Assembly: GCA_963666285.1 (NCBI GenBank)
Contig: OY762711.1
DNA: 64,000 bases
Source: Sedimentisphaerales bacterium
Lineage (GTDB): Bacteria; Planctomycetota; Phycisphaerae; Sedimentisphaerales; SM23-30
Reading direction: 5' to 3' (one strand)
In this document: positions 1-64,000 of the stretch, one piece after another
Layout of the letters: each line of letters starts with the position of its first letter
How positions within the stretch are numbered: the stretch's first letter is position 1
Notes under the pieces: generated by a model
What the model saw: the letters and a program-made list of their open reading frames with translations, nothing else
Told to the model about the DNA's origin: nothing
Databases searched by the model: none
Program-made: the position numbers and the translations under genes

Positions 1-1259
1 TCAGTCACAAACTATATATTATCGATCCAACAGTATCTCCCGATCCAAATATCGTTATTGCGGATGTTTCAGGCTGGGATGGTAACCTGAGAGCGTCATA
101 TACATTGACACAAAACCTGAATATGGATAAAACATATTACTGGCGTGTTGATCAGGTTATGACAGGCGGAACGATCGTAGCCGGTGACCAGTGGATGTTC
201 CTGGCAGAAAAATCAACTCCAGAAATTACCGGCGACCCTGTCTTCCAGATTTTACCGGCTGATGAAACTGCAAGCTTCTCAGTAACAGTATCTTCTTTGA
301 CACCGGAAACCTATAAATGGTACAAGGACGGCAGTCCGCTTAGTGACGGTGGAAATATTTCCGGATCAGAAACAGCCACTTTAACCATTACAACGGTATC
401 TGAAAATGATGAAGGTCTTTACTTATGTAAAGTAAACAATGACTCAGGTGTCGAAGTCGAATCTGCTTCTGCACCTCTGGCAATTCAGGCACTAATTGCA
501 TACTGGTCATTCACAGACGGTGATCCTAATAATGATATTACTGAAGCGCCGGCTACCAAAATATATGGTGACCCTGTAGCTGCTGCCGGTATTGTCGGTG
601 AAGGATTTGCATTTGACAGCGATGCCGGTGCCGAAGATCTCATCTATACAGACCCGACAGATATTACCTATTTCAATATTTGTAACTATCAGATGACTGT
701 TAGCTGCTGGATCAAAGCTAATATCTATGCTTCTTGGGGACCTATGGTTGCCAGGCACGGCGAAGGCAGCGAAGGTTGGCAGCTGCGTAACAATGGTGAC
801 AATGGCAATAAGATATGTTTCACCACTCGCGGCACAGGTAATGATGATGGCTCAGCTTCCAGCAAGACAGTATATGACGGCGAATGGCATTATGTCGTCG
901 GCACCTTTGACGGAAGCGTCAAGAAAGTTTTTATCGACGGCGTGCTTAATGTATCTAATACTGCTACTGGTCCGGTTAACTCAACCCTGTCGCCGGTATC
1001 ACTGGCCGGTAGAGTAACCGGTTCAGGCAGCGAGCTTTCATTTGAATCTGTAACTGCATGCACTCTTGACGAAGTTAAAATTTATAACTATCCGCGTGAT
1101 GAGTTTGCTATTGCTCAGGAATATGCCAATATATCTGGTGTATCAATTTGCCCGGTTAATCCTGCTTACGACTTCAACAATGACTGTAAAGTCGATCTGC
1201 TCGACTTTAGCAGTTTTGCCGGTCAGTGGCTGCTGGACAACATGGTTCACCCTCAATAA
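1..1259 (+). CDS. Ig-like + LamG (ConA-like) domain protein with C-terminal dockerin-like motif; 5'-partial
   Basis: Frame is open from base 3 (SHKLYIIDP...), so the start lies outside the window. Motifs: YYWRVD, Ig motif (YKWYKDG...EGLYLC), LamG motifs (WHYVVGTFDG, LDEVKIYN), C-terminal DFNNDCKVDLLDF..FAGQWL. Confidence 0.8.
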   Translation, partial: SHKLYIIDPTVSPDPNIVIADVSGWDGNLRASYTLTQNLNMDKTYYWRVDQVMTGGTIVAGDQWMFLAEKSTPEITGDPVFQILPADETASFSVTVSSLTPETYKWYKDGSPLSDGGNISGSETATLTITTVSENDEGLYLCKVNNDSGVEVESASAPLAIQALIAYWSFTDGDPNNDITEAPATKIYGDPVAAAGIVGEGFAFDSDAGAEDLIYTDPTDITYFNICNYQMTVSCWIKANIYASWGPMVARHGEGSEGWQLRNNGDNGNKICFTTRGTGNDDGSASSKTVYDGEWHYVVGTFDGSVKKVFIDGVLNVSNTATGPVNSTLSPVSLAGRVTGSGSELSFESVTACTLDEVKIYNYPRDEFAIAQEYANISGVSICPVNPAYDFNNDCKVDLLDFSSFAGQWLLDNMVHPQ

Positions 1260-1284
1260 TAATTATTATATAACTAACAACTTT

Positions 1285-1318
1285 GAACTCCCTGTTGAGA
1301 TTGTTTAACAGGGAGTTC
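1285..1318 (+). terminator. Intrinsic terminator-like hairpin
   Basis: Perfect 12-bp inverted repeat GAACTCCCTGTT...AACAGGGAGTTC followed by T-rich sequence, just after the stop at 1259. Confidence 0.65.
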
Positions 1319-1355
1319 TTACTTTGTTTGAGTGACTTAAAGAGGTAGAAAGAGA

Positions 1356-3398
1356 ATGAAACACAAAACAGTTAAAAAACTGGTAGTATGCTTAGCTTTA
1401 GTTTTATTTATACAAATCAAACTTATTGCGGTAGAACCGTCAGCCAGGTCGGGTATGGGAGCAATTCCTTATAGCGGAGGCACCACATTTAGAGTCTGGG
1501 CACCAAATGCCGACTCTGTTCATGTGGCTGGTGAATTCAACTGGTGGAACAGCAGCTCCCACCCATTAGCAAACGAAGGTAACGGACACTGGTCAGCTGA
1601 CATACCCGGAGCAATTGTCTCGCAGGAATATAAATATGTGATCAATGGCAATATCTGGAAAACCGATCCAAGAGCCAGGGACGTTGTCAGCTCGGTTGGC
1701 AACGGGATAATTGAAAACAATATATACAACTGGACTGATTATTCTCCGCCCGCCTGGAATGATATGGTAATCTACGAGCTCCATATCGGCACTTTTTACG
1801 ATACAGTCACCAGCGATTCAAAACCGGGAACATTCAATTCAGCCATCAATAAGCTGGACTACCTACAGGCGATGGGTATAAATGCTGTCGAACTTATGCC
1901 TATTGCAGAATTCCCTGGCGATTACTCAATGGGCTACAATCCCGTAAATATTTTCGCCCCTGAAGGTGCATACGGCAGCCCCTACATGACCAAAAAATTC
2001 ATCGATGAATGCCATAAAAGAGGTATTGCCGTATTAATTGATGTGGTCTATAACCACCTGGGCCCGGACGACCTGGGTACTTCTATCTGGCAATTTGACG
2101 GTTATAGCCTCAACAATAACGCCGAGCTTGGCGGCATATATTTTTACGAAAACAATAACAGGTACACGCCCTGGGGAAACACCCGCCCAAATTATACGAC
2201 AGGTGAAGTTAGAAGTTTCATCCGGGACAATGCCCTTTACTGGCTAACAGAGTATAATGCCGACGGCCTGCGCTGGGACGGCACAGCCTACATCCGCGAA
2301 CAGGACATCAACAGCAACGAAATCCCCGAAGGATGGTCGCTTATGCAATGGGTAAATAACGAGATCGATGCCATCTGCCCCGAAAATATCTCGCTTGCAG
2401 AAGATATGCGGGACAATGAATGGCTGACTAAAACTACCGGTGAAGGTGGTGCCGGGTTCGACTCTCAATGGGATGCCGGGTTCCATCATAAAATAGTCTC
2501 TGCTCTTACAACCCCAAATGATGTTGACAGGAATATGTGGGACGTTAAATACGCAATCGAGCATAAATACAACGGCTGGGACACTCAGCGAATAATATAC
2601 ACCGAGAGCCACGACGAAGTTGGCCTGTCTAGCGGAAAAAAAAGATTACCCGAACAGATTTGGGAAGGTAACGCTGACAGCTGGTACTCCAAAAAACGAT
2701 CAACTCTAGGAGCCGGTATTGTCTTAACCAGCCCTGGTATCCCGATGCTATTTATGGGCCAGGAATTCCTGGAAGATGGCTCCTGGCATGATAATACTCC
2801 TCTGGACTGGGTAAGGTTTAGCAATAACATTGGAATCGCGAAACTATACCGCGACCTGATACACCTGAGAAGAAACCTGTCCAATAACACCCGCGGGCTG
2901 CTGGGTACCAATGTAAACGTCTTCCATGTGAATGACTCTGCCAAGGTTGTCGCTTACCACCGATGGTATAATGGCGGCGTCGGCGACGATGTAATTATTC
3001 TTGCCAATTTTGGCGATGTAAATTACACCGAATACGATATCGGCATGCCGCGTAAAGGCCTATGGCGGATACGATTCAATAGCGACTGGAACGGCTACGA
3101 CAGCGATTTTGGCAATTGGGATGTTTACGATACCTACGCTTCTGATGGCTCAATGCACGATCTGCCCTATCATGCCAGTGTAAGACTGGGCGCATACAGC
3201 ATGGTTATCCTTTCGCAGGGAACCGGCCCTGACCTTAACGGCAACGGCACCGTTGACCTCGTTGACTTTGCCTGGCTCGCCGCTCAATGGCTGAACACCT
3301 GTAACGACAATGATTCCTGTTCCGGAACCGACTATAATATGAGCGGATCAGTTGACATCGACGACCTGCAGCAGTTGAGTTCTCACTGGCTAAATTAG
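1356..3398 (+). CDS. Secreted GH13 alpha-glucan-active enzyme (CBM48 + branching enzyme/trehalohydrolase-like) with C-terminal dockerin-like domain
   Basis: Signal-peptide-like N-terminus; FRVWAPNA (CBM48); YELHIG and DVVYNH; catalytic triad motifs DGLRWD, LAED, ESHDE; twin Ca-binding-like repeats DLNGNGTVDLVD and DYNMSGSVDIDD. Confidence 0.85.
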   Translation: MKHKTVKKLVVCLALVLFIQIKLIAVEPSARSGMGAIPYSGGTTFRVWAPNADSVHVAGEFNWWNSSSHPLANEGNGHWSADIPGAIVSQEYKYVINGNIWKTDPRARDVVSSVGNGIIENNIYNWTDYSPPAWNDMVIYELHIGTFYDTVTSDSKPGTFNSAINKLDYLQAMGINAVELMPIAEFPGDYSMGYNPVNIFAPEGAYGSPYMTKKFIDECHKRGIAVLIDVVYNHLGPDDLGTSIWQFDGYSLNNNAELGGIYFYENNNRYTPWGNTRPNYTTGEVRSFIRDNALYWLTEYNADGLRWDGTAYIREQDINSNEIPEGWSLMQWVNNEIDAICPENISLAEDMRDNEWLTKTTGEGGAGFDSQWDAGFHHKIVSALTTPNDVDRNMWDVKYAIEHKYNGWDTQRIIYTESHDEVGLSSGKKRLPEQIWEGNADSWYSKKRSTLGAGIVLTSPGIPMLFMGQEFLEDGSWHDNTPLDWVRFSNNIGIAKLYRDLIHLRRNLSNNTRGLLGTNVNVFHVNDSAKVVAYHRWYNGGVGDDVIILANFGDVNYTEYDIGMPRKGLWRIRFNSDWNGYDSDFGNWDVYDTYASDGSMHDLPYHASVRLGAYSMVILSQGTGPDLNGNGTVDLVDFAWLAAQWLNTCNDNDSCSGTDYNMSGSVDIDDLQQLSSHWLN

Positions 3399-5213
3399 AG
3401 CTTGTCCGCAAATTATGATTTTTGAATAGATAGTATTTTCGGCATGGTTTCCGGTGGTATTTTTGGCTGTAATTACACAGGCAATGTATTTTGCTGGTGT
3501 ACTTGACAGATTTGTCGGTTTCAGCGTGCAGTATTTCTATGGAATTATCAAATAGAATCCAGTTTAAGCCACTTTTCCCCGTTCTTTTTCCTGGGCAAGT
3601 TTTATTCTGGCCAGAACCCAGAGATTATGAGACAAGATACTTAATCCCATGTGGACTTCACGGTTATCAAAACCCTTCTGTTTCATAGGCGAACCACAAA
3701 AACAATTACTCAAAATACTGATTCTTGCTTCTGTCTGACTGCGTCTTATTTGAGCCTGCCTGAAAGCATCTTCCTGAAGCCTTTCTGCCAGCAATGCCGG
3801 ATCACATGGACAAACCGCATTGAATATGTCATTTTTCTTCATGTATTGGCGATTCTTTGCACTATCAAAACCACGGTCACCTGCCAGCAGATTGACTTTA
3901 CAGCCAAGCTTATCCTTAATACGTTTATGACCAGACTCAAGCATTGTTTTATCGGCAGGTGTCTGATCGCGATAATACTTCCAGGCGACGATCAAACCGT
4001 CAGGTTGTTCTGCTAGATACAGCTTATTGCCAAACTCAGTCTCAGCTCCGGATTTGCGGCGAACTATCACATTGACATCAGGTTCGTATATACTCAATAT
4101 CTTATCTTTATTGTCAACCCTGCGGTTTCCGATTATGCGTTCATGAGCTTGTTTTACTGCATCAGCAAGTTTACTTATAACTCCGGTAATCTGTTTGATT
4201 ATCTGCTGAACATTACCAAAGGTAATATCTGCCGTTTTCCAGTTGTTTTCCAGCTTTTCCAAGTGATTATTCGAATGTTTTGATACACGTCTAACCAGAC
4301 GTTTCATCTTCCTTAAAATATTCTTACGCTGCTTTTTAGCCCCTTTTATACGTTGAGCAAATGTCATTTCCATGCAAAGCTTATTCATCTTCGAGATAAA
4401 TCCAGATGGCTCAAAGGGCATGCGACATAATATACCAGCTTTGCGAATACGAGCTACAGCTTTCATCAATGTACGAGTAGAATCTCTTAATAATAACCAA
4501 TCTACCGGATAGTGTATGTTAGTGTCTATGCAGGTGCAGTCGAAATATGCCTGACTAAAATCCAAAGGTTCCAATATAATTGAATCATTCTGTACCTCTG
4601 CAAATAGCATTCTTTCTACCTGGTCGATCAAATAAGGAGATATGGCATTTTCCAGATCATTTATACGAGTTTTACCGGGTATTCGAGGGACTTCAAAGCG
4701 ATTTATGCCGCAAAACCATTGATAGAGGTCACTATGCGATAATGCCAAAGAAAATTTACGTAAAGATAAGTTTAGACGCTTGCGAAGAATGGATATCCTC
4801 AATGCCATAATAGCTTCAATATGGATATTAAGACGATCGTAATGCGTTAACCTGACAGCTTTGCCGGTACCAAAATATTCTATGGTCTTTTCAACATAGG
4901 ATCTATTGAGAAAATACTGGATGAATAAAGTCTCAATACCGCCGGCTTCAACTATCCGATCAATGTCGATCAGGAACTGGCGTTCCTGACGATATTCAAA
5001 ATTGCCAAATTCCAGTGGAATATCTTTGTCAAATAACTGCTGAACTGGTAAAATCTTTAACATAGGTGTGGCTCCTTTTTTAAGGTAAAATGATTTGCAA
5101 GACCATTTTATAACACACCTATTTTACTCCTTTTAACCAAAAACGCACCATATAATTCTAAAATTACAGCGTAACTATCTCAAAAAAATAAACTTACAAC
5201 TACGGACAGACTC
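3398..5213 (-). mobile_element. IS5-like insertion sequence
   Basis: Imperfect terminal inverted repeats GAGCTTGTCCG (3398-3408) and CGGACAGACTC (5203-5213); TA on both flanks (3396-3397, 5214-5215); single transposase inside. Confidence 0.75.
3564..5063 (-). CDS. DDE transposase (IS5/ISNCY-like)
   Basis: DCTCIDTNIHYPVD, DKILSIYEP, EFGNK, LAGDRGF and RSQTEARI motifs typical of IS5-related DDE transposases. Confidence 0.8.
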   Translation of the reverse strand: MLKILPVQQLFDKDIPLEFGNFEYRQERQFLIDIDRIVEAGGIETLFIQYFLNRSYVEKTIEYFGTGKAVRLTHYDRLNIHIEAIMALRISILRKRLNLSLRKFSLALSHSDLYQWFCGINRFEVPRIPGKTRINDLENAISPYLIDQVERMLFAEVQNDSIILEPLDFSQAYFDCTCIDTNIHYPVDWLLLRDSTRTLMKAVARIRKAGILCRMPFEPSGFISKMNKLCMEMTFAQRIKGAKKQRKNILRKMKRLVRRVSKHSNNHLEKLENNWKTADITFGNVQQIIKQITGVISKLADAVKQAHERIIGNRRVDNKDKILSIYEPDVNVIVRRKSGAETEFGNKLYLAEQPDGLIVAWKYYRDQTPADKTMLESGHKRIKDKLGCKVNLLAGDRGFDSAKNRQYMKKNDIFNAVCPCDPALLAERLQEDAFRQAQIRRSQTEARISILSNCFCGSPMKQKGFDNREVHMGLSILSHNLWVLARIKLAQEKERGKVA

Positions 5214-5234
5214 TAGGTATATTTCACATATAAA

Positions 5235-6890
5235 TCATGGCTTTGGATATACCATAGCCCTGTTTGCCCACGCTTCCCATTTTGCAGATAGTTCTACTAC
5301 TTTCTCAGGATATACGCTTTTCAAATCGTGGAGCTCTGTTCTATCCTCAGCAAGATTATAGAGTTCCCATTTGCTGGCGATAGTCGGGTCAGAAGAAACC
5401 CCGGTACCTACAAGCTTCCACTCGCCATCAATTATTGCAGCATTATCTTCATGTTCGAAATACAAAGGATCAGGACGATTAAGAGAACCATTGGCAAATG
5501 CTGGTCGCAGAGATATCCCATTAATCGGTTTAATTTGATTACCTTCGTATTCTTCAGGATATTTCGCCCGGGCTAAATCAATAACGGTCGGCATAATATC
5601 AATTAAAGTTGCTGCCTCGCGGTATAATCCGCCTTTGATCGTTATACCGGCTGGCCAATGAGCTATAAACGGCGTTGACATTCCACCTTCATGAGTATAA
5701 TGCTTAAATTTACGGAAAGGGGTATTTGAGGCATTAGCCCAGACCGTGCCATAAGAAGGTCCAGCACCATAAGTATGCTCCCAAAGATCAACATCATATG
5801 GATTGGTATCACCTCCCAGCTCTCCGCCTTCGGCACAACCGCCATTATCTGAAAGAAACATAATCAAGGTATTGTCATATATTCCTTTATTTTTGAGCAT
5901 ATTTACCAGTTTCCCGATATTCTGGTCCATGCGGTCAACCATTGCCGCATAGTATGCCATACGCAATGCCATTTCTTCTTTCTTTTCTTGAGACAGGGAA
6001 TCCCATGCCCTGGCAGAACGTGTGCTAAGCTGCCAATCAGGGTCAATAATACCCATCTTAATTTGCCTTTGGTATCTCTGTTGGCGAAGCTGGTCCCATC
6101 CCATCATATATTTGCCGCGATACTTATCAACTTCCTCCTTATGAGCATGAAGCGGCCAATGGGGGCAAGTATATGCGAGATACAGGAAGAAAGGACGATC
6201 TTTATCAGATTTCTCCTGTTCGATAAAATTAATTGCATAATCGGTATAGGCATCTGTTGTATAGAAACGTCGATCAGTAGTACTTTCCGGTGTAGTGATT
6301 TTTTCGTTTCCTAAAACAATGCCACGCGGATGGCTCGGATAGAAGAAGTTGGAAGCACCAGGAACAACGCCATAATACTTTTCAAAGCCACGCTGCATAG
6401 GCCAGCAGTTCTGGTCATTATAGCCGAGATGCCATTTGCCAGTCATCATAGTCGCATAGCCAGCCTGTTTAAGGACTTCACCAATCGTTACACAGTTTTT
6501 ATTAATAAATCCGCGATAATTTGGAAATTCGGGACCGCTATCATGCTGAGTGCTATTTGGCGGATTAGTCATGTGACCAATTCCGGTTTCATGCGGATAG
6601 AGACCTGTCATAAGAGAAGCCCTGGTGGGACAGCATCTGGCAGTATTGTAGAATTGGGTAAAGCGTATACCGTCTGCCGCCAAGGCGTCAAGGTTTGGTG
6701 TTTCTATCTCACCACCATAACACCCAATATCAGAAAAACCCATATCATCAGCCATAATTAAGATAATATTGGGCCGCTGGCCTTTTTGAATCTCAATACC
6801 TGAATTGGAAAAAAGTGTATCTGCAAAAACAATATCTGCACATAGAGTAAATATAACTATCAAGAAAAATAATTTAACATTTCTATACAT
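5235..6890 (-). CDS. Arylsulfatase (formylglycine-dependent, S1 family), secreted
   Basis: RPNIILIMADDMG, CCPTRASLMTG (CxPxR), GKWHLG and SDNG motifs; signal peptide. Confidence 0.93.
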   Translation of the reverse strand: MYRNVKLFFLIVIFTLCADIVFADTLFSNSGIEIQKGQRPNIILIMADDMGFSDIGCYGGEIETPNLDALAADGIRFTQFYNTARCCPTRASLMTGLYPHETGIGHMTNPPNSTQHDSGPEFPNYRGFINKNCVTIGEVLKQAGYATMMTGKWHLGYNDQNCWPMQRGFEKYYGVVPGASNFFYPSHPRGIVLGNEKITTPESTTDRRFYTTDAYTDYAINFIEQEKSDKDRPFFLYLAYTCPHWPLHAHKEEVDKYRGKYMMGWDQLRQQRYQRQIKMGIIDPDWQLSTRSARAWDSLSQEKKEEMALRMAYYAAMVDRMDQNIGKLVNMLKNKGIYDNTLIMFLSDNGGCAEGGELGGDTNPYDVDLWEHTYGAGPSYGTVWANASNTPFRKFKHYTHEGGMSTPFIAHWPAGITIKGGLYREAATLIDIMPTVIDLARAKYPEEYEGNQIKPINGISLRPAFANGSLNRPDPLYFEHEDNAAIIDGEWKLVGTGVSSDPTIASKWELYNLAEDRTELHDLKSVYPEKVVELSAKWEAWANRAMVYPKP

Positions 6891-7059
6891 TTAAGCTCTC
6901 CAAAAAATAGTGCGTTTCGCACTTTTGACTGTACAACATTATACGCTAAGGCCAGTACAGGGCCTTGTGAATGAAAATGTCAGTATTAATTTACACTTTC
7001 GGGCGATTTCCCGTAAGTACATTTAATTCAAGATGCAATAGGAAGTCCCTATTAGGCGA

Positions 7060-9798
7060 TTATTGCAGTTCTAATGACAACCAATCGTTTGAAAGGCATT
7101 GAATGTCTTTCAGATTGATTACATTATCTGGAATAGGGTCAAAAGAAGATATAACAGGCACTAAAGGCTGCTCAATAGTGGAATTTGGTCCGCTAAATAG
7201 GTAAACTACTTCCTCAGGAAGTATAGCCCGGCCATATATTCGAAACTCATCCAATTTACCTTTAAAGAAACCATACATACCTGATACATCGGAACCAATT
7301 CTGGAAATAGTAATTGCATTTCCATCAATTTCAAAAATTGAATTACGATCCTCAGCAACTAAAATACCATCATGATAAATACGTGAAATACCAGTAGCAG
7401 CATCTTTAGTCATACAAAAATGGTGCCATTGAGATGTTGGCTGGTGTCCAAAATATGTAAGTTTATCCCACTGAGCATCTCTATCAAGACCTGATGAAAA
7501 TATGAGCGGCTCTCTGTTAGAAGCCTTTTCAGCATTAACCCAGAAACATACTGAAAAGCCGGTGCTGACACTGTCAAATACTCCATGAAGTACTACTACA
7601 CTGGAAAACCCATCAAATTTCAGACAGCCATTACTAAATCCAGAAGAATTCCATAACAAACTGCTATCTTTAGTCTCAATAATGCCATGATAAGAATTTC
7701 CTGATTGATCATAAACATTCAAACCTCCAGGCCGGTCAAACGAATAATAAACCAGCGGCTCATCTAAACCGCCAGCATCTGCTATAACAATATAACTGCC
7801 TGACAGCCATTTTTCTGTCAAGAGTTTTAAATCATTAAGATCAGCAACACAATCATGATTGAGATCGGATTCACCGCTCATACCAATAATACATCTGGTA
7901 ATATCCAATTTCAAATTATCAATTTGCAATTTACCACTGCCATATGCTGACGCATCGTTTTCAACACCAATAGCAATACCAGAAACACAACTAAGATCAA
8001 CACCTGCATTTGTGAATTCACATAGTTTAATACGCCAGTGATTCCATTTGGACCATGCCGGTTGTACCAAATTGCATTGGCTACCAGTATAGTATACTTT
8101 CAGTTCATTATTATTCTTATCTGAAACCAGCAAATACAGACTGGCAGAAGAATTATCCGGCCACCCTCTGAAGGACAACTCTAATATTTCTACCCCCCAT
8201 TTCAACCAGTTTTTACCCTTATCATTTTTAAGTTCAACCTCAGAAAGATAAGGATCAGATTGGTTATCATAAGACAAACACATTGACTGACCATCAGCAT
8301 CAAAAAATAGAGATAACTGAGAACCGGTAAGATTCAATTCACCATCCGACCATTTGTTTTTTAATTCACTTTCTTCATTATAGTCATTAAAATCATCGAC
8401 AATAAACGGCACCTCAAAATCTAAAACATGTACCTGGCTTGATCCTTTCAGCTCAGGATTATTAAGATCATAAGCATCAACACGACAAAAATACTGCTTA
8501 TCCAGCTCCATTAGGTTTGTATCAACACTCAGAATAGTGGCAGCATAGTTATCAATATCCAATACCGTATGCATAAATTCCAGATCCTCAGCAATTTTAA
8601 TATTATATAATGGCTGAACAATGTCAGAAGGTGGTTCCCAGTTGAGCTCAAGTGAATTAAGGTTCCCTGAACTACTTAGATTGCCGGGGGTAGTATTAAA
8701 CGGCTTAGTTGTAAAAAACCAAACCGTGCCTTTCCATGGACTCCCGCTATCAGATTCATTTATTTCATCTATTCTCCAAAAGTATGCCGTTTCGCCTGAT
8801 AGATTAATACTCTCATTGTCTAAAGATATTTCATATCGGCCATATTGATCCGGGCCAATTATCTGGGCATTTTCCAGATATACACCTTGAGGGTTATCAG
8901 GAGAAGCCGAACTTACGATATCTGAATTATCACCAAAATAGACATGATGTGACTTGGCCTTACTACCAGGCATCCAGGACAACTCCTGCTCTGAAACAGA
9001 GATAATATCAGTATTTGACGGGAGCGGAGACCAGGCTTTAAGCTGATTCATACTTTCTACTATTTCACTTGCGGTCAAAGCCCTATCATATATGCGCAGA
9101 TCGTCCAGTCTGCCAGTCATCGCTTCTCTCGGAGTTGCAGAACCACTATATGCAGCAGCACCACCCAGCCTGACATAGCAATTATAATCTGTAAATTGAG
9201 TATTTATTATTCTATCAGCAAATGTCGCCAACGGTTGCAATTGGCCGTTCAGATAAAATTTCACTTCAGAAGTCTTGACATTACCATCATTATTAAAGTC
9301 ATCAACAGCCAGGGCAATATGATACCATGTGTTTAATTCAAGGTCGCCACTATTTAAGGCAAGAGAATTGCCAGAGGCAACCTCCAAACGCAGCCTCCTG
9401 TTTTCAATTACCAGGCGAAAATATTGCCCCGCAGCAGCTGCATTTCCCCATTGTACAATTGTATGTCGATAATTATCCTGCGTAAGATATATCCATGCTG
9501 ATACTGTACGTGGATTTGAAGATAAAATACCTTTTGAATCTGTTAAAATCCAGTCATTACCATCAAATTCAAGAACACTGCCTCTCTGAAGATCATTCAC
9601 CCATTCGGGGCCATGACCAGCGCCGCTATCGGCTTCCATAAAAGTGCCTTCATTTCCACCGGAACCGGTATCTGAAACTGTTATCCCTGAACTATCATTA
9701 AAGATCCATTCATTATAGGGAGTTGATGCTATCACACCAGGGACACTAACAAAAAACGAAAAAACAACAATTAACCTGAAATTAAACTTATTTATCAT
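7060..9798 (-). CDS. Secreted multi-LamG domain protein with dockerin-like repeats
   Basis: Signal peptide; two LamG domains (GRLDDLRIYDRAL, GKLDEFRIYGRA); YFWRIDE; DLNHDCVADLND. Confidence 0.8.
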   Translation of the reverse strand: MINKFNFRLIVVFSFFVSVPGVIASTPYNEWIFNDSSGITVSDTGSGGNEGTFMEADSGAGHGPEWVNDLQRGSVLEFDGNDWILTDSKGILSSNPRTVSAWIYLTQDNYRHTIVQWGNAAAAGQYFRLVIENRRLRLEVASGNSLALNSGDLELNTWYHIALAVDDFNNDGNVKTSEVKFYLNGQLQPLATFADRIINTQFTDYNCYVRLGGAAAYSGSATPREAMTGRLDDLRIYDRALTASEIVESMNQLKAWSPLPSNTDIISVSEQELSWMPGSKAKSHHVYFGDNSDIVSSASPDNPQGVYLENAQIIGPDQYGRYEISLDNESINLSGETAYFWRIDEINESDSGSPWKGTVWFFTTKPFNTTPGNLSSSGNLNSLELNWEPPSDIVQPLYNIKIAEDLEFMHTVLDIDNYAATILSVDTNLMELDKQYFCRVDAYDLNNPELKGSSQVHVLDFEVPFIVDDFNDYNEESELKNKWSDGELNLTGSQLSLFFDADGQSMCLSYDNQSDPYLSEVELKNDKGKNWLKWGVEILELSFRGWPDNSSASLYLLVSDKNNNELKVYYTGSQCNLVQPAWSKWNHWRIKLCEFTNAGVDLSCVSGIAIGVENDASAYGSGKLQIDNLKLDITRCIIGMSGESDLNHDCVADLNDLKLLTEKWLSGSYIVIADAGGLDEPLVYYSFDRPGGLNVYDQSGNSYHGIIETKDSSLLWNSSGFSNGCLKFDGFSSVVVLHGVFDSVSTGFSVCFWVNAEKASNREPLIFSSGLDRDAQWDKLTYFGHQPTSQWHHFCMTKDAATGISRIYHDGILVAEDRNSIFEIDGNAITISRIGSDVSGMYGFFKGKLDEFRIYGRAILPEEVVYLFSGPNSTIEQPLVPVISSFDPIPDNVINLKDIQCLSNDWLSLELQ

Positions 9799-9822
9799 AT
9801 ACTTTATCCATAAACTGGAAAA

Positions 9823-9861
9823 GTGATATTGCTATAAAGTAAACCTCTACAGCAATATCAC
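9823..9861 (-). terminator. Intrinsic terminator
   Basis: GTGATATTGCT...AGCAATATCAC stem followed by a U-run on the minus strand, downstream of the PEP-CTERM gene. Confidence 0.65.
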
Positions 9862-9885
9862 AATATTAAAATCATATTAAAAATA

Positions 9886-10695
9886 CTAGGCTTTGAACTT
9901 GCGACGCATAGCAACACCGCCAAGGGAAAGTAAAATAATAGTCGATGGCTCAGGAACAACAATCGCCTGAACTTCAACACAGCTTAACGCATGGTCGTAA
10001 ACACGAACATCATCCATATTACCAATCAATGCTTCTCGCGGCTGCGGCACACCACTAAAGGCGTTTCCACCGCCAAGACGAATATATTCATCATCGATGA
10101 AAGTAGTGTTAACTACCTGATTTCTACCTGCTGACTGAGAAAGCTCATTACCATCTAAGTAAAATTTGATTTCAGAAGTTGTTGTTGAGCCATCAGAATT
10201 TAAATCATCGACAACCATTGCCACATGATACCATTGATTATCTACAAGGTCTTCTTTGGCAAGTGCAAGAGCATTACCACCGGAAACTTCCATCCTTAAC
10301 CTGTTGTCTTCAATGAGCAACCGGAAATACTCCTGGGAAGCATTACCATTACCCCACTCGATCAAAGTATGGCGATATTTATCTTCAGTAAGCTTAAACC
10401 ACATAGCAACAGTTCGGGCGTTACCCCCTAGAACACCTTGAGAATCGGTTAGAATCCAATCATTACCATCAAAAGCAAGTGCAGTATCTCTAACAGAGTC
10501 ATTTATCCAGGTTGGACCTTCTCCGGCACCGGCAGGCAATTCATTTTGCATAAATGCAGCATTACTGTTTCCAGTGCCTGAATCCGACACAGACAAGCCA
10601 CTTGCTTCATTCATTTCCCAATGATGCAGCAAACCTGCATCTGCCGAAAAAGAAACCACTAATAACACTGTCAAAAACAAAATAACTTTCTTCAT
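9886..10695 (-). CDS. PEP-CTERM-anchored LamG domain protein
   Basis: Start refined to MKKVIL (ATG 10695, GGAGGA RBS upstream); LamG motif GNMDDVRVYDHAL; C-terminal VPEPSTIILLSLGGVAMRRKFKA. Confidence 0.88.
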   Translation of the reverse strand: MKKVILFLTVLLVVSFSADAGLLHHWEMNEASGLSVSDSGTGNSNAAFMQNELPAGAGEGPTWINDSVRDTALAFDGNDWILTDSQGVLGGNARTVAMWFKLTEDKYRHTLIEWGNGNASQEYFRLLIEDNRLRMEVSGGNALALAKEDLVDNQWYHVAMVVDDLNSDGSTTTSEIKFYLDGNELSQSAGRNQVVNTTFIDDEYIRLGGGNAFSGVPQPREALIGNMDDVRVYDHALSCVEVQAIVVPEPSTIILLSLGGVAMRRKFKA

Positions 10696-10749
10696 CTTTT
10701 CCTCCATAGATATTAAATTACATGGCATACAGCCAAAATATAAAACCTA

Positions 10750-10777
10750 TGCTGAGCCGCAAATAAGCAGCCCAGCA
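10750..10777 (-). terminator. Intergenic hairpin (terminator or RNA stabiliser)
   Basis: Minus-strand GCUGGGCUGC-UUAUUU-GCGGCUCAGC stem-loop between two co-oriented genes; no strong U-tract. Confidence 0.45.
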
Positions 10778-10827
10778 AGGTAACATGAAAAAATTGTCAA
10801 AAAAGAATTACTCATAGTAAGCCTGTA

Positions 10828-13002
10828 CTAATTACAAGCTTGCTGCGGATATAGATTACAGCTTAGCCAATCAATTGCAAACTGGGCAAAATCGGCAACA
10901 TTAACCATACAGTTTCCATCAAAATCCATTTCCGGTTGTGTTTTGCATGCAGGCATCCCAACAACTGAATAATAATCCTCGGCAAGAATTTCAAATGGAA
11001 CCGGATAATTCCAGACTTTAACATCATCAATTAAACCACTAAACCGCTCCTGGCCATTTCGATTACAACCAACCTGGAACTGGCCAAAATCTATATCAGA
11101 AACAGAACTTTGAACTTTTACTATTCCATCCAGGTTATAGTAAACTTCAGTAGAAAAACCATCACAAACAACAGTAATATAAACCCAATCTGTCGACGAG
11201 GCAGGTCCAATTAACATGCCCTGGCTTCCCCAGTATCTGTACTGTCTATCAATACTAAAATCAATCTGGAAATCACTGCCGCCATCGTTATTATTGAAGA
11301 TACCAGTATATTGCCCCTGGTTTTCAGTCTCAGCTTTAACCCAAAATGCCAAAGTGTATCCCGCATAGAAAGTTTTAGGTTCAACGGTCTCCGGATCACC
11401 ATCCATATCAATACCTAATGGAGCAGTAAGCCGATCATAGTCACCATTAGATTCTACTACAAATTCAGCCGAATGACTGCCGATGGCACCCGGGATATCG
11501 TCTGATAATGAAGGGAATGTAATATTCGGGTCAGCCGGATCTACCTTAACAGATTCATCTATAGCATCATTGCCATTGTTAGACATATCCATAAATTCTG
11601 ATGTTTCCATGTCCCAATATAAAACCATCCTATTGATAGTAAAATAAGCCGGTTCAGAAGGAACTTCCGTACCGCTGGCATTTGAAACAACACAGTAATA
11701 GTAACATTCATTAGCAACTTCAGGTATTAGAGATAAAACAGGTGTGTCAATACCAACCGGCGAATCATCAGCAGATAACGGATCATTATTGTTATCAATA
11801 GATTTATACCATTGATAATGCGGTGTAGTTAAGCTGCTAACCTCAATAGAAAAAGAGACTTCAGGATCACCTACAAATGCTGAATTATGCTCAGGCTGGC
11901 TAATAATAACAGGAATACTTGGTAAAGAACCAAACGTCCATACCGGGCCTTCGATTGTTGCAGGAGATGTTGGAGCAGAATCATTAACGCTTTCATCTAC
12001 CCTCCAGTAATAATTCTTATCAAATTCAAGAGATAAAGAGTTTGTATTTGAAGACAACTCCTGAGGTACCACATCAATAAAATTAGGTTCATCAACACTA
12101 ATATAGAAATAATGCTTGGTAATGCTTGGGTTAGCCTGAGTTTCGTCAGCAGGATTAACGGCGACATTCCAGCTAAAATCAACACTCACTTTATCACCGT
12201 CAATCACTCCCTGATGAACAGCATTATTGGCCGGACTTGGGGCCCAGGCCTTAACATTCACCAGATTAGCAATTTCCAGATCAGATAAAGCATTGTCATA
12301 AATACGAACATCGTCCATTAAACCAGTCAAAGGCTCACGAGGTAGATCTGATGCCTGGAAGGAATCGCCACCACCAAGACGAACATAATCATTATCTACA
12401 AATGCAGTATTAACCAGCTGATTTGCTCCTCCAGTTTGAGGAACTTCAGCACCATCAAGATAAAATTTAACTTCCGGTGTCCTTACCGCACCGTCATTAT
12501 TAAAATCATCAATAGCTAATGCAACATGATACCACTGGTCTATGACCAATTCCCCGGCAGTAAGAGCTAAAGCATTACCGCCAGCCACTTCAAAACGCAA
12601 CCTGCCATTCTCTATCAAAAAACGGAAATACTGTGAACTGGCAGCATTATTACCCCATTCAACAAGAGTATGACGATTTGATTCCGCTGTCATTTTTACC
12701 CATGCCGAAACCGTTCTTGGGGTACTGTTTAAGACACCCTGAGAATCAGTTAAAATCCAATCATCACCATCAAAGTTTAATGCAGTACCACGAACAGAAT
12801 CACCAGACACCCAGGTCGGACCTTGCCCGGAACTTGAAGCAGGATTTGCCCCCTGCATAAATACCCCGGTATTACCGCCGGTTCCAAAATCAGCAGTGGT
12901 AAACCCGCTGCCCTCGTTCATTTGCCAGTGATTTACCAACTCTGCTTGCAAAGATACTGCCAGGCACAAAAGAGTAGTTGTAAGATATCCCACTAATTTC
13001 AT
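10828..13002 (-). CDS. Secreted LamG-Ig-LamG protein with C-terminal dockerin-like motif
   Basis: Signal peptide; GLMDDVRIYD, YYWRVDE, YQWYK...YYCVVSN, GLIDDVKVWN; DFDGNCMVNVADF..FAIDWL. Confidence 0.8.
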   Translation of the reverse strand: MKLVGYLTTTLLCLAVSLQAELVNHWQMNEGSGFTTADFGTGGNTGVFMQGANPASSSGQGPTWVSGDSVRGTALNFDGDDWILTDSQGVLNSTPRTVSAWVKMTAESNRHTLVEWGNNAASSQYFRFLIENGRLRFEVAGGNALALTAGELVIDQWYHVALAIDDFNNDGAVRTPEVKFYLDGAEVPQTGGANQLVNTAFVDNDYVRLGGGDSFQASDLPREPLTGLMDDVRIYDNALSDLEIANLVNVKAWAPSPANNAVHQGVIDGDKVSVDFSWNVAVNPADETQANPSITKHYFYISVDEPNFIDVVPQELSSNTNSLSLEFDKNYYWRVDESVNDSAPTSPATIEGPVWTFGSLPSIPVIISQPEHNSAFVGDPEVSFSIEVSSLTTPHYQWYKSIDNNNDPLSADDSPVGIDTPVLSLIPEVANECYYYCVVSNASGTEVPSEPAYFTINRMVLYWDMETSEFMDMSNNGNDAIDESVKVDPADPNITFPSLSDDIPGAIGSHSAEFVVESNGDYDRLTAPLGIDMDGDPETVEPKTFYAGYTLAFWVKAETENQGQYTGIFNNNDGGSDFQIDFSIDRQYRYWGSQGMLIGPASSTDWVYITVVCDGFSTEVYYNLDGIVKVQSSVSDIDFGQFQVGCNRNGQERFSGLIDDVKVWNYPVPFEILAEDYYSVVGMPACKTQPEMDFDGNCMVNVADFAQFAIDWLSCNLYPQQACN

Positions 13003-13111
13003 TTTTAACCTCCAAAACGTTGAAAAGTATGTTTAACAGTCGAAAATTACATATTTCCGCGCGCACATTCCTTGTATAGGTCGCCGACAAGCCACCAAAA
13101 TCTAAATAGTT

Positions 13112-14749
13112 TTAATTAAAGGCTGAATTATATAATGATTCAATTTGACGGTCGCTTAGCTGACCGGGAAACAAAATAATATCAGAAATCGCTCCATCCA
13201 TACCTTTGATACCATCAAAATCTCCTCCAATTATGAAAGTGCTATAAGGAGCAACAAACTCTGCTTTATCATTTTCAGAAGCACTAACCTTCTGACCATT
13301 TATATACATGTATTTATAGCTAGTATCATTACTTGCACGAACAATGGTAATAAAATACCACTTATTGGTCTCAAGTGTTATGTCACCTCTTGCTGTTTTA
13401 GCTTTATCTGAGTCAATACTATAGGCAAAGTGCTCTAACTTACCTTCCGAATCTATCATATTAACACGCCAATTACCCCCTGAATCCGGACTATCGGCAC
13501 AAATAAACTGAGGTTCAATTGAATTCAGTTTCACCCAATAGCCAATAGTATAGTAGTAATTTTTGTGCTGGGCGAGTGACCGCATATTATTAACCGTAAC
13601 GGCAGGTTGGGAACCAAAAACTCTAAGAGCACTGGACTGTTTATTGCCCGTGAGAACAGGCCCGGAAACAGAATACATCTGCTGGTTGACACTAACATCT
13701 AAAGTTGAGCCAGGAATATTATTTTTAAGTATTGCAGGATGATCACCATCAACTTTGAGATGCATAATAGCACCGAGAGATTTAGCGGTTAAATCAAACC
13801 TGGTTGGCATATCAAAGGCAAAGCTAGTAGTATCAAGCTTGATATTCACAATTTGATCAGATGTTGCCCGGCATGCCTGATTGGCACAAAGTCTTACCGA
13901 ACGTGACGACTCGTTGTCACCTGACGACACTGCCTCCATCTCGATGATGCCGGATTTGACATAAGCCTCAGTAACCTCCATACCATCAGTATATATACCA
14001 AACCTGGTACCAAAATCAGTTATAGATGCAGCAGGCGTATCAACAGTAAACCCTATTGCCTGGTGGGAAACATTAGCAGTAAGCCTGCCCTCGGCGAGAT
14101 ATATTGTATTGCTGGAAAACAGGTTGATCTCTGCCGGAGCTTCAAGAATAAGGTCAACACCTGTATTAAGATGTATCTGGGCAAAACCATTTATAAGTGT
14201 ATACACACCGGGTTTCATATTACGGTTATCATTATCCGGATCGAAAGAATTTTCCCATTGGGCATTTATCTGGTCACTTACATAAGCAACATTTTTATTA
14301 TTGCCGTCAGCGGTAAATCTGAGCCAGAAATCAAGTACAGCAAAAGAGATTAAAATCAGGATAACAGCAGCAGTTGAAAGAGCAAAAGAAATAATATTTG
14401 ACCTGCGACTACGCTGGTCAGACTGGATACTGTCTTTAGTTTTATCTAACTCAACTGCGTTATTTTCTGGAATATCAATAGAAGGAGCCGAAGCCTCATA
14501 CTTAGCCATTTTGTCAAGAATATCAGATTCTTTGACAGCACTTAACTGGAGATATAAGCCAAATTCATGGCTGATAGCCTTATCATTTTTTAAAGCGGCA
14601 CACATAGCAATATATTCATAATAATATTTGCACGCAAGCTCATCTTGAGAAAGAATGTTATCAAGCTCAGATAACTGCTCTTCGGTTATCGTTCCTTCCC
14701 GGACCGCATCGCAAAGATCAAATAAAATTGTATATTTATCATCTTTCAT
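13112..14749 (-). CDS. FecR-like anti-sigma factor with C-terminal LamG domain
   Basis: Single transmembrane segment; FecR motif GFTVDTPAASITDFGTRFG; directly downstream of an ECF sigma gene. Confidence 0.85.
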   Translation of the reverse strand: MKDDKYTILFDLCDAVREGTITEEQLSELDNILSQDELACKYYYEYIAMCAALKNDKAISHEFGLYLQLSAVKESDILDKMAKYEASAPSIDIPENNAVELDKTKDSIQSDQRSRRSNIISFALSTAAVILILISFAVLDFWLRFTADGNNKNVAYVSDQINAQWENSFDPDNDNRNMKPGVYTLINGFAQIHLNTGVDLILEAPAEINLFSSNTIYLAEGRLTANVSHQAIGFTVDTPAASITDFGTRFGIYTDGMEVTEAYVKSGIIEMEAVSSGDNESSRSVRLCANQACRATSDQIVNIKLDTTSFAFDMPTRFDLTAKSLGAIMHLKVDGDHPAILKNNIPGSTLDVSVNQQMYSVSGPVLTGNKQSSALRVFGSQPAVTVNNMRSLAQHKNYYYTIGYWVKLNSIEPQFICADSPDSGGNWRVNMIDSEGKLEHFAYSIDSDKAKTARGDITLETNKWYFITIVRASNDTSYKYMYINGQKVSASENDKAEFVAPYSTFIIGGDFDGIKGMDGAISDIILFPGQLSDRQIESLYNSAFN

Positions 14750-14755
14750 ACGTTG

Positions 14756-15289
14756 TCAGTCCCATTCCATCTTTCTACTAACACATTTAAACAATGCTAC
14801 ATGTATTTTTTTATACTCTTTATACAATATGTTTACGCTTTTTTCCGTTCTTCTCGCAATTTTCTGGACAGTCTGCCCATCTTCATACCTGAGAGCGAGC
14901 AGGTTTTTGCTTCTTTGCGAAAGTTTTTCTATACATTTGCGCAGTGCTTCCAATGGTTTTTGAGACTCCTTCGCAGAGACTTCGGCAATATCGCTAAGCT
15001 TTTCCAGAGTTGATGAGGTAAAATACTTTCTCTTTGTCTTATCCTTTTTAATATGAGAAAGAACCTGAAAATGAGCAATTTTAAACGCCCAGGCGAGAAA
15101 ATCGGTGCCTGGAGTGTATTCTTGGAATTTTTCCCAGAGAATAACAGTAGTCTCCTGAAATATATCATCAGCTAAATTCCAATCAGCTACATACGACATA
15201 ATAAAACCGTAAATTCTATGCTGATTCGGTGTTAGCAAGTGAAGAAAGCTTTGTATCAATTCTTGTTTGTAATCTTTGTTATCTACCAT
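14756..15289 (-). CDS. ECF sigma-70 factor (Planctomycete/Verrucomicrobia type)
   Basis: ADDIFQET..LWEKF..Y.PGTDFLAWAFKIA (region 2); LRKCIEKL...LLALRY (region 4). Confidence 0.9.
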   Translation of the reverse strand: MVDNKDYKQELIQSFLHLLTPNQHRIYGFIMSYVADWNLADDIFQETTVILWEKFQEYTPGTDFLAWAFKIAHFQVLSHIKKDKTKRKYFTSSTLEKLSDIAEVSAKESQKPLEALRKCIEKLSQRSKNLLALRYEDGQTVQKIARRTEKSVNILYKEYKKIHVALFKCVSRKMEWD

Positions 15290-15437
15290 TTTGGAGCAAT
15301 TAATAATGCATCTTAAAAATTATGATATAAGCATATATCCTCTCATCAAGAATTTCGCCATTTTTTTCAATAAAAATACTAGATTTTCCCTCAAAACTGC
15401 GCACACAGGCATTTTTTAGGGAATATTTTAAATAGAG

Positions 15438-15470
15438 AAAGCCTCATAAGTTATTTACTTACAAGGCTTT
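15438..15470 (-). terminator. Terminator hairpin downstream of tRNA-Lys fragment
   Basis: Minus-strand AAAGCCUUGUAAGU-AAAUA-ACUUAUGAGGCUUU, fully paired with two G-U pairs; identical copy at 44168-44200. Confidence 0.6.
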
Positions 15471-15476
15471 ATTAAG

Positions 15477-15521
15477 TACGCCATTTAGGACTCGAACCTA
15501 AAACCCACGGATTAAGAGTCC
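15477..15521 (-). pseudogene. 3' half of tRNA-Lys(CTT) (att core)
   Basis: Minus strand GGA-CTCTTAA-TCCGT...TTAGG-TTCGAGT-CCTAA-ATGGCGT-A gives the anticodon loop, T-arm and 3' acceptor strand; no D-arm or 5' acceptor strand. Confidence 0.85.
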
Positions 15522-15529
15522 CAAGCTCG

Positions 15530-16976
15530 GGTAGTGTCAAGAATCTTTCGCACATTTATTAGAGTATCCTTCATCCGGTCTTTTCCCGGTTCTGGATGCC
15601 CCCCTAGGGGGGCGGCGAGTTATCGGTCGCTAGCCAGTTTTTTTATTCATTTTTTGCTCCTTCTCAAGATCGTATAAATGCTCCATATTCAGATATCTTT
15701 TAGTACTCCATTTTGTTCCTGCTATATGTCTTAGCCGGGCAGTGGCTAACATCAAAGCACTATGACCGTCTGGAAAACTACCAACAACTCGGGTACGTCG
15801 CCGAATCTCTTTCATTATACGTTCCAGACCATTATTGGTTCTCAGTCTGCTCCAATGCTCATCAGGGAAGTTATAATAGCTCATAGTCTCCATGTAACCT
15901 TCTTCTACAACTTTGGCAGCTTCTTTCAATTTCATAGAGAGAAGTTTTTCAATTACCTGCCTGGCTTTTTCCTCTGCTGCTTTCTTGTCTTCCTGAGCAT
16001 GGATAGCTTTAAGCATAGCCGCTACCTCACGAACCTTCTGACGTGGAACTTTGCTAAAAACATTACGATACCAATGTACTGTACATCTTTGCCATAGCGA
16101 GTCTGGGTAGTATTGCTCAAGAGACTCTACCAGCCCCATGCACTTATCTGTAACAAACAACCTTACATCTTTAAGCCCTCTGGATTTCAAATGCCTGAGA
16201 AATTGCCCCCATCCTTCCTTGTCTTCTTTGGGACCTTCCCAGCTGCCTAATACCTCTCGGTAACCGTCCTGATCGACTGCTATTGCGACCAGGACTGAAA
16301 CATTGCGAACCTCTCCAGCCCAGCTTCTTTTTAGAACTATCCCATCCAGGTAAACATAAGGGTAATTGCCTTTAAGCTCTCGATTACGCCATTGTTCTAT
16401 CTGACTGTAAACCTTCTTGTTGAGATTGCTGATTGTGCCGGGACTTACCTTTGTTCCCCATAACGTCTGAGTGATATCTTCAACCCTGCGAACAGAAACG
16501 CCTGCAAGATACATTTCTATTAGAGATTCCTCTACGGATGATTCACGACGCTTATAACGCTCAATTATGGCTGTCTCGAATGTGGTCTTACGCAACTTGG
16601 GCATCTTCAAATTGACTTCACCGGCTTGAGTTTGCAACTTACGATCATAGAAACCTGCTCTGGTATCTTTACGAGCTTCGCTACGCTCATATCGTGCAGC
16701 ATTACAAAGCTGGTCAGCCTCGGCATCAAGCATGGTATTCAACGTATCCTCAACGGTGGTACGTACTAGATCTCCAAGCTCATGCTTTACCCGTGCCTCA
16801 TCAATTTTTATGACATTATTCAAGTTCTTGTCATTTCCGGTCGATTGCTCTAACTGTTTCATTTGAAGTCCTTTCTTCTGGTTAATAATAATTTGTTCGT
16901 TACATTACTATCGACCGGATGAAGGACTTCTTTTATCACGTCCAATAAAATTGTGCGAAAAATATTATACGTTATC
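15530..16976 (-). mobile_element. IS256-family insertion sequence
   Basis: Imperfect terminal inverted repeats GGTAGTGTCAAGAATCTTTCGCACA and GATAACGTATAATATTTTTCGCACA (reverse complement); 8-bp target duplication CAAGCTCG at 15522-15529 and 16977-16984. Confidence 0.92.
15630..16862 (-). CDS. IS256-family (Mutator-type) transposase
   Basis: EMYLAGVSVRRV, YVYLDG, FVTDK, WQRCTVH and RTNNGLER motifs. Confidence 0.95.
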   Translation of the reverse strand: MKQLEQSTGNDKNLNNVIKIDEARVKHELGDLVRTTVEDTLNTMLDAEADQLCNAARYERSEARKDTRAGFYDRKLQTQAGEVNLKMPKLRKTTFETAIIERYKRRESSVEESLIEMYLAGVSVRRVEDITQTLWGTKVSPGTISNLNKKVYSQIEQWRNRELKGNYPYVYLDGIVLKRSWAGEVRNVSVLVAIAVDQDGYREVLGSWEGPKEDKEGWGQFLRHLKSRGLKDVRLFVTDKCMGLVESLEQYYPDSLWQRCTVHWYRNVFSKVPRQKVREVAAMLKAIHAQEDKKAAEEKARQVIEKLLSMKLKEAAKVVEEGYMETMSYYNFPDEHWSRLRTNNGLERIMKEIRRRTRVVGSFPDGHSALMLATARLRHIAGTKWSTKRYLNMEHLYDLEKEQKMNKKTG

Positions 16977-17118
16977 CAAGCTCGCTCTATATCCCCTATA
17001 TTTACAGGCACTTACAAGCCTATTTTGGTGTAAAAATGGCACTTACAGCACAATAACAATACAACACTAACTACAATAACACGGGGTTGACAGTTGCGAT
17101 TGACACCATTTTGACACC
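16977..17118. repeat. att-like junction copy 1: right arm
   Basis: 142 bp, end-to-end homologue of the equal-length 44252-44393, ending in an identical GGTTGACAGTTGCGATTGACACCATTTTGACACC. Confidence 0.85.
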
Positions 17119-17192
17119 GCTTACTATACGTTAAAGTATCAAACGTTTCTCTTTCATTGATAATTAAAGAGAATTGTAATAGATTAAATGCT

Positions 17193-18338
17193 CTATTGAG
17201 ATAGCGTTTCATTTCTTTCTAAATGTCTTAATGTTGAGTTTATTTTTGATTGTAACACTTTTTTTGGGGGAAAACGCTTCTTAAGCATTTCTATAACGCC
17301 AATGTCACCTTTATTTGCTACGCTAGTTTTAACGGCTTTTAATGCCCATTTAATTTCATAATCTTTATTCGATTCTTTAAGTACAGCATGAACTTCCGGC
17401 TTGATATCTTTATATGAATAATAATGAAGACAATAGATACCTTTCTGCCTTAGGGCTAAATTAGACGAATCTTTGATGATGTTTTTTATGATCTTTAAGT
17501 CACCTTTTTGAGGGTAAGTAACCAGATTCAATAATGCACCGATCCGCAAACCATCTTTTTCCTTTGTATCATTAATTACACCATACAAAAACTTTCTGGC
17601 TTTACTATTCTTTTGAGTCCCGAGTATATAAAATGCTTTCTTAGAAATATTCTCATCATCACCCTTCCAGCCTTTATAGCTGCCAATCAATAAAGAACTC
17701 ACATCCGTTCTCTTACCAAGAATACAACCGCTCATAACAGCGTCTTTTAATATTTCATCCGCTTCTTGAGCGTTCATGGTTTCATACATCAGCCCAACAT
17801 ATTTATCACCTTTTTGACTTGCCAGGACATGGTAGCCCAGGGCTTTGACCTTATCAACATCACAGTTCATCGCAATTTTATACCAGAATTGGTCAGAACC
17901 AAATATTTTTTGTTTCATCAACTTATCATACATATCGTCAGGTACATCTGCTGGCAATTCCTCTTGAAACTTCCACAACCTTTCAATCATAAAGACCTGA
18001 ACAATAAATTTCTTTTCCGGGCTGTCCTTTAGAGAAAACGGCGGCTGCCAAATATAATGCCCTGCCCGATCCTGCTGACATTCAGTATTATCCAGCACAG
18101 AAAAAGCCTTAGGGTAATCACTACGCGCTTTTAAGATATACGCTTGCAGCAAAACATCCCAGCTATCTGTCCCAATAGAATTAAGATCATTATTATATTC
18201 AAACTTTCCTTCAGCCAACAAAGCAGAATATAAATCCCCTTTTGTTTTAGCTAACAATTCTATCTGCCCATGATTAGTAGCGAAACAAAAACAACAACAA
18301 ATCAAATTAGCAATAATTATATTTAATATATTCTTCAT
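17193..18338 (-). CDS. Exported helical (HEAT-like repeat) hypothetical protein
   Basis: Signal-peptide-like N-terminus; C-terminal repeats such as KKAFYILG, LRIGALLNL, LRQKGIYCL and IKWALKAV. Confidence 0.6.
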   Translation of the reverse strand: MKNILNIIIANLICCCFCFATNHGQIELLAKTKGDLYSALLAEGKFEYNNDLNSIGTDSWDVLLQAYILKARSDYPKAFSVLDNTECQQDRAGHYIWQPPFSLKDSPEKKFIVQVFMIERLWKFQEELPADVPDDMYDKLMKQKIFGSDQFWYKIAMNCDVDKVKALGYHVLASQKGDKYVGLMYETMNAQEADEILKDAVMSGCILGKRTDVSSLLIGSYKGWKGDDENISKKAFYILGTQKNSKARKFLYGVINDTKEKDGLRIGALLNLVTYPQKGDLKIIKNIIKDSSNLALRQKGIYCLHYYSYKDIKPEVHAVLKESNKDYEIKWALKAVKTSVANKGDIGVIEMLKKRFPPKKVLQSKINSTLRHLERNETLSQ

Positions 18339-18364
18339 TTTTCACCTTTTCAATTATAAAACGT

Positions 18365-21300
18365 TTAGTTTTGTATTTCCGACCACCAGTTTATATTTGT
18401 TGGTATCACTCTTTTGGTATTACCGCCACAATGCACTTCACCGCTTTTTTTATGATAATACCAGTCATCAATAGCTACAACATCAATTGTACCTGGCAAA
18501 TCAGCTTCAAATGTTTCCAGAATTATATCACGTTGCGTTTCAAGAAGCCCGTTACCATTTAAGTCTTCTCCTTGATCAAGAATAAAGTTGCAATTGACAT
18601 CTTCATCAACACTACCAGTAAAATAACAAAAGAATGGATCCGGAGCTATATACGTGTCAATACTTATACCTTTAAAGACCATTCCATTAACTAGACCCGG
18701 AGTAGCCGCAAGTGCTCCTCCTCTATAAAACTCAAAAAGTACCGGTGCAAATATAATATCATTTTCAATGTCAAGGTTGAATATCTCAGCAACTGCGTTA
18801 TATAAGCCATTTTCGCCGGTCAGATATGAAGAACTTATCTGTTCGTTATAAACTTTAAGAGTAACACCATTAGTTGATTTATTAAGAAAACTGCTTACAC
18901 AAGATTCATAATCTTGTATACCATCTCCATCTACATCTTCTACTAGGCTAATTAATTTAGGTACATCTTGCCCATTAATATCATCATGTAAAATATCCAA
19001 TGCCAATTCAGGACTCGCCATCAAAACCTTCCATCCATGGGTTCCGCTTAGGTCAGGGATAATAGTCATAAACTCATCTACATGCCCAACAGAAAGCCAA
19101 TCAGTATCAAACTCAACAGGGCTTTGTATACCTTGCCTGGTCAGAAATGATTTGAGGTTGTCATATATTAAACTACCATAATATATCCTTCCATAAGGAT
19201 AACTGATACCAGAAACGGTACAAGGCGGACTTACTTCAAGATTTCCAAAGGAATTGTATGTACTATGATGGGAATATCCCTCCTCTATTTGTATTTGAAT
19301 ATGACCTTTGTCAACACCTAGAAAACCACTAGGATAATTTGTCACAGGGAAATTTTTCAAATCTCTATCTCGAACAGAATCCAGAATTACGTGCATTGAA
19401 TGATAAGGGGCTTTTTGATAGCATATTTGAAATTGATCTTGAGCCCACCTGTCTGTACTCTCGATAATGTTATCAATTACACTTTCCGGTGTTGCATCAG
19501 GAAATTCAATTAAACAATATTGACCTGATTCAGCACTACTATTCATTGAGACATAACTCTCAGCTACTTCATCCAAATGATGCAATAGTATCAGTGGCGC
19601 AACTTTAATTTTAATTTCATCATAATGAATAACTCTTTCCTCTGAATCAGAAATCGGGTCAACAAGTTCTGCTATCATTGTCAGTTCCCCGGCAAAATGA
19701 GGACCAAGTCCTTCGACTGCCAATTCTTTATCTTGACCATTAATATCATTTAATGAAATACAAGAACTTCCAACGCCACCAATTTCAAATTCAGAATCAT
19801 CAAATCCAGTATTCGTACTTGCATCAAGGCCTAAAATTGCTTCAGCATCAATGCTCCTCTCTGAAAACACTCTAACAATATCACTTGCCTGAGTCCCCTC
19901 TTTAACATTTTCTGGATTAGACAAACGTAATCTTATATGCCAGTCATCTGGTACTGAGTATGACACAAGCGGTATCTTTCTAAGTATTACTTTAGCCATA
20001 TCACTTAAATCGTCTTCCCCATCTATATTTGCATCGAGGCAGTCTTTTCCCAGTGGAATAGTATTAGAGTCAATCACATCTTCTCCTGGTGCTAAGTAAT
20101 CATCATTATCTACATTACATAGAGTGATTATACCCCATTGATTATTTTCTGCCGCTATATTATCATCCTCATCATTATCATTAACATTTCCATCGTGATT
20201 TCCGTCGCCGTCAATATCCACCTTGAGAATGCATAATTCATAATTCAAAAAAGATTCCCAGCCGGTTGCTCCATCGCCGTCAGGATCAATTTCTACTGTT
20301 ATTAGGTCATAATCCGGCACGGTACTTTGCTTAACAGCTTCAACATAAAAAGTCAAACAATTCCCTCCATTGTCAACATTCATATCTGAAACGCTATAAC
20401 CGACATTGGACTTAATATAATCGCCGCCAATATCAGCAGGTGCAATTTTTCGACTTATATCTCCATTTACATTCCACAATCGCATTTTCCCATCTGGCAG
20501 TGTATATATATATTCGTTTCCTGCCAACTTAACCAACTGATCTGGATCTGATTCAGAATAAATAAACTTAATATAAGCAACATCCATATCTATATCATCA
20601 GGTAAATATGCCTGAACTCTTAAAAACTGACCTCCAGCTCCTATTCCATAATTTCTATACTTATCTATACCATCGGCATAATTAGGAATAAGATCTTTAT
20701 CTTCATCAGTATTGTTAACACCAAGGTATTGTACTTGCCATTCATAGGCTCCCATATCAATTGAACCATGTGCTACCCTAGCATTTCCTGCTAAATCTTT
20801 TGGAATACTGGTATAGCTGGAGCCCTGGTTAACACATGGTGAATTACTCATAAGCTCATAATTCGAGTTAACAGAAGAAACAAAAAGTGGATCTTGGTCA
20901 ATATTTCCTCCTCCATCAGTACCATATATAGAATTCCAGCTCCCACCACTCCCGTTACAATTATGAACATTACTGTTTTCAATTAATACATTATTCGAGA
21001 ATGGACGAATTTCAATTGAAGACGAATCTATATAATTCCAAATTATACAATTCCTAATTAGTACGTCTGCTTCATTTCCATAAAAGCAAATATTTGGATA
21101 CCTCTGCGAAATATTATCCACAAATGTGCAGTTATTGATTTCAATATCGTAATTAGAAACTAATGCACTATTGTAATATGCGATATTATTTGTAAATAAG
21201 CAGTTGTTTATAATAACTTTCTCATCTCCTATAGTGCCAGTATTATAAAATTCAACTGCACCAGAATACTTCGCAGCATTATTGTTAAAAATACAGTTTG

Positions 21301-21903
21301 AAATCAAAGGAGATACACCATCCAGACAACTTATTGCCCCCCCACAGTATAAGTTGATATATCCATTATGTTACTTTCAAAGATACAATTCAATATCGAA
21401 GGACTACCTGCTGCACAATAAATTGCGCCTCCAAGCCGTGCCCCATTTGAGTCTGGAGCATATCCTCTGGTAATTGTCAAACCGTTTAATATGGAATTAT
21501 TTTCTTCATTATTTGCAAAAATGAAACCACGAGCAGGACTTTGTGCAGTACCATTACAATCAATTACTGTACTGGAAATAACATATTTATCATTTGGAGC
21601 AATACTGCGAACCGTAATCGCTTTTCCATTATAATTCAAATCCACGTTACCTGCACCCGTATATGTCCCGGGATATATAATTACTTCATCGCCATCAACA
21701 GCGGCGTCTATTGCTGACTGGATAGTAACTTTGGGACCATGAATTCCATTCCACTCCGAAGCCTGACCATCCCACACATCATTACCATTACCTGATACAT
21801 AGTTAACATCTCCATAGGTAATATTAATTACCATAAAAAGTAAACTTGCACAAATCCTTCTCATACTCATAGATTTATTCTCCATACAGTTACAAAATAA
21901 CAA
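18365..21903 (-). pseudogene. Secreted beta-helix (choice-of-anchor Q-like) + protein-arginine deiminase fusion, split by one frameshift near 21340
   Basis: ORF 21331-21903 has a signal peptide, TIQSAIDAA..GD and GGAIYC. The second frame continues GGAISCLDGVSPLISNCIF into ORF 18365-21307, which has SPCVNQG/IDMGAYE and PAD motifs DRWAQDQ, WLSVGHVDEF, GEVHCG. Confidence 0.8.
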
Positions 21904-22234
21904 AACATAGAAATCAGTAGAGCTTCAATTAATTTGCTAATATATCGCAACTCATAATTTGCAATCATTAATTCTATGAATTATTTTTTTGAGGTTACCA
22001 TAAATTCAACCACAAATTGTATTTTACAACTTAATGCTAGCAAGGCAAATAGTTTTTTATATAATCTTACTAATAAACCTACATGAAAGGAATGTTCTAA
22101 TAATGAAATACGGATAAATAATCCGTTGCTCCGTTTGATAGTGCCGCCCTACGCTCAATCATCGCTATTTCTCGCCAAATAATCCGTATGCTTTTTGGCA
22201 AAAAAGAGCAAATTTGGAGAGTGTAAAATACAAG

Positions 22235-22523
22235 TGACACTAAAATGACTCCATTGGTGTCTTTTTGCGATTTTCACATGCCAAGAAATTGATGCAAGTT
22301 ATTTATCCACAATCTGTTATATCATCGCCGAAAAGTACGTTTTTTAGGCCTACCTAGTCTTAAGAGTACGATATAAGGGATTTTAGACAAAATATAAGTC
22401 ACTAGAGAACAAGGACTTATATAGATAATTATTTATTCTCCAAATACTTACATCAGAAAAATAGTAGTTTAGTAGTAGATAAGTAGTAGACTGCAAATGC
22501 ATACTGCGCACGCAAGTGCGCAC
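22235..22523. repeat. Cluster of short direct-repeat pairs around a degenerate tRNA-Lys core-like sequence
   Basis: TGACACT/TGACTCC (22235, 22246), AGTAGTAGA x2 (22471, 22482), TGCGCAC x2 (22505, 22517), and AAGTACG..TTTAGG..ACCTA..TTAAGAGT (22333-22367). Confidence 0.5.
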
Positions 22524-22686
22524 ATAGGGAAGGTTGTCCTAGGGAAGACAAAGCTTAGGACTATATATGGTATCCTCCAATAATTAAACAATACTCTGGC
22601 TATGATTAAGCTTGACATCAACTCTTCTGGCTGGATAATAACATAATCATTTATTTTTAACTGTAGTTTTTTTTATCCATAACAAC

Positions 22687-23298
22687 ATGAATATAAGCCA
22701 AGAAAAAATTATTCAAGCCAAGAATGTTTTCAAAAGAAATGGTGGCATCCTACGTACCACTGAAGCCCTCAACCAAGGCGTCCACCCAAGAACTCTATAT
22801 TATATGAGAGATAACGGCATACTGGAAGCCTTATGCAGGGGTACATACCGCCTAGCCGAATTGCCCCCACTTGACCAACATGATGTTATAACAGTTGCAT
22901 CAAAAGTAAAATCTGGTGTAATATGCCTCATATCTGCTCTATCATTCCATGAGATAACAACCCAGATTCCACATGAAGTATACACCGCAATAAGTCGCAA
23001 CACAGCATATCCAAAACTTAGCTATCCTCCATCACTATTTTTCAGGTTTTCTGACGACTCTTTTAATGCAGGAATAGAAATTCACAAGATCAGTGGCATC
23101 GAAGTAAAGATTTACTCAGCAGAAAAAACCATTGCGGACTGCTTTAAATATCGAAACAAAATAGGCCTTGATGTCGCTATTGAAGCTATGAAATTCTGGA
23201 GAAAGAAAAAAGATATCAGAATTGACAAGCTGATAGAATACGCCAAAATATGCAGAGTATATAATGTTATCAAGCCGTACGCTGAGGCAATGCTATGA
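22687..23298 (+). CDS. abiEi: Type IV toxin-antitoxin AbiEi-family antitoxin/regulator
   Basis: N-terminal wHTH (GILRT..AL..G.HPRTL...RG.YRL); ICLISALSFHEITTQIP; EKTIADCFKYRNKIGLDVAIEA. Confidence 0.85.
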   Translation: MNISQEKIIQAKNVFKRNGGILRTTEALNQGVHPRTLYYMRDNGILEALCRGTYRLAELPPLDQHDVITVASKVKSGVICLISALSFHEITTQIPHEVYTAISRNTAYPKLSYPPSLFFRFSDDSFNAGIEIHKISGIEVKIYSAEKTIADCFKYRNKIGLDVAIEAMKFWRKKKDIRIDKLIEYAKICRVYNVIKPYAEAML

Positions 23299-24185
23299 GC
23301 CAGAAAAATGTTAAAAATATCGCTGCCTCTATCAAGCAAAAATTGCTTAACAAATCAAAAGAGATGGCTCGACCATTCTCTGAAGTTCTTCAATATTATG
23401 GCCTTGAAAGATTCCTATATCGAATTTCAGCGTCTAAATATCAGAACAACTTTACACTCAAAGGAGCATTGCTATTCACCGCTTGGAGACAGTCTGCTAT
23501 TAGATCAACTGTTGACATTGACCTTCTTGGAAAGGTTAGCAACAATCCCGACGATATAGTCAAGATTTTTCAAGACATCTGTAATCAAAAGACAGAAGAT
23601 GATGGACTTAGATTTGATGATTCCAGCATAGTCGCTGAACAGATAACACTTGATGCTGACTATCAAGGCGTTCGAGTACTCCTCTATGGCTATTTAGATA
23701 CCGCCAGAATTAGAATACAAGTTGATATCGGTTTCTCAGATGTTATTACGCCAGACTCAGAAGTTCTGGAATACCCAACAATACTAGATATGCCAGTTCC
23801 AAAGTTAAACTGTTATAACAAGGAAACAGCAATAGCAGAAAAACTCCAGGCTATGGTCAAACTGGATCTTCTCAATAGCAGGATGAAAGATATATACGAT
23901 ATCTGGATCCTATCTCAGCAATTTGAATTAAACAACCTATCTTTAGCCAATGCCATCCAAAATACTTTTGAACAACGTAAAACTAAAATAACTACAGATA
24001 TTACGACCTTTACAGAAGAGTTTTATCTTAATGATGAGAAAATTGCTCAATGGAAGGGTTTTCTTAAAAGGTCAAAAGTAACTGGCACTCCCATAGAACT
24101 TGAAAAGGCTGTTCTTGATATCAAATCATTTCTGCTTCCTATTTTGACTAAAATCACACAAAAAGATGACATTAGAAAAAACTAG
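23295..24185 (+). CDS. abiEii: AbiEii/AbiGii-family nucleotidyltransferase toxin
   Basis: ERFLYR, LKGALL, RSTVDIDL, IAEK and NSRMKDIYDI motifs; 4-bp overlap (ATGA) with the antitoxin gene. Confidence 0.88.
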   Translation: MSQKNVKNIAASIKQKLLNKSKEMARPFSEVLQYYGLERFLYRISASKYQNNFTLKGALLFTAWRQSAIRSTVDIDLLGKVSNNPDDIVKIFQDICNQKTEDDGLRFDDSSIVAEQITLDADYQGVRVLLYGYLDTARIRIQVDIGFSDVITPDSEVLEYPTILDMPVPKLNCYNKETAIAEKLQAMVKLDLLNSRMKDIYDIWILSQQFELNNLSLANAIQNTFEQRKTKITTDITTFTEEFYLNDEKIAQWKGFLKRSKVTGTPIELEKAVLDIKSFLLPILTKITQKDDIRKN

Positions 24186-24232
24186 ACCCCAAAGTCATCA
24201 ATCTGACAATTCACAACTATTCAAATAATAAG

Positions 24233-24892
24233 CTAGATACCTAATTCGCTAAAATCAAGTTTCCTAAGTTTGAATTTAGAATCTACCATTTTCGATCTTT
24301 TCGGACCAACAGGTTCACTTTTTAGCTGTTCCTCAATCTCTATATATTTTTCTCTGACCAGTGTTACTTTCTTACTATAATATTTATTTCTAACCCATTC
24401 TAATTCTTCTGGTGTACATAAGTCCAAAGCGACCTGCGGCAACTCATCCAGATACAAATATTCAATGTAATCAGAACCATTTTCAACATCAGGTCGTTCC
24501 TGTTCGACGCCCAGAATATGAGGAATAAAGAATAGATTTGCTAACATAGCCTCAACAAGTTTGTCAGATGCTCTTTGCTCATTACCTACCCGATATAAAA
24601 CAAGCATCCATACTAAATAATGAGCAGCATCTCCAATATCATCAGGAAACTTTTCTCCATACCACTGATAGTATTCCAATGCTCCATCCAAATCATCAAT
24701 AAGCAGGTAAAGCAGACCTAGCAAATAACGTTTACCTGCCCCATCGCTTATCCAGCCATGTTCTTCTTGTTCTTTTTTGAAAGATCTTTTATATCTGCTA
24801 ATTCTCTGTTTTAACTTTTTAGGATCAGTGGGTATATCATACATAATGGTATTCCTTCGCTTGCTTTTTCGCCTTATTTCAATATAATTCAC
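24233..24892 (-). CDS. Hypothetical helical protein
   Basis: 219-aa ORF with TPR-like helices (DGAGKRYLLGLLYLL..DLDGALEYY.W....FPDD); start may be the downstream MYDIP. Confidence 0.6.
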   Translation of the reverse strand: MNYIEIRRKSKRRNTIMYDIPTDPKKLKQRISRYKRSFKKEQEEHGWISDGAGKRYLLGLLYLLIDDLDGALEYYQWYGEKFPDDIGDAAHYLVWMLVLYRVGNEQRASDKLVEAMLANLFFIPHILGVEQERPDVENGSDYIEYLYLDELPQVALDLCTPEELEWVRNKYYSKKVTLVREKYIEIEEQLKSEPVGPKRSKMVDSKFKLRKLDFSELGI

Positions 24893-24927
24893 CGATTAAT
24901 TTATACATTAATCCTGGAGAAAGCAAC

Positions 24928-25947
24928 TTGAAAATATTATATAGAGTAATCACTACTATACTGGTTCTTATCTTAAAAAATAAGCAGGCTCTAATCCTTG
25001 AAAATATAGCTCTTCGTCAGCAAATAATAATATTACAACGAAGTGTCAAACGTCCTAAAATAAATAACACTGACCGATTATTCTGGATATGGCTATCTCG
25101 TATCTGGGATAACTGGAAATCAGTATTACTTATCGCTAAACCTGAAACAGTAGTTGGCTGGCATATAAAAGGTTTTAAGGCATATTGGAAATGGAAATCC
25201 CGTAGAGTAGGCAGACCTAATATTGATTGGGATCTTATCAAACTAATAAGGAAGCTACAAAAGGAGAACCATCTCTGGTCTGCTCAACGTATTCAGGGTG
25301 AGCTTGCAAAACTAGGATACTCAGTTTGCGAAAACACTGTCGCCAAGTATATGCAAAAACCAAAACCTACTCCAAACCAAAGACAACGTTGGCGAACATT
25401 CATTAAAAATCACGCAAAACATATTGTCGCTATAGATTTCCTTGTTGTCAGAACAATATGTTTTAAGGCTATCTATGTTTACGTTGCACTTTCACATGAT
25501 CGGAGGAAAATCCTGCATGTTGGCGTAAGTTCCAGACCGCATTCACAGTGGGCAATACAACAATTACGTAAAACATTCGCATTTGATGAAACAACCAAAT
25601 ATGTTATTCGCGATAATGACAAAATATATAGCGATGACTTTAAGCATGTAATTGGAAGTTTTGGTCTGGAAGACAAACCTACCGCCATACACTCACCATG
25701 GCAAAATGCTTATTGCGAAAGAGTAATTGGCACACTTCGCAGAGAATGTCTAGATCATATGATCATCCTCAATGAGAAGCATCTTCGCTCCATTCTAAAT
25801 GAATTTGTTGTTTACTATAATAACAGCAGAACTCACATGTCACTTGCCAAGGATTCTCCTGTTGGCAGAGATGTAAAGACTGAAGGTAAAATCTTCAAAA
25901 AGCCAATACTTGGCGGCCTGCATCACGTTTACAACAGAGCTGCTTGA
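24928..25947 (+). CDS. Integrase-core (rve) DDE transposase, IS3/IS481-related
   Basis: LENIALRQQ, PETVVGWH, AIDF, IRDND, SPWQNAYCERVIGTLRRECLDH and GGLHHVY motifs. Confidence 0.85.
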   Translation: MKILYRVITTILVLILKNKQALILENIALRQQIIILQRSVKRPKINNTDRLFWIWLSRIWDNWKSVLLIAKPETVVGWHIKGFKAYWKWKSRRVGRPNIDWDLIKLIRKLQKENHLWSAQRIQGELAKLGYSVCENTVAKYMQKPKPTPNQRQRWRTFIKNHAKHIVAIDFLVVRTICFKAIYVYVALSHDRRKILHVGVSSRPHSQWAIQQLRKTFAFDETTKYVIRDNDKIYSDDFKHVIGSFGLEDKPTAIHSPWQNAYCERVIGTLRRECLDHMIILNEKHLRSILNEFVVYYNNSRTHMSLAKDSPVGRDVKTEGKIFKKPILGGLHHVYNRAA

Positions 25948-25961
25948 TTATTGATATATAC

Positions 25962-27221
25962 TCAATGGTAATTCAACCATACGGAGAATGTACGCTCTAT
26001 TTTTACGAAAGCATCATGAACTTTCTCGATTTCAGCAATTTTCTCACCAACATCAAAATAAATATTAAATTCAGATTGTTCTACTTCAGAAGTAAATCTA
26101 AAAAGTGAACAATAAGTTGTACCGGTACCCTCCCAGCTGGTATTCTGTAGGTTAAGATCAACGTTCCAGTAACCAGGATCAAGTATTTCTGTTTTTTTGT
26201 CAACATGACCGCCATAATGGACAGGATCGACTTGGCCAGGCCTTGCACTCAATCTAAAAGCTCCTAAACAGTAATCATAAAGGCAGCGTATCCCTGCCAA
26301 TGAATCACTGCCGTACCAATACGATCCTCCACCGGTGTCTGGAGATGAATGAATCATCGCATATGGAGCTCCAGCACCTGGCTTTGATTCAAATACCCTA
26401 TTGTAAAAACCAGTGTGGTAAGTCGGATCCACTAACTGAACCGGCATTTCGGGATAATCTTCCCATCCAATATCAGCAGTCTCTTTTTGCCTTGAAACCA
26501 ATCTTAAACAATCCCACTCAATATACGTCGAAGAAAGTGGTGTTAAAATTATTTTGCTACCTTGTTTAAGGTAATTAGAGCGAAAACGAACAGATTTCGT
26601 ATCTGAATCCATCCAGTAACGATTTCTATAACCATTAATATCGATAAGCATCAACATGGCAGAGCCATTGTTTCTAGCTACAACATCTAAAACAAGCTCA
26701 CATTGCATATCTGCCTGATTAACATCTACATTAAAAAATAATGTTAAGGGATGAACATAACCAATTTTTTCATTCGCCATATGCCTGGCCCAGACATCTT
26801 CAGGGCCAGGAAGATAAGCAGGAAACGAAACCTCAACATTGTCTTGACCAATTTTAAATGTAATATTTTCAGGATAATAATTAGTAAATCTCTCTTTTTC
26901 CCCAGAAATATGAAACTCACTAGAATTGTCATTATCAAGACCTATTTGCCAAAGCAGATCCCCCTGTTCTGCTAGAGTAATCGTGCCTGAGAAAAGAACG
27001 GCAACTATCAATACATACTTATTAAAATCTGTAAGAATCATCTTAATCCTTTCACTGATAATATCTTTCATGTAAATCATTATCATAGATATGCTAAAGT
27101 TAGAACTTACTTTTGTTTTTCTAAAGTATTTAAGCAATCGATCATTAAGAGTAATTGTATTAAAAGTGCATCCTAATATAAATCGTATTTCACGACAAAA
27201 CCATCTTAAATTGCGACACAT
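25962..27221 (-). pseudogene. Truncated secreted glycoside hydrolase (N-terminal LWQIG domain plus start of a GH92-like domain)
   Basis: Likely true start is internal (MILTDFNKYVLIV..., signal peptide). VDP..TG...PGAGAPYAMIHSSPDT resembles the GH92 N-terminus. The ORF stops far short of a full enzyme, 14 bp from the convergent transposase stop. Confidence 0.5.
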
Positions 27222-27607
27222 CCCTTTAAATATTGAAGTGTTAAATATATATGATAGACACTTTTCTAGAGGTCTCTATTTGCATATAATTCTTTCACTT
27301 TGATAAGCACCTAAACATAAGAACAAGTTTAATTTCTGCCCATACATACCAATCGACATCTGAAAGGCAATTGGTAAGAAATTACCTCTGACAATTAACA
27401 GCCCACCATTGAAAAATTGGCATAAGACACATATCTGCAATACATTACAACATTTCCACAACAAACAACATTGATAATTACATAATATTAATGTTGTTCA
27501 ACACCCAAATAATCTATGTATATTTGCTTGATAATTACCTATACAGTTTTGTTGCAACGGTGTGAGAAACTAATGCAAATACCCCTAAAAAGAATGTAAA
27601 TGACTGT

Positions 27608-29785
27608 CTAATATTGAAATTGTATTGGATTTGCCAAGTGATATTCTTTTTCATCTCCCGGATTAACAAGATATGGCAGCAGTCCATCCCATTCTATTTT
27701 CATTTTGGATAAATAATACGATGTTCCACCATCATTTGTCCCCTGGAAAAATAAGTACATATCTCCATTATCATCAGTAAACACTCCCGGATGACCTGAT
27801 TCATCACTGTTCCACTGACCTGCCTCTCCGGCAGGTAAAATCGGGCTTTCAGAAAGTCTATGCCAGGAGATTCCGTCTACGCTGATTGCAACTCCAATCT
27901 GCTGAGGCTGGGCATTATAGGCACCTGCATAGAACATATAGAACAAGCCTGATTTATACAGTACTGCCGGAGCTTCGATACAATTCTTTTCCCAAGCTAT
28001 TTCCGGCTTCAAAACGCTGTGTGCTGCTGCCTCTGTCCAGCTTGACTTGTCAAAATTAGAATTCAAAGGTGCTGTAGCCAGACCAATTTTCTGGATTGAA
28101 TAAGACGTATCCCGTGTGGCATAGTACAGGTAAACCGTCTCATCGTTTTCAATGACATCAGCATCTATTGCTCGCCCGCAAGTCCAATCGGAAACGGCAG
28201 GATGGAAAATCGGATTATCAGCATTTTTGGTAAAGTTTATGCCATCATCAGACCATGCATGGCAAATCGCGTCCCCCGCACCATTACCATAAGTCTGGTA
28301 AAACAAATGAACCTGACCTTTCATGATAACCGCACAAGGAGCACCGTGTCCTTTTGCTTCATAGGAAGTGTCAGCAGGAAGCAAGGCAACCTGTCGCCAA
28401 TATATTAAATCGGTGCTCTCTACGATAGCAATACCTAAGTTACCATTCAATGCCGAGCAGTACATATAATATTTGCCATTCCATGATATTACATCCGGGT
28501 CTTTAGCCCATATCCGATCACCATAATCATATGCATAATACATTTGCGGCAGCGGCATAACATCCTGGGTTGTCTGCCAGGTCAGGGATAAATGGCTGAA
28601 ATCGAGCAGATTAACACTGCTATCATCATTTATATCTGTTCCGGGGCCATAACGATCAGCCTGCCAAATACGCTGATTATCCGGTGAAAGCCAATCGTCA
28701 AGGAATAAACCTAAATCTGAAATATCGACAACCGCATCACGATTAAAGTCTGCAACTGACCTGTCACCATAACCATACTCTGAACGAGTTTTAAAAGACC
28801 AAACCGGCCCTTGAAATAAAATCGGCTCAGAATCATCTTCAGTATCAACATAGGCATCCACACGCCAGAAATATTCAGTATTTAACGCTAGTTTAATTGC
28901 GGGGGTAAACATTTTACCGGTATGCTGTAAGCTGCAATAACTGTCTTTATTGTTGTTAACAGGTATGAAGTCAGCTTCATTAGCTCTAATATATATATCA
29001 TACTTAACGACTCTGTCATCAAGACTTGACCAGCTAAATCCAGCATATGGCTCAATACCAGTACTAATATTTCCAGGACCAGGATTACTTACCACCGATG
29101 TAAAGGTACTAACATCTATATTGAAAAATTCGACCAGGTCAGGAACAGCAGAGCCTGTCTGCACAAGACCAACACGATTATATACAATAGGGGTATTTTC
29201 CGATTGTGGAGTAGTATCAACAACGGAAGTTGAATAACTATAACCGTTATTTCCACTTATTTGAGAACATATACTTAACCCACTATCGACTCTAATGATA
29301 GTTATATTAAAATTGTACATACTGTCCTGACCGCCAGTTCCGGAAATAACAGTATTTGCTCCTAAAACATAACTGCCACGTGATGAACTTGTAGAACCAA
29401 AATCGCCATCGCCTGTGCCGCTTTGTTCGAAAATTCCAACATTACTGACTTTATACCCCAGCCAGTTTCCTTGCGTACTGCTATCGCTTACATCAAACAA
29501 GCCATATCGGAAAAAATCTGAGCAAGCATTAGATCCTGTCAATTTCCAGCTAAAAGACAAATTGACCGAATCACCAACATTCTCCAACTCAATATCATCA
29601 AAAGAAGCCCAAAGAATACACTGCGCTCCATCACCACTTCCAGCCTGCCCTACCGAAGGACTATCTGTATCAGCTCCCACTAAATTTATGCCATATTGCT
29701 GCTGCCAACCCGTAACAGGCAAAGCTGAAACGATTTCGACAGCATAAAATAAACACAAAAATATCAAAATAATATTTTTAATCAC
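27608..29785 (-). CDS. Secreted multidomain GH43-like glycoside hydrolase with internal dockerin-like repeats
   Basis: Signal peptide; YFWRVD; DFNRDAVVDISD and DINDDSSVNLLD; propeller motifs WAKDPDV, AIDADV, IEAPAV, SGHPGVF. Confidence 0.8.
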   Translation of the reverse strand: MIKNIILIFLCLFYAVEIVSALPVTGWQQQYGINLVGADTDSPSVGQAGSGDGAQCILWASFDDIELENVGDSVNLSFSWKLTGSNACSDFFRYGLFDVSDSSTQGNWLGYKVSNVGIFEQSGTGDGDFGSTSSSRGSYVLGANTVISGTGGQDSMYNFNITIIRVDSGLSICSQISGNNGYSYSTSVVDTTPQSENTPIVYNRVGLVQTGSAVPDLVEFFNIDVSTFTSVVSNPGPGNISTGIEPYAGFSWSSLDDRVVKYDIYIRANEADFIPVNNNKDSYCSLQHTGKMFTPAIKLALNTEYFWRVDAYVDTEDDSEPILFQGPVWSFKTRSEYGYGDRSVADFNRDAVVDISDLGLFLDDWLSPDNQRIWQADRYGPGTDINDDSSVNLLDFSHLSLTWQTTQDVMPLPQMYYAYDYGDRIWAKDPDVISWNGKYYMYCSALNGNLGIAIVESTDLIYWRQVALLPADTSYEAKGHGAPCAVIMKGQVHLFYQTYGNGAGDAICHAWSDDGINFTKNADNPIFHPAVSDWTCGRAIDADVIENDETVYLYYATRDTSYSIQKIGLATAPLNSNFDKSSWTEAAAHSVLKPEIAWEKNCIEAPAVLYKSGLFYMFYAGAYNAQPQQIGVAISVDGISWHRLSESPILPAGEAGQWNSDESGHPGVFTDDNGDMYLFFQGTNDGGTSYYLSKMKIEWDGLLPYLVNPGDEKEYHLANPIQFQY

Positions 29786-29849
29786 TTTCTAATCTCCATA
29801 CTATTTTAATAGCAAATAACTATTTCAAACCACATAAACAAAGTGTCCA

Positions 29850-32324
29850 CTATTTTATTACTATTTCATTTATTGAACTCCAGTCACTATCACCATGGCC
29901 GTGACAAATAATACGTACGTGTGATGATTCATCTGTATTTGAAAATGGATAATACTCGTATCCCCCTTCGCTACGGCTATTACCTGAATACACATCTCTC
30001 CAGGTATTACTGTCAGTAGAAGTTTGCACTTCAAAAGAATAGCTTCTGGTACTGCCGTTATACCAGCATATTTCAATGCCGGTAACCTCTCTTGAAGATG
30101 GCAATTCGCAAGCGATCCATACATTTTCCTGGTCGCTGGCCCAGCGAGTTTCGAGATCATTATCAAATGCATTTGCCGGACCATTACCCGCCTGAGCATT
30201 TGAGGCACTATACACGCCCTCTACCACAAGGCCCCCGCGAGCAATGAGCAGCTTTTCTAATGCTTCCTCCGATGTATCATATGTCCATACAGCTTTATCG
30301 GTAAATACTTTGCCCTTATAAGAACCGCTAACTACAATCTCATTATCACCTTCGTTCAATTCAATATTATTCCATATTGCAATTTTGTGGTCATCAGGCT
30401 GCACCGAGCCGCAATCTGTACCATTAACCAGCAAACTGACTTCAGACAGATTTGTATAAACCTTAACTATTGTATCAGCGTCAACTCTTACCAAATTTCG
30501 TTTACTGGTCAAATGTAAAACCGGCCCAGTAGACCAGTTTGCCTTATAAAAGTAAAAAGCGTCCTTTCTGTTTTTTCTATCATGAGTAACCAATCCTTTA
30601 TCGTTCACACCGGGTGCGGCACCTTCATCACGAGAATCACTGGAAAAATCAAACATATTCCATACAAAACTACCCCAACACCCCGGAGTATTATATATAT
30701 CTTCATAATGACATTCATGCAAATATGCCTGCCATTGCTCCGGATGCCAGTGGCCGCCGGGAGATATTCTTTGCAGCAACTGATCCTGATGCAAAATAGA
30801 ACCACCGGCTCCATACTCGCTTACTGCAATACCCCTATTATTACCAGATTCATTATACTGATCCATCGCCTGGTCCATTTCATCCGGTTCCATGTTATAC
30901 CATCCAGGATATTTATTATAAGCTAACAAATCAGTAATATTATTTAACTCTTCTATTCTATGGTTAGTAGCCAGGACTGTTAATCGATATGGATCTTCAT
31001 TTTTTGCCACATCGTTAAGTTCATTCAACAAAGGAATAGGGTCATCTGTCTGCTGATGATACATTTCATTACTTAAGCTCCAGGCAAAAATGGAAAAATG
31101 ATTATAATTTTGCATTATCATTTCCATTAACTGCTGTCGAGCATTAGAAGCAAAACCGGAGTCATGCGTAATTTGATTCACCAGCGGAATTTCAGCCCAT
31201 GCCATAATGCCAAGCTGATCGCATATTTCATATGAAAGCCAGGCATGAGGATAATGCGCCATTCGAAGAGTATTAGCCCCGATTTCATTTATCAACTTAT
31301 AATCTTCAAAAATATCATCATCAGAAAGTGCTGCACCTTTGCCTTCACGATCATAATGACAGTTAACGCCTCGTAATTGATAAGACTGACCGTTCAGAAA
31401 AAAACCATTGTCTGGGTCAACACTATAATACCTCAAGCCAACACGCTTATTATATTCATCAACTTTATCACCATCATGCTGCAGCTCAACTTTAACTGTA
31501 TATAAATATGGATCCTCAACACCATGCCAAAGATGGGGCTGATTTATTGTTACTTCAGTTTCAATCGGAACTACTGTTCCCGCACCGGCTATAGCACTTT
31601 TGTATCCTTCGGCAACAACTTTATCATTCACATCAGCGATTGCTACCCTAATTCTGACATTAGCATGTGCTGTACTGCCATTATCAGCCAGAACACGAAT
31701 ACCCAATTTTGCATTTGCACTATTAACATTCTTTTGAGATATATAGACTCCCGGTGAAGCGTAATCCATAGGAGAAATACATAATATGTTTTTCGAAATA
31801 ATCTCAACCGGCCTGTGAATGCCGCCAAAGATAGTAAAATCACCTGATAAAGGCGCAACATCAGGACGATATGAATTATCGGCACGCACATATAACTCAT
31901 GATCTTGATTTTCATGGAGAAAATCTGTCAACTCAAAACAAAATGCGGTATATCCTCCTAAATGACTGCCAACTTCATCACCGTTTAGATAGACATCAGC
32001 TTCTGTACCCACAGCATTAAAACGAATAAATGTGCGTTTATCAGTATTTATCTGATTCTGTTTAATAATAGTTTTGTACCAGCCAGGACCGCGGTAATAT
32101 GTATCTCCATCCTGACCATCAGCAGCATTCCAAGTATGGGGAACCGTAACATCAGTCCAGCTTACACTATTATCAGCAACATCAATATCGCCTTTAACAA
32201 ATTTCCAATCGGTAATCCGCTGTAATTCCCCACTTTCTACAAAAGTACTACCAAATGCTATGACACAAACCCCGCAAAGTACACAAAAAATGGTACAACC
32301 AGTAACAATCATATTTCGCTTCAT
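29850..32324 (-). CDS. GH2 beta-galactosidase-like enzyme with C-terminal F5/8 type C (CBM32-like) domain
   Basis: VPHTWNA, GGYTAF, GGIHRPV, RMAHYPH, WSLSNE, SEYGAG, WNMFDF, NDKGLVT; C-terminal AFDNDLETRW. Confidence 0.9.
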   Translation of the reverse strand: MKRNMIVTGCTIFCVLCGVCVIAFGSTFVESGELQRITDWKFVKGDIDVADNSVSWTDVTVPHTWNAADGQDGDTYYRGPGWYKTIIKQNQINTDKRTFIRFNAVGTEADVYLNGDEVGSHLGGYTAFCFELTDFLHENQDHELYVRADNSYRPDVAPLSGDFTIFGGIHRPVEIISKNILCISPMDYASPGVYISQKNVNSANAKLGIRVLADNGSTAHANVRIRVAIADVNDKVVAEGYKSAIAGAGTVVPIETEVTINQPHLWHGVEDPYLYTVKVELQHDGDKVDEYNKRVGLRYYSVDPDNGFFLNGQSYQLRGVNCHYDREGKGAALSDDDIFEDYKLINEIGANTLRMAHYPHAWLSYEICDQLGIMAWAEIPLVNQITHDSGFASNARQQLMEMIMQNYNHFSIFAWSLSNEMYHQQTDDPIPLLNELNDVAKNEDPYRLTVLATNHRIEELNNITDLLAYNKYPGWYNMEPDEMDQAMDQYNESGNNRGIAVSEYGAGGSILHQDQLLQRISPGGHWHPEQWQAYLHECHYEDIYNTPGCWGSFVWNMFDFSSDSRDEGAAPGVNDKGLVTHDRKNRKDAFYFYKANWSTGPVLHLTSKRNLVRVDADTIVKVYTNLSEVSLLVNGTDCGSVQPDDHKIAIWNNIELNEGDNEIVVSGSYKGKVFTDKAVWTYDTSEEALEKLLIARGGLVVEGVYSASNAQAGNGPANAFDNDLETRWASDQENVWIACELPSSREVTGIEICWYNGSTRSYSFEVQTSTDSNTWRDVYSGNSRSEGGYEYYPFSNTDESSHVRIICHGHGDSDWSSINEIVIK

Positions 32325-32400
32325 CTTAACACCTACTTAATACTTCTATATCATTCATCTATAATTAGTTGAGTCATAAGGACTTAAATGTCAATTGCTA

Positions 32401-34008
32401 TTATTCTGTAAATCCGTAATACAGATACAAAGCACCATAAGTCCAGTTTGCACCTTTCATGCCGGGATAATTCAATCTATCCATAGTAAGCGACAGATAA
32501 GGTGCAGAATAACCTTCCGGCAATGGAACTACATTAGGCCATATTCTAGTACCGCTTCGTTTAACCCATGGCGGCAGGTACATATCAAGTGTTCCTGCCG
32601 ATTTAAGATCCGGATATGAATACACATAAACTTTTCTATCCGAACTGCCAAACAAGACATATCGTCTGTCACCAAATCTCTGAATCTGAGTTCCAGTACT
32701 GTTTACTGACACCGGCCCTGCTACCAGCGTATACTGACCATCCCAGGTATCAGATTCTCTAATAACAGCTTTATAGCCTTTACAGTTTTCACAAAGCACC
32801 ATACGCCATTTACCGGCATCCGAATCATAAATACACTGCGGGTCTTCATAATCTCCTACTAAACCTGTTGCTTTGGCGTTCATTATTGAAATACCTTGTA
32901 ATGGAGATTTATCACTATGAACTGCCCAGAGTTCTTTTTTTTCTTTTTTATCCGGATCACCATAAGCTGAAAATCCGGTAGTAAAGCCACGCCACTGGCT
33001 TGCTTTTCTATCAAAGAAAATATTTGAAGCCAGATCATTTCTAAGCAGACCATCAGAACGGTCAAATAATATTATACCTTCAAATTGAATATCAAATACA
33101 GAAGGATTAAAACTAAAAACACCTTGTAATGGATGGGGCAACCCGCGCCCACGGAGAGTTGACAATACCCAAAGCCTGTCATCTTTGAAATATGGCGAAC
33201 CATCTTCATAAGTTACAAATCGTAAATCCGCCTGACCAATACCTGGTGATAGAGATGCCGTTAACCGGTCAATCTCGACAGCAGCTCCTGCATAAAGCAT
33301 ACTGTGCAAGCAAAACTCAAAATGCCGCATTAAGTTTTTTTTTCGCAAATCGAAATGTTTTACAAATTCAAAAGTTCCTATAAGTGAAATATTCTTATTC
33401 TGCTCTATAAATATATTTGCACCAACGGCAAGCATTTGAATTTTCAATGTAAGAGGTTTGTCACATCTTACAGCTTCTGTCAGTAGATATTTCTTTACAT
33501 CTACTTCAGCTCCATTTTTGGTAATTGTACTATTAATAGAGTCGAATACATTATTACTCCCCACCAAGGTAATACTGATACTACTATCTGAATCTGCATC
33601 TCTAAATATAATACCAACCTGCCCAGTCCCGGTAAACTTACTTAATGTAATATCATATACCGCAAAAGGGGTAAAGCTTCCAGCCCAGCGAGTAACGACA
33701 GAGTACTTCTCAGAACTCATAGCTAGTTTGCCATCTCTTATCTTTAACTCAAGATTACCGGAGTTCTCACCTACTCTTGGATGCATAACATCAAGCCCTA
33801 CAATCTTCGATGGATCAAGACCGGCAAGTGGAATATCCTGAGAAGAATCAAAAATCATTCTTTTAACTGCCTGACGACGAAAATGTATCTGATCAGGTGA
33901 TATTGGATCAGCATAAATACCGCTAGAATGGCAACTAAAGAATACAATTAAACATAAATGAGTCAATACCTTACAAATTTTTATATTAAACATATAGCTA
34001 CACCACAA
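32401..34008 (-). CDS. Secreted hypothetical protein with possible C-terminal propeller domain
   Basis: 535-aa ORF with a signal-peptide-like N-terminus inside the carbohydrate cluster; GDYEDP motif reminiscent of five-bladed GH propellers. Confidence 0.6.
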   Translation of the reverse strand: MWCSYMFNIKICKVLTHLCLIVFFSCHSSGIYADPISPDQIHFRRQAVKRMIFDSSQDIPLAGLDPSKIVGLDVMHPRVGENSGNLELKIRDGKLAMSSEKYSVVTRWAGSFTPFAVYDITLSKFTGTGQVGIIFRDADSDSSISITLVGSNNVFDSINSTITKNGAEVDVKKYLLTEAVRCDKPLTLKIQMLAVGANIFIEQNKNISLIGTFEFVKHFDLRKKNLMRHFEFCLHSMLYAGAAVEIDRLTASLSPGIGQADLRFVTYEDGSPYFKDDRLWVLSTLRGRGLPHPLQGVFSFNPSVFDIQFEGIILFDRSDGLLRNDLASNIFFDRKASQWRGFTTGFSAYGDPDKKEKKELWAVHSDKSPLQGISIMNAKATGLVGDYEDPQCIYDSDAGKWRMVLCENCKGYKAVIRESDTWDGQYTLVAGPVSVNSTGTQIQRFGDRRYVLFGSSDRKVYVYSYPDLKSAGTLDMYLPPWVKRSGTRIWPNVVPLPEGYSAPYLSLTMDRLNYPGMKGANWTYGALYLYYGFTE

Positions 34009-34076
34009 ATGAATTATCAGGATGTTATTGTATTCTTTACATGTTTGCCTACTATTTAGTAAACCACTAAAATTAA

Positions 34077-34113
34077 TAAAACTGGCCCGAGCTCAGTTGC
34101 CGGACCAGTTTTT
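34077..34113 (-). terminator. Terminator-like hairpin
   Basis: AAAACTGGCCCG...CCGGACCAGTTTTT stem with A/T tails, downstream of 34136-36445. Confidence 0.55.
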
Positions 34114-34135
34114 AACTAAATTTAATTATACTAAA

Positions 34136-36445
34136 TTAGAAACCATTTGCCAACCAGTTACTCGCCATAGCAGCAAAGTCAACCAGATCAACCACACAAT
34201 ATGAGGCTGATGTGTTATCAAAATTATATTCATTGCCAACAAATTCATGGTTACTACAAGGTGTAACACCTAACTCGTTTAGCATAGCATATTCATCAGC
34301 AATATCATCGCCAGATATTTCATAATTATAAATCCGAACTTCATCTATTGCACCAACCATAAATCCGCCAAGCATATGACGATTAGGCTGACCGTTACGA
34401 TAAGCACCGATCAGGTTACTTAATTCCCAAGGTACAAAGTTATTAGGATATGACTGAGAGTTCTGCGCAACCAGTTCACCGTTAATATAAACTTTAACTG
34501 TATTATTTGACCAGGTAGCGCTAAACATATGCCAATATCCATCATAAAATGAATAACCATCCATATATGAGTAACTGCCTTTTGCCTCACCTAGATATTC
34601 CCAGGAATCATCACGAACGATAATTCTTGCGGTATCATCATCGCTTAAATCCATAGCAAAATGATTTCCACCGGAATTATTACCATTTGCAATCACAACA
34701 GAACCATAGTCTAATTTAGCCCAGCAAAGAATAGAACCTTCATCCAGACCACGTCCTAAACCTACCCTGTCAAAATTCTCATCATCACGAATATCACCTA
34801 ATGTATCAAGAGGACCGGCTTTAGGATAACCTTCTGAATCCAGATCAATATATTCATCACCGTCAAGATACAAAGCACTACCTTTAATACCTTCCACTAT
34901 TGTTGGTTCAACTGTTATAGCAACATAAATGTTCGGATCATTTGCAGGAACAGTTTTAACTTCAGCCGCATCTCTTAATGTCCCAACTTCAGATGCAAAT
35001 TCACCGGTATCTTTCATCGGATCCTCTGAATTATCAAATGTATATTCTGACAATAACTTCTTAATTCTAACTAAACGTGTAGCTGTCTGTACATCATCAC
35101 TCGTTACAGTTGTACTAGCTACTGTATTCAATATACAATAATATTTGCCTTCATCATCCAAAGTTGGATTAGCAATAGATAAAGTAGCTGTTCCATCGCC
35201 AACAGTATCAGTAAATGCCACACTTATATCGCCACCAACTTCCAGCTTAACATCATCTTTATACCAGTCAGCTGCAACTACCGGATTCTTCGTTGTGTTA
35301 AATGAAACTGTAAATTCGACAACAGCGTCTGTTTCAAATGCACGCGCATCTACAGGCTGCTCAGTTATTACTGCAATCGAAGGTAGCGTTTCAAAAGACC
35401 ATGTCTCACCAACCAGACAATAATTTGGATCAACATCATCCAAAGTATTTGCCATAGAGAAGTTGTGAGAATGCCCATCAAGAGCATCTACTACTGTCCA
35501 GTAATAAACCGTATCATAATCCAGAGAAACGGTAAATTCAGATTCAACTAATTCTGTACCAGGATCACCAAGCTGACCGAAAAAGTATTGATTATCTGTA
35601 TCTGTACCAATAAATACAAACTCTTCAACTATATCAGAGTCGATATCGTAAATAGCCTCTGTATCAATCGCTGGTTTCCATTTCAAAGTCACATCTACAA
35701 CATTACTGTTTGCAACCTGGCTTACTGATTCATCATAAGGAATATACAATAAATCACCCATATGAATATTGTCAATATACAGATTTTCCGGTGGTGCATA
35801 ATTGCCAATACCTAGCAAAGCGACAAGATCACCTACAGACCCTGAACTTGCATTACGAAATGAAGAACCATAAGCAATCAAAGAGGCGTTCTTAAATATA
35901 GGCTCATCTTTTGCCATATATGCATCATAAGTATCATTTTCCTGGTCTATTATCGCCCAGACATGATACCAGGTCTCAAGATCAATAACAGTTGTATAAG
36001 AGGCTGAACCATTACGAACATAAATATTTGCCTGCCCATCTCCAGATCCGGTACTATCTCCAAAACCAAACTGTACTTCAAAATCACCATAACCATAGGA
36101 TGTCGAGGAATCTCCATCCCTATCTGAAAGGCCAAAGCTGTTATTAACATCCTCACTTACCATATAGACGCTAAAGAACAATACCGTACCCGTTGTATTA
36201 TCAGCTACAGTATCAATATTATTGTTAAATACACCTCGCGCACCGCTATCAAAACCAAAAATTAATACCTGGTTACCTGTACCGTCATCAACAATCTTAG
36301 TTGTACCGGTATTTGTAACTGCTGTCCATGGCGGAGAAGCTACTAATCTAGTTAAGCCAGTATTATAAGATTCAAAGTCATCCACAAGCTTTGCCTGACA
36401 CGCAACAGATAAAACCATCAATAAAGAAATTACAATTTTTTTCAT
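34136..36445 (-). CDS. Secreted Ig + LamG protein with N-terminal lectin-like domain and dockerin-like C-terminus
   Basis: Signal peptide; DDFESY N-domain; WYKD...EGKYYC; GAIDEVRIYN; CVVDLVDFAAMASNWL. Confidence 0.78.
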   Translation of the reverse strand: MKKIVISLLMVLSVACQAKLVDDFESYNTGLTRLVASPPWTAVTNTGTTKIVDDGTGNQVLIFGFDSGARGVFNNNIDTVADNTTGTVLFFSVYMVSEDVNNSFGLSDRDGDSSTSYGYGDFEVQFGFGDSTGSGDGQANIYVRNGSASYTTVIDLETWYHVWAIIDQENDTYDAYMAKDEPIFKNASLIAYGSSFRNASSGSVGDLVALLGIGNYAPPENLYIDNIHMGDLLYIPYDESVSQVANSNVVDVTLKWKPAIDTEAIYDIDSDIVEEFVFIGTDTDNQYFFGQLGDPGTELVESEFTVSLDYDTVYYWTVVDALDGHSHNFSMANTLDDVDPNYCLVGETWSFETLPSIAVITEQPVDARAFETDAVVEFTVSFNTTKNPVVAADWYKDDVKLEVGGDISVAFTDTVGDGTATLSIANPTLDDEGKYYCILNTVASTTVTSDDVQTATRLVRIKKLLSEYTFDNSEDPMKDTGEFASEVGTLRDAAEVKTVPANDPNIYVAITVEPTIVEGIKGSALYLDGDEYIDLDSEGYPKAGPLDTLGDIRDDENFDRVGLGRGLDEGSILCWAKLDYGSVVIANGNNSGGNHFAMDLSDDDTARIIVRDDSWEYLGEAKGSYSYMDGYSFYDGYWHMFSATWSNNTVKVYINGELVAQNSQSYPNNFVPWELSNLIGAYRNGQPNRHMLGGFMVGAIDEVRIYNYEISGDDIADEYAMLNELGVTPCSNHEFVGNEYNFDNTSASYCVVDLVDFAAMASNWLANGF

Positions 36446-36523
36446 TTTAGATCCTCCAAAAAAAAGTGTTAATAAAGTTTTCCAAAACCAATGCTTATGC
36501 TACATCGCATTAACAAATTACGT

Positions 36524-39316
36524 TTAATTATTACTATCAACAAGCCAGTCACCGGCAAAAATATCCAGATCTAGCATATCTACAATTCCATCTGAATCAA
36601 AATCTGCCGAAGGGACAAAAGCAGCTTCTTCCAGCCACTGCTCAGAAAGATAGCTAAAGTCGTCCAGATCAACAATACAATCCATATTCAAATCCGCCAT
36701 ATATTCCCCAGGCGCACACCCGATAATTGAGACATTATCAAAAACCGCACCATTAATTTTAACGGTGCTATGAGAACATACCGCTAGTCCGACATTAAGA
36801 TAGTCACCACTAATACCAGGCATACTACTGCCCATTAAAATCCAGGTATTGCCATCATAAGAGAAATAACAGTAAAACCTATTACCTAACCTTCTTATTT
36901 TCAGCCAGATATTATCAGTATCCGTATCAATTGTACTTAAAGATTGAGCTGTCTCACCACTACCACTTCGAACCACATACTGCAACGCCCCATCACCACA
37001 ATAAGACAACATTACCATTGCTGCATCATTTGTAAGCCCGTCACGAAACATAATGGCAGCTTTATCGTCAGAACTGGTATAATCATTTGATACAAATCTC
37101 GCTGAAATCTGACCATCGCCGTACAATTCTCTATATACATAGTGAAAACTATCTTCATCATCCCAGACATCACTGCCAGAACCATTTATCGAAAATGTTC
37201 CTTCATTATATCTGGCATTGCCGGCAAAACTTACATCTCCAATATCTGTGCTTTTCCACGGCCTGGGCAACTCACCATTTGATATCTGAAAGCACATAAT
37301 ACCGTCAAACCTGGCTGTCACACTCTCTGTAAACAGGCCAATTTGTGATTCAGGAAATTCTATTTCATAAGACATGACTTCCTGACCATCAATGAAGAAA
37401 TAGAACCTATCGTATAATTTTACAACACGTAGATTGTAGCTATTGGCACTACTAATTGGAACGAACTGACTAGCTAAAGCCTGACCGTTGAGCATCCCGG
37501 AAACCACAAATTGATTTTCAGCCAGGTCGAAACCGGCTTTAATATAATTATCCTGATCTATTACTGCAGCATAGATACCTGCAATCCCGTCTTCCTGCCA
37601 ACTGGTATAAACCTGGGTAGAAAATTCATATTGATGCATTAGATTACCCTTAAATATTCTACTATATTTGCTAAGGGTAAATAAGCCATCGCCTCCAACT
37701 GCCCACAATCCTTGACGACTGATATCCAGGCCATCGCCCCAACCTCTTATACCTTCATCAAATTCATCCCAGCCGATAGTGTAAATAACACCATCATAGT
37801 AAGCGGCTGCATGGTCTGCATATAAGCCGGGAATACCATCTCCAGCAAAATCAGTTTCGATATTAGCAAAATCCGGCGGCAACACATCATCAATCAATAC
37901 GCGAAACGCATTCCCATTTTTTTCAACGCGAATCTTATGATAAACTGAATAATCAAAATCTCCGTCAAATGAGCCGGCGCAAACAATCTGATCCGTTAAG
38001 TCAGTCTTTATCCGGCAATACCAGTTATCTAAATTATTGTCAGAACTGCGGTCCATACCTATTAACATCCAGTTATTTGCATCTTTGTAATATGCTACAA
38101 CTCCGGCCTTATCTTCTACATCTCTGTCCTGATCAAATTTCATATTAGCTTCAAATAAATAATTTGTTGCAGGTTCGCGATTAGCCAGGTTAAAACTGAA
38201 GCATTCCTGACTGCTCTGATACGCCTGATATTCTTCAACCTGCCAGTTCCCTTCATTCAATCCGGGAGACAACTCCAGCCAGTCAGACTCAGGTAATGGA
38301 CCATCTGGCAGATAAAATAAACTTCTTAACTGCGGCTCTACCGGCCCGGGGTGATAGCCAGGGAAAAGACTGATAGTAGGACCATCTACATAGAGATGCG
38401 TATCAAAGAAGTGTACCCGGTCTATACGCTGTGTCCTGCCGTTGCCTGTAACTCTTGGTTCTTTGGCAAAATAGCCTATCCATTTTTCAAAGCCATTTAA
38501 TCCTTCTATCAGCCATGGTTGGCCAATTGTTTTGATTCTATATTCGGTACCTTCATGCGTATAATACTTCATTGTGAGAACAGGGTCAGGATATTTACCG
38601 GAATTTGAGAACCCATTCGGAGAATCAGCCTCTACGCAGCCGATTGCATATTCTGCCGCTCGGGTATGATTGCCGTTATACAGCATATAATATCTATCAC
38701 GATATCTGAACACAAACGAACCTTCATTAATTTTCTCATCAACCAGCTCCCAATCATATATTGGCCAGATCTGAACATCCGGACTGCTGGTAAGGGTATA
38801 ATAATCACTCATTGTACGATAATCATTATGATTATTACTGACACCACCAAACCTGGTACTATAATAATGTAAAGAGCCGTCCAGATCCTTGAATGTTTTG
38901 ACATCAATACAACTGGTTTCAAAAGGTGCATCTACAGGTTCTGTATATGGCCCCGTAACACTATCACTTATAGCATGAACAATTTTTTGGTCCATATGGG
39001 CGTATAAATGGAATACACCATTGTCATAAGCAATATGCGTGCCATGAATATCTTTGTCACGATCATCATACCTTTGCTCATACCAGGTATTATCCCAGGA
39101 AAAGATATGCATACGCTCTCCCCATTCAGTAAGGTTACGAGATTGATACATATCGCCACTCAGCCAGTTTCCGGTAATATAATATTCACCATTATACTTA
39201 ATAACATCACAATCATTAATTGATGTATCATAACTGAATGGATTATCTACCGCTTTACCGCTTGAATTTATAAACAATAAAACAGTAGCCAGTATAAAAA
39301 TATATTTAGCTTTCAT
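36524..39316 (-). CDS. Secreted GH43-like glycoside hydrolase with accessory domains and C-terminal dockerin-like domain
   Basis: INDCDVIKYNGEYYI, CIDVKTF and INEGSFV propeller motifs; DLNMDCIVDLDD and DFDSDGIVDMLD. Confidence 0.75.
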   Translation of the reverse strand: MKAKYIFILATVLLFINSSGKAVDNPFSYDTSINDCDVIKYNGEYYITGNWLSGDMYQSRNLTEWGERMHIFSWDNTWYEQRYDDRDKDIHGTHIAYDNGVFHLYAHMDQKIVHAISDSVTGPYTEPVDAPFETSCIDVKTFKDLDGSLHYYSTRFGGVSNNHNDYRTMSDYYTLTSSPDVQIWPIYDWELVDEKINEGSFVFRYRDRYYMLYNGNHTRAAEYAIGCVEADSPNGFSNSGKYPDPVLTMKYYTHEGTEYRIKTIGQPWLIEGLNGFEKWIGYFAKEPRVTGNGRTQRIDRVHFFDTHLYVDGPTISLFPGYHPGPVEPQLRSLFYLPDGPLPESDWLELSPGLNEGNWQVEEYQAYQSSQECFSFNLANREPATNYLFEANMKFDQDRDVEDKAGVVAYYKDANNWMLIGMDRSSDNNLDNWYCRIKTDLTDQIVCAGSFDGDFDYSVYHKIRVEKNGNAFRVLIDDVLPPDFANIETDFAGDGIPGLYADHAAAYYDGVIYTIGWDEFDEGIRGWGDGLDISRQGLWAVGGDGLFTLSKYSRIFKGNLMHQYEFSTQVYTSWQEDGIAGIYAAVIDQDNYIKAGFDLAENQFVVSGMLNGQALASQFVPISSANSYNLRVVKLYDRFYFFIDGQEVMSYEIEFPESQIGLFTESVTARFDGIMCFQISNGELPRPWKSTDIGDVSFAGNARYNEGTFSINGSGSDVWDDEDSFHYVYRELYGDGQISARFVSNDYTSSDDKAAIMFRDGLTNDAAMVMLSYCGDGALQYVVRSGSGETAQSLSTIDTDTDNIWLKIRRLGNRFYCYFSYDGNTWILMGSSMPGISGDYLNVGLAVCSHSTVKINGAVFDNVSIIGCAPGEYMADLNMDCIVDLDDFSYLSEQWLEEAAFVPSADFDSDGIVDMLDLDIFAGDWLVDSNN

Positions 39317-39338
39317 TTACTCTTTCCATCTCTCTAAA

Positions 39339-40481
39339 CTATTTTTCAACTATTATACTTTTAATTAAATCTACTTCATCCTGATCATAAGCTGTACCGT
39401 CCGGTCTTATTATATCATGGAACCATATTTCCGGCTCAGCAGTATATTCTTTCTGCCATGATTCCCATGGATACTGCGTCTGAATTTTGCCTGCTACAAA
39501 GCCCCAATTATAAGATCCTATCTTATTAGCCTTAAAGTAAGGTAAATGCTCCTGAAAAGTACTGTCTGCTGTTCTTGCCATGAACTCCGTACATAGTAAC
39601 GGACGACCAAAAGGCTTTATCGAACCAACCCGTTCTTTCATCCGATCAATACTATGATATCCATGAAAGGTAATAACGTCAGAATTTGCCAGCATAAACC
39701 TGTTTATCTCCGTTGCTTTTGGACCTACCCATTCGTTCACCCAGACTCCTGCTGTTAATGGCTGGGATGGGTTTATCTCCCGAGCCCAGATAAACATCTT
39801 TCTAAGCATAATAAGACCTATGTCTTCTTTTTCCTTTAACGAAATCCCATCTTCGCCATTACGGTTACCAGGTTCATTATATAAATCCCAGATTAACACT
39901 CGCGGGTCGTCCTTGAATCTGCCAATAATTCCTTTATAATAACCTTCAAGAGTGTTTTGCTTTTTGATATCAGTTAAAATATCAATATGAGGAGACTGTA
40001 CCCAGCCGGAATTATGAACATGTGGCTTAGGGTCCGGTTGTATACCTAATTGAGGTCGAGGGTTCCATACACTGTCGCAAAGAACAAACATTATTCGTAT
40101 TTTATATTTGTTAGCAACAGCAAGAAATTGATCTATACGTTTTATCAAACCTTCACTGTCCTGCTGCCAGAGCAGATCATGCAGAAAAACGCGATGGGTA
40201 TTCATGCCCATCTCGGCTGACCAACCAAGTTCTCTTGAAATAGTCTCCAGGTCAAATGTCTCAGGCTGCCACATTTCCAATTGGTTGATCGCCGAAGATG
40301 GTGTAAAGTTAGTCCCAACAAGCCAGGGCTGATTAGCATACCATTTTTCTGCTTTTCCTACGGTCCATTGTCCTGGAATCGTAATTTCAGAATTTCCGGC
40401 AATAACAGAATCATTCAATAATGTCATTACTAAAGTAATAAAAACAAACCTGACTAATAAATTCATGCAATAATCCTTCAC
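39339..40481 (-). CDS. GH5-like (clan A) glycoside hydrolase
   Basis: NQLEMWQ, GMNTHRVFLH, WDLYNEP (acid/base), FHGY, CTEFMAR (nucleophile), NWGFV. Confidence 0.85.
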   Translation of the reverse strand: MKDYCMNLLVRFVFITLVMTLLNDSVIAGNSEITIPGQWTVGKAEKWYANQPWLVGTNFTPSSAINQLEMWQPETFDLETISRELGWSAEMGMNTHRVFLHDLLWQQDSEGLIKRIDQFLAVANKYKIRIMFVLCDSVWNPRPQLGIQPDPKPHVHNSGWVQSPHIDILTDIKKQNTLEGYYKGIIGRFKDDPRVLIWDLYNEPGNRNGEDGISLKEKEDIGLIMLRKMFIWAREINPSQPLTAGVWVNEWVGPKATEINRFMLANSDVITFHGYHSIDRMKERVGSIKPFGRPLLCTEFMARTADSTFQEHLPYFKANKIGSYNWGFVAGKIQTQYPWESWQKEYTAEPEIWFHDIIRPDGTAYDQDEVDLIKSIIVEK

Positions 40482-40507
40482 AAAATGATAAATATATAGA
40501 GAGTCTA

Positions 40508-40546
40508 TTCAGATGCCGCCAGAATCTAATCTGACAGCATCTGGAA
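40508..40546 (-). terminator. Intergenic hairpin
   Basis: Minus-strand CAGAUGCUGUCAGA-UUAGAU-UCUGGCGGCAUCUG stem-loop after the PEP-CTERM-like gene. Confidence 0.55.
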
Positions 40547-40584
40547 AGAAAAGGTTTTTAATTTAACATATTCCCCAGTATTAA

Positions 40585-41373
40585 CTACTTTATGCGGCGG
40601 ATTCTGCCGACAAAAGCTGTCCCAAAGACTGCAAGAACCAAAGCTCCAGGTGCCGGAACTGTACAAACATATTCACCAAGGCTTACATTGTCAATCCAAA
40701 CATCCTGTTGATCCTGGGCTTTATATCCTAACCCAAGCAATGCTACAAGATCTCCAACTTCTCCTGCTGAGGAATTACGAAAAGCTGCATCATCTGCGAT
40801 GAGAGTTGCTGATGATAATTCATCACCTGTGCTTAAATATGCATCATAGGTGTCATTTTCCTGATCAATAACAGCCCAAATGTTGTACCATGTCTTAATA
40901 TCAATCTCAGTTCCTATTCCGGCACTACCATTTCGAACATAAAGGTTAACCTTGCCATCACCATTAGTTCCGCCATCTATAAGTCCAAACTGTACCTCAT
41001 AGTCATTAAAACCAAATATTGTACTTGAATCACCATTTCTATCAGTAAGGCCAAAGCTATGGTTTATTCTTTCAGCATTAATATAAAGACTGAATGAAAG
41101 TAAATTATTTGTTGTATTATTGGCCACCGGATCAAATTTATTGCAAAAGACCCCTCGTAAGCCTTCACTCCACCCATATGCCAAAACTTGATTACCGGTC
41201 CCATCATCAAAAATATCTGCCTGCCCGGTATTAGTGATCGCAGTCCAAACCGAACCAGCAACATTCCTTACATTTGTTTGCGAACTAATATCATAGCTTT
41301 CAAAATCATCATTAAAACCTGCTCTACATAGTGCTGCACATACAATCAAAACAACCAATACTGCCTTGTTCAT
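40585..41373 (-). CDS. PEP-CTERM-like (VPAPG) anchored protein
   Basis: Signal peptide; C-terminal VPAPGALVLAVFGTAFVGRIRRIK; body is paralogous to the N-domain of 34136-36445. Confidence 0.82.
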   Translation of the reverse strand: MNKAVLVVLIVCAALCRAGFNDDFESYDISSQTNVRNVAGSVWTAITNTGQADIFDDGTGNQVLAYGWSEGLRGVFCNKFDPVANNTTNNLLSFSLYINAERINHSFGLTDRNGDSSTIFGFNDYEVQFGLIDGGTNGDGKVNLYVRNGSAGIGTEIDIKTWYNIWAVIDQENDTYDAYLSTGDELSSATLIADDAAFRNSSAGEVGDLVALLGLGYKAQDQQDVWIDNVSLGEYVCTVPAPGALVLAVFGTAFVGRIRRIK

Positions 41374-41409
41374 TTCTCCAATCCTCCAAAATAAACTAGA
41401 ATTTAAGAC

Positions 41410-43104
41410 TTATTCAAAAATCAATACAGGTTCTGCCCATAAAAACCAGTCAGAATAAATATTTGTCGGCTTTACATTCCTGCCACGTTTTTTATCATAG
41501 ATCTCTGCATTTATAGGCGAGCCTTCTGTAACTGCTATTGTTAAGAATTTAGCGTTTTCAGGTAATTCAACATTAACATTCTCTATCTGGCCGCCCTCTA
41601 CATTTTGTTTTCCATATACCAACTGGTTATCAACAAATATCCAGATATCCACTCCAGCAAGATCCAGGCCATTTGCGCTTTCACTTATACCACCTTTTGC
41701 ACAAAATCGTCTAATTTCTACGCCCGGTAAATCGTTACGAATAGCTTCCAGGTCATATGTAACTCCAAGGTTTGCATGCATGAATATAGAATGATTTCGA
41801 TTTGTTCCATACTCAATGTTCTCAAGAACAAAAGACCGAGCAAATTCGCTTAATGTCCCATATAAAAGATCACATGAATATAACCCGGATGTATCTGGAA
41901 ATTCTCTGAATATATAACCGTTAGAATTGATTTGACTTGACCCGTCTGGAACAAATACACCATCAACATACCTGATGGCCTGAGAAATATGATATTTTGA
42001 ATCACCTTGTCGAGCCTTAAACCTGAGTTCTTCATGCTTTAAGGATTTTAACATTCCTGTACTCGCTTCAATAACACAGTTTAGCTGTCCAGTCCCAAAG
42101 CCATTGCCACCACCAACAATATCAGAAAGATCCATTTTCTTTTGACCTCGCCATATTACGCCGGCATCTGAATCAATTTCACGTACAAAATATTCTTCTG
42201 CTAAAGGTATTGCCTGAATTTCATTATTATTGGCGTTAAACCTCCTGGCATGATTCTCTTTTAGATTTCGGCATATACTATCTGAATCTGGAAAACTGGA
42301 GTAATATTGAACTTCGCCCTTAATTACATGCAGCTCGGATGATTCATTTGATCCGACAAACACTCCAAATTCCGTCCCTAAATCGATAAACCTGGCATTT
42401 GGTGTATCGACCGCAAAGCCATGCCCTGATGACGGTACACTTGAGTATAATCTGCCGGAAATAAAATCAATACCTTTCTTTTCAATAGCAAACTCTGCCG
42501 GCCCTTCTATAATAACCTCAACCTTATTATCATATAATATCTTTACTATGCCCTTATCAATCTTATATGGAGGCTGGTTAATCTTGATCCTCTCATTGAT
42601 TTCAATCCCATCTGAATTACTATCCCATACAACATTAACTTGATCAACCAGCGTTGCTACTGGTACTGAATATTGAGGAGGGTATATATTCGCATAAATA
42701 ATAAAGAAGACCAATACTACAGCCGCTAAAGAAACAATACCATTGAATAAAGTAAAAAACTTGCTGGACTTAGAAGGTGATTTAGTGACTTCATTTTCGA
42801 TACTGATCTGCTGAATATTGCCTGCTTCATCTTCTACAGCAGGAGCCTGTGTTTCATTTGCCAGCATCTCTCTTATAAACACCTGCGTGTCACAGTCTTC
42901 AGCATTTTCTTCAAGACTGGAAATACCTTGCATGGTGTTCATATTTATATGAGACCATAATACGTCTAGATAATAATCAACAGCTTCAGGGTGTCTTTTT
43001 AATATCTCCTCGAGTTTAGTAAATTCCTCTTCTGAAATTGTTCCATTAAGTGAACTAACAGTCAAGTATGATATTTCATATATTAGTTTTTCATCCTGAC
43101 TCAT
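41410..43104 (-). CDS. FecR-like anti-sigma factor with C-terminal NPCBM-like domain
   Basis: Transmembrane helix; GFAVDTPNARFIDLGTEFGV; IFMHAN.GVTYDL..IR; DWFLWAEPVL. Confidence 0.85.
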   Translation of the reverse strand: MSQDEKLIYEISYLTVSSLNGTISEEEFTKLEEILKRHPEAVDYYLDVLWSHINMNTMQGISSLEENAEDCDTQVFIREMLANETQAPAVEDEAGNIQQISIENEVTKSPSKSSKFFTLFNGIVSLAAVVLVFFIIYANIYPPQYSVPVATLVDQVNVVWDSNSDGIEINERIKINQPPYKIDKGIVKILYDNKVEVIIEGPAEFAIEKKGIDFISGRLYSSVPSSGHGFAVDTPNARFIDLGTEFGVFVGSNESSELHVIKGEVQYYSSFPDSDSICRNLKENHARRFNANNNEIQAIPLAEEYFVREIDSDAGVIWRGQKKMDLSDIVGGGNGFGTGQLNCVIEASTGMLKSLKHEELRFKARQGDSKYHISQAIRYVDGVFVPDGSSQINSNGYIFREFPDTSGLYSCDLLYGTLSEFARSFVLENIEYGTNRNHSIFMHANLGVTYDLEAIRNDLPGVEIRRFCAKGGISESANGLDLAGVDIWIFVDNQLVYGKQNVEGGQIENVNVELPENAKFLTIAVTEGSPINAEIYDKKRGRNVKPTNIYSDWFLWAEPVLIFE

Positions 43105-43676
43105 TTCAAACCCTCACACCGTAAATTTCTACGAAAACAAATTGCCAGTTTTGCGTGAATATTAGAAATAATCCTGTGAATTGAAGGAGGTTTTTTACTG
43201 ATTCTTAAAGATATCTGCTTCAAGGTTAATTCATCTTTATATCTCAATTTAAGCAAAGATTTTTCTTTATTGGCTAACTTTTTTACACATTTATTGAGAA
43301 TATCAATATGATCATCAAGGTTTCCAATTCTGGACTTTACTCTTGCTGCAATTGTCTCACATATCTCTGAATCAAATTGCATCTTGCTGTTTTTGGAAGC
43401 CCGATAAAAATGGAAAACTTTATACTTGGCTATCGTTATTGCCCAGGCAGCAAAATCAGTACCAGGTACAAAAGTTTCATATTTATTCCACATCTCCGAT
43501 GCCGTTTCCTGATATATATCTTCAGCATCATTAATATTTGGAACCAGACTAATGATAAAGGCTTGAATGTGTCTTTGATTAGCCATCAGCAGCTTGATAA
43601 AATCATTTTTATCAAAACCGGAATTGTTATTTGAATTTACATTACTCATAAAATACTCACTAAGAACATATATCAA
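43101..43676 (-). CDS. ECF sigma-70 factor (Planctomycete type)
   Basis: AEDIYQET..EMWNKY..FVPGTDFAAWAITIA; LNKCVKKL...LLKLRY; start may be ATG 43649. Confidence 0.9.
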   Translation of the reverse strand: MIYVLSEYFMSNVNSNNNSGFDKNDFIKLLMANQRHIQAFIISLVPNINDAEDIYQETASEMWNKYETFVPGTDFAAWAITIAKYKVFHFYRASKNSKMQFDSEICETIAARVKSRIGNLDDHIDILNKCVKKLANKEKSLLKLRYKDELTLKQISLRISKKPPSIHRIISNIHAKLAICFRRNLRCEGLK

Positions 43677-44127
43677 TCACATTAAGGATCAAAAAATTAG
43701 CATAAAAATATAAAACCATCATTCCATACAACATAAATATAATAATTATAATGATTTATATACATGACAATATTGTATGTTTTTTAAATTTAGATTTATC
43801 TGCCCCAAATCACTTTAGCCTATATCAGTCATCGAAAATATTAGCATGAACAATTTACTAATTTGTAAAAAATATACCTTCAACAAAAATATGAGGTGCT
43901 AAACAGATAACAGACACTTGTTGAGAGGTCTATATTCTAATATAAACAAGGAGAAGTTATCATTGGAAAATGTGTAAAATGCCATATAAGATAGATAGGA
44001 CAATATCTGAGAATATCCCCCACTCATCCTTGTCCAAAATCAGACAAACCTCCTCATCCACCCTGTCCAATTCGTGCCCAATTCCCCACTCAAATTTCCC
44101 CTCTCCCAAGTCAAAACTGCGTACACT

Positions 44128-44393
44128 TGCGCACACAGCCATTTTTTAGGGAATATTTAAAATAGAGAAAGCCTCATAAGTTATTTACTTACAAGGCTTT
44201 ATTAAGTACGCCATTTAGGACTCGAACCTAAAACCCACGGATTAAGAGTCCTAGCCCCGCCTCATAAAGCCTTTATTTACAGCACCTTATAAGCCATTTT
44301 TTGCGTAAAAATGGCGATTACAGGACAACAACAAGACAACACTAACCTCAATAACACGAGGTTGACAGTTGCGATTGACACCATTTTGACACC
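44128..44393. repeat. att-like junction copy 2 (uninterrupted)
   Basis: Left arm, hairpin and tRNA core (44128-44251) contiguous with the right arm (44252-44393). Confidence 0.92.
44207..44251 (-). pseudogene. 3' half of tRNA-Lys(CTT) (att core)
   Basis: Identical to 15477-15521; lacks the 5' half. Confidence 0.85.
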
Positions 44394-45086
44394 ACAATCC
44401 TTGTTGAGTCCTTTCAAACTAAACGAAATTTCAAGTCGATAATACATTACCTAGAAAGCACTTAAACCCAATATGAGTTTTTGCCTATTACGCGACAGCT
44501 TTTCAATAAGGATAAAAACAAAGAGCATGCCAAATATAGAAACATTGGATTATTCCACAAAAAAATAAGGTTTGATGCCAAATAATGCGCAAAAAAACTG
44601 CCACTACGACAGTTACATTTCACCCAAACTGCCAAAGCGGCATATACGCGCAATTGATGATTATCAATTAGGTCGGCATTTTAACTACAAAACTTAAAAC
44701 AAACAAGTATATTTTCCTATTATTTACTACTAATTACCATAAATAACTATATATTCCCCCTCGGATGACACCTTTTATGCTCTTTTTACAAATCAACAAT
44801 AGTCAAATCACAGTAAACATTCGAGCTAAGCAAACTGGTATCCCCAAGCAAGTCTTTAACGTGCATTACATTAGCACGATTTTTCACCATATCTGTAGCA
44901 CATGACCGGCGAAATGTATGCGGGGTAATATGCTTTGCTTAGCATATCTTACACTTCAACCATCCTATTTATACCATTTTGACACCGCGATTATTGTTTA
45001 GAGCTTTTGATTAACGCAAAACAATCCAAGCTATAAAGCATTAAATACAAAAACTTAAATCAAAGATGACTTTTTGCCTATTACGC
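44380..45086. repeat. Pair of ~114-bp imperfect direct repeats (44380-44493 and 44973-45086)
   Basis: ACCATTTTGACACC, ACTTAAA and ATGA(G/C)TTTTTGCCTATTACGC all recur at an offset of 593 bp. Confidence 0.75.
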
Positions 45087-45320
45087 CTCAAAGGCCTGGT
45101 TCGCAAAATCTGCTCAGCGAATTAAGTAAAAAGCGACTAACTTAATTTGTCTAACAGTGCAAATGTGCAAACAAAAACTCATGTGGTTAATTGAAATAGC
45201 AGATGGAACTAGTCGCTGCCTCTCTCAATTAAGCGAAACATAGATCTAAGCTCTTGAAAAATAAGATTAACCAACCAGAATGAGAATCACTCCGGCTGGA
45301 TAATCAAAATATTTCATATA

Positions 45321-45479
45321 TTACTTCACCCGTCCACTACATTTAGGACAGTGAATATGCCAATGCAACCCCTTAAACTCTCGTTTGAAATTCTGTGAAC
45401 AATTATTACAATACCTAGCTCCGCATTTCTCGCATTGATAAACTCTTTTAGTGCTATCACACATTTCACATTTTGCCAT
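45321..45479 (-). CDS. 52-aa Cys-rich zinc-ribbon microprotein (not in ORF track)
   Basis: Manual translation MAKCEMCDSTKRVYQCEKCGARYCNNCSQNFKREFKGLHWHIHCPKCSGRVK; four CxxC motifs; AAGGA RBS-like sequence upstream. Confidence 0.7.
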   Translation of the reverse strand: MAKCEMCDSTKRVYQCEKCGARYCNNCSQNFKREFKGLHWHIHCPKCSGRVK

Positions 45480-45533
45480 AAAATTTTCCTTTCTTCAAAA
45501 AATATATTAAAAAAACAAAATATAGTTAATATC

Positions 45534-45767
45534 TTAATGTGGCCGACTTGGGCAAACCGATCCACCACAAAGCGGACAACGAGAAGTTTCCGGTTTTGAT
45601 GCTTCATAAGAATAAGAGCATGATTGACATCTGTGCAACCACTTGCCATGCCCTGACCCGCCTTCTGAATATCTCATAACTTTTTTACAGTCATCACAAA
45701 ATTTTGTTTCATTATAATCACTTCTCTCAGTAGCATTACATACTGGGCAAACATAAGTGTAAGCCAT
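45534..45767 (-). CDS. 77-aa double zinc-ribbon microprotein
   Basis: Start refined to MAYTYVCPVC (ATG 45767, AGGAG RBS); CPVC, CDDC, CQSC, CPLC. Confidence 0.75.
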   Translation of the reverse strand: MAYTYVCPVCNATERSDYNETKFCDDCKKVMRYSEGGSGHGKWLHRCQSCSYSYEASKPETSRCPLCGGSVCPSRPH

Positions 45768-45829
45768 AATATTTCTCCTATTAAAAAAATAATGTAAAAG
45801 AAATAAAATATATGTTAAGTAATAAAAAA

Positions 45830-48800
45830 TCAACTAAATTCTTCAAAATCGGCTCTCTTATCCCACTTTTTTGCGTCCTCTTCATAGTCTTTAGCAATAC
45901 TATCCAATATTGATGCAGTTTTAATCCATTTGATTCTTATTTCATCAGCATACTCTTTATACTTTTTCGATAACTCCCATTCCTGCTTTCCACCTGATCC
46001 TCGAAAAACTGCTCCTCTTTGATTCAAGACTCCAACACCAAACCCATCATGTATAGCTTTATTATAAATATCTTCAATAACATCTCTAACTTCTACGCAC
46101 GGAAATATCCCATCATCAGCTAGTGGGGCATGAGATAATATTTTTCCAATATGAGAATCGCAAAGTCCAACGATGCCAATCTTGTCAGCAAGTTCACGAG
46201 CCTCTTGTATCCACCATTTAAGCTTAGCAACATCAACACTAACTCCATCTTCAGTTTTGGCTAAACCTGGGATGGTGTGAATTCCATTAAGTAAGTGATA
46301 TCCATGCTGTGCTATTCCGCTATCCCTTCCCTGTTCCATTTTATTTCCATCGTCATCAAGATTACAAATTAGTTTAAGTATGGAGATAAATAAGTCAGGA
46401 GAAGAACATACTGTGCTATAAAGTACCTTTATACCTCTTTTTGAATTTTCGAGTAAACGCAAATAACTCCATTCAAGGTTAGAAACTATATTTTCATCAA
46501 CATCTAACGAATCTAAGTAGCAAAATAACTTTTCAATATAATAGCTATTGGCTTGCCTGTTGGAATGCCGAGAAACTGGTTCATTTTTAACTTCCAGAGC
46601 GAATTGTAATAAATCAGCCACGACTTCTCCTGAAGGTAGCTTGGCATGCTCCGATTCGTCACATCTTTCAATTAGCATTGCGAGTAATTCAATTGCATCA
46701 CAAGGATTAGAATATTGTTTCCACTTTTCAAGTGCTATTTCCCATTGCTTTCTCAGTTCAAATCTCGTACCAACATTCAGCCAATACATTTTTTCTACAT
46801 CACTGCCCCATTCCTTAACTTTATCCCATACTGCTTGAGAAGAAGGTAAACATAGTGCTAGGTTTGAATATATGTTATCATTCCAAACAATATTGTATTC
46901 TAACACTTTACTTAACCACTCCTCACTATTTCCAGATTGATTACAATCAGTACAGATATAGCTACGCCCAAACTGCAATAAAGGGCTACATGATAACTGG
47001 TCAGGTGATATTGATAATGCCTTTTGAAAAATCAAATTTACTTCTTCTTTTTCTAACTTGATACTTGCAGTTGTTTGTCCTACGTTTGATGGAATTATGA
47101 CACTCTCAGCTAGCCTTAAAACACCGTCAATTCCATATTGATCATACACTTCATTACACGAGCTAATTCTTTTCTCACTAATCCATTTTTCCCATTCATA
47201 CCCATAGCGTCCATCTGGGCATTCAGGATCATTGGGCTCCCATGTGAAATATGTCTTTACTTTCAACACAGAATCAGATAACTCAAATTTATTATTTATA
47301 TCGTCAAGGTGAGACAGTGCATATTCATCCAAAGCCCAATCAGCATCATTATATGTTCTGTGCCGCTTGATCATTTCATTTAATGTTTCTTTTACAATAG
47401 CTTTATCATTGTCATCCCAAGAATTAACATCAATTTGCATTAGAGAGTCAAATATTATTTTGCCAACTTTTGGCGATCCTTTTTGAATATCCGGATACAT
47501 CTCTAACAGTTCTGATATTCGATTAGGATTACTATCGCACCAGCTAACCATTTTTGTAACCAATACTAAAACAAACTCCCAATACTCTTTGTTTGTGACA
47601 ACTCTCTCTTTTACTTCCCCTAAATAATCAGGTCTTACCGTAGGTGAAGTGATGGCATGCGATTTTGGTAATAATCCAATTGCAACTTTCCATGTTACGT
47701 CTGGAGAGCCCATATACATCCTATCAAGCACATTTACAGAATCATTTAACTCCTCTGAATGTTGAGGTCTCCAGGGAAGTAATATTCTTACTAAACTATC
47801 AAGAGGATTATTCCCGCCAATGTTATTTGGTGCATTTTCAGCAAGTTTTACGAGGATTAATAATACATTATGAAAATATTCATGCATCCATGCAAGTTGT
47901 TCCAATGCCCACAGTAAAAATACATGTGGACTTGTTTGGGTAAATATATCTTGAGTGCCTGAAGAGTCAGGGTAAAACATAGTGGGATTTTTCAACAGTA
48001 TTTCTTCAAGAGAGTCTAAAAAAACAATAGGAGCAGCTTCAGCCAATTCCGAATATACATTTCTTAGTGATATCCACCTAATCTCGGCGTCAGGCAATGA
48101 AGGAGAAATCAAATCTCGAATAATTTTGTTTGCCCATCGTTGTCCTTCACTATGTACTATTGCTAATCTTGCTAGAGAATCAGCTAGTCCTTTACAAAGA
48201 AACCCTGAATATTTTCTAACCTTACCTAGAAGCTGAGCCATACCACGTTTAGAAACTTCAAGGTCTAATGATGGATCTCTTTCACCTATTACTTCAATCA
48301 CAATTTCTTGAAAATTATCTAATGTGGACCTTGTTATTTTTGATGCCAACTGACTCCATACATACTCCTTTGAAGCTGATAGCCAGCATCCATCTTGGCA
48401 TATCCAAGGTCCATCAGGTAACAATGTAGTATGTATCAGATTTTCAATTTCACGATAGCTCTTTCCTGATATTTTTTCAATAATCTTACGATCATTGAGG
48501 TTACTTTCTACCCAACCGCCAGCAAGTAATATTGATGCATGCACTGTAGCATCATTTTGCATTACCCATTTTGGCGATAGATTTGAATCCGCACCTAAGA
48601 TCCAAAATAAAGCAGCTAATGATCCCTTTGAATCAACAACAATTTGCCTGACTTTGTGTTCAGAATAATCAAAATATTTTGATAAATAACTTTCAAGGGC
48701 AGCTCTATTGCATTTCCCAAGAGTAATCTGTTCGTCATTTCTGGTATTACCACTTACCCCGCCTGAAATCCTTGGAATAATTATGCGCCACTTTGGAACA

Positions 48801-49675
48801 TTTTTGGCTTTGATTATTCCCAAAACTTCACAGTCCAAAGGGACAATTATTATGGGTTCGTTGTATGTCGCTAGTAAATTAATATTTGCATCTTTATCAG
48901 CAAAAATCATAGGAGGACATTGAGAAAAGTCGTCGCTTTTAACCTTTACTAATGAAGCTAGAAATAATGCTACTTCATCAACCGATTCTCCGTAAACTTG
49001 GATTTCATTTCTACTGCTAGTGATTGCCTCAACTAGCTCATCTTTAACCTTATTTCGGCCAGCAAAAACCAGCTCTGGAGATAACTCAAAATTGTATAAT
49101 ATTTCTTGAGTTTTTATGTATTGATTAACATCGTATAACCCTTTGGCAGGTAGTCCACAGACATCACAAAACCAAAGCATTACTACTGGACATTGCTCCA
49201 TCCAACTTACAATATCAGTTGAATCATATACACGAATGTCTTTCCACTCTGAATCGTTGGTATTCTTTCTTACCCATTCATGGTAACCCCATTTTTGTGA
49301 TGTGACAAATATGTAAGTTGAATTACTTGGTTTAATATCATCTTGCAGGTTTGAAAAATGCTTGGCTAGTTTTTCATCTGAACTCTTAAAATCATCATCG
49401 GCTTTTCTTTTTGGTTCTTTTGAAGTTCCAAATTCCCACAACGAAACACCATGCGGTATAAATTGATTATTGAACTGATTATCAGTAACCAATATCCCAT
49501 CAGCCCCTGGAAGGTTAATCTGATCGCCATAAGGGAATCGCTTCCAATTTATATGTTTTCGATCAATGCTTGCAGTTACTAATTTGTCAATTAACTGAGC
49601 TAACAGTTCTTGCCCATCTCTTCTGTCTGATGATAAATATTGCTCAATTGTTGTAGCATCTATAAATGATCTCAT
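45830..49675 (-). CDS. 1281-aa protein with N-terminal PD-(D/E)xK-like nuclease domain and long helical region; putative defence protein
   Basis: Intact long ORF; N-terminal PGADG...SLWEFGT...KADDD resembles restriction-endonuclease folds; no clear Walker A motif seen. Confidence 0.6.
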   Translation of the reverse strand: MRSFIDATTIEQYLSSDRRDGQELLAQLIDKLVTASIDRKHINWKRFPYGDQINLPGADGILVTDNQFNNQFIPHGVSLWEFGTSKEPKRKADDDFKSSDEKLAKHFSNLQDDIKPSNSTYIFVTSQKWGYHEWVRKNTNDSEWKDIRVYDSTDIVSWMEQCPVVMLWFCDVCGLPAKGLYDVNQYIKTQEILYNFELSPELVFAGRNKVKDELVEAITSSRNEIQVYGESVDEVALFLASLVKVKSDDFSQCPPMIFADKDANINLLATYNEPIIIVPLDCEVLGIIKAKNVPKWRIIIPRISGGVSGNTRNDEQITLGKCNRAALESYLSKYFDYSEHKVRQIVVDSKGSLAALFWILGADSNLSPKWVMQNDATVHASILLAGGWVESNLNDRKIIEKISGKSYREIENLIHTTLLPDGPWICQDGCWLSASKEYVWSQLASKITRSTLDNFQEIVIEVIGERDPSLDLEVSKRGMAQLLGKVRKYSGFLCKGLADSLARLAIVHSEGQRWANKIIRDLISPSLPDAEIRWISLRNVYSELAEAAPIVFLDSLEEILLKNPTMFYPDSSGTQDIFTQTSPHVFLLWALEQLAWMHEYFHNVLLILVKLAENAPNNIGGNNPLDSLVRILLPWRPQHSEELNDSVNVLDRMYMGSPDVTWKVAIGLLPKSHAITSPTVRPDYLGEVKERVVTNKEYWEFVLVLVTKMVSWCDSNPNRISELLEMYPDIQKGSPKVGKIIFDSLMQIDVNSWDDNDKAIVKETLNEMIKRHRTYNDADWALDEYALSHLDDINNKFELSDSVLKVKTYFTWEPNDPECPDGRYGYEWEKWISEKRISSCNEVYDQYGIDGVLRLAESVIIPSNVGQTTASIKLEKEEVNLIFQKALSISPDQLSCSPLLQFGRSYICTDCNQSGNSEEWLSKVLEYNIVWNDNIYSNLALCLPSSQAVWDKVKEWGSDVEKMYWLNVGTRFELRKQWEIALEKWKQYSNPCDAIELLAMLIERCDESEHAKLPSGEVVADLLQFALEVKNEPVSRHSNRQANSYYIEKLFCYLDSLDVDENIVSNLEWSYLRLLENSKRGIKVLYSTVCSSPDLFISILKLICNLDDDGNKMEQGRDSGIAQHGYHLLNGIHTIPGLAKTEDGVSVDVAKLKWWIQEARELADKIGIVGLCDSHIGKILSHAPLADDGIFPCVEVRDVIEDIYNKAIHDGFGVGVLNQRGAVFRGSGGKQEWELSKKYKEYADEIRIKWIKTASILDSIAKDYEEDAKKWDKRADFEEFS

Positions 49676-50557
49676 GATTAATCTAACCTTCCCAATATAG
49701 TATGAATTTTGCTAATATTTATAAGTTCATATTATAAGCATATTTTATCAGATTAAAATAGGAATACAACCATGCCATAAACTGCATATTTCTGTTGTTC
49801 CGTTCCGTTTTTCAATAATCATGCTAGTATTTTGATAACTCACATTATAATAAGCACTTAAGAATATTGCTGTTGTTCCCGTTCCAGGGGCTTTATATTA
49901 CGTTCCATATCTACACAAGCATTTTTCATAATTATTCATACATTATTCATTACTTTACCCGTGAACGAAGAGAGCGGGTTTCCATACCCATCTATCATCA
50001 TTTACCCAATACATCCCACTATCAAATCCCATTATTCCAAAACCTTAAATGGCGATGAGCATGCGAAGAGCCTATTACGTTTTGGGCTTACCACAACATC
50101 AATTCTACCCATCTTTTCCTTTTCATTCCCATACATACACTTATTCTACTTCTTATCTCTTCCCCATTTTTCCCACTGTCACGCCCACCTTCACTCCTAA
50201 CTTTTTCCCGACTTTTTACGTTTTTAGCGGAGCGACCCTGAAAGGGGAAAAACCTAAAATGGCGGTGCTACGCCAAACACATTTGAAGCTAGCCCGACCA
50301 TTACCATTAAATAAAGGCAATAGAATTTTGTATTCTACTGCCTTTTCTATTACCTCAAAACTTACAAATTTATTATCAAATTCTATACAATACGCTAGTC
50401 ACAGCCACTATCATTTAGCCCATCTTGAAAACCGTCTTCGTATATTTTGTTAATAATAATTTCCAAATCATCATCAAATACTGCTGTTTCAATTTTTAAT
50501 AAATCACGTATTATTTGAATTTTACTTTGTGAATACTTATCCATTTTATGCTACTCC

Positions 50558-51115
50558 TTATTGATTCAACTCAAACTTTCCAGGCAATGCTTTCTTAAAG
50601 CGAGCATTATTACCCTTGCTCTTTATCTCCCGCAGGAAAGTCGCATACAAAGTATTAGCAGGTGTCTTGCCACCCTTGGCAGGTTCCCAGATTTTCCGTT
50701 CCAATGCAAGCTCAACAATATCCTTACAAGCCATCGGCTCTTTTGCATCCCGCAAGATTTCTATTGCTGCTCCAACCAAAGTAACCCTCTTATCCGGTGC
50801 TACCTTTTCAGTATCAGCCTTTACTTTATTAACAACTTTTTTAGTAACCTTTTTCTCAGCAGGTTTAGCTTTTTTAACAGTCTTCTTAGCTACCTTCTTT
50901 ACCGCTTTTTTAACAACTTTCTTTTCCTCCTTTTTAGGTGCGACCGCCGAAGTTACCAACTGTCCTGCTGTCTTAATATGAATCGTTTTTTCTGTTGCGG
51001 TATTTATCGTATCCCAGCCTCCCGATTCATGTTTCCCCGTAATTTTTACCGTTACAAGGCTATTTCTAACTTTAGTCTGGTAAATTCCGCCAATTCTTAC
51101 ATCTTCTGCTTTCAT
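50558..51115 (-). CDS. HARE-HTH (winged helix) protein with Lys/Ala-rich histone-like linker
   Basis: KKAVKKVAKKTVKK linker; C-terminal AAIEIL....PM.CKDIV...GGKTPANTLYATFLREI...KG..ARF.K...GKF. Confidence 0.75.
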   Translation of the reverse strand: MKAEDVRIGGIYQTKVRNSLVTVKITGKHESGGWDTINTATEKTIHIKTAGQLVTSAVAPKKEEKKVVKKAVKKVAKKTVKKAKPAEKKVTKKVVNKVKADTEKVAPDKRVTLVGAAIEILRDAKEPMACKDIVELALERKIWEPAKGGKTPANTLYATFLREIKSKGNNARFKKALPGKFELNQ

Positions 51116-51256
51116 TTTTAGTCTCCTAAAATATTAGTAATTACTTACAGGGCAATAACTTACATGCCCTAAAACGACTGAGACATTACCTCTGAAAGCA
51201 AATTGCATCAAGTCAATTATCACTTTTTTATCAAAGAAATTTCAAATTGTTTGATA

Positions 51257-53338
51257 TCAGCTAAAAAATCGCGAATTATCCTTATACACAATTTCAACTC
51301 TATCCGGAATCATCAACTCTTTGGCAACCAAAGCCTTCTCTATTTTTTGCATAGCCTTTTCGTTAGTCGCTAACACCACAACAGAAAAGCCCGACAATAG
51401 CCCGTGTCGCAAATTTTTCTCAAAGTCCGACCTTCCGGTCTCAATCTCAAAAATAAGCGTTTGTCCGGCCTTGTGTGCGAAGACATCGGCAACACCGCTG
51501 CCAAGCGTAGCTTCAATCTCAACCGTATAGCCAAGCTCCCGAAGACGGTTGGCATATCTATGCTTGTAATAGTAATGCTCTAGCGACTCATTACGTATTT
51601 CCTGTGGTATATCATTTTTATCCCTGCTTGCATAATCAATGACCAAGCCAACATCAATCCAGCCCTTTTTATCATGCCTAGTAATACCATTGGTCCTGGG
51701 CAGTCCAACTTTTTGAATACCAAAATTCTGCCGGCCTTTATCTGTCAAATGCAAAATGGTCTTTCTGGTATTACCATCATTGACAATTCTCTGGCTTACC
51801 CAACCTAAAGCTAAAAGTTCATCCTTAATTTCATTACCTTTCCATACACTAATACCAAGACGTTTATATCTTACTTTTACACCATCATCTGGATGGAGTA
51901 AAATATCTTGTACCAGACTAATAATCACGTCATCGGGATTATTAGAGGGTATCCGACCACCGACCCCGCAAAACCTGCCCGAATTCGGCAAAATTGGCCG
52001 ACCCTGCCCCGACCCCGCCAAATTCCCGGACATGTGCCGAACTACCACATCATCAGTTACCTGTCCTTTTGTCAGTTTTAGGTGGTCAAACGCCACTAGA
52101 AACGGGTTCGGCCAAGAATTCTGCAATTTTACAATTCCTGTACCAATTTCAAGCTGACTTAGGTAATGTTTTTCCGTATCATCAAGCAATGATAAACCTG
52201 CCGCTTTTGAAATATCAGAGGTATCTTTCAGGTTCAGGCAAATACTGGTGTGGATATTCCCTAGAGCAGATGAAGGCAACTGGCTTGGTTGCTGGTCAAC
52301 CAACACAACACCAATACCAAGCTCACGACATTGCCGAAGTAATGTTTCAGTTAGTGATTCATTAGTACTTTTACTTCTGTGCAGAACATTATGAGCTTCT
52401 TCGAGAATTAAAACTAATGATAATTTCTCACGACTCGAATCTGCAAACTTAACCTGATATGCCCAAGAAAACAACAACGGTACAATAAACTTCCTTGCAG
52501 ACTGTGAAATACTATCCAGTTCAACAATATTAACACCGTTTACCAGTTGTTTGGTAAAGCTTACCTGATCCTTTACAGTTCCGCCAGCCAATTTAGATAA
52601 CTTCAATTCTTCCAATGCTCGAAGTGCGGTTGCTTTCCAGCTATAACTCTTGGTTTTATTACCTACCTTCTTTACCGCATGATCTATTCCTTCGATAACC
52701 TGATCTATACTTATTACTTTACCATACTTATCATAAGCCCAAACCATTGCTTTCTGGATAAGACTTCTGGCACCATCACCTAAAGTATAAGCATTGGCCA
52801 GAACATCTACCAAATGCTGTAAATAGATGCTTGGCTCTATGCCTGGGGGTGGCGAGAATGGATTAAATGGAAATGGACTAACCGAACGACCAACAGTATA
52901 AACATTAGCCTTCTGTCTTGTTTTGAGATATGGCAGTATGTCACGACCATTTTTCTTCCAATCGAAAAATAATACTGGCATCCTTTTATCAACCAACTGC
53001 TTAAACAAGTTCATGACAACATTAGTTTTTCCGGCACCAGATCTACCAAGTATCGCAGTATGTTGTAACAACTGCTGATAGTTTAAGCCAAAGGAATGCT
53101 TTTTGGTATCGTATATAACATAACCAAGTTTCAAAGGTTTACTGGTAACTTTTGCAGGTGGCAATGACAAAACCTTAGCTTTCCTGGGATCACCAAATAT
53201 TTTATATGCAGTTGAGATAATCTGCTTTTCGATCAATTGCCTTGTTGCAAGGTCGCTCATATCACGAGCCTTCATCCATGTTTTGATTTTATCTGGCATT
53301 AAAGGCTCAAGCCAGAGAGCTATTTTCTCGATGTTCAT
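51257..53338 (-). CDS. HerA/FtsK/VirB4-like ATPase with C-terminal wHTH and PD-(D/E)xK-like motif
   Basis: HTAILGRSGAGKT (Walker A); LILEEAH (Walker B); RQCRELGIGVVLVDQQPSQL; C-terminal H...K...ADV....LIFEIETG. Confidence 0.8.
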   Translation of the reverse strand: MNIEKIALWLEPLMPDKIKTWMKARDMSDLATRQLIEKQIISTAYKIFGDPRKAKVLSLPPAKVTSKPLKLGYVIYDTKKHSFGLNYQQLLQHTAILGRSGAGKTNVVMNLFKQLVDKRMPVLFFDWKKNGRDILPYLKTRQKANVYTVGRSVSPFPFNPFSPPPGIEPSIYLQHLVDVLANAYTLGDGARSLIQKAMVWAYDKYGKVISIDQVIEGIDHAVKKVGNKTKSYSWKATALRALEELKLSKLAGGTVKDQVSFTKQLVNGVNIVELDSISQSARKFIVPLLFSWAYQVKFADSSREKLSLVLILEEAHNVLHRSKSTNESLTETLLRQCRELGIGVVLVDQQPSQLPSSALGNIHTSICLNLKDTSDISKAAGLSLLDDTEKHYLSQLEIGTGIVKLQNSWPNPFLVAFDHLKLTKGQVTDDVVVRHMSGNLAGSGQGRPILPNSGRFCGVGGRIPSNNPDDVIISLVQDILLHPDDGVKVRYKRLGISVWKGNEIKDELLALGWVSQRIVNDGNTRKTILHLTDKGRQNFGIQKVGLPRTNGITRHDKKGWIDVGLVIDYASRDKNDIPQEIRNESLEHYYYKHRYANRLRELGYTVEIEATLGSGVADVFAHKAGQTLIFEIETGRSDFEKNLRHGLLSGFSVVVLATNEKAMQKIEKALVAKELMIPDRVEIVYKDNSRFFS

Positions 53339-53781
53339 GACTTTACCAGTTTATGTCTTCCAACTAATGATACCAGTTTTTCCAGACACTTGCACTGACG
53401 GTCAAAAAAGTCCATCTCAATTCGTTTCCTCTTTTCCCATAATATGTTCAACTGCTCCTTTAACTTCGCAGCTTGAGGATCGGCTGGATTGATAAACCGG
53501 GAACCAAGTAAATGCAAACGTTCAAGGTCAGTTGATACCTGGCATTCAGCTTTTAAGATACCGTCAAGTGCATCTTTTTGCATCTGGTTTAACTTGGAAA
53601 TCTGCCATAAAATCAGTTCGGTCGCTTTTTCAATTCCAGAAGTGATAGAATCAGATGAGTTGTTGGGATTGTCGCTTGAATCTACAATTACTTCATTTAA
53701 TACGACCTCTGCTCTACTGATAACATTATCCTTGCCAACCGAATAATCAGGCTCAGATTTAATGTATCTTAAAGCGTTCAT
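53335..53781 (-). CDS. Hypothetical coiled-coil protein
   Basis: 148-aa ORF overlapping both neighbours by 4 bp (translational coupling). Confidence 0.65.
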   Translation of the reverse strand: MNALRYIKSEPDYSVGKDNVISRAEVVLNEVIVDSSDNPNNSSDSITSGIEKATELILWQISKLNQMQKDALDGILKAECQVSTDLERLHLLGSRFINPADPQAAKLKEQLNILWEKRKRIEMDFFDRQCKCLEKLVSLVGRHKLVKS

Positions 53782-54518
53782 TTACCAACCTCTTTTAATC
53801 GATCATTAGCCATTTGAATATATTCTGAATTCAGGTCAAAACCGATAAAGTTTCTACCGTGTTTCTTCGCAGCAACTGCGGTTGTGCCGCTTCCCATAAA
53901 TGGATCAAGCACTAAGTCGCCTTTATTAGAACTAACACACACAAGCCGTTCTATGAAGTTTAATGGCTTTTCAGTTGGATGTTTGGTATATCTTATACCA
54001 TTGGCATAGTGGAATACATTGATGCAATCCTGTTGAGATAAGAAGTTAAAAGTAACATCCTTATACTTTGAGCCTTTCTTCGAGGAGGACGGCTTTGTCA
54101 TATACATACATAATTCAAAGCTACTCCGCCAGTTACGTTTTGACATACTAGGCAATGGATTCTTTTTAACCATAGCCATAACACGCCTAAGTTGAAAACC
54201 TCTGGCAACGGCCTTTTTAATGAAATAACCATTATCCTCCTGCGCGGTAAACATATAGAATGAACCGCCAGGTTTCAAAACCCTATAACATTCAATTATT
54301 ACCTGACAGATTACATTAACAAAGTCAAAGGGATGGAACGTGTCCCACTTGCCCCATGCATCGGATGTACTTTTCAACTCTCCCTGCTGTATCGTCAAAG
54401 CATTATCAGATGCAATATTATACGGTGGATCTGTTACAATCAGGTCAACGCTGTTTGATTCTAGCTTCTTTAGCCCTTCAAGAGCATCAATTAGGTGGAT
54501 TTTATTTATTTTTAACAT
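53778..54518 (-). CDS. Site-specific DNA methyltransferase (N6A/N4C, beta class)
   Basis: Motif IV DPPY near the N-terminus; HPTEKP; motif I DPFMGSGT near the C-terminus. Confidence 0.92.
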   Translation of the reverse strand: MLKINKIHLIDALEGLKKLESNSVDLIVTDPPYNIASDNALTIQQGELKSTSDAWGKWDTFHPFDFVNVICQVIIECYRVLKPGGSFYMFTAQEDNGYFIKKAVARGFQLRRVMAMVKKNPLPSMSKRNWRSSFELCMYMTKPSSSKKGSKYKDVTFNFLSQQDCINVFHYANGIRYTKHPTEKPLNFIERLVCVSSNKGDLVLDPFMGSGTTAVAAKKHGRNFIGFDLNSEYIQMANDRLKEVGK

Positions 54519-55209
54519 TTTGAAGATTAGATACTGCTTTTCGCAATAGGTGCTGAAATTGTCTGCCTGTGGCAGTTAGGTCATACATGGGGTATGCACC
54601 ATTAGAATCAACTTTGGAAATTATTCCGTTTTCAACCAGACCTGGAATAACATTGTGGACATTATTCGTACCCATCTTGATATCAGGGTTACAGAATTTA
54701 GCATAGCGTTTGATGTCAGCAGGATATCGCGGCTGGTCTAATGCTAAAATAATAGCCTTTCGATAAGTATAACACACATAGCCATACAACTTCCAATCAA
54801 TATCAGATGATTGGCAGTATTGCTCAAATTGAGGATATAATAGTTTACGCCAGTATCTTCCAATATCAGTAAGGCCATATAGTCTGCTTCTATGTGCTTC
54901 TGGATTCACACAACAGATTATATTCTCCTGACATAAATCAGCTATAACATCACTACAATCTCTACGTGCAATATTTACCGTTGCATATAACTGACTTGCA
55001 GTCATGGGCTGATGGAGTTGTTTTAACAACTTTTGCCGCCTGTGACTTCTCAAAAGCCATTGTCCGGTTCGGTCAAAGTTCATTAGAACTATGTCGTCAC
55101 TACCTAATAACAACTTTCGCCCCTTTAAGGGGGTAAATAAAAAAGAAAAAGTTTTGTCAGCAGAAATACAGCTAACAGAGATACTCCTATATCGGTGTAA
55201 GTTACTCAT
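54502..55209 (-). CDS. Tandem winged-helix DNA-binding protein
   Basis: Two repeats ending in YGLTDIGR and YDLTATGR wing motifs; start uncertain. Confidence 0.65.
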   Translation of the reverse strand: MSNLHRYRSISVSCISADKTFSFLFTPLKGRKLLLGSDDIVLMNFDRTGQWLLRSHRRQKLLKQLHQPMTASQLYATVNIARRDCSDVIADLCQENIICCVNPEAHRSRLYGLTDIGRYWRKLLYPQFEQYCQSSDIDWKLYGYVCYTYRKAIILALDQPRYPADIKRYAKFCNPDIKMGTNNVHNVIPGLVENGIISKVDSNGAYPMYDLTATGRQFQHLLRKAVSNLQNVKNK

Positions 55210-55351
55210 ACCGAGAACGCCTTAAACTGGCTATATAGACGTTATTCGGCATTTATATCCCTTTTTGGCATTAGTTATCCTAAGAGGTTTTACAACCTTA
55301 ACAGGGTTGGTTTTTATAAATAGATTTTAGGTATAAAAGTATTGATTACAA

Positions 55352-55531
55352 ATGAAACAATGTCAACAATGTGAACTAATCCTACGACTAGGACAAAATG
55401 TTATTAAACTGGAAATAGGTGCAATAGGCCCTCACGGATTCCTGCCTCTCAGCAAAGAAATGCTATTTTGCAGTAAACAGTGCATAAGTTGCTTTATCCA
55501 AACCAGCACTAAGGTAGCAAATATACACTAA
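55352..55531 (+). CDS. 59-aa zinc-finger-like protein (not in ORF track), paralogue of 56109-56291
   Basis: Manual translation MKQCQQCELILRLGQNVIKLEIGAIGPHGFLPLSKEMLFCSKQC...; CxxC and FCSxxC motifs. Confidence 0.7.
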   Translation: MKQCQQCELILRLGQNVIKLEIGAIGPHGFLPLSKEMLFCSKQCISCFIQTSTKVANIH

Positions 55532-55559
55532 TTTCACTCTCAAATAATTTTAAGATAAA

Positions 55560-56012
55560 ATGAATAACAAAACAGTCAATGAAATATCTAAACGAGTAGA
55601 TGGCGTTTATGCTGAAATGCATGTTATCCAGAATATGCTCATGACTATCCGAGATCAGGATAGCAAGCCTTCAATAGATAATCATCTTGTAATGAAAGTA
55701 ATTAACATTCACCATCCATTACGTATTCAAAGCATATTCAGTAAAATGAGATGCCTGGCTGTGAAAATACGAATTACCAATAATGGCTTTACTGATGGCT
55801 ATAAACTAAGCATGGATTACATTCTACTCCAGAGTAAGGATGAGCATTATTGCAGTTTTCCAAAAGAAAAAGACATTCCTGATACTAGAATTAAATTTCT
55901 TGGGTCAGAAACAATGGTTCTTACTTTCATAGTCCCTAAAGAAATTTCTGAATTTAATATTTTGATTCGTGACCTGCATGGATTAAGAGCAATAGAATCA
56001 ATTTCTCAATAG
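55560..56012 (+). CDS. Hypothetical protein, possible beta-sandwich C-terminus
   Basis: 150-aa ORF; LAVKIRITNNG...LTFIVPK pattern. Confidence 0.5.
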   Translation: MNNKTVNEISKRVDGVYAEMHVIQNMLMTIRDQDSKPSIDNHLVMKVINIHHPLRIQSIFSKMRCLAVKIRITNNGFTDGYKLSMDYILLQSKDEHYCSFPKEKDIPDTRIKFLGSETMVLTFIVPKEISEFNILIRDLHGLRAIESISQ

Positions 56013-56108
56013 AATATTTATGTGTATTTCTTGAACTATCATATTATACTTAGTTTACTGCCTAAATCGATGATTCTTTTATAAAAACTATTACTCTTCA
56101 GAAGTAAC

Positions 56109-56291
56109 ATGAATATAAAGCAATGCCAGAAATGTAAACAATCTTTAAGGTTGGGTGAAAATGTAGTTTGTTTAGAAGTAGGTGTGATTGGGCCTCGTGG
56201 CTTTCTAAGGCTTGATGATGAAATCTTATTTTGCAGCAAGCAATGTTTGTTAACATACTTAAAAGAGTTTTACTATAAATTTATAGAATAA
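56109..56291 (+). CDS. 60-aa zinc-finger-like protein
   Basis: CQKC...LRLGENV..LEVG.IGP.GF......LFCSKQC; paralogue of 55352-55531. Confidence 0.7.
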   Translation: MNIKQCQKCKQSLRLGENVVCLEVGVIGPRGFLRLDDEILFCSKQCLLTYLKEFYYKFIE

Positions 56292-56453
56292 TATATGAAA
56301 TGAAAACAACAGAATTTATTAGGTTTATAGAAGATAACATAAAAACAGGTCTTACCACAGAAGCTATCATGAAAAATGCCTATGCGATATTATCAAATGA
56401 TAACAAATACCATACTATACAAAAATTAAAAACAGAGAATAGAAATACAAAAG

Positions 56454-56530
56454 GTTCCGGTAAAAACTGAACCTTTTGGGTAAGTCCCCCCTCCCAGATA
56501 TGAACCATAAGGTACATATTTTACCGGAAC
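56454..56530. repeat. 12-bp perfect inverted repeat enclosing a tRNA-3'-end-like sequence
   Basis: GTTCCGGTAAAA (56454-56465) and TTTTACCGGAAC (56519-56530); minus-strand GGTTCATATCTGGGAGGGGGGA at 56485-56506. Confidence 0.55.
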
Positions 56531-56561
56531 TTTTTTATAGCAGTACAATTTATACAATAAT

Positions 56562-57800
56562 ATGGAAGCCAAAGTCGATCATAAAAGAAAATACCTAAAC
56601 GCCAAAGAACGATTGTTTTCAGATGAAAATATATGCGCTGAAAATAGAAATTTATTCAAACGCTTTTTTACATACCAAGAAAGAAAACTTAAAAGAATCA
56701 ACAGATTACAGAATCTTGATCCTTCAACTTACAAAACACTTTATCAATATGTTAACAGATTCAAAAACACAAATAAATGGTTTAACAATAAACCGTGGAA
56801 ATCACTGACAAAAAAAGATATTGAGAAAGTATATAATGATTTAGAAGATGGCATTATCGTCAAAAGTAATGGCGAGATGTATAAAGACAGAGATGGCTAT
56901 TATGATAAAGTTTTCAAAAGTAAACCATTTGACATGGCTGGTGTTGGCAAATACGCCAGAGAAGTAATTGAGTACTGTACGAATATCGCTCCACATGTTA
57001 GATTTGCTAGTGACGAAGAGTTTCAAAAGATTGTTAATATAACATCAAATCCTTTACAAAAATTATTATTGTGGCTCTCGTTTGATATTGGAGAAAATGT
57101 TGATTCATTGCTACAACTTAAAAAAAATGACTTCTATCGAGAAATTAATCAATTTACTAAAGATCCGGAATATAGAGTAAATCTTAGAAATGAGATTCTG
57201 AAACGTAGCAGAAAAGCTAGGGCAGAAATAACAATCTATAGCGAAACAGTTAAATTACTGGATTTGATTTTAGAAGATCTAAAACCTAACGACTACATTT
57301 TTAATTTTGGATATAGAAGTGCAAAGAAATTTTTAGATAGATTAGTAAAAAAAGTTAATGCAAAATGCTTACCAAACGGTGAACTAATCACTTGGAAAGA
57401 CTTCAGAAGTGGTATGGCTTGTTCATTACTAAGAAAGGGATGGGTAACGGATGAAGTAAATGCTAGGTTAGGCCACAGACCTTCATCTAAAGAAATCGAC
57501 AAATATGTTGATTTTTTAGCATTAGATCGTCATAGACCGAAACAAAAAGTGCAGCAATATGAAATGTCTCAATTAAATGATGAACTGCAAAAATATAAAG
57601 AGGATGCAAAATTACAGGCAAAACGTCGTGAAGAAGAAAAGAATAAAGCTAATGAGCAGATGATTCAAATGGTAGAATTGTTAACAGAAAGTCTTATTAC
57701 TAATAGTCCAAAAATGGATCAAGATACTCTGAAAAGAAATGAGCCTATTTTCAATAAGTTGATCGATCTTAAGAGACATCTGATGCATAATAATACATAA
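56562..57800 (+). CDS. Tyrosine recombinase/integrase-like protein with atypical catalytic motifs
   Basis: WKDFRSGMA (HxxR position), RLGH and IDKY (catalytic Tyr); box I reads DIGENVDSLLQL; C-terminal coiled coil. Confidence 0.72.
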   Translation: MEAKVDHKRKYLNAKERLFSDENICAENRNLFKRFFTYQERKLKRINRLQNLDPSTYKTLYQYVNRFKNTNKWFNNKPWKSLTKKDIEKVYNDLEDGIIVKSNGEMYKDRDGYYDKVFKSKPFDMAGVGKYAREVIEYCTNIAPHVRFASDEEFQKIVNITSNPLQKLLLWLSFDIGENVDSLLQLKKNDFYREINQFTKDPEYRVNLRNEILKRSRKARAEITIYSETVKLLDLILEDLKPNDYIFNFGYRSAKKFLDRLVKKVNAKCLPNGELITWKDFRSGMACSLLRKGWVTDEVNARLGHRPSSKEIDKYVDFLALDRHRPKQKVQQYEMSQLNDELQKYKEDAKLQAKRREEEKNKANEQMIQMVELLTESLITNSPKMDQDTLKRNEPIFNKLIDLKRHLMHNNT

Positions 57801-57810
57801 GCTACCCCCA

Positions 57811-57833
57811 TAATCGGTTAAATATTCATAAAC
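57811..57833 (+). promoter_or_regulatory. Archaeal-type TATA-like promoter, duplicated at ~58647-58669
   Basis: AATC(G/A)GTTAAATATTCATAAAC lies ~25-30 bp upstream of the ATG in both paralogues; no Shine-Dalgarno. Confidence 0.5.
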
Positions 57834-57857
57834 CGTCTTTTTCTTTTTTTTATAACC

Positions 57858-58640
57858 ATGTCTGACCCAATCCAAGAATATGCACTAAATGCAATTTACG
57901 AAAAGCATTACAGCACAATTGAATCAATAATTGATACAGAAGATAAAGAGATAATAGATAATGCTCTTAACGATGCATACGAATCTGGCTTAACCCGTGG
58001 GATTGCAGAACATCCAAGATATACACGTATAGATATCGAAGGCAGAGATGGATGTTATGCGATATACAGAAAAAAGCCTGAAAGCAACACGATTACAACA
58101 GAAGTCCTTACTCCTGGCGTTAATCTAACGATGAAAACACCTGTGGATGATACCGCATTACAAATGGAATCCGCTGATCTTATTTATGAACTTATTCAAG
58201 GTGGAGAGCCAGCAATAGATGAACTTGATTGTTATTTACGACCATTCGAACATTTGGCCTGTAATAAAAATACGGTCAGAACAAACAAGGAAACTAAAAA
58301 GGAGCAGCCTTCGCTTGAAAAAATAGCAATCGAGCATTCAGGGGTAATGAACGATAAATTACCTGAAGGATATTCTCCAATAGAATACTTAGAAGATATG
58401 GGAGAGTTGGAGTATGAAATAAGCGAACTGGTACAGGAAGGAAAAGAATATCTTGCCAAAAATAAATATGATATGGCTTCACTTATATTTAAGGACGTAT
58501 CTAACCTGCAGAGCATACATGACAGCTTGACTGAAGCAGAAATAAAAGAAGTAATTGATGTTGTAGAAATTATGGATACTGCTGCAAGGGATCATATACC
58601 AAACAGGCTTTATAGTAATATCTATAAGATGAAATATTAA
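57858..58640 (+). CDS. Hypothetical protein, tandem paralogue A
   Basis: Full-length similarity to the next ORF (IDTED, LNDAY.SGL.RG..EHP.Y..IDIEG, ITTEVLTPG, RPFEHL, HIPNRLY). Confidence 0.75.
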   Translation: MSDPIQEYALNAIYEKHYSTIESIIDTEDKEIIDNALNDAYESGLTRGIAEHPRYTRIDIEGRDGCYAIYRKKPESNTITTEVLTPGVNLTMKTPVDDTALQMESADLIYELIQGGEPAIDELDCYLRPFEHLACNKNTVRTNKETKKEQPSLEKIAIEHSGVMNDKLPEGYSPIEYLEDMGELEYEISELVQEGKEYLAKNKYDMASLIFKDVSNLQSIHDSLTEAEIKEVIDVVEIMDTAARDHIPNRLYSNIYKMKY

Positions 58641-58697
58641 CCCCCTAAATCAGTTAAATATTCATAAACAGTTTTCATATTTTTCGTTTTGATACCC

Positions 58698-59462
58698 ATG
58701 ACTGACCCATTTCAAAAAACCGCAATAAATGCAATATATCAGAAATATTACAATAAGCCAGGCACTTTAATAGATACAGAAGATTCAGAACTGATAAGCA
58801 ATTCACTCAACGATGCCTATCAATCAGGATTAAATCGCGGACTCTTAGAACACCCAACATACAGGCAAATTGACATAGAAGGTTTGCTCGGACATTATGC
58901 CACCTATAAAAGAGAGCCAGATAGTAATATAATAACAACTGAAGTCCTAACCCCTGGAATAGAACTGGTAATTAAAACTTCTGTAGATGACTACGAAGAA
59001 CAACGATATGCTACAGAACAAATTTATAGGTTACTGGAATGTGAAACACCAACAGACAAGGATATTGATAAATATATGCGACCTTTTGAACATCTCTCCT
59101 CCAAGACAAGCAAACAAAAGAATGAACCTAAACCATCCTTAGAAAATATTACAGCGGAGTATAATTGTGGTATTTCTAGTAAGCTACCTGATGGTTATCA
59201 TTTAGTTGACTACATGGAAGATATTGGCGAATTAAAATTTGAGATTGATGAACTAATACATAAAGGAAAACTATCTGTAGAAAAAGCGAATTATCGTATG
59301 GCTGTATCCGAGTTTAAAGATGTTACTGACTTAAAGAGTATTCGGGCTTACTTATTACAAGGTAAATTTTCTAATGCAATATCTGGAATTGACAAACTTG
59401 ATACCAAAGCGAGGGAACACATACCCAATAGATTGTATGGGAAAATATACAAGATGGAATAA
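58698..59462 (+). CDS. Hypothetical protein, tandem paralogue B
   Basis: Start refined to MTDPF (ATG 58698) by alignment with MSDPI of paralogue A. Confidence 0.75.
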   Translation: MTDPFQKTAINAIYQKYYNKPGTLIDTEDSELISNSLNDAYQSGLNRGLLEHPTYRQIDIEGLLGHYATYKREPDSNIITTEVLTPGIELVIKTSVDDYEEQRYATEQIYRLLECETPTDKDIDKYMRPFEHLSSKTSKQKNEPKPSLENITAEYNCGISSKLPDGYHLVDYMEDIGELKFEIDELIHKGKLSVEKANYRMAVSEFKDVTDLKSIRAYLLQGKFSNAISGIDKLDTKAREHIPNRLYGKIYKME

Positions 59463-59531
59463 CAAACTTGCCTTACAAGTAAATCATCGTTAATATATTC
59501 AGATAACATTATGTAAATATGGAGAAATAAC

Positions 59532-59930
59532 ATGGAACTTAACATTATTGACTATTCATCACTCTGGTTCTGTGATATCAATAAAGAACCGCTTCCAGCT
59601 AAAAGGAATGGCAAATTCATCTTACTCATAAATGAAACTTCAAGGTGGGCAGTATTTTCTCCGAAGGCTCTATCCCCGTACCATGCTAATATTGCTGAAA
59701 GATTTTGTAGCCAACAAAATATCCCTGGGACATATAATGCAGCAAAATCTAAATATTATATCAGCGATCCTACCTGGAATATAAATGGTGGCGGCAGATG
59801 GGATATTGATGATGAGCAGAACTTGCTAACCATATATGGCTCTTCAGATGCTTATGGTAGCCTTGATCTTCACGGCTTATCTCGCATGATCGAAGAAACT
59901 GGTAAATATGAGAATGTGTGGGTGCGTTGA
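59532..59930 (+). CDS. Janus/Ocnus (PHPT1-like) phosphohistidine phosphatase homologue
   Basis: GKFIL, YHANI, GGGR and IYGSSDAYG match the order and content of the PHPT1-family motifs KYVL, YHADI, GGGRI and VYGYSMAYG. Confidence 0.6.
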   Translation: MELNIIDYSSLWFCDINKEPLPAKRNGKFILLINETSRWAVFSPKALSPYHANIAERFCSQQNIPGTYNAAKSKYYISDPTWNINGGGRWDIDDEQNLLTIYGSSDAYGSLDLHGLSRMIEETGKYENVWVR

Positions 59931-60098
59931 GAAAAAGATATAACCTCTCATATTCCACTGTTAATTTTATCCGCCAATGAGTCCCAATGTACACCAAATT
60001 CATTTACTAGCATTTGTACATCAATAGAACTTTTCATATTGAAAAGCTGACCTGCAATGTAGTGGAGTTCGTAAAGACAAATACCATAAATATGCGTT

Positions 60099-60314
60099 TT
60101 ACTTCATAAGCGAAAAAATACGCTCCTCTCTTTTTGTTGTTATTCCTTTATGCTCTTTTACAATTCCAAGTGACTTCATTAACTCCAACGCTTTAATCGC
60201 AGTACGCCATTGTGTTTGCGTTTTTATGGAAATTTGCCTTACCGACAACTCTTTTTCTGATTCTAAGAGTGATTTTATCAAACCAACGATATCTGGCAAT
60301 GTTCTTCTTATCAT
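60099..60314 (-). CDS. Small winged-helix transcriptional regulator
   Basis: LSVRQIS......WRTAIKALELMKSLGIV HTH pattern. Confidence 0.65.
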   Translation of the reverse strand: MIRRTLPDIVGLIKSLLESEKELSVRQISIKTQTQWRTAIKALELMKSLGIVKEHKGITTKREERIFSLMK

Positions 60315-60452
60315 ATCAGTATAACTATGCAGATACCTTTTTATACTACCTCTGCACAGTTATACATATATTGAATAAATTTTTCACTTTTGACTATGTT
60401 TCCGTAGTTAAAGGGAACTAAATATATAAAATGAAAGATAATACAGGTTAAT

Positions 60453-60587
60453 ATGATTGACAAAACAATAAAGGAAATACAGAAAATCATTAACATCTAT
60501 GAGAAAAAAGAAATTTCCGAAAAAGAAGCAATAGAAAGAATCCAGGCAAAGATTGATCTAGTCACTTTTGGATATATGAACAACTAA
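60453..60587 (+). CDS. 44-aa hypothetical protein (not in ORF track)
   Basis: MIDKTIKEIQKIINIYEKKEISEKEAIERIQAKIDLVTFGYMNN; TATATAAA at 60423-60430 upstream; divergent from the HTH gene. Confidence 0.4.
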   Translation: MIDKTIKEIQKIINIYEKKEISEKEAIERIQAKIDLVTFGYMNN

Positions 60588-60595
60588 TTTCATAC

Positions 60596-61885
60596 TTATT
60601 TTGGAATGCATACGACTTTGGAAAAACAAAATTCTTGAAACCCAATGTTTCCGTATTCTTTCGAATTCCCTGAATATTTAAGTCCACCAAATGGAATACT
60701 AGGATTCCAATGATTCGTATTGTTGATCTCAATTGTGCCAGCATTTAGTTTAGATGCAATATTAAGCGCAGTATTCTTATCATTTGTAAATATATTTGCC
60801 CCTAAATCAAATTTGACTGAATTTGCAAGCCTAACCGCCTCATCATCACTTTTGAATGTAATGATTGGTAAAATTGGACCAAACACTTCTTCGTTCCATA
60901 CTTTCATTTGTTCATTAACATTAGATAAAAGCGTAGGTTGAAAAAATAATGGATTACTGTAATCTGTATTGTTCTTATGTTCAATTGCTCCATTATTTAT
61001 TGCATCTTTATACTGCTCACAAATCTTTTTGAAAAAAATATCGTTAATCAACGGCCCAAGTTCTGAAAAGTTATCATTTGGGTCACCAATCTTCTTTTTA
61101 CCAATACAGAATAACATTTTTTCAACAAATTCGTCAATTTTATCTTCATGAATAATTACTCGTTTTATTGCATCACAATACTGACCGTTATTAAAGAATC
61201 TCTCAAAATATATTTTGTCAATAATGCCATCAATGTCTGCATCATTAAAAATAATTGCAGGATTCGATCCACCTAGTTCAAGGTTTGGAATAATGTTTTT
61301 TGGAAGTAAATCCTGTGAAATTACCTTACCAGTCTCTCTACTGCCTGTAAACCAAACACCGTCAATATCTTGGCTAATCATTTTTTCTCCAAGAGTTTTA
61401 TCTCCTTGAAATAATTTCAAATAATCAGCTAAATCAGTTTGAGATAATAATTCATTCATTATTTTTGAAAAATTTTTGCTATACTCTGAGAATTTAACTA
61501 CAACCGTGTTACCAACAAGTAAATTTGGGATTACTCCTGATATAAATATTCCAAATGGAAAGTTCCAAGGAAGAATGACAGCATATAGACCCTTTGCTTG
61601 ATATTAGATTTTTGATATTTGCTTTTTATTTTCAAATAATATTTTATCAGCAATTGACTTTTCTACGTTATTTAAGTACCAATCAAATACTTCTAAATTG
61701 AAATCAATTTCAGCCATAGATTGACCAATAGGTTTATTTGTATCAACCGTTATCGAGTTTGCAATAATATTTTTGTTGCTACAAATCAATTCAAATAGTT
61801 CCTTTATAATATCTATTCTATATTCCAAACCGTTTTCAGACCATGCGATTTGAGTATCCTTTAAATGTTTAATAGTTTGTTCCAT
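60596..61885 (-). pseudogene. Aldehyde dehydrogenase interrupted by one in-frame TAA (61604-61606)
   Basis: Reads ...QISKI*YQAKGLYAVILPWNFP...GNTVVVKFSE in frame into FTGS, LELGG, NGQYC, EEVFGP, PFGG.K.SG. Confidence 0.85.
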
Positions 61886-61887
61886 TG

Positions 61888-62559
61888 TTATAACATAAAT
61901 TTAGTTCTTTCGTATGACTTGTATAGTACAGCAATCCCTTTTTTGTCTTTGAGATAAATAGGGTATTTTTCAAAATCGAATCCATTAATATTCGCTTTAA
62001 CACAATCACTAAATATCAATGAATAATTATCTGAATCTTGATGTTTTAAAGCCATATAGCTTGAAATTAATTCTGAATGGAAATTTGCTGATATATCAGA
62101 TACTAATCGATTGCTAAATGAAGTATATTTAGGACTAAATATATAATCTTTATTATTGACCTTAATAATTAGATAATTGTGGGGAACGTATCCTAATTGG
62201 GCATATTTCTCGCCAGCAGGAGTTTGCTCAATTATATTTTTTTTATATTTTTCTTCAATTATCCCATAACCCCTAAGCATTTCAATGTTTTTACATCCTT
62301 TAGATATAAGAGCGATTGCTGTTGCGACTGAATATTGATCGCAACCTGAATAGAACCGCTCGTCAAACACTTCTTCATACAACCTTTTTACAAGATCTTT
62401 TTTGTGTATTGCAATCAGAATACTAACAATAGTTTCATCAACAAAATCTGGGTTGTAAGTAATTTCCGAAAATTCTTCCAACCATTTGTTATAGGCTTCA
62501 TTGTCTTTGATATTTTCATTCATATAGAATTTTGATTCATGTTCATTCATGTTTTCCAT
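61888..62559 (-). CDS. Hypothetical protein, possible transglutaminase/papain-like fold
   Basis: GCDQYS...helix...PHNYLII pattern (Cys...His); overlaps the upstream ORF. Confidence 0.5.
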   Translation of the reverse strand: MENMNEHESKFYMNENIKDNEAYNKWLEEFSEITYNPDFVDETIVSILIAIHKKDLVKRLYEEVFDERFYSGCDQYSVATAIALISKGCKNIEMLRGYGIIEEKYKKNIIEQTPAGEKYAQLGYVPHNYLIIKVNNKDYIFSPKYTSFSNRLVSDISANFHSELISSYMALKHQDSDNYSLIFSDCVKANINGFDFEKYPIYLKDKKGIAVLYKSYERTKFML

Positions 62560-62953
62560 TTTTCTTCTCGTAGTCCTCTATTAACCAGACACTCGTTTTA
62601 TTCTCACTAATCATATTATCAATAATATTATTAATATTATGATTAGATAAATCATCAAAGGATGATTTGGTATAATCTATGCCACATAGCAATTGGTCTA
62701 TTGACAATATAAACTTTTGCATACCTGTAGATTTAAGCCCTCCATTATCAATAATAATCACATTTATATTTATTCCTTTTGAGACCGCTTCTTTAAGTGC
62801 TAAGATCGCAGAATGCCGTAATCCTCCATCGCCTAAAATTGCAAAAACATTATTTTGACCAGATAACCTTGAACCAAATGCACTAGCTATTGAACCGCCA
62901 AGACACAGAATTGAATAATAACATATGTAATTCCTCTCTTCCTCAAAGAAGGA
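62543..62953 (-). pseudogene. 5'-truncated thiamine-diphosphate-binding domain
   Basis: Frame is open upstream of the listed GTG back to the stop at 62954-62956: LCLGGSIASAFG...FAILGDGG...VIIIDNGG..STG.Q (GDG-x-N motif); no ATG upstream of the motif. Confidence 0.7.
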
Positions 62954-62986
62954 TTAGATGTGCGTTTAAGTCTTCGGGAGATTCAT

Positions 62987-63511
62987 TCAAGAATTATTCA
63001 TTAGATACTTTTGACAGTATTTATGACAACCTTCAATTTCTAGATTTACCTTGCAAAAATGAGCTACATCTTTACACGCAGAGAAATATCCAAGATTAAT
63101 GATGTCAGATTTTATTTCATTATCATAGGCATCGAAAACATCTTTGGTCAAGGTATTTGTAAAAAAGAACACATCAGTATCATTTAATGTAGTATTTAAT
63201 GATAAGTTTAATGATGGATAATAGTCATCGCAGTATTTTTTACAATTTGGTGTAAACGGATATTTTTTGCAATGATTAATAATCTCTGAACATGTTGAAA
63301 AATATTCATTTGTTATTTTATTTACTTGTTCAGCTAAAGGTAAATCATCAAAATTCGATTGAATATAGAATTCTGTTCCCGCTGAATCACTGGTAATTAC
63401 ACTTTCAGTTGAGAAAATCCTTATCCTAAATAAAACAATTATCAACAATAAGGTAAAAATACATATCCCTATACTCAATGCAGGATGTAGCTCTGTATTT
63501 CCCGTTGCCAT
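62987..63511 (-). CDS. Membrane-anchored hypothetical protein with two Cys-rich repeats
   Basis: N-terminal transmembrane helix; YFS.C.....HC/FC......C.KYC twice; TTTATAAA 23-30 bp upstream of the ATG. Confidence 0.6.
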   Translation of the reverse strand: MATGNTELHPALSIGICIFTLLLIIVLFRIRIFSTESVITSDSAGTEFYIQSNFDDLPLAEQVNKITNEYFSTCSEIINHCKKYPFTPNCKKYCDDYYPSLNLSLNTTLNDTDVFFFTNTLTKDVFDAYDNEIKSDIINLGYFSACKDVAHFCKVNLEIEGCHKYCQKYLMNNS

Positions 63512-63619
63512 TTTATTAACTTATTATCATTTCTTTATAAACATTTTTATCGAAAGATTATAAAAATAAGTAGTAATGTTTATAAAGTTAGAATTCACAA
63601 TTAAAATCTATGGGGGAAA

Positions 63620-64000
63620 ATGATGAAAAATAGTTTAGCTGTTATATTAACATTTCTTTTTGTGCTTACATCTTGTTTAAGCGGTTGTACTTCACACGAA
63701 TTAAACACAGAAAAGCCTTATTCTGAAGTTACAAACTTAGAGGCAACTGAACAAGAAAAAATAATTGTTGATGCTGAGTCTAGCGAAAAAAAGATAGAAT
63801 CACAAGCCCCAACTTATATTGGTAATTTTAGAGTGCAAGACAACGATAGAGAATTAGAAATAATATTTAGTCTTTATGATCCTTCTAAAGCATACATGTC
63901 CTCAAATGGTTATGTATCCATAAGGATAGAATCAAATAATGGAAAGACTTTGTATTTAGATAATCATCGTGTTCTTGAATCTGACTTTTCAACATTTACC
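63620..64000 (+). CDS. Lipoprotein, 3'-partial (not in ORF track)
   Basis: MMKNSLAVILTFLFVLTSCLSGCTS lipobox; frame open to the window end; GGGGG RBS-like sequence and TTTATAAA upstream. Confidence 0.7.
   Translation, partial: MMKNSLAVILTFLFVLTSCLSGCTSHELNTEKPYSEVTNLEATEQEKIIVDAESSEKKIESQAPTYIGNFRVQDNDRELEIIFSLYDPSKAYMSSNGYVSIRIESNNGKTLYLDNHRVLESDFSTFT

Follow-up and report, generated by a model that had tools for sequence, protein, structure and literature searches.

A non-coding unit built around the 3' part of a tRNA-Lys(CTT) gene recurs in the genome of a Sedimentisphaerales bacterium, each time ahead of a different carbohydrate cluster, and it raises the question of whether the DNA between two such units is a mobile cassette in its own right or the residue of older insertions at one tRNA gene. 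The preliminary description of the window (the whole stretch of 64,000 nucleotides that was analysed, to which positions without a contig prefix refer) favoured an integron-like array of very large cassettes. We consider it likely that the locus is instead a stack at tRNA-Lys(CTT), in which integrase-less units, likely the remains of earlier islands that have decayed, lie behind one integrase-bearing island, whose integrase, IntA, could probably move them in cis. The two units, here called junctions J1 and J2, have the following parts.

44108..44393, minus strand: J2, an intact hybrid junction; arm X repeats GTGCGCA/GTACGCA at 44118-44134, tRNA-Lys core at 44206-44251, IntA-type P arm at 44252-44393
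15398..15521, minus strand: core half of J1; arm X with a single GTGCGCA repeat remaining, terminator-like hairpin at about 15438-15470, tRNA-Lys(CTT) 3' part at 15476-15521
15530..16976, minus strand: IS256 in J1, between arm and core; 1,447 bp, transposase at 15630-16862
16985..17118, minus strand: P arm of J1, IntA type; GGTGTCA-N4-GGTGTCA at 17101-17118

Arm X, the terminator and the tRNA core lie together in two copies (15398-15521 and 44128-44251) that are mismatched at 2 of 124 nt. The spacing of 28,730 bp that had been given for a 266-bp unit holds for this core part; the left copy is not contiguous, being split by IS256, and is 266 bp long and collinear with J2 only once the insertion is removed. 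The far arms (16995-17118 and 44270-44393), with TGACACC repeats of period 11, are mismatched at 17 of 124 nt and lie 27,275 bp apart, because IS256 sits between the arm and the core of J1. This IS256 has an 8-bp target duplication (15522-15529 and 16977-16984) and is identical to two further copies in C1. An 18-nt core pattern matches twice within the window against 0.01 expected, and the hairpin and tRNA-Lys(CTT) 3' part described earlier are both present, the former at 44168-44200 (2 found versus 0.3 in shuffles) and the latter beginning at tRNA position 29. Between J1 and J2 the tRNA-Lys cores differ at 0 of 46 nt, and near-identity breaks off precisely at the 5' edge of the core, in the anticodon stem: the core sides share 122 of 124 nt, against 17 differences in 124 nt between the P arms and 10 in 18 nt between the spacers. 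Both junctions have the order arm-core-arm and both are hybrid, with the GGTGTCA repeats of IntA on one side and GTGCGCA-type repeats on the other. The exact pattern GGTGTCA-N4-GGTGTCA occurs three times in 6.35 Mb, in the left arm of attL, in J2 and in J1. Arm X is found five times in C1 (J1, J2, K1, K2 and M), with different genes behind each copy.

An intact tRNA-Lys(CTT) and a neighbouring integrase had been predicted at higher coordinates, and both are there. The tRNA gene lies 66 kb beyond (C1:3438096-3438169), in the same orientation as the displaced 3' fragment at J2, from which it differs at 1 of 46 nt. Adjoining it, in convergent orientation, is the intact tyrosine integrase IntA (C1:3436756-3438021, 421 aa, PF00589), with the catalytic R, H-x-x-R, H and Y motifs of such proteins. 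By its tRNA, same-orientation 3' fragment and internal tyrosine integrase, the intervening DNA is a tRNA-integrated genomic island, island A, of 65,890 bp in all, with a GC content of 0.348 and GGTGTCA arms at either end.

44394..64000, no strand assigned: distal part of island A, the rest lying outside the window, up to IntA and tRNA-Lys(CTT)
44804-44935: tyrosine-recombinase stub in island A
44967-45090: degenerate arm copy in island A

The ORFs of island A include ArdC, ParB and a HerA/VirB4-like ATPase match far under the cut-off, and no relaxase family was recognised among those scanned. The stub was considered as a remnant of IntA and rejected; its best match in the genome is a Xer-like protein (39% over 57 aa).

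Three features beyond those previously noted, an IS481-like transposase, an AbiE pair and a third junction, all lie between J1 and J2. The third junction, J1.5, splits the interval into 21.9 kb and 5.4 kb, and the single 28.7-kb cassette first proposed is therefore not upheld.

22234..22523, minus strand: J1.5, decayed junction inside the J1-J2 interval; IntA-type P' repeats at 22235-22252, degenerate tRNA-Lys core at about 22333-22370, decayed terminator, GTGCGCA tandem at 22505-22523

When aligned with attL, J1.5 scores 106 versus 57±6 in random windows (1 of 20,000 reached 106), and a profile made from relatives alone recovers it at E=0.029, supporting its P' side. The relatives-only clade-B profile missed its P arm, though it recovered K1 and M, and the matching ends of the larger unit, B1, therefore depend on a 7-nt near-palindromic motif that has two more occurrences in another context. 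With J1.5 in place, the array reads tRNA, island A, J2, B1, J1.5, B2, IS256, J1, cluster C. Arm types alternate along it (J2, J1.5, J1); in C1 the pairing of A then B occurs once (J2), as does B then A (J1.5).

25962..43676, minus strand: B1 glycan cluster; ECF sigma (43101-43676), FecR, GH5-like, two GH43, GH2, LamG/Ig protein, GH92-N fragment
24233..25947, no strand assigned: 219-aa ORF and IS481/IS3-like transposase, in B1
22687..24185, plus strand: AbiEi-AbiEii toxin-antitoxin pair, right end of B1
17193..21903, minus strand: B2 cargo; 980-aa PAD-domain protein, 190-aa and 381-aa proteins without a family match
5235..15289, minus strand: cluster C, following J1; ECF sigma (14756-15289), FecR (13112-14749), LamG proteins, sulfatase

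B1 (21.9 kb, glycan cluster and AbiE) has GTGCGCA-type repeats at either end and B2 (about 5.4 kb without IS256) has GGTGTCA arms at either end; behind tRNA-Lys(CTT) both are in tandem, and collinear, with the integrase-bearing island A. About 18 kb of B1 consists of predicted sugar-degrading genes, and the segment 24233..25947 marks the boundary between these and island-type cargo; a homologue of its 219-aa ORF, as a fragment, precedes junction K1 elsewhere. ECF sigma and FecR genes follow J1 and J2, as had been observed from the outset. The enclosed DNA had also been described as free of tyrosine and serine integrases, and this stands: the J1-J2 interval has no PF00589 or PF00239 match, tblastn with 20 recombinase queries returned nothing at E<=0.1, and no transfer-gene family appeared among the ORFs scanned there. 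Further junctions had been expected to the left of J1; the core pattern, mismatch scan, core profile and arm profiles gave none, nor was a right-hand junction found for cluster C.

The two arm types can be assigned to two groups of integrases. GTGCGCA tandems are the arms of a second clade, clade B, found together with its integrase at a tRNA-Phe site in G291; this clade was found in 102 of 401 genomes of the order and not in the one studied here (G000), in which no close relative of its integrase was found. Relatives of IntA in G031 and G047 (60-62% identity) have the GGTGTCA repeat at the same place, and a tree of 13 integrases separates clades A and B, the placement of two long-branch rows being unsure. 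The earlier view that arm-core-arm junctions arose by tandem integration at tRNA-Lys(CTT) is retained, but the label "attP-like" is not, if it means a site belonging to one integrase, since in each junction the repeat motif of one arm differs from that of the other. Arm X aligns almost gap-free with the left arms of integrase-bearing attL sites (z 6.2 and 3.3-3.6), whereas it does not so align with the tRNA-Lys flanks of G001 and G003, where no island is present (z 0.3 and -0.3), so that we dropped the idea that X is native chromosome and J1 and J2 plain attR copies. A broader comparison by similarity did not place X in clade B: its mean z was 1.3 against 25 clade-B rows, 1.9 against 7 clade-A rows and 0.66 against 14 others. 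G001 and G003, of the same genus, have no island at tRNA-Lys(CTT), and as their gene order is not conserved, an empty-site comparison with them gave no result. In other relatives, C-terminal integrase stubs lie behind left arms (G373, 59 aa, 76%; G017, 41 aa, 51%; also G031 and G050), and these show loss by deletion; since hybrid junctions of relatives often have such stubs behind the arm, integrase-less units would arise by decay. In the present genome, no integrase stub was detected behind either X or J1.5. Many hybrid junctions, most without an integrase, occur at tRNA-Asp in G047 and G050.

Metagenome and genome contig collections held 0 matches to X; a looser terminator plus GTGCGCA pattern found 1 and 2 loci in them, all from other species and all lacking an integrase match, and no second strain turned up in the collections and relatives searched. 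At the DNA level the glycan cluster gave single-gene matches only (64-75%), in 11 of 60 relatives. DNA of the array is present in three sequencing runs of one study, none of them RNA, and one of these (X3) contained fragmented pieces only, identical or nearly so to this genome. Short-read contigs from what is probably the source sample separately contain the J1 flank, the join of IS256 to the arm and the distinct J2 spacer, at depth 16-27, with 20-27 over the J1 region. These joins and depths argue against an assembly artefact, as do the 29 of 266 positions at which the two copies of the unit differ; all runs containing the DNA come from that one study, probably including the source sample, and hence lend no independent support, but that the duplicate junction was created in assembly is hardly credible. 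Among these contigs neither a J1 lacking IS256 nor an excision joint, circle or empty site was seen; the shared core of 92 nt exceeds their resolution, so that such joints would hardly appear in them. Contigs C2-C4, considered as circles of the array, were rejected; they have no tRNA-fragment match.

As we reconstruct the stack, elements of the two integrase clades would have docked successively at the anticodon loop, pushing older ones away from the tRNA, and the alternation of arms is what such stacking would be expected to produce; B1 and B2 may each have lost an integrase through deletion directly behind the left arm. The P arm of J1 is of the IntA type, which would allow IntA to recombine attL with either J1 or J2. 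Within the stacking reading there is then a little less than an even chance that, through IntA acting on the J1 arm, island A, B1 and B2 (about 95 kb) arrived as one composite, which would best account for fresh, identical J1 and J2 cores beside a decayed inner J1.5. IS256 would then have inserted beside the J1 core and shifted the arm by 1.45 kb, a displacement that now probably blocks co-movement by IntA and locks the glycan block in place. Co-transfer of the block is judged from one genome, since no second strain was found. Stacking in place does not by itself account for a J1 that is fresh and yet lies beyond the decayed J1.5.

Two other accounts of the same junctions deserve weight. In the integron-like array, complete integrase-less cassettes would form their own circles, be moved by an integrase in trans and swap glycan modules. 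It draws on the matching arm motifs at the ends of B1 and of B2, neither with an integrase; on the genes behind the five X copies, which are glycan or sulfatase clusters in four cases and open with ECF-FecR in two (for comparison, 34 of the 1,756 genes that have a 200-bp gap upstream are such heads); on 108 kb in G050 that matching TGCAACA arms enclose and that have no PF00589 match; and on recombination at a chimeric internal site, which passages of PMC5704250 report for one streptococcal IME. We nevertheless find it quite unlikely. Both units would require J1.5, which is decayed; J1 is split, and the genome has no clade-B integrase match, so that the cassette activity originally envisaged is not borne out; the integrase stubs of relatives also speak for decay. 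Three of the X copies, 78-86% diverged, have been displaced from tRNA-Lys, and K2 lacks a P arm. Nor is there an enrichment of ECF-FecR pairs behind intact tRNAs: a distance of 20 kb takes in 4 of 37 pairs versus 8.6% of all genes, and one of 50 kb takes in 7 of 37 versus 18%. A tRNA-Lys core lies within 700 bp upstream of only 2 of the 37. The last step might also have needed no integrase, if DNA of a sister strain, or a flank taken up through imprecise excision, recombined at the shared 124-bp core-terminator-X stretch and so doubled it, or if J1 was gene-converted from J2. The contrast between near-identical core sides and divergent P arms and spacers would suit such an event, as would the IS481-like element where the glycan cluster gives way to island-type cargo, and descriptions exist both of RecA-made hybrids of tandem ICEs (in part of PMC5812530) and of tRNA islands that captured DNA from their flanks (in part of bioRxiv 2020.12.28.424599). 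Yet the near-identity ends at the anticodon stem, the place expected for crossover by a tyrosine integrase, and alternating arm types are simpler under site-specific stacking; we regard an integrase-free step as a minor possibility.

Integrons are recognised by IntI, attI, attC and Pc. The array shares with them a single recombinase followed by a polar row of recombinase-less units, but it has no IntI-type integrase (IntA scores 43.6 bits against TIGR02249, with a cut-off of 265), its sites are tRNA-derived, arm-core-arm and with direct arm repeats, and its units are 5-22 kb long, with their own regulators and a terminator after each intact core. CIMEs and site-specific accretion of ICE/IME tandems in streptococci are reviewed in PMC5704250, which has Pavlovic 2004 and Bellanger 2011 among its references. 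In that review, the route runs from integration through decay to a CIME and accretion to composite excision, with one example at a tRNA-Lys. There, integrase-less units keep att ends behind an integrase-bearing element at a tRNA, as B1 and B2 appear to do here, and, as here, chimeric internal att sites stem from very different integrases; the outer integrase could excise the composite, as would be predicted here. Different here are the bacterial group, an island A without a recognised relaxase, 18 kb of ECF-FecR glycan cargo and a junction split by IS256. For the additive flexible islands of Alteromonas (PMC4898812), strain comparisons show cassette turnover; the present array is known from one genome, in which the arms of each junction are readable and fall into two types. 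Tycheposon islands of Prochlorococcus, as portrayed in sections of bioRxiv 10.1101/2020.12.28.424599, likewise have elements parted by partial tRNAs, newer displacing older, with fragmented integrases and partial tRNAs further in and cargo for nutrient use; their integrase clades and host are others, and the present crossover falls within the anticodon arm. Island A fits the Islander scheme of tandem tDNA islands (tRNA, 3' fragment, PF00589 integrase, anticodon-centred site), but B1 and B2 would be filtered out by it, since its tandem call, as set out in part of PMC4383910, requires an integrase for each member. Tandem tRNA islands with integrase-less members have thus been described already, under the names CIME, additive flexible island and tycheposon remnant, and the suggestion of an undescribed system does not hold on what these sources contain; our best reading is tandem accretion with CIME-like remnants, an already known process and no new kind of integron. 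Broad literature searches found no paper on cis-mobilisation in this bacterial group, although they do not prove its absence.

A bolder extension, which we think unlikely, is that in this bacterial order the same tRNA cores serve two integrase clades whose arm codes differ, that their hybrid junctions stay recombinogenic, and that passing integrase-bearing elements take up, move and re-dock integrase-less ECF-FecR glycan modules of 20-30 kb. If true, it would mean a standing cassette system behind the large glycan-cluster repertoire of this bacterium (37 ECF-FecR pairs), with X as a reusable cassette head. In the stacking reading that we prefer, the arm repeats label each end with its integrase clade, which makes the order and history of such arrays readable across many relatives and cis-mobilisation testable in this bacterial group. 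The locus offers a readable case of how a glycan degrader may gain whole, regulated carbohydrate clusters, with decayed islands that sit at a tRNA hot spot as their carriers.

The repeat in this region is real, and its first description was partly wrong. A unit of 266 bp had been reported twice, 28,730 bp apart; the core-side pair does lie at that spacing, and the left copy is not contiguous, being split by an IS256 element, with the far arms 27,275 bp apart. The two copies (J1, left; J2, 44108-44393) are arm-core-arm junctions in which a P arm precedes a core, the 3' part of tRNA-Lys(CTT), and a second arm, X, lies behind core and terminator. They and a third, decayed junction (J1.5) are all in minus-strand orientation:

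15398-15521 and 44128-44251, minus strand: core-side repeat pair of J1 and J2, spacing 28,730
16995-17118 and 44270-44393, minus strand: far-arm repeat pair of J1 and J2, spacing 27,275
15530-16976: IS256 interrupting J1, with an 8-bp target duplication; two identical copies elsewhere
22234-22523, minus strand: J1.5, consisting of a GTGCGCA tandem, degenerate core, decayed terminator and GGAGTCA-N4-AGTGTCA

Without the IS256, J1 and J2 are collinear over 266 nt; the core side differs at 2 of 124 positions, the spacer at 10 of 18 and the far arm at 17 of 124. Short-read contigs from the probable source sample match the assembly across 11001-31000; in this 6.35-Mb assembly the window spans C1:3328001-3392000.

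The intact tRNA-Lys(CTT) that had been predicted at higher coordinates was located by ARAGORN at C1:3438096-3438169, preceded by the S20 gene and adjoined by the end of a convergent gene for IntA, a 421-aa tyrosine integrase. The element that bears IntA, island A, reaches J2 after 65,890 bp (GC 0.348 versus 0.412), carries ParB, ArdC, type I restriction, a vWA-phosphatase-kinase trio and a HerA-like ATPase, and is an ordinary tRNA-integrated element with its crossover in the anticodon arm. Of 61 genomes, this one included, 25 encode IntA relatives (E<=1e-30), and a tRNA is present at 23 of the 29 loci fetched. Island A also encodes a 1,281-aa protein (45830-49675) that matches phrog_18693 (function unknown) over its full length (E 8e-131), found no match in Pfam, NCBIfam or PADLOC, and is possibly defence cargo. 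At G000:C1:3392784-3406906 (L001:784-14906) the island encodes an FG-GAP protein of 2,759 aa, alongside a cluster of PPDK-like halves, HAD hydrolase, radical SAM, NUDIX and class II tRNA-synthetase-like proteins. Contigs C2-C4 are three related replicons of 65-67 kb, close to island A in length (65.9 kb), with one tyrosine recombinase apiece; they have modules and a 100-bp repeat in common with several chromosomal islands, island A among them.

The genome has exact GGTGTCA-N4-GGTGTCA at three places, one of them 115 nt past the start of the core at the tRNA and the other two 143 nt ahead of the core, at J2 and J1; it is very likely the IntA arm site, since IntA relatives in two other genomes (G031 and G047; 60-62% identity) have the repeat in equivalent position. 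Past the core, J1 and J2 lack this repeat and have X instead, which bears TGTGCGCA/TGTACGCA at equal offset. X aligns almost without gaps to the left arms found at sites with an integrase; it does not align to tRNA-Lys flanks from two genomes of the same genus, which have no island there. This marks X as a left arm belonging to a different element. GTGCGCA tandems seem to be the arms of a second integrase clade, clade B; in G291 the order is tRNA-Phe, terminator, GTGCGCA tandem and a convergent integrase with 27% identity to IntA. Clade B integrases occur in 102 of 401 genomes of the order, and none was found in the genome under study. A similarity test of X over 46 rows did not separate clade B from the IntA-type clade A, which counts against assigning X to clade B. 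The junctions had been called attP-like; as their two arms bear unlike repeats (GGTGTCA versus GTGCGCA type), J1 and J2 are hybrid internal sites and not the attP of a single integrase.

The part of J1.5 from core to arm scores 106 against attL, the IntA site at the intact tRNA (random windows, 57±6; 1 of 20,000 equal or better), and a left-arm profile made only of relatives recovers it at E=0.029. Paired 230-300 nt apart, the two arm motifs are found a single time in either order within C1, J2 having one order and J1.5 the other; the loosened clade-A motif for J1.5 was picked post hoc, once the site was known, and has 33 matches in C1 at two mismatches. The weak point of J1.5 is its P arm, which a clade-B profile made only of relatives missed. 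With J1.5 between J1 and J2, the array reads tRNA, A, J2, B1 (21.9 kb), J1.5, B2 (5.4 kb without IS256), J1 and cluster C, the ECF-FecR genes to the left. The further junctions expected leftward of J1 were not detected by core pattern, mismatch scan, core profile or arm profiles.

No recombinase was found between J1 and J2, and an ECF sigma-FecR pair is present behind each, both as first described. The two sigma factors are 34% identical, and those of the window score above the cut-off for the Rhodopirellula/Verrucomicrobium family. The genome has 37 such pairs among 4,676 ORFs, only two of them with the core upstream, and they are not enriched behind its intact tRNAs; X copies head a pair in 2 of 5 cases, whereas among genes that have a long gap upstream the figure is 34 of 1,756, which exceeds chance, although the X copies are related. 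An 82-bp stretch taken from between J2 and the ECF gene behind it has an 80% copy at G000:C1:1404651-1404731, upstream of another pair. The glycan cluster of B1 was found as a block in none of 60 relatives; B2 encodes a 980-aa protein (18365-21307) whose choice-of-anchor Q domain is followed by a protein-arginine deiminase domain.

Three older core-terminator-X copies (78-86% identity) lie beyond the array:

C1:3539012: K1, behind tRNA-Ser, with a clade-B-like P arm
C1:3526216: K2
C1:2383839: M, with a clade-B-like P arm

K1 and K2 (G000:C1:3526062-3539700, L010) are found behind tRNA-Ser(TGA), on the upstream side of tRNA-Lys, and flank a 12.8-kb GntR/LacI-GH92-SSF cluster; ahead of K1 is a fragment homologous to the window ORF 24233-24892, and the locus was probably once part of the tRNA-Lys array and has been displaced. 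A lone decayed junction (G000:C1:4927744-4927990) has a clade-A-like P arm that leads into the degenerate 3' half of a tRNA, with a terminator. At tRNA-Arg(ACG) (G000:C1:2104079-2184242) two integrase-bearing elements of ~40 kb each stand in tandem. Five degenerate tRNA-Met 3' halves near tRNA-Met (210750; G000:C1:207327-235700), with no PF00589 match in the vicinity, appear to form a second integrase-less array; four of the five are collinear downstream, sharing one stretch there while their upstream arms differ, and they enclose helicase-like, AbiE-like and methylase-like ORFs, as judged from sequence, and two IS256 copies.

Among relatives, tRNA-Asp 3' half plus terminator has 15 matches in G047 and 10 in G050, and 21 sites from these genomes and G031 show several arm types in mixed pairings. 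These tRNA-Asp arrays are dense, with at least four arm types (L114-L126; G047:C4/C5, G050:C21/C11); many G047 junctions keep the core only as far as the T arm and look as if ended at secondary sites. Contig C21 of G050 has four sites and one 85-aa integrase stub, stubs also lie behind left arms in G373, G017 and G031, and TGCAACA arms that stand without integrase in G047 and G050 accompany clade-B integrases in other genomes. Integrase-less units are thus common across the order, and at least many of them arise by deletion. Behind tRNA-Arg(TCT) in G017 (C28:95600-134000, L104-L105) are three ECF-FecR clusters with terminator remnants between them, one of which has an X-like tail; one cluster resembles G000:C1:3063417-3076310 (53-76% match).

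Behind the observed order of parts, arm motifs, absence of integrases from B1 and B2, and IS256 insertion would lie two integrase clades that integrated one after another, the B1 and B2 integrases having since been lost. Stacking in place alone is insufficient, because the outer J1 core is identical to that of J2 and the inner J1.5 is decayed. On the simplest account IntA would have acted on the IntA-type arm of J1, moving A, B1 and B2 as a single piece into a strain with X and cluster C after the tRNA. The main rival is recombination or conversion across the 124-bp stretch common to J1 and J2; the boldest has the cassettes moving independently in trans.

The array had been likened to integrons, from which it differs in its integrase, IntA falling outside the integron type. 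Nor does it amount to an undescribed system: decay of ICEs and IMEs to CIMEs (integrase-less units that keep their att ends), accretion of newcomers and composite excision via chimeric sites have been described (PMC5704250), as have tRNA-associated cassette hot spots (PMC4898812) and adjoining elements with partial tRNAs between them and degenerate remnants (bioRxiv 2020.12.28.424599). Also reported are 125 tandems from Islander, which requires an integrase of every member (PMC4383910), hybrids made by RecA (PMC5812530) and one spot occupied in tandem (bioRxiv 10.64898/2026.01.13.699239). Broad literature searches on Sedimentisphaerales or Phycisphaerae turned up no account of such arrays in this group. 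The locus appears to be a tandem tRNA island array of a known type, one in which the two-clade arm pattern would be unusually readable and the glycan cargo is large.

Follow-up and report, generated by a model that had tools for sequence, protein, structure and literature searches.

Two adjacent genes on the minus strand of a 64,000-nucleotide stretch of Sedimentisphaerales bacterium DNA (hereafter the window) form a cassette in which a protein-arginine deiminase (PAD) gene is followed by a gene for an exported helical-repeat protein. By sequence and fold, the large gene is a PADI-type protein-arginine deiminase, and its enzymatic activity is predicted. The order in which a PAD gene precedes a relative of this partner gene is conserved across phyla. 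Our best explanation, which we hold tentatively, is that the cassette was acquired, and that the exported solenoid is predicted to bind the PAD and to inhibit it or hold it in the periplasm.

Most of the deiminase resides in a reading frame termed ORF-B (18365..21370), which spans 1001 codons from stop to stop, or 980 when counted from TTG 21307, and carries the remainder of a beta-helix, a middle module, a PAD_M-like domain and the PAD_C catalytic domain. A search with the Pfam PAD profile, proposed in a preliminary description of this DNA, matches ORF-B to PF03068 with an E-value of 2.1e-56 (192.1 bits, where the curated cut-off is 25). When the organism's own genome is scanned with a PAD profile, ORF-B scores 170 bits, and the PAD gene is present as a single copy. 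At E <= 0.01, Pfam yields no match to PF04371, which represents the Porphyromonas/agmatine deiminase type, or to any deiminase family other than PF03068, in agreement with the earlier assignment to the PADI type. Likewise, all 27 matches from a sequence search of the PDB are to PAD1-4 or PAD6 (best E 5.5e-38), and the AlphaFold2 (AF2) model of residues 379-1000 superimposes on residues 110-663 of human PAD4 with a Z score of 43.1 and an rmsd of 2.7 A over 513 aligned positions.

The catalytic domain (residues 591-1001; 18368..19600) contains the motifs DRWAQDQ, WLSVGHVDEF and GEVHCG that were originally pointed out, which are located at residues 640, 758 and 977, respectively. Residues Asp645 (codon 19436..19438), His763 (19082..19084), Asp765 (19076..19078) and Cys981 (18428..18430) align with the catalytic Asp, His/Asp and Cys motifs of PAD1 and PAD4. 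Homology with PAD4 suggests that Cys981, together with His763, Asp645 and Asp765, would attack the guanidinium group of a peptidyl-arginine, thereby yielding ammonia and citrulline. Preceding this domain is a PAD_M-like Ig domain (residues 384-590; 19601..20221), defined by its fit to PAD4 and by its conservation across the clade of the window PAD, which bears the acidic loops DxDxDG and NVDNDD. These acidic loops suggest that the enzyme may be controlled by calcium. Gln644, Asp664, Ser665 and Glu712 are retained at putative calcium-site positions, and Gln646, Gln648 and Asp668 occupy positions where PAD4 has Glu, Glu and Asn, such that Gln stands in place of two Glu residues that bind calcium in PAD4, which counts against our reading. 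Gln648 is invariant in the clade of the window PAD.

Human PAD1-PAD4 (PF03068; PDB 5HP5, 1WD8/1WDA, 5N0M) have in common with the window PAD the Asp/His/Asp/Cys set and several putative calcium-site residues. In contrast to the human enzymes, the window PAD has no detected PAD_N domain, adds an export signal, a beta-helix and an acidic module in front, includes a clade-specific 26-residue acidic insertion in PAD_C (residues 923-948; 18527..18604) and has a co-encoded partner. No Pfam match to PAD_N or PAD_M was found in ORF-B, which is of the two-domain (PAD_M plus PAD_C) bacterial type and stands outside the three-domain PADIs of animals and cyanobacteria. A quick phylogenetic tree groups the window PAD with PADs from Planctomycetota (support 99) and apart from the animal and cyanobacterial clade (support 99); the nearest PADs are 39-44% identical to it. 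The previously noted resemblance to animal PADI enzymes holds for the catalytic motifs, whereas the closest kin are bacterial two-domain PADs.

The partner gene (17193..18338) encodes a protein of 381 amino acids comprising a signal peptide within a hydrophobic N-terminus, a helical N-terminal part specific to the family, and repeats of a HEAT-like kind. It is separated from the PAD gene by a 26-nt spacer (18339..18364), and the sequence AAGGTG resides 5 nt upstream of its ATG. Given this short spacer and the presence of a separate ribosome-binding site, the two genes would be co-transcribed. The AF2 model of the partner (pLDDT 93, pTM 0.88) is an all-helical, HEAT-like solenoid. No HEAT family was matched by the window's partner itself in Pfam at E <= 0.01, and HEAT_2 (PF13646) matches 33 of the 42 members of the partner family. 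The spacer, the hydrophobic N-terminus and the solenoid evident from both model and family are all consistent with the initial recognition of a signal-peptide HEAT-like gene located 26 nt downstream.

To assess linkage, we used 4029 ORFs from 47 PAD loci, including 90 ORFs located directly downstream of a PAD gene. With an un-iterated partner profile (E < 1e-4), 19 of the 20 matches fall among these 90 ORFs. After four profile rounds, PAD-downstream ORFs account for 39 of 45 matches, and 36 of the 47 loci, which come from other phyla, have a partner relative directly after the PAD gene and in the same orientation. The HEAT-like gene is thus linked to PADs elsewhere, a point on which the preliminary description had made its proposal depend. 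In all except two of the pairs listed, the gap between the genes ranges from -41 to +91 nt, and nearly all linked partners have a signal-peptide-like N-terminus. Profile-profile comparisons (hhalign) between the window's partner and PAD-linked partners confirm homology over the whole length (98% probability, E 2e-13; 95.8%, E 7e-9), and the partner of one such locus (L004) aligns end to end with that of the window. Moreover, pairing is preserved in tandem PAD-partner-PAD-partner arrays.

Export is a common property of the linked enzymes. Among partner-linked PADs with complete 5ʹ ends, a lipobox is present in 21 of 32 and a signal-peptide-like sequence in three more, compared with a lipobox in 20 of 248 control ORFs. 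The three PADs that fall in the animal/cyanobacterial clade lack both signal and partner. Exported PADs from actinobacteria and a single lipoprotein PAD are among the 11 PAD loci without a partner. Conversely, not every family member stands beside a PAD: two near-identical metagenome contigs (L081 and L082) carry two tandem partner relatives (P0123 and a neighbour) adjoining a DsbA-like gene, and the 2.6 kb upstream and 1.2 kb downstream of them contain no PAD. The window's partner is 23-27% identical to the P0123 group, versus 16-18% to the partners of the nearest PADs, which, like the unpaired loci and relatives, counts against our explanation.

Searches with the partner return solenoid proteins of many kinds. 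The nearest folds are alphaRep and YibA (Z 13-14), within a range of 12-14 that also includes armadillo and importin solenoids, and all fold searches yielded generic solenoids, with no known inhibitor or chaperone among them. A structure search of the Atlas retrieved HEAT clusters at 0.90-0.92, with recognition under the tool's mark. HMMER identified 28 representatives at E <= 1e-3, most of them 310-410 amino acids long and aligned end to end, and a word-based search returned only the partner itself. When applied to the whole phylum, the partner profile found matches in 137 of 401 genomes. Of the 150 that were listed (a further 43 exist), the window's own gene is the only one that covers the model end to end, and the others cover parts of model positions from about 122 to 382 in proteins of very varied length. 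We consider these partial matches to be generic HEAT repeats. No fusion to a PAD was found among nine longer or weaker partner matches, or, as weak evidence, among 52 proteins of 1030-2940 amino acids found with the partner profile.

Complex prediction for the PAD and its partner gave a median ipSAE of 0.38 (runs of 0.79, 0.38 and 0.00), compared with 0.00 for the best of three controls. Of 157 solved complexes, 116 reach the ipSAE mark, as do 2 of 215 mismatched pairs; only 18 of these 157 complexes, along with both passing mismatches, do so with an ipSAE of 0.60 or lower. The prediction called for in the preliminary description thus exceeds its controls, but the three runs disagree, sharing at least 0% of their contacts; the partner's pLDDT is at least 78. 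The complex model gives weak support to predicted binding between the two proteins.

What might such a partner do? By analogy with known exported enzymes, we infer that it would act as a periplasmic inhibitor or holding partner, which is our first choice. Serralysin-type proteases and Inh/AprI exemplify an exported enzyme with a co-encoded periplasmic inhibitor, and lipase and Lif exemplify an exported enzyme with a private foldase. As in these systems, the window pair has the enzyme first and the partner second, with both carrying export signals in a one-to-one arrangement. However, the folds and enzyme classes are different. Because calcium is not limiting outside the cytoplasm, the partner would serve to restrain the enzyme, keeping it inactive or retained in the periplasm until it arrives where it is needed. 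The term 'effector', which was applied to the deiminase at the outset, was not borne out, as the analysis turned up neither a secretion-system marker nor a target.

The linkage, the shared orientation, the signal peptides and the tandem pairs would be equally expected if the partner were a private periplasmic chaperone, a steric foldase or export helper required for the PAD to fold or to arrive at the surface, rather than an inhibitor. Lipase-specific foldases serve secreted lipases in this manner, an all-helical scaffold could embrace another protein, and the exported actinobacterial PADs that manage without a partner belong to bacteria that have no periplasm. The difference in complex prediction (0.38 versus 0.00 for the best control) lends the same weak support to this role. 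Nevertheless, we regard a chaperone as improbable: most partners look cleaved and soluble, as judged heuristically from Ala-x-Ala type sites, rather than membrane-anchored; cytoplasmic PADs with this fold are not known to require a helper; and tandem partner genes exist without a PAD.

It seems quite improbable that the partner is a targeting or regulatory subunit delivering arginine-rich substrates to the enzyme, or is itself the substrate. HEAT scaffolds frequently act as adaptor subunits, and among the nearest folds are those of importin-alpha and of designed armadillo proteins that have been solved with Lys/Arg-rich peptides. In addition, Arg is conserved in the repeats of the partner, and R265 is invariant in alignment A2. 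However, the fold matches are generic, with TM scores of 0.3-0.4 and the Z scores of 12-14 that are expected for any helical repeat, and repeats of this type typically conserve such an Arg.

Horizontal acquisition of the cassette is likely, because PAD matches are found in 0 of 60 relatives of the host, the GC content of the cassette is lower than that of the genome (36% versus 41%) and the pair is flanked by mobile and toxin-antitoxin genes. Specifically, these are a 1447-bp insertion sequence (IS) with three identical copies in the genome, and an AbiE toxin-antitoxin pair accompanied by a second transposase. The distribution among relatives also agrees with the patchy occurrence previously attributed to PADI-type enzymes, and mobility of the cassette is plausible. 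A DNA search of three genomes of the same genus with positions 8000-27900 produced only short matches (66-94%), and therefore the borders of an island cannot be set. We found no tRNA genes in the window, no direct or inverted repeats framing the cassette and no donor for it. Promoter-like sites (35 versus 27.7 +/- 5.9 in shuffled sequences) and terminator-like sites (4 versus 2.7 +/- 1.7) are uninformative.

The 5ʹ piece of the deiminase gene lies in a second reading frame, ORF-A (21331..21903), that encodes a signal peptide and the first coils of the beta-helix. Its likely start is ATG 21870, with GGAG located 9 nt upstream, and its stop is TAA 21331-21333. Translation would begin at this ATG, and the product would leave the cytoplasm via Sec. 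The remaining beta-helix repeats occupy ORF-B residues 1-215 (20726..21370), as indicated by blastp matches to P0114, P0112 and P0118 (E 6e-26 to 1e-18), by similarity to proteins with Chlam_PMP and Beta_helix repeats and by a choice-of-anchor Q motif at residues 170-212 (20735..20863; NCBIfam NF041518, E 2.8e-7, 30.7 bits versus a cut-off of 25). The AF2 model of this part is of low confidence, yet it places strand pairs approximately every 24 residues, and the beta-helix-like character initially ascribed to the N-terminal part is upheld. Furthermore, ORF-A residues 107-178 match the beta-helix protein P0114 immediately before the P0114 segment that is matched by ORF-B. Pfam offered only DUF5123 for the N-terminal part (E 0.007, under its cut-off), a PDB sequence search with ORF-B residues 1-385 gave no match, and the same search with ORF-A gave only a tail spike and alginate lyases (E 0.04-0.5). 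Between the beta-helix and the deiminase is an acidic middle module (residues 216-383; 20222..20725) that is modelled with pLDDT < 50 and has no Pfam match. By blastp, P0007 contains four copies of it and P0024 contains two (E 3e-20 to 6e-9).

The preliminary description treated 18365..21903 as a single deiminase gene and overlooked a frameshift. The signal-peptide frame ends at its TAA codon and the PAD frame, which is -1 relative to it, is open only from position 21370. The overlap between them falls at seven consecutive G residues of the coding strand (plus strand, C7; 21337..21343), and the signal peptide and deiminase are therefore not joined as sequenced. With seven G residues, translation would stop after about 179 codons. 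One extra G creates a single frame of 1186 codons from stop to stop, and production of the full-length enzyme of about 1170 amino acids would need either this eighth G or a -1 ribosomal slip on G_GGG_GGG. The run is a homopolymer in the 5ʹ coding part, some 175 codons past the likely start, and an eighth G could arise through slippage during replication or transcription, which would constitute an ON/OFF switch.

Homopolymer runs are a classic site of assembly or sequencing errors, and an intact gene misread at this position would give the same picture. Such an error is very unlikely. The 6.35-Mb genome contains 58 G/C runs of at least seven bases, and a one-base change would join frames at just two of them, which indicates that errors at long runs are not a general feature of the assembly; of the remaining 56, most sit in long open frames that would become shorter if one base were changed. 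An independent contig build from two sequencing runs (X1 and X2) repeats the same seven bases at a depth of 23-27, with no other run length seen in contigs that, by their nature, drop rare variants. These two runs derive from one sample, possibly the source of the assembly itself, and hence are not independent of it. A run from another sample (X3) says nothing about the G run, because it has no contig over 21287-21486 and elsewhere only patches running into unlike sequence.

If the frameshift is genuine, it might instead be fixed and inactivating, in which case the cassette would be a decaying remnant with no switch and no full-length enzyme. Broken reading frames, the exclusive presence of G7 in the contigs of two runs, the placement of the pair among IS elements in a variable region and the ability of the organism's 60 relatives to manage without the gene all fit with decay. 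This outcome is nonetheless somewhat unlikely in our view, as 1001 codons are otherwise open, all catalytic residues are kept, the partner is intact and the break falls exactly in one of the 58 long G/C runs, where reversible slippage is expected.

Bacterial PADI-type enzymes have been reported previously, and the literature that we consulted describes only a lasso-peptide role and an assay of one cyanobacterial enzyme. The former is carried out by a Streptomyces PAD of the same PF03068 family, with a demonstrated deiminase role in making citrulassin (Harris et al. 2020, 10.1101/2020.07.16.207027). The same report surveys 837 bacterial PADs in contexts described as 'highly diverse', and reports no conserved neighbour. 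Actinobacterial PADs in our sample are without a partner, unlike the window PAD. Two-domain PADIs of bacteria and fungi, which have a divergent PAD_M together with PAD_C, no PAD_N and a bacterial origin, match the organization of the window PAD, and the main text of the article concerned does not treat export signals, beta-helix fusion, a HEAT partner or operon and synteny (Cummings et al. 2021, PMC8826395). We found no published description of a PAD paired with a HEAT-like partner in the literature. The present copy adds a beta-helix fusion, a possible homopolymer switch and the existence of some partner relatives without a PAD.

Most of what is known about citrullination comes from animals and a single oral pathogen, Porphyromonas gingivalis, which citrullinates proteins with an unrelated enzyme, the secreted PPAD (PF04371). 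The recurrence of an exported PAD with a dedicated partner across phyla points to regular and regulated modification of protein arginines outside the bacterial cytoplasm. More speculatively, and with rather low confidence, several phyla may share an undescribed two-part extracytoplasmic citrullination system in which a PAD, either exported or lipid-anchored, is silenced in the periplasm by its HEAT-like partner much as a toxin is silenced by an immunity protein. Tandem partners without a PAD would then be orphan protectors against the enzymes of neighbours, and this genome would carry a version that has been transferred, fused to a surface-binding beta-helix and placed under the control of a G-run switch. 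The partner could be a protein that naturally regulates or inhibits a PAD, and as such would be relevant to work on PAD inhibition.

The protein-arginine deiminase (PAD) gene and its partner occupy three frames that follow one another on the minus strand: the 5' piece ORF-A (21331..21903, 190 codons), ORF-B (18365..21307, 980 codons from a TTG; open from 21370, giving 1001 codons) and the partner gene (17193..18338, 381 codons). ORF-A probably starts at an ATG at 21870, with a GGAG ribosome-binding site 9 nt upstream, encodes a signal-peptide-like N-terminus followed by beta-helix-type repeats, and is terminated by a TAA at 21331-21333. ORF-B lies in the -1 frame relative to ORF-A and opens in the middle of a beta-helix-type repeat, and the overlap between the two spans a run of seven G residues on the coding strand (21337-21343). 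The homologous protein P0114 aligns to the end of ORF-A and then to the start of ORF-B, and one base added to the G run yields a single stop-to-stop frame of 1186 codons (about 1170 from the ATG at 21870). ORF-A and ORF-B are therefore one gene, split by a shift of one base within a homopolymer.

The 6.35 Mb genome (41.2% GC) contains just 58 G/C runs of at least seven bases. At most of these, a one-base change would shorten long open frames, and at only two does such a change join frames: the G7 run of the PAD gene and a small case at genome position C1:5488846. The assembly is thus not generally wrong at such runs. The small case is a C8 run (C1:5488846-5488853) where a one-base change would merge two frames, from 133 to 243 codons. 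Contigs built separately from two public sequencing runs of one sample (X1 and X2) cover 17089-25917 unbroken, with zero differences at a depth of 23-27; because that sample is possibly the source of the genome, they do not provide independent support for G7. In a run from a second sample (X3), the interval 15000-26000 is present only in patches of at least 99% identity, with no contig across the G run, and 16 of 19 pieces match only in part and continue into dissimilar sequence, as would be seen with a mosaic relative of this locus. We take the seven G residues in the bulk DNA as real. The same continuous reading would result if the run gained an eighth G, or if ribosomes slipped by -1 on G_GGG_GGG.

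The preliminary description had assigned the encoded protein to the PAD family from three motifs, and the assignment holds. In the 1001-codon frame, DRWAQDQ, WLSVGHVDEF and GEVHCG are present at residues 640, 758 and 977, the Pfam PAD model (PF03068) covers residues 581-914 (E 2.1e-56), and the catalytic residues Asp645, His763, Asp765 and Cys981 fall at the corresponding positions of the PAD1/PAD4 motifs. The Protein Data Bank yields 27 sequence matches, all of them PAD1, 2, 3, 4 or 6. Confidence in the AlphaFold model is high from residue 380 onward and low for the N-terminal 376 residues; superposing its residues 379-1000 onto human PAD4 110-663 gives Z 43.1 and an rmsd of 2.7 Å over 513 aligned residues. 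This region comprises the catalytic domain and, ahead of it, the second Ig-like domain, the two-domain layout described for non-cyanobacterial bacteria and fungi by Cummings et al. (2021, PMC8826395).

Beta-helix repeats lie N-terminal to the PAD part and close with a choice-of-anchor Q motif (NCBIfam, E 2.8e-7). Next comes an acidic module, about 170 residues long (ORF-B 216-383; 20222-20725, minus strand), that matches no Pfam family and is poorly modelled by AF2; it recurs four times in protein P0007 and twice in P0024. PAD_M bears acidic DxDxDG loops, and two positions that we take to be calcium-binding Glu residues in PAD4 are Gln here. The catalytic domain also carries a clade-specific acidic insertion (residues 923-948; 18527-18604, minus strand). 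This insertion resembles a calcium-binding loop and occurs as up to three tandem repeats in PADs from assemblies labelled ‘Rickettsiales’ (loci L009-L016).

The PAD gene is single-copy in its own genome and was not found in 60 relatives of this bacterium at genus, family and order level, among which 39 genomes have a completeness of 90% or more. Its nearest proteins are five metagenomic sequences with 39-40% identity across about 60% of the query, whose N-termini are quite unlike that of the window protein, with Beta_helix repeats in one. A quick maximum-likelihood tree, from which 11 partial PAD pieces were excluded, clusters the window PAD with four PADs from Planctomycetota-type assemblies (support 99), and this group neighbours a large clade of Myxococcota and assemblies labelled Rickettsiales. 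The tree sets the window group apart from the animal and cyanobacterial clade.

The partner gene starts 26 nt past the PAD stop codon and is preceded by AAGGTG. Its product is modelled very confidently as an all-helical solenoid (pLDDT 93, pTM 0.88); both the spacing and the HEAT-like fold noted at the outset are borne out. Fold searches returned generic HEAT and armadillo solenoids only. A word-based search with the partner matched nothing except itself; full HMMER scanning yielded 28 representatives (E <= 1e-3), mostly of 310-410 amino acids, aligning end to end and with hydrophobic N-termini. Pfam HEAT_2 is detected in 33 of 42 family members, the window's partner itself being without a match.

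The proposed linkage of such a gene to PAD homologues elsewhere was borne out in 47 PAD loci taken from one-genome-per-species contigs (4029 ORFs of at least 80 codons). Before any iteration, the partner profile gave 20 hits (E < 1e-4), of which 19 fell among the 90 same-strand ORFs starting just after a PAD; after four search rounds, 39 of 45 hits lay just downstream of a PAD, spread over 36 of the 47 loci. The loci are mutually related, and these counts therefore overstate the number of independent events. Because iteration could drift towards generic HEAT repeats, profiles were also compared directly: aligning the window partner family with each of two further partner groups gave match probabilities of 98% (E 2e-13) and 95.8% (E 7e-9); the aligned columns numbered 257-281 and took in the N-terminal part outside the repeats. 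The distance from PAD stop to partner start is -41 to +91 nt, with two exceptions among the pairs listed, and -4 is common. Loci L009, L011 and L014 hold tandem PAD-partner-PAD-partner arrays. First-position and second-position PADs of such arrays form separate clades across genomes.

Among partner-linked PADs with complete starts, a simple heuristic assigns a lipoprotein signal to 21 of 32 and a signal-peptide-like start to three more; by the same heuristic, 20 of 248 control ORFs have a lipobox. The 11 partnerless loci include two cyanobacterial PADs and one campylobacterial PAD, all lacking export signals, as well as three actinobacterial PADs, one locus with only a 411-nt flank and one additional paralogue from a genome with two full pairs. 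A partner-side metagenome scan found two near-identical contigs (L081 and L082), each with two tandem partner relatives and no PAD in the 2.6 kb upstream or the 1.2 kb downstream of them. This lineage ranks among the window partner's nearest kin by sequence; it counts against strict linkage, and is one lineage only. On these contigs (L081 2635-5110, and L082), the partner genes are preceded by two ORFs (248 and 434 amino acids, the latter internally duplicated) and followed by a DsbA-like thioredoxin gene. No PAD-partner fusion was found among nine longer or weaker partner hits or among 52 proteins of 1030-2940 amino acids.

Complex modelling, suggested earlier for the pair, offers weak support and is silent on the effect of binding. 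The median ipSAE was 0.38 (runs 0.79, 0.38 and 0.00) vs 0.00 for the best of three controls. Of 157 solved complexes, 116 passed the mark, as did 2 of 215 mismatched pairs; scores of 0.60 or lower reached it in only 18 of the 157 solved complexes and in both passing mismatches. The runs had at least 0% of contacts in common, with partner pLDDT of at least 78. This prediction raises the odds of PAD-partner binding a little; we regard such binding as likely.

The pair's region contains polysaccharide-use genes, encoding LamG proteins, a sulfatase and GH2, GH43 and GH92-like enzymes, together with an ECF sigma factor and its anti-sigma factor. A row of LamG-domain protein genes (7060-14749) follows the sigma factor (14756..15289) and anti-sigma-like genes; the anti-sigma-like protein has a LamG domain at its own C-terminal end. 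An IS256-family element of 1447 bp (15530-16976; Mutator-type transposase 15630..16862), present in three 100% identical genome copies, lies 217 nt downstream of the partner. This copy splits a sequence of about 250 bp that is intact at 44128-44393. On the strand opposite the PAD gene and immediately upstream of it are AbiEi antitoxin-like and AbiEii nucleotidyltransferase toxin-like genes (22687-24185, 4-nt overlap), and further upstream is an IS481/IS3-like transposase with an rve_3 domain (24928-25947; one full genome copy and two short fragments elsewhere). At 35.9%, the GC content of 17000-26000 is below the 39-40% of the flanking operons and the 41.2% of the genome as a whole. Neither cassette borders nor a donor was found in the DNA of three same-genus genomes or by seeking flanking direct or inverted repeats, and no tRNA gene was found in the 64,000-nt window. 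A separate low-GC segment (51257-55209) has genes for a HerA-like ATPase and a DNA N6/N4 methyltransferase beside unknown genes, and may be a defence island.

Searches of the literature on bacterial PADs and citrullination, including full text, found no paper on a PAD and HEAT-repeat pair. HEAT, operon, signal peptide, neighbours, synteny and secretion go unmentioned in the main text of one study (Cummings et al. 2021, PMC8826395), and a passage in a preprint describes the contexts of bacterial PADs as ‘highly diverse’ (Harris et al. 2020, bioRxiv 10.1101/2020.07.16.207027). The results establish what the enzyme is, where its gene is broken, how the partner folds and that the pairing is conserved. 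The partner could serve as a private chaperone or adaptor, which fits most of the same facts. We prefer the reading in which it keeps the enzyme in check in the periplasm, because a calcium-activated enzyme would become active on leaving the cytoplasm, because partners accompany exported PADs and not the cytoplasmic animal/cyanobacterial type, and because duplicated pairs remain together.

Follow-up and report, generated by a model that had tools for sequence, protein, structure and literature searches.

AT-rich DNA of probable Nanobdellota origin in the variable slot of a planctomycete tRNA-Lys island

Gene content and ends of the island

The window analysed here is a 64,000-nt stretch of the chromosome of a Sedimentisphaerales bacterium, part of which belongs to a composite island of 66 kb inserted at tRNA-Lys (44.2-110.1 kb; positions past the window end are window equivalents). 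The intact tRNA-Lys(CTT) lies at 110096-110169, 46 kb past the window end, and its 3′ part is duplicated as a direct repeat at the opposite end of the island (left attachment repeat, 44160..44251, minus strand, 92% identical over 92 nt to 110051-110141). A third copy of this repeat was seen at 15398-15521. A 421-aa tyrosine integrase (PF00589) ends 75 nt from the tRNA and has a small HTH gene as its neighbour; the island also encodes ParB, ArdC and an ATPase of the HerA/FtsK superfamily. The cargo includes a 1281-aa protein without a Pfam match (45830..49675, minus strand), a 43% relative of which lies beside a related element in genome G089. A HARE-HTH gene (50558..51115, minus strand; PF05066, E 7e-12) follows in DNA common to the element of genome G031. 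The island then contains a module coding, in order, for a HerA-type ATPase, a helical protein, a methyltransferase, a winged-helix protein, a Nanobdellota-type tyrosine recombinase and small accessory proteins, ahead of a variable slot that is followed by a PEP-CTERM gene (no match among 251 Nanobdellota genomes) and the gene for a short, 197-aa XerC-like recombinase. A diverged copy with the same gene order, referred to below as the paralogue, is present in the same genome (G000:C1:2.946-2.975 Mb; 68% DNA identity over 4.6 kb).

The backbone ATPase (51257..53338, minus strand) is of the HerA/DUF87 type (PF01935, E 2e-14), with a C-terminal winged-helix-like region, no predicted membrane segment and possibly a PD-(D/E)XK domain, to judge from a PDDEXK_9 match of E 0.02 only. 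Its structural model (pLDDT 82) matched best the fold of HerA 4d2i (E 2.5e-16); scores fell far below cut-off for the CedD and CedB models and below cut-off for TrwB and VirB4. The ATPase occurs in 40 of 251 genomes of the host's order and was not found in three of three genomes of the same genus, nor were relatives found in viral contigs with single-sequence and alignment queries. In a tree that left out G320 and G399 (no usable ORF) and G496, it belonged to a planctomycete clade; this and all other trees were built with FastTree without bootstrap, and most of their rows are unlabelled. Adjoining the ATPase are genes for a conserved helical protein (53335..53781, minus strand; 41-57% to the paralogue, G031 and G034), an N6/N4 DNA methyltransferase (53778..54518, minus strand; PF01555, E 3e-45; 68-79% in sister elements) and a double winged-helix protein (54502..55209, minus strand; weak wHTH Pfam matches; 70% to the paralogue), and then two small backbone genes of 59 and 150 aa (55352..56012, plus strand; 63% and 66% to the paralogue).

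The tyrosine recombinase at 56562..57800 (plus strand; PF00589 below cut-off) keeps R282, H305 and Y315, and conservation indicates that invariant DxGEN and KD(F)R motifs replace the usual first arginine and HxxR. Its homologues are 48-59% identical, and the six named matches comprise three archaeal and three bacterial ones. The gene was detected in 6 of 251 Nanobdellota genomes (best 57%; the best genome-placed match is in a Nanobdellota chromosome), in 2 of 251 Planctomycetota genomes, its own counted, and on no plasmid. Domains were intermixed, without clustering, in a tree of 54 rows (the top 40 matches and the labelled rows; P0078 and P0026 were dropped as likely duplicates). Several homologues sit after tRNAs or tRNA-like ends. 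The paralogue carries a different recombinase at this position (no tblastn match), and the 56562 gene was therefore swapped at some time. What the initial annotation had taken for a tRNA-like site at the junction turned out to be an inverted repeat (56449..56535) with 31-nt arms (84%) and a 25-nt spacer; ARAGORN found no tRNA in the window, and Rfam none in 50-64 kb at E<=1. Any likeness of the spacer to a tRNA goes, by eye, no further than a decayed 3′ end. The repeat is a possible candidate for a recombinase binding site. As a conserved site it was rejected, being absent upstream of seven of eight homologues, with a weak one in L026, and no second copy was found in 44-110 kb.

Next come two tandem paralogous genes at 57858 and 58698 (57858..59462, plus strand; 260 and 254 aa, 50% identical), which are fused forms of two small element-specific genes. 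This family was present in 4 of 41 relatives, the own genome counted, and has 23 representatives; three of the ten looked up were named, all Planctomycetota, and a member is on record in the cultured Limihaloglobus sulfuriphilus. An Atlas search with the 57858 protein gave no usable match. The Janus/Ocnus-like gene that follows (59532..59930, plus strand) has a bacterial Shine-Dalgarno (SD) motif and is 58% identical to its counterpart in the paralogue. A 71-aa HTH-like protein (60099..60314, minus strand; 59% to the paralogue) is Nanobdellota-like, with matches of 63%, 57% and 37% in 3 of 161 Nanobdellota genomes, and the TATA-like box at −31 of its gene is present also in the paralogue. A TATA box (−30) with a 44-aa ORF (60423..60587, plus strand) forms the last stretch common to the paralogue, and the variable slot begins after 60587.

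Composition and contiguity of the AT-rich stretch

The end of the window had been described as AT-richer, and GC content is indeed 0.317 at 56485-64000 against 0.389 at 1-44100, values of 0.32 or less being found in just 13 of 2535 5-kb windows of the genome. The switch does not lie at 56485, where it had been placed: GC change points fall at ~55.25 kb, where the two small backbone genes begin, and at 79.1 kb, with a GC of 0.31 between them, the stretch extending beyond the window. Nor is 56485 the end of an inserted archaeal element, since the attachment repeats are those at 44.2 and 110.1 kb and homology to the paralogue runs through this position (51.3-56.3 kb, and genes to 60.57 kb). The block is cargo within the tRNA-Lys island.

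The region 44364-64000 is covered by a single 36,758-bp contig in each of two runs, X1 and X2, with 0 differences and with depths of 22.4 and 26.8, compared to 20 and 21.6 for the left flank contig. Both runs come from one sample, possibly the source sample, and the comparison uses contigs, not reads, over 44364-64000; for the right end of the stretch, at 79 kb, coverage follows from the length of the contig only. In X3, a different sample, 27 of 30 bins had depth, unevenly (0-47), and 38 of 40 contigs were at least 99% alike; none of the X3 pieces listed bridges 56-57 kb. X1 and X2 show a 26-letter loose end at 56090, which was rejected as an excision joint, the genome having no match at up to 3 mismatches. 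Because one unchanged contig per run crosses 44.4-64 kb at flank-like depth, a chimera, as had been suggested, is unlikely. The AT-rich stretch is genuine and belongs to the planctomycete chromosome, with contiguity over 44.4-64 kb.

Archaeal features of the cargo

In this copy the slot spans ~18.4 kb (60.6-79.0 kb). An aldehyde dehydrogenase (ALDH) pseudogene (60596..61885, minus strand; in-frame stop at codon 94 of 429) is 69% identical over 430 aa to P0255, a protein encoded on a 938,934-bp contig; its three best matches are unnamed, and the 11 organism-named ones (40-48%) come from Patescibacteria (6), Proteobacteria (3) and archaea (2). With an ALDH alignment run against metagenomes in search of a donor locus, the best of at least 80 loci reached 46%. 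The next genes encode a 223-aa protein (61888..62559, minus strand; weak papain-like Pfam match below cut-off), a fragment of a TPP-binding enzyme lacking a start codon (62543..62923, minus strand; PF02775, E 8e-11), which like the pseudogene is a broken gene, and a 174-aa membrane-anchored protein (62987..63541, minus strand). A 328-aa lipoprotein-like gene starts at 63620 (63620..64000, plus strand); its product has relatives in 4 of 161 Nanobdellota genomes (26-34%, best E 2e-41) and lies nearest to bacterial lipoprotein clusters in the Atlas (0.87-0.89, weak and leads only). Beyond the window, the cargo encodes a 2759-aa FG-GAP membrane protein, a split PEP-utilising enzyme, HAD, radical SAM and NUDIX proteins and an archaeal-type GlyRS.

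GlyRS, a housekeeping gene, is nested in an archaeal clade: of the 19 organism-named matches among the 119 listed, 18 are archaeal, and in the tree it falls in an SH-100 clade of 38 rows of which the 4 labelled ones are all archaeal. It is 31% identical to the host's own GlyRS. The radical SAM gene has relatives in 5 of 301 Nanobdellota genomes (30-34%). Taken gene by gene, the HTH-like protein (57-63%), the recombinase (up to 57%), the 63620 protein, radical SAM and FG-GAP point to Nanobdellota, but names are mixed across domains for ALDH and the recombinase, and 61888, 62987, NUDIX and HAD remain unplaced. Several of the Nanobdellota matches (HTH, recombinase, 63620) lie in plain archaeal context, beside genes for ribosomal proteins and EF-1alpha. 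No donor-level (>75%) or syntenic donor match was found among the matches and loci listed, and codon usage fails to separate the cargo from low-GC host DNA.

All five TATA-like motifs that the initial annotation had reported ~22-37 bp upstream of genes are present, none with an SD-like word. Those before 56562 (56532..56539, plus strand), 60453 and 63511 (TTTATAAA, 63534-63541, ahead of the 174-aa protein gene) start exactly 30 nt ahead of the ATG; the two before 57858 and 58698, at −33 and −37, are non-canonical and lack support. A TATA motif at −29 to −31 precedes 4 of 11 cargo genes (Fisher P 1e-6; 0 of 5000 shuffles), compared to 28 of 3976 host genes and 2 of 76 genes in low-GC host windows. 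The significance stems from 60.4-79.0 kb, the strict motif within the window alone preceding 1 of 7 long genes; motif and offset were picked after seeing the data. In Nanobdellota control loci the motif peaks at the same offset (35 of 375 genes; each of eight further 3-nt windows gave 0-5). SD words precede 1 of 11 cargo genes but 1811 of 3976 host genes, so that the cargo combines the fixed-offset TATA box and the scarcity of SD motifs expected of Nanobdellota-derived DNA. Left of 51 kb, where GGAG-type ribosome-binding sites had been noted, 14 of 30 genes do have an SD-like word, and TTTATAW at −24 to −36 precedes 0 of 30. Sequence comparison thus supports the view that much of the AT-rich DNA is derived from Nanobdellota (Woese-/Pacearchaeota-like), in line with the DPANN-type origin first proposed, on the strength of the GlyRS tree, the promoter offset and the Nanobdellota matches. 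The proposal does not extend to the genes at 57858, 58698 and 59532, for which no archaeal relatives were seen. Expression of most of the cargo in the planctomycete is probably poor, because TATA/BRE promoters are not used by the RNA polymerase of bacteria.

Recurrence, rival explanations and possible route

With different archaeal-style cargo, the layout recurs elsewhere in the own genome and across further members of the order, two of which have it on a single contig. Gene order is the same in G031 (single contig) and G034, and foreign DNA occupies the same slot in the paralogue and G031; the ATPase has a related recombinase nearby in G095 (48%), G116 (43%, broken) and G604 (52%). The ATPase element of G078 (single contig) carries a TATA-led FG-GAP gene (24% over 925 aa to the cargo FG-GAP) and a gene 31% like a Nanobdellota gene with what we take to be a class-III-signal-peptide motif. 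In several elements an FG-GAP gene is retained next to PEP-CTERM genes. Among Nanobdellota, full-length ATPase relatives occur in 22 of 301 genomes. Related ATPase-recombinase elements are found in two (G356 and G482), and both ATPase copies fall outside the clade of Nanobdellota chromosomal ATPases. Several of the lone chromosomal ATPases are followed by compositionally foreign DNA; 34 ORFs downstream of lone ATPases gave 3 Pfam matches only.

Taking together the contiguity, the island ends, the recurrence of the layout, the archaeal placement of GlyRS, the promoter offset and the two broken genes, we consider it likely that this is a planctomycete composite island at tRNA-Lys in which an order-resident module holds, in its slot, ~18.4 kb of Nanobdellota-derived DNA with archaeal leaderless-type promoters and early decay. 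An assembly chimera, in which a Nanobdellota fragment was joined to a planctomycete metagenome contig, is very improbable. X1 and X2 do have the look of metagenomes, with 743-868 Mb of contigs, chimeras that join several domains have been documented in metagenomes assembled from long reads (10.1101/2025.04.22.649783), and GC and gene-level taxonomy shift here, with a loose end at 56090; yet an unbroken, separately assembled contig crosses 56-57 kb at flank-like depth in two runs, the same slot holds foreign DNA in two further copies, and the broken genes fit resident, decaying DNA.

It is also very unlikely that a whole archaeal integrative element entered at ~56485, using the 56562 recombinase for integration and the inverted repeat for attachment. 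The placement of the best recombinase match in a Nanobdellota chromosome, the homologues after tRNAs or tRNA-like ends, the repeat and −30 box directly upstream and the swapped gene in the paralogue would agree with such an event, but the site has no second copy, sister-element homology picks up again just past the recombinase and continues to 60.57 kb, and the 57858/58698 family has only planctomycete-named members. Hardly more probable is a cargo of AT-rich DNA from bacteria, such as Patescibacteria, or of mixed mobile DNA, with chance TATA words: mostly Patescibacterial names for ALDH, the occurrence of the recombinase in bacteria, uninformative codon usage and the bacterial Atlas leads would fit it, whereas the −30 offset, which neither the shuffles nor the low-GC host windows reproduce, the GlyRS placement and the HTH matches speak against it.

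Actinomycete AICEs, which are integrative conjugative elements (ICEs), use an FtsK-type translocase, and the island resembles ICEs and AICEs in its integrase, adjacent small HTH, ParB, ArdC and HerA/FtsK-superfamily ATPase. Unlike ICEs, it had no relaxase, coupling protein, VirB4 or other type IV secretion (T4SS) family over cut-off in Pfam/NCBIfam scans of most island ORFs, and its ATPase has no predicted membrane segment. The scans named no prophage genes (capsid, terminase, tail). With tRNA-integrated islands with tyrosine integrases, as outlined in an excerpt on Islander (PMC4383910), it shares an integrase beside a tRNA, a tRNA 3′ fragment displaced to the opposite end and restriction-modification and other cargo; it differs from that outline in cargo apparently from another domain, promoters intact, that includes a housekeeping aminoacyl-tRNA synthetase. 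Archaeal integrons, described in part of one source as cross-domain platforms with archaeal-to-bacterial gene flow, Nanoarchaeota included (PMC9668308), likewise place a tyrosine recombinase beside a variable region. Here, no IntI-type match exceeded cut-off (TIGR02249: none for 56562; 80.5 bits for the XerC-like gene against a cut-off of 265), and the cargo is a multi-gene block on alternating strands rather than single attC-separated cassettes, with no repeated intergenic site in an island self-comparison. The Ced DNA import system of Sulfolobales has CedB/CedD ATPases (PMC11823120), and the models of both pick up the island ATPase, CedD at E 2e-20, but at 73 bits for CedD (cut-off 600) and 57 bits for CedB (cut-off 700), with no CedA-type membrane partner recognised and within a putative mobile element. 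Closest in partners are the DPANN-Omnitrophota clusters on groundwater plasmids (10.64898/2026.05.20.726742), where Nanobdellota and a PVC-group bacterium share genes via mobile elements; as far as the cited part describes them, those are single protein clusters on small plasmids, unlike the 18-kb block in a recurring slot of a planctomycete chromosome.

How such DNA arrived can be outlined tentatively. The element family would pass through both Nanobdellota and planctomycete cells, pick up neighbouring archaeal chromosome and then re-integrate in the bacterium, the ATPase serving as DNA translocase in place of a relaxase and T4SS; we regard this route, whose direction we infer, as somewhat short of an even chance. 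Uptake of free archaeal DNA and its recombination into the slot is possible but rather unlikely. Similarly doubtful is the broader proposal that HerA-ATPase/tyrosine-recombinase elements without conjugation genes shuttle between Nanobdellota and anaerobic planctomycetes at cell contact, repeatedly bringing in blocks of archaeal chromosome.

In listings from full-text searches of open-licence PMC and bioRxiv, neither this element family nor the presence of Nanobdellota blocks in genomes of planctomycetes was found described. Real DNA can be lost when archaeal-looking regions are removed from bacterial genomes as contaminants, and the island offers a natural experiment on the fate of archaeal promoters inside a bacterium. 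Attempts to find the partners of Woesearchaeota by co-occurrence and cell sorting have not settled the matter (PMC11606122), and murein-transglycosylase-like proteins have been taken to suggest bacterial hosts (PMC8204110); a recurring influx of Nanobdellota DNA, locatable to a single order of planctomycetes, would name a candidate partner. If the shuttle exists, these islands would record, in genomic form, that a DPANN archaeon lives on a planctomycete host, and the lone chromosomal ATPases of Nanobdellota could mark flow in the reverse direction.

Anatomy of the tRNA-Lys island

The window occupies positions 3328001-3392000 of C1, the main contig (6.15 Mb, 41% GC) of the four-contig host genome G000 (completeness 97%, contamination 2.6%). 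Two bacterial 16S genes and a tmRNA identify the host as a bacterium, and PF07596 matches at six places, compared to none in 14 control genomes, suggest that it is planctomycete-like. The direct repeat at 44160-44251 reproduces, at 92% identity over 92 nt, the 3′ part of tRNA-Lys(CTT) plus adjoining sequence at 110051-110141, and a 421-aa integrase adjoins tRNA-Lys(CTT). The AT-rich feature therefore sits inside a 66-kb island (44.2-110.1 kb; coordinates beyond 64000 are window-equivalent).

From left to right, a gene coding for a HerA/DUF87-type ATPase (51257-53338; closest fold match HerA) is followed by genes for a helical protein, a methyltransferase and a winged-helix protein, two small genes, a tyrosine recombinase gene (56562), two paralogues, an Ocnus-like gene, an HTH gene and a 44-aa ORF. 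The variable slot (60.6-79.0 kb) contains an ALDH gene with an in-frame stop, a TPP-enzyme fragment, genes for a 2759-aa FG-GAP membrane protein and a split PEP-utilising enzyme, and HAD, radical SAM, NUDIX and glycyl-tRNA synthetase (GlyRS) genes. Beyond it lie a PEP-CTERM gene, a 197-aa XerC-like gene, a beta-helix/PEP-CTERM-type cluster, a type I restriction system, a ParB/ArdC block, a second ATPase-like gene, a PP2C-kinase-vWA set and an integrase.

A 40-nt AT-rich palindrome (62607-62646) lies within the TPP-enzyme remnant. A perfect 18-bp inverted repeat at 80671-80882 (L001:18671-18882), upstream of the XerC-like gene, may be a site of inversion. With the kinase module as reference, the ATPase-XerC module lies in the opposite orientation to its counterpart in the paralogous copy. 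A third tRNA-Lys attachment repeat (15398-15521, 98% identical to 44128-44251), which has an IS as its neighbour, points to another island in tandem at 15.4-44.2 kb; further copies occur elsewhere on C1. The three other contigs of G000 (C2, C3 and C4) are related and about 65 kb each; C2 and C3, the two examined, resemble temperate phages and have beta-helix/PEP-CTERM-type clusters in common with the island at 81-86 kb.

Continuity of the join and recurrence of the layout

The initial annotation had proposed either an archaeal element or a chimeric contig from 56485. Three sequencing runs contain the stretch: X1 and X2, from one sample, and X3, from a second sample in the study. In both X1 and X2, a single 36,758-bp contig spans 44364-64000 without differences or gaps, at a depth of 22.4 and 26.8, compared to 20 and 21.6 for the left flank contig, and the only breaks between contigs fall at the repeat close to 44.2 kb. 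This evidence consists of assembled contigs rather than reads over 44364-64000, probably from the source sample. X3 yielded short pieces to either side, with coverage in 27 of 30 bins and at least 99% likeness in 38 of 40 contigs; none of the listed pieces spans 56-57 kb. A short X1/X2 contig departs from the reference at 56090 with 26 letters that have no match in the genome.

Independently of reads, the layout recurs in diverged form, which is not expected of a chance mis-join. At C1:2.946-2.975 Mb the module occurs again, with 68% DNA identity over 51.8-56.3 kb; the two copies have genes in common as far as 60.57 kb and from 79.8 kb onwards, and the slot of the second, about 4 kb long, contains a 1107-aa FG-GAP gene preceded by a -30 box. 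The single-contig locus of G031 has the same gene order, with a TATA-led 1160-aa relative (28%) of that FG-GAP gene, and G034 combines the backbone and a recombinase with the paralogue family and an FG-GAP relative. The ATPase is present in 40 of 251 genomes of the host's order. Ten further loci were read: the 56562-type recombinase occurs in G095 (48%) and G116 (43%), with a distant one in G136 (23%), and the paralogue-type recombinase in G017 and G089 (26-27%). G078 (single contig) has archaeal-looking genes, with ParB and methyltransferase 70% and 68% identical to the island's 95-98 kb genes; the loci of G069, G101 and G106 gave no recombinase-type or comparable match. Together these data show an island integrated at tRNA-Lys and a module conserved around a slot of varying content, which is filled with archaeal-type DNA in several separate elements. 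With the junction unbroken at flank-like depth in X1 and X2 and the layout recurring, a chimera is very unlikely.

Composition, promoters and origin of the cargo

The AT-richness noted at the outset was borne out (GC 0.317 at 56485-64000 compared to 0.389 at 1-44100); the change points, however, fall at 55,250, not 56485, and 79,100, which makes the AT-rich block about 24 kb long, mostly beyond the window. At the supposed junction, an inverted repeat (56449-56535) was detected in place of a tRNA. Three of five proposed TATA boxes begin exactly 30 nt before the ATG; the other two, at -33 and -37, depart from the canonical sequence. Using a fixed motif picked post hoc with the data already seen (TTTATAW beginning at -29 to -31; ORFs of at least 100 aa; up to three candidate ATGs), we found boxes at 4 of 11 genes in 60.4-79.0 kb compared to 28 of 3976 in the remaining chromosome (Fisher P = 1e-6; 4 reached in 0 of 5000 shuffles), at 1 of 7 genes inside the window and at 2 of 76 in low-GC host windows. 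Independent backing comes from the peak in archaeal control loci, where 35 of 375 Nanobdellota genes carry the motif and alternative offsets give 0-5. SD-like words precede 1 of 11 cargo genes compared to 1811 of 3976 elsewhere on the chromosome. A second archaeal-style stretch (94800-100700; L002:12800-18700) contains ParB, methyltransferase and ArdC genes, and two of its six genes have such -30 boxes. At 63611-63625, an ATG in another frame lies 9 nt ahead of the 63620 start and 32 nt downstream of a TTTATAAA box; it marks a short leader or, alternatively, damage to the start.

The cargo GlyRS has top matches of 60-74%, 18 of the 19 organism-named rows among the 119 listed being archaeal, and falls within a clade (SH 100) whose four labelled rows are all archaeal; the host's own GlyRS (31% identical) lies far outside. 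Nanobdellota relatives were found for the HTH protein at 60099 (63%, 57% and 37%; 3 of 161 genomes), the 63620 protein (4 of 161, best E 2e-41) and radical SAM (5 of 301, 30-34%), and none for the PEP-CTERM gene in 251 Nanobdellota genomes. The best ALDH match (70%) lies on a 938,934-bp contig that also appears to carry an archaeal-type GlyRS match, and named matches are mostly Patescibacteria (40-48%). With 23 representatives, the 57858/58698 family is small; the three named among ten looked up are Planctomycetota. Archaeal ancestry is thus supported for GlyRS, HTH, 63620 and radical SAM, with a mixed picture for ALDH and planctomycete-named relatives for 57858/58698; the in-window part is a mosaic, the clearest archaeal block beginning near 60 kb.

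Recombinase, ATPase and route of transfer

The 56562 recombinase was matched at 45-57% in 6 of 251 Nanobdellota genomes, where its surroundings are archaeal chromosome, and in 2 of 251 Planctomycetota, including G000. Since organism-named matches split 3:3 between domains and the tree mixes domains (5 changes each, as low in 220/500 and 246/500 shuffles), neither direction of transfer is favoured. Canonical tyrosine recombinases have a first catalytic Arg and HxxR. Across 120 members of the family of this gene (56562-57800), an invariant DxGEN stands where the first Arg is expected, KD(F)R replaces HxxR, and Arg is invariant at 215, 217 and 220, predicting an atypical active site.

The island ATPase groups with 12 other host-order copies (SH 100), ten Nanobdellota chromosomal copies form a separate clade (SH 100), and two Nanobdellota copies beside recombinases, in G356 and G482:C2, are placed with weak support among deep bacterial branches. 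Given full-length relatives in 22 of 301 Nanobdellota genomes (25-32%), the family spans both domains, and the tree suggests that the island's copy has long resided in planctomycetes. The unpublished genome G496 is one of the 22 and enters into no other result. Lone chromosomal Nanobdellota ATPases precede same-strand ORF runs in G515:C1 (L069), G338:C1 (L075), G311:C5 (L074) and G394:C1 (L067), with a GC shift in three (G515, 0.44-0.50 vs about 0.56; G338, 0.46 vs 0.33; G311, 0.58 vs 0.48); three degenerate tRNA calls fall in the G338 run, and TraT is encoded in that of G394. The ATPase genes of G457 and G499 instead have tRNA-Thr and tRNA-Val behind them and show no GC shift. The position after the lone ATPases is possibly a foreign-DNA hotspot.

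The island is a real, unusual feature, and probably a resident island holding genuine Nanobdellota-derived cargo. Its characters are those of a tRNA-integrated genomic island; it failed the tests for an ICE, an integron and a Ced system. Elements would enter Nanobdellota chromosomes, as the recombinase family and ATPase-recombinase pairs found there suggest, exit carrying adjacent host DNA and integrate in planctomycetes, a shuttle that we propose tentatively. No relaxase or T4SS gene was recognised in the island, leaving the ATPase as sole candidate DNA motor. The main alternative is that free DNA was taken up and then recombined into the slot.

Cross-domain transfer is already known for integrons (PMC9668308) and for DPANN-Omnitrophota clusters on plasmids (10.64898/2026.05.20.726742). 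Listings of open-access papers, the scope of our search, showed no account of this element family, nor of Nanobdellota blocks within planctomycete genomes. Most of the cargo is probably silent, and it is probably beginning to decay, with two broken genes within the window; a large surface-protein gene recurring beside the PEP-CTERM gene may be kept. That the islands record a DPANN-planctomycete partnership is conceivable, if rather unlikely.
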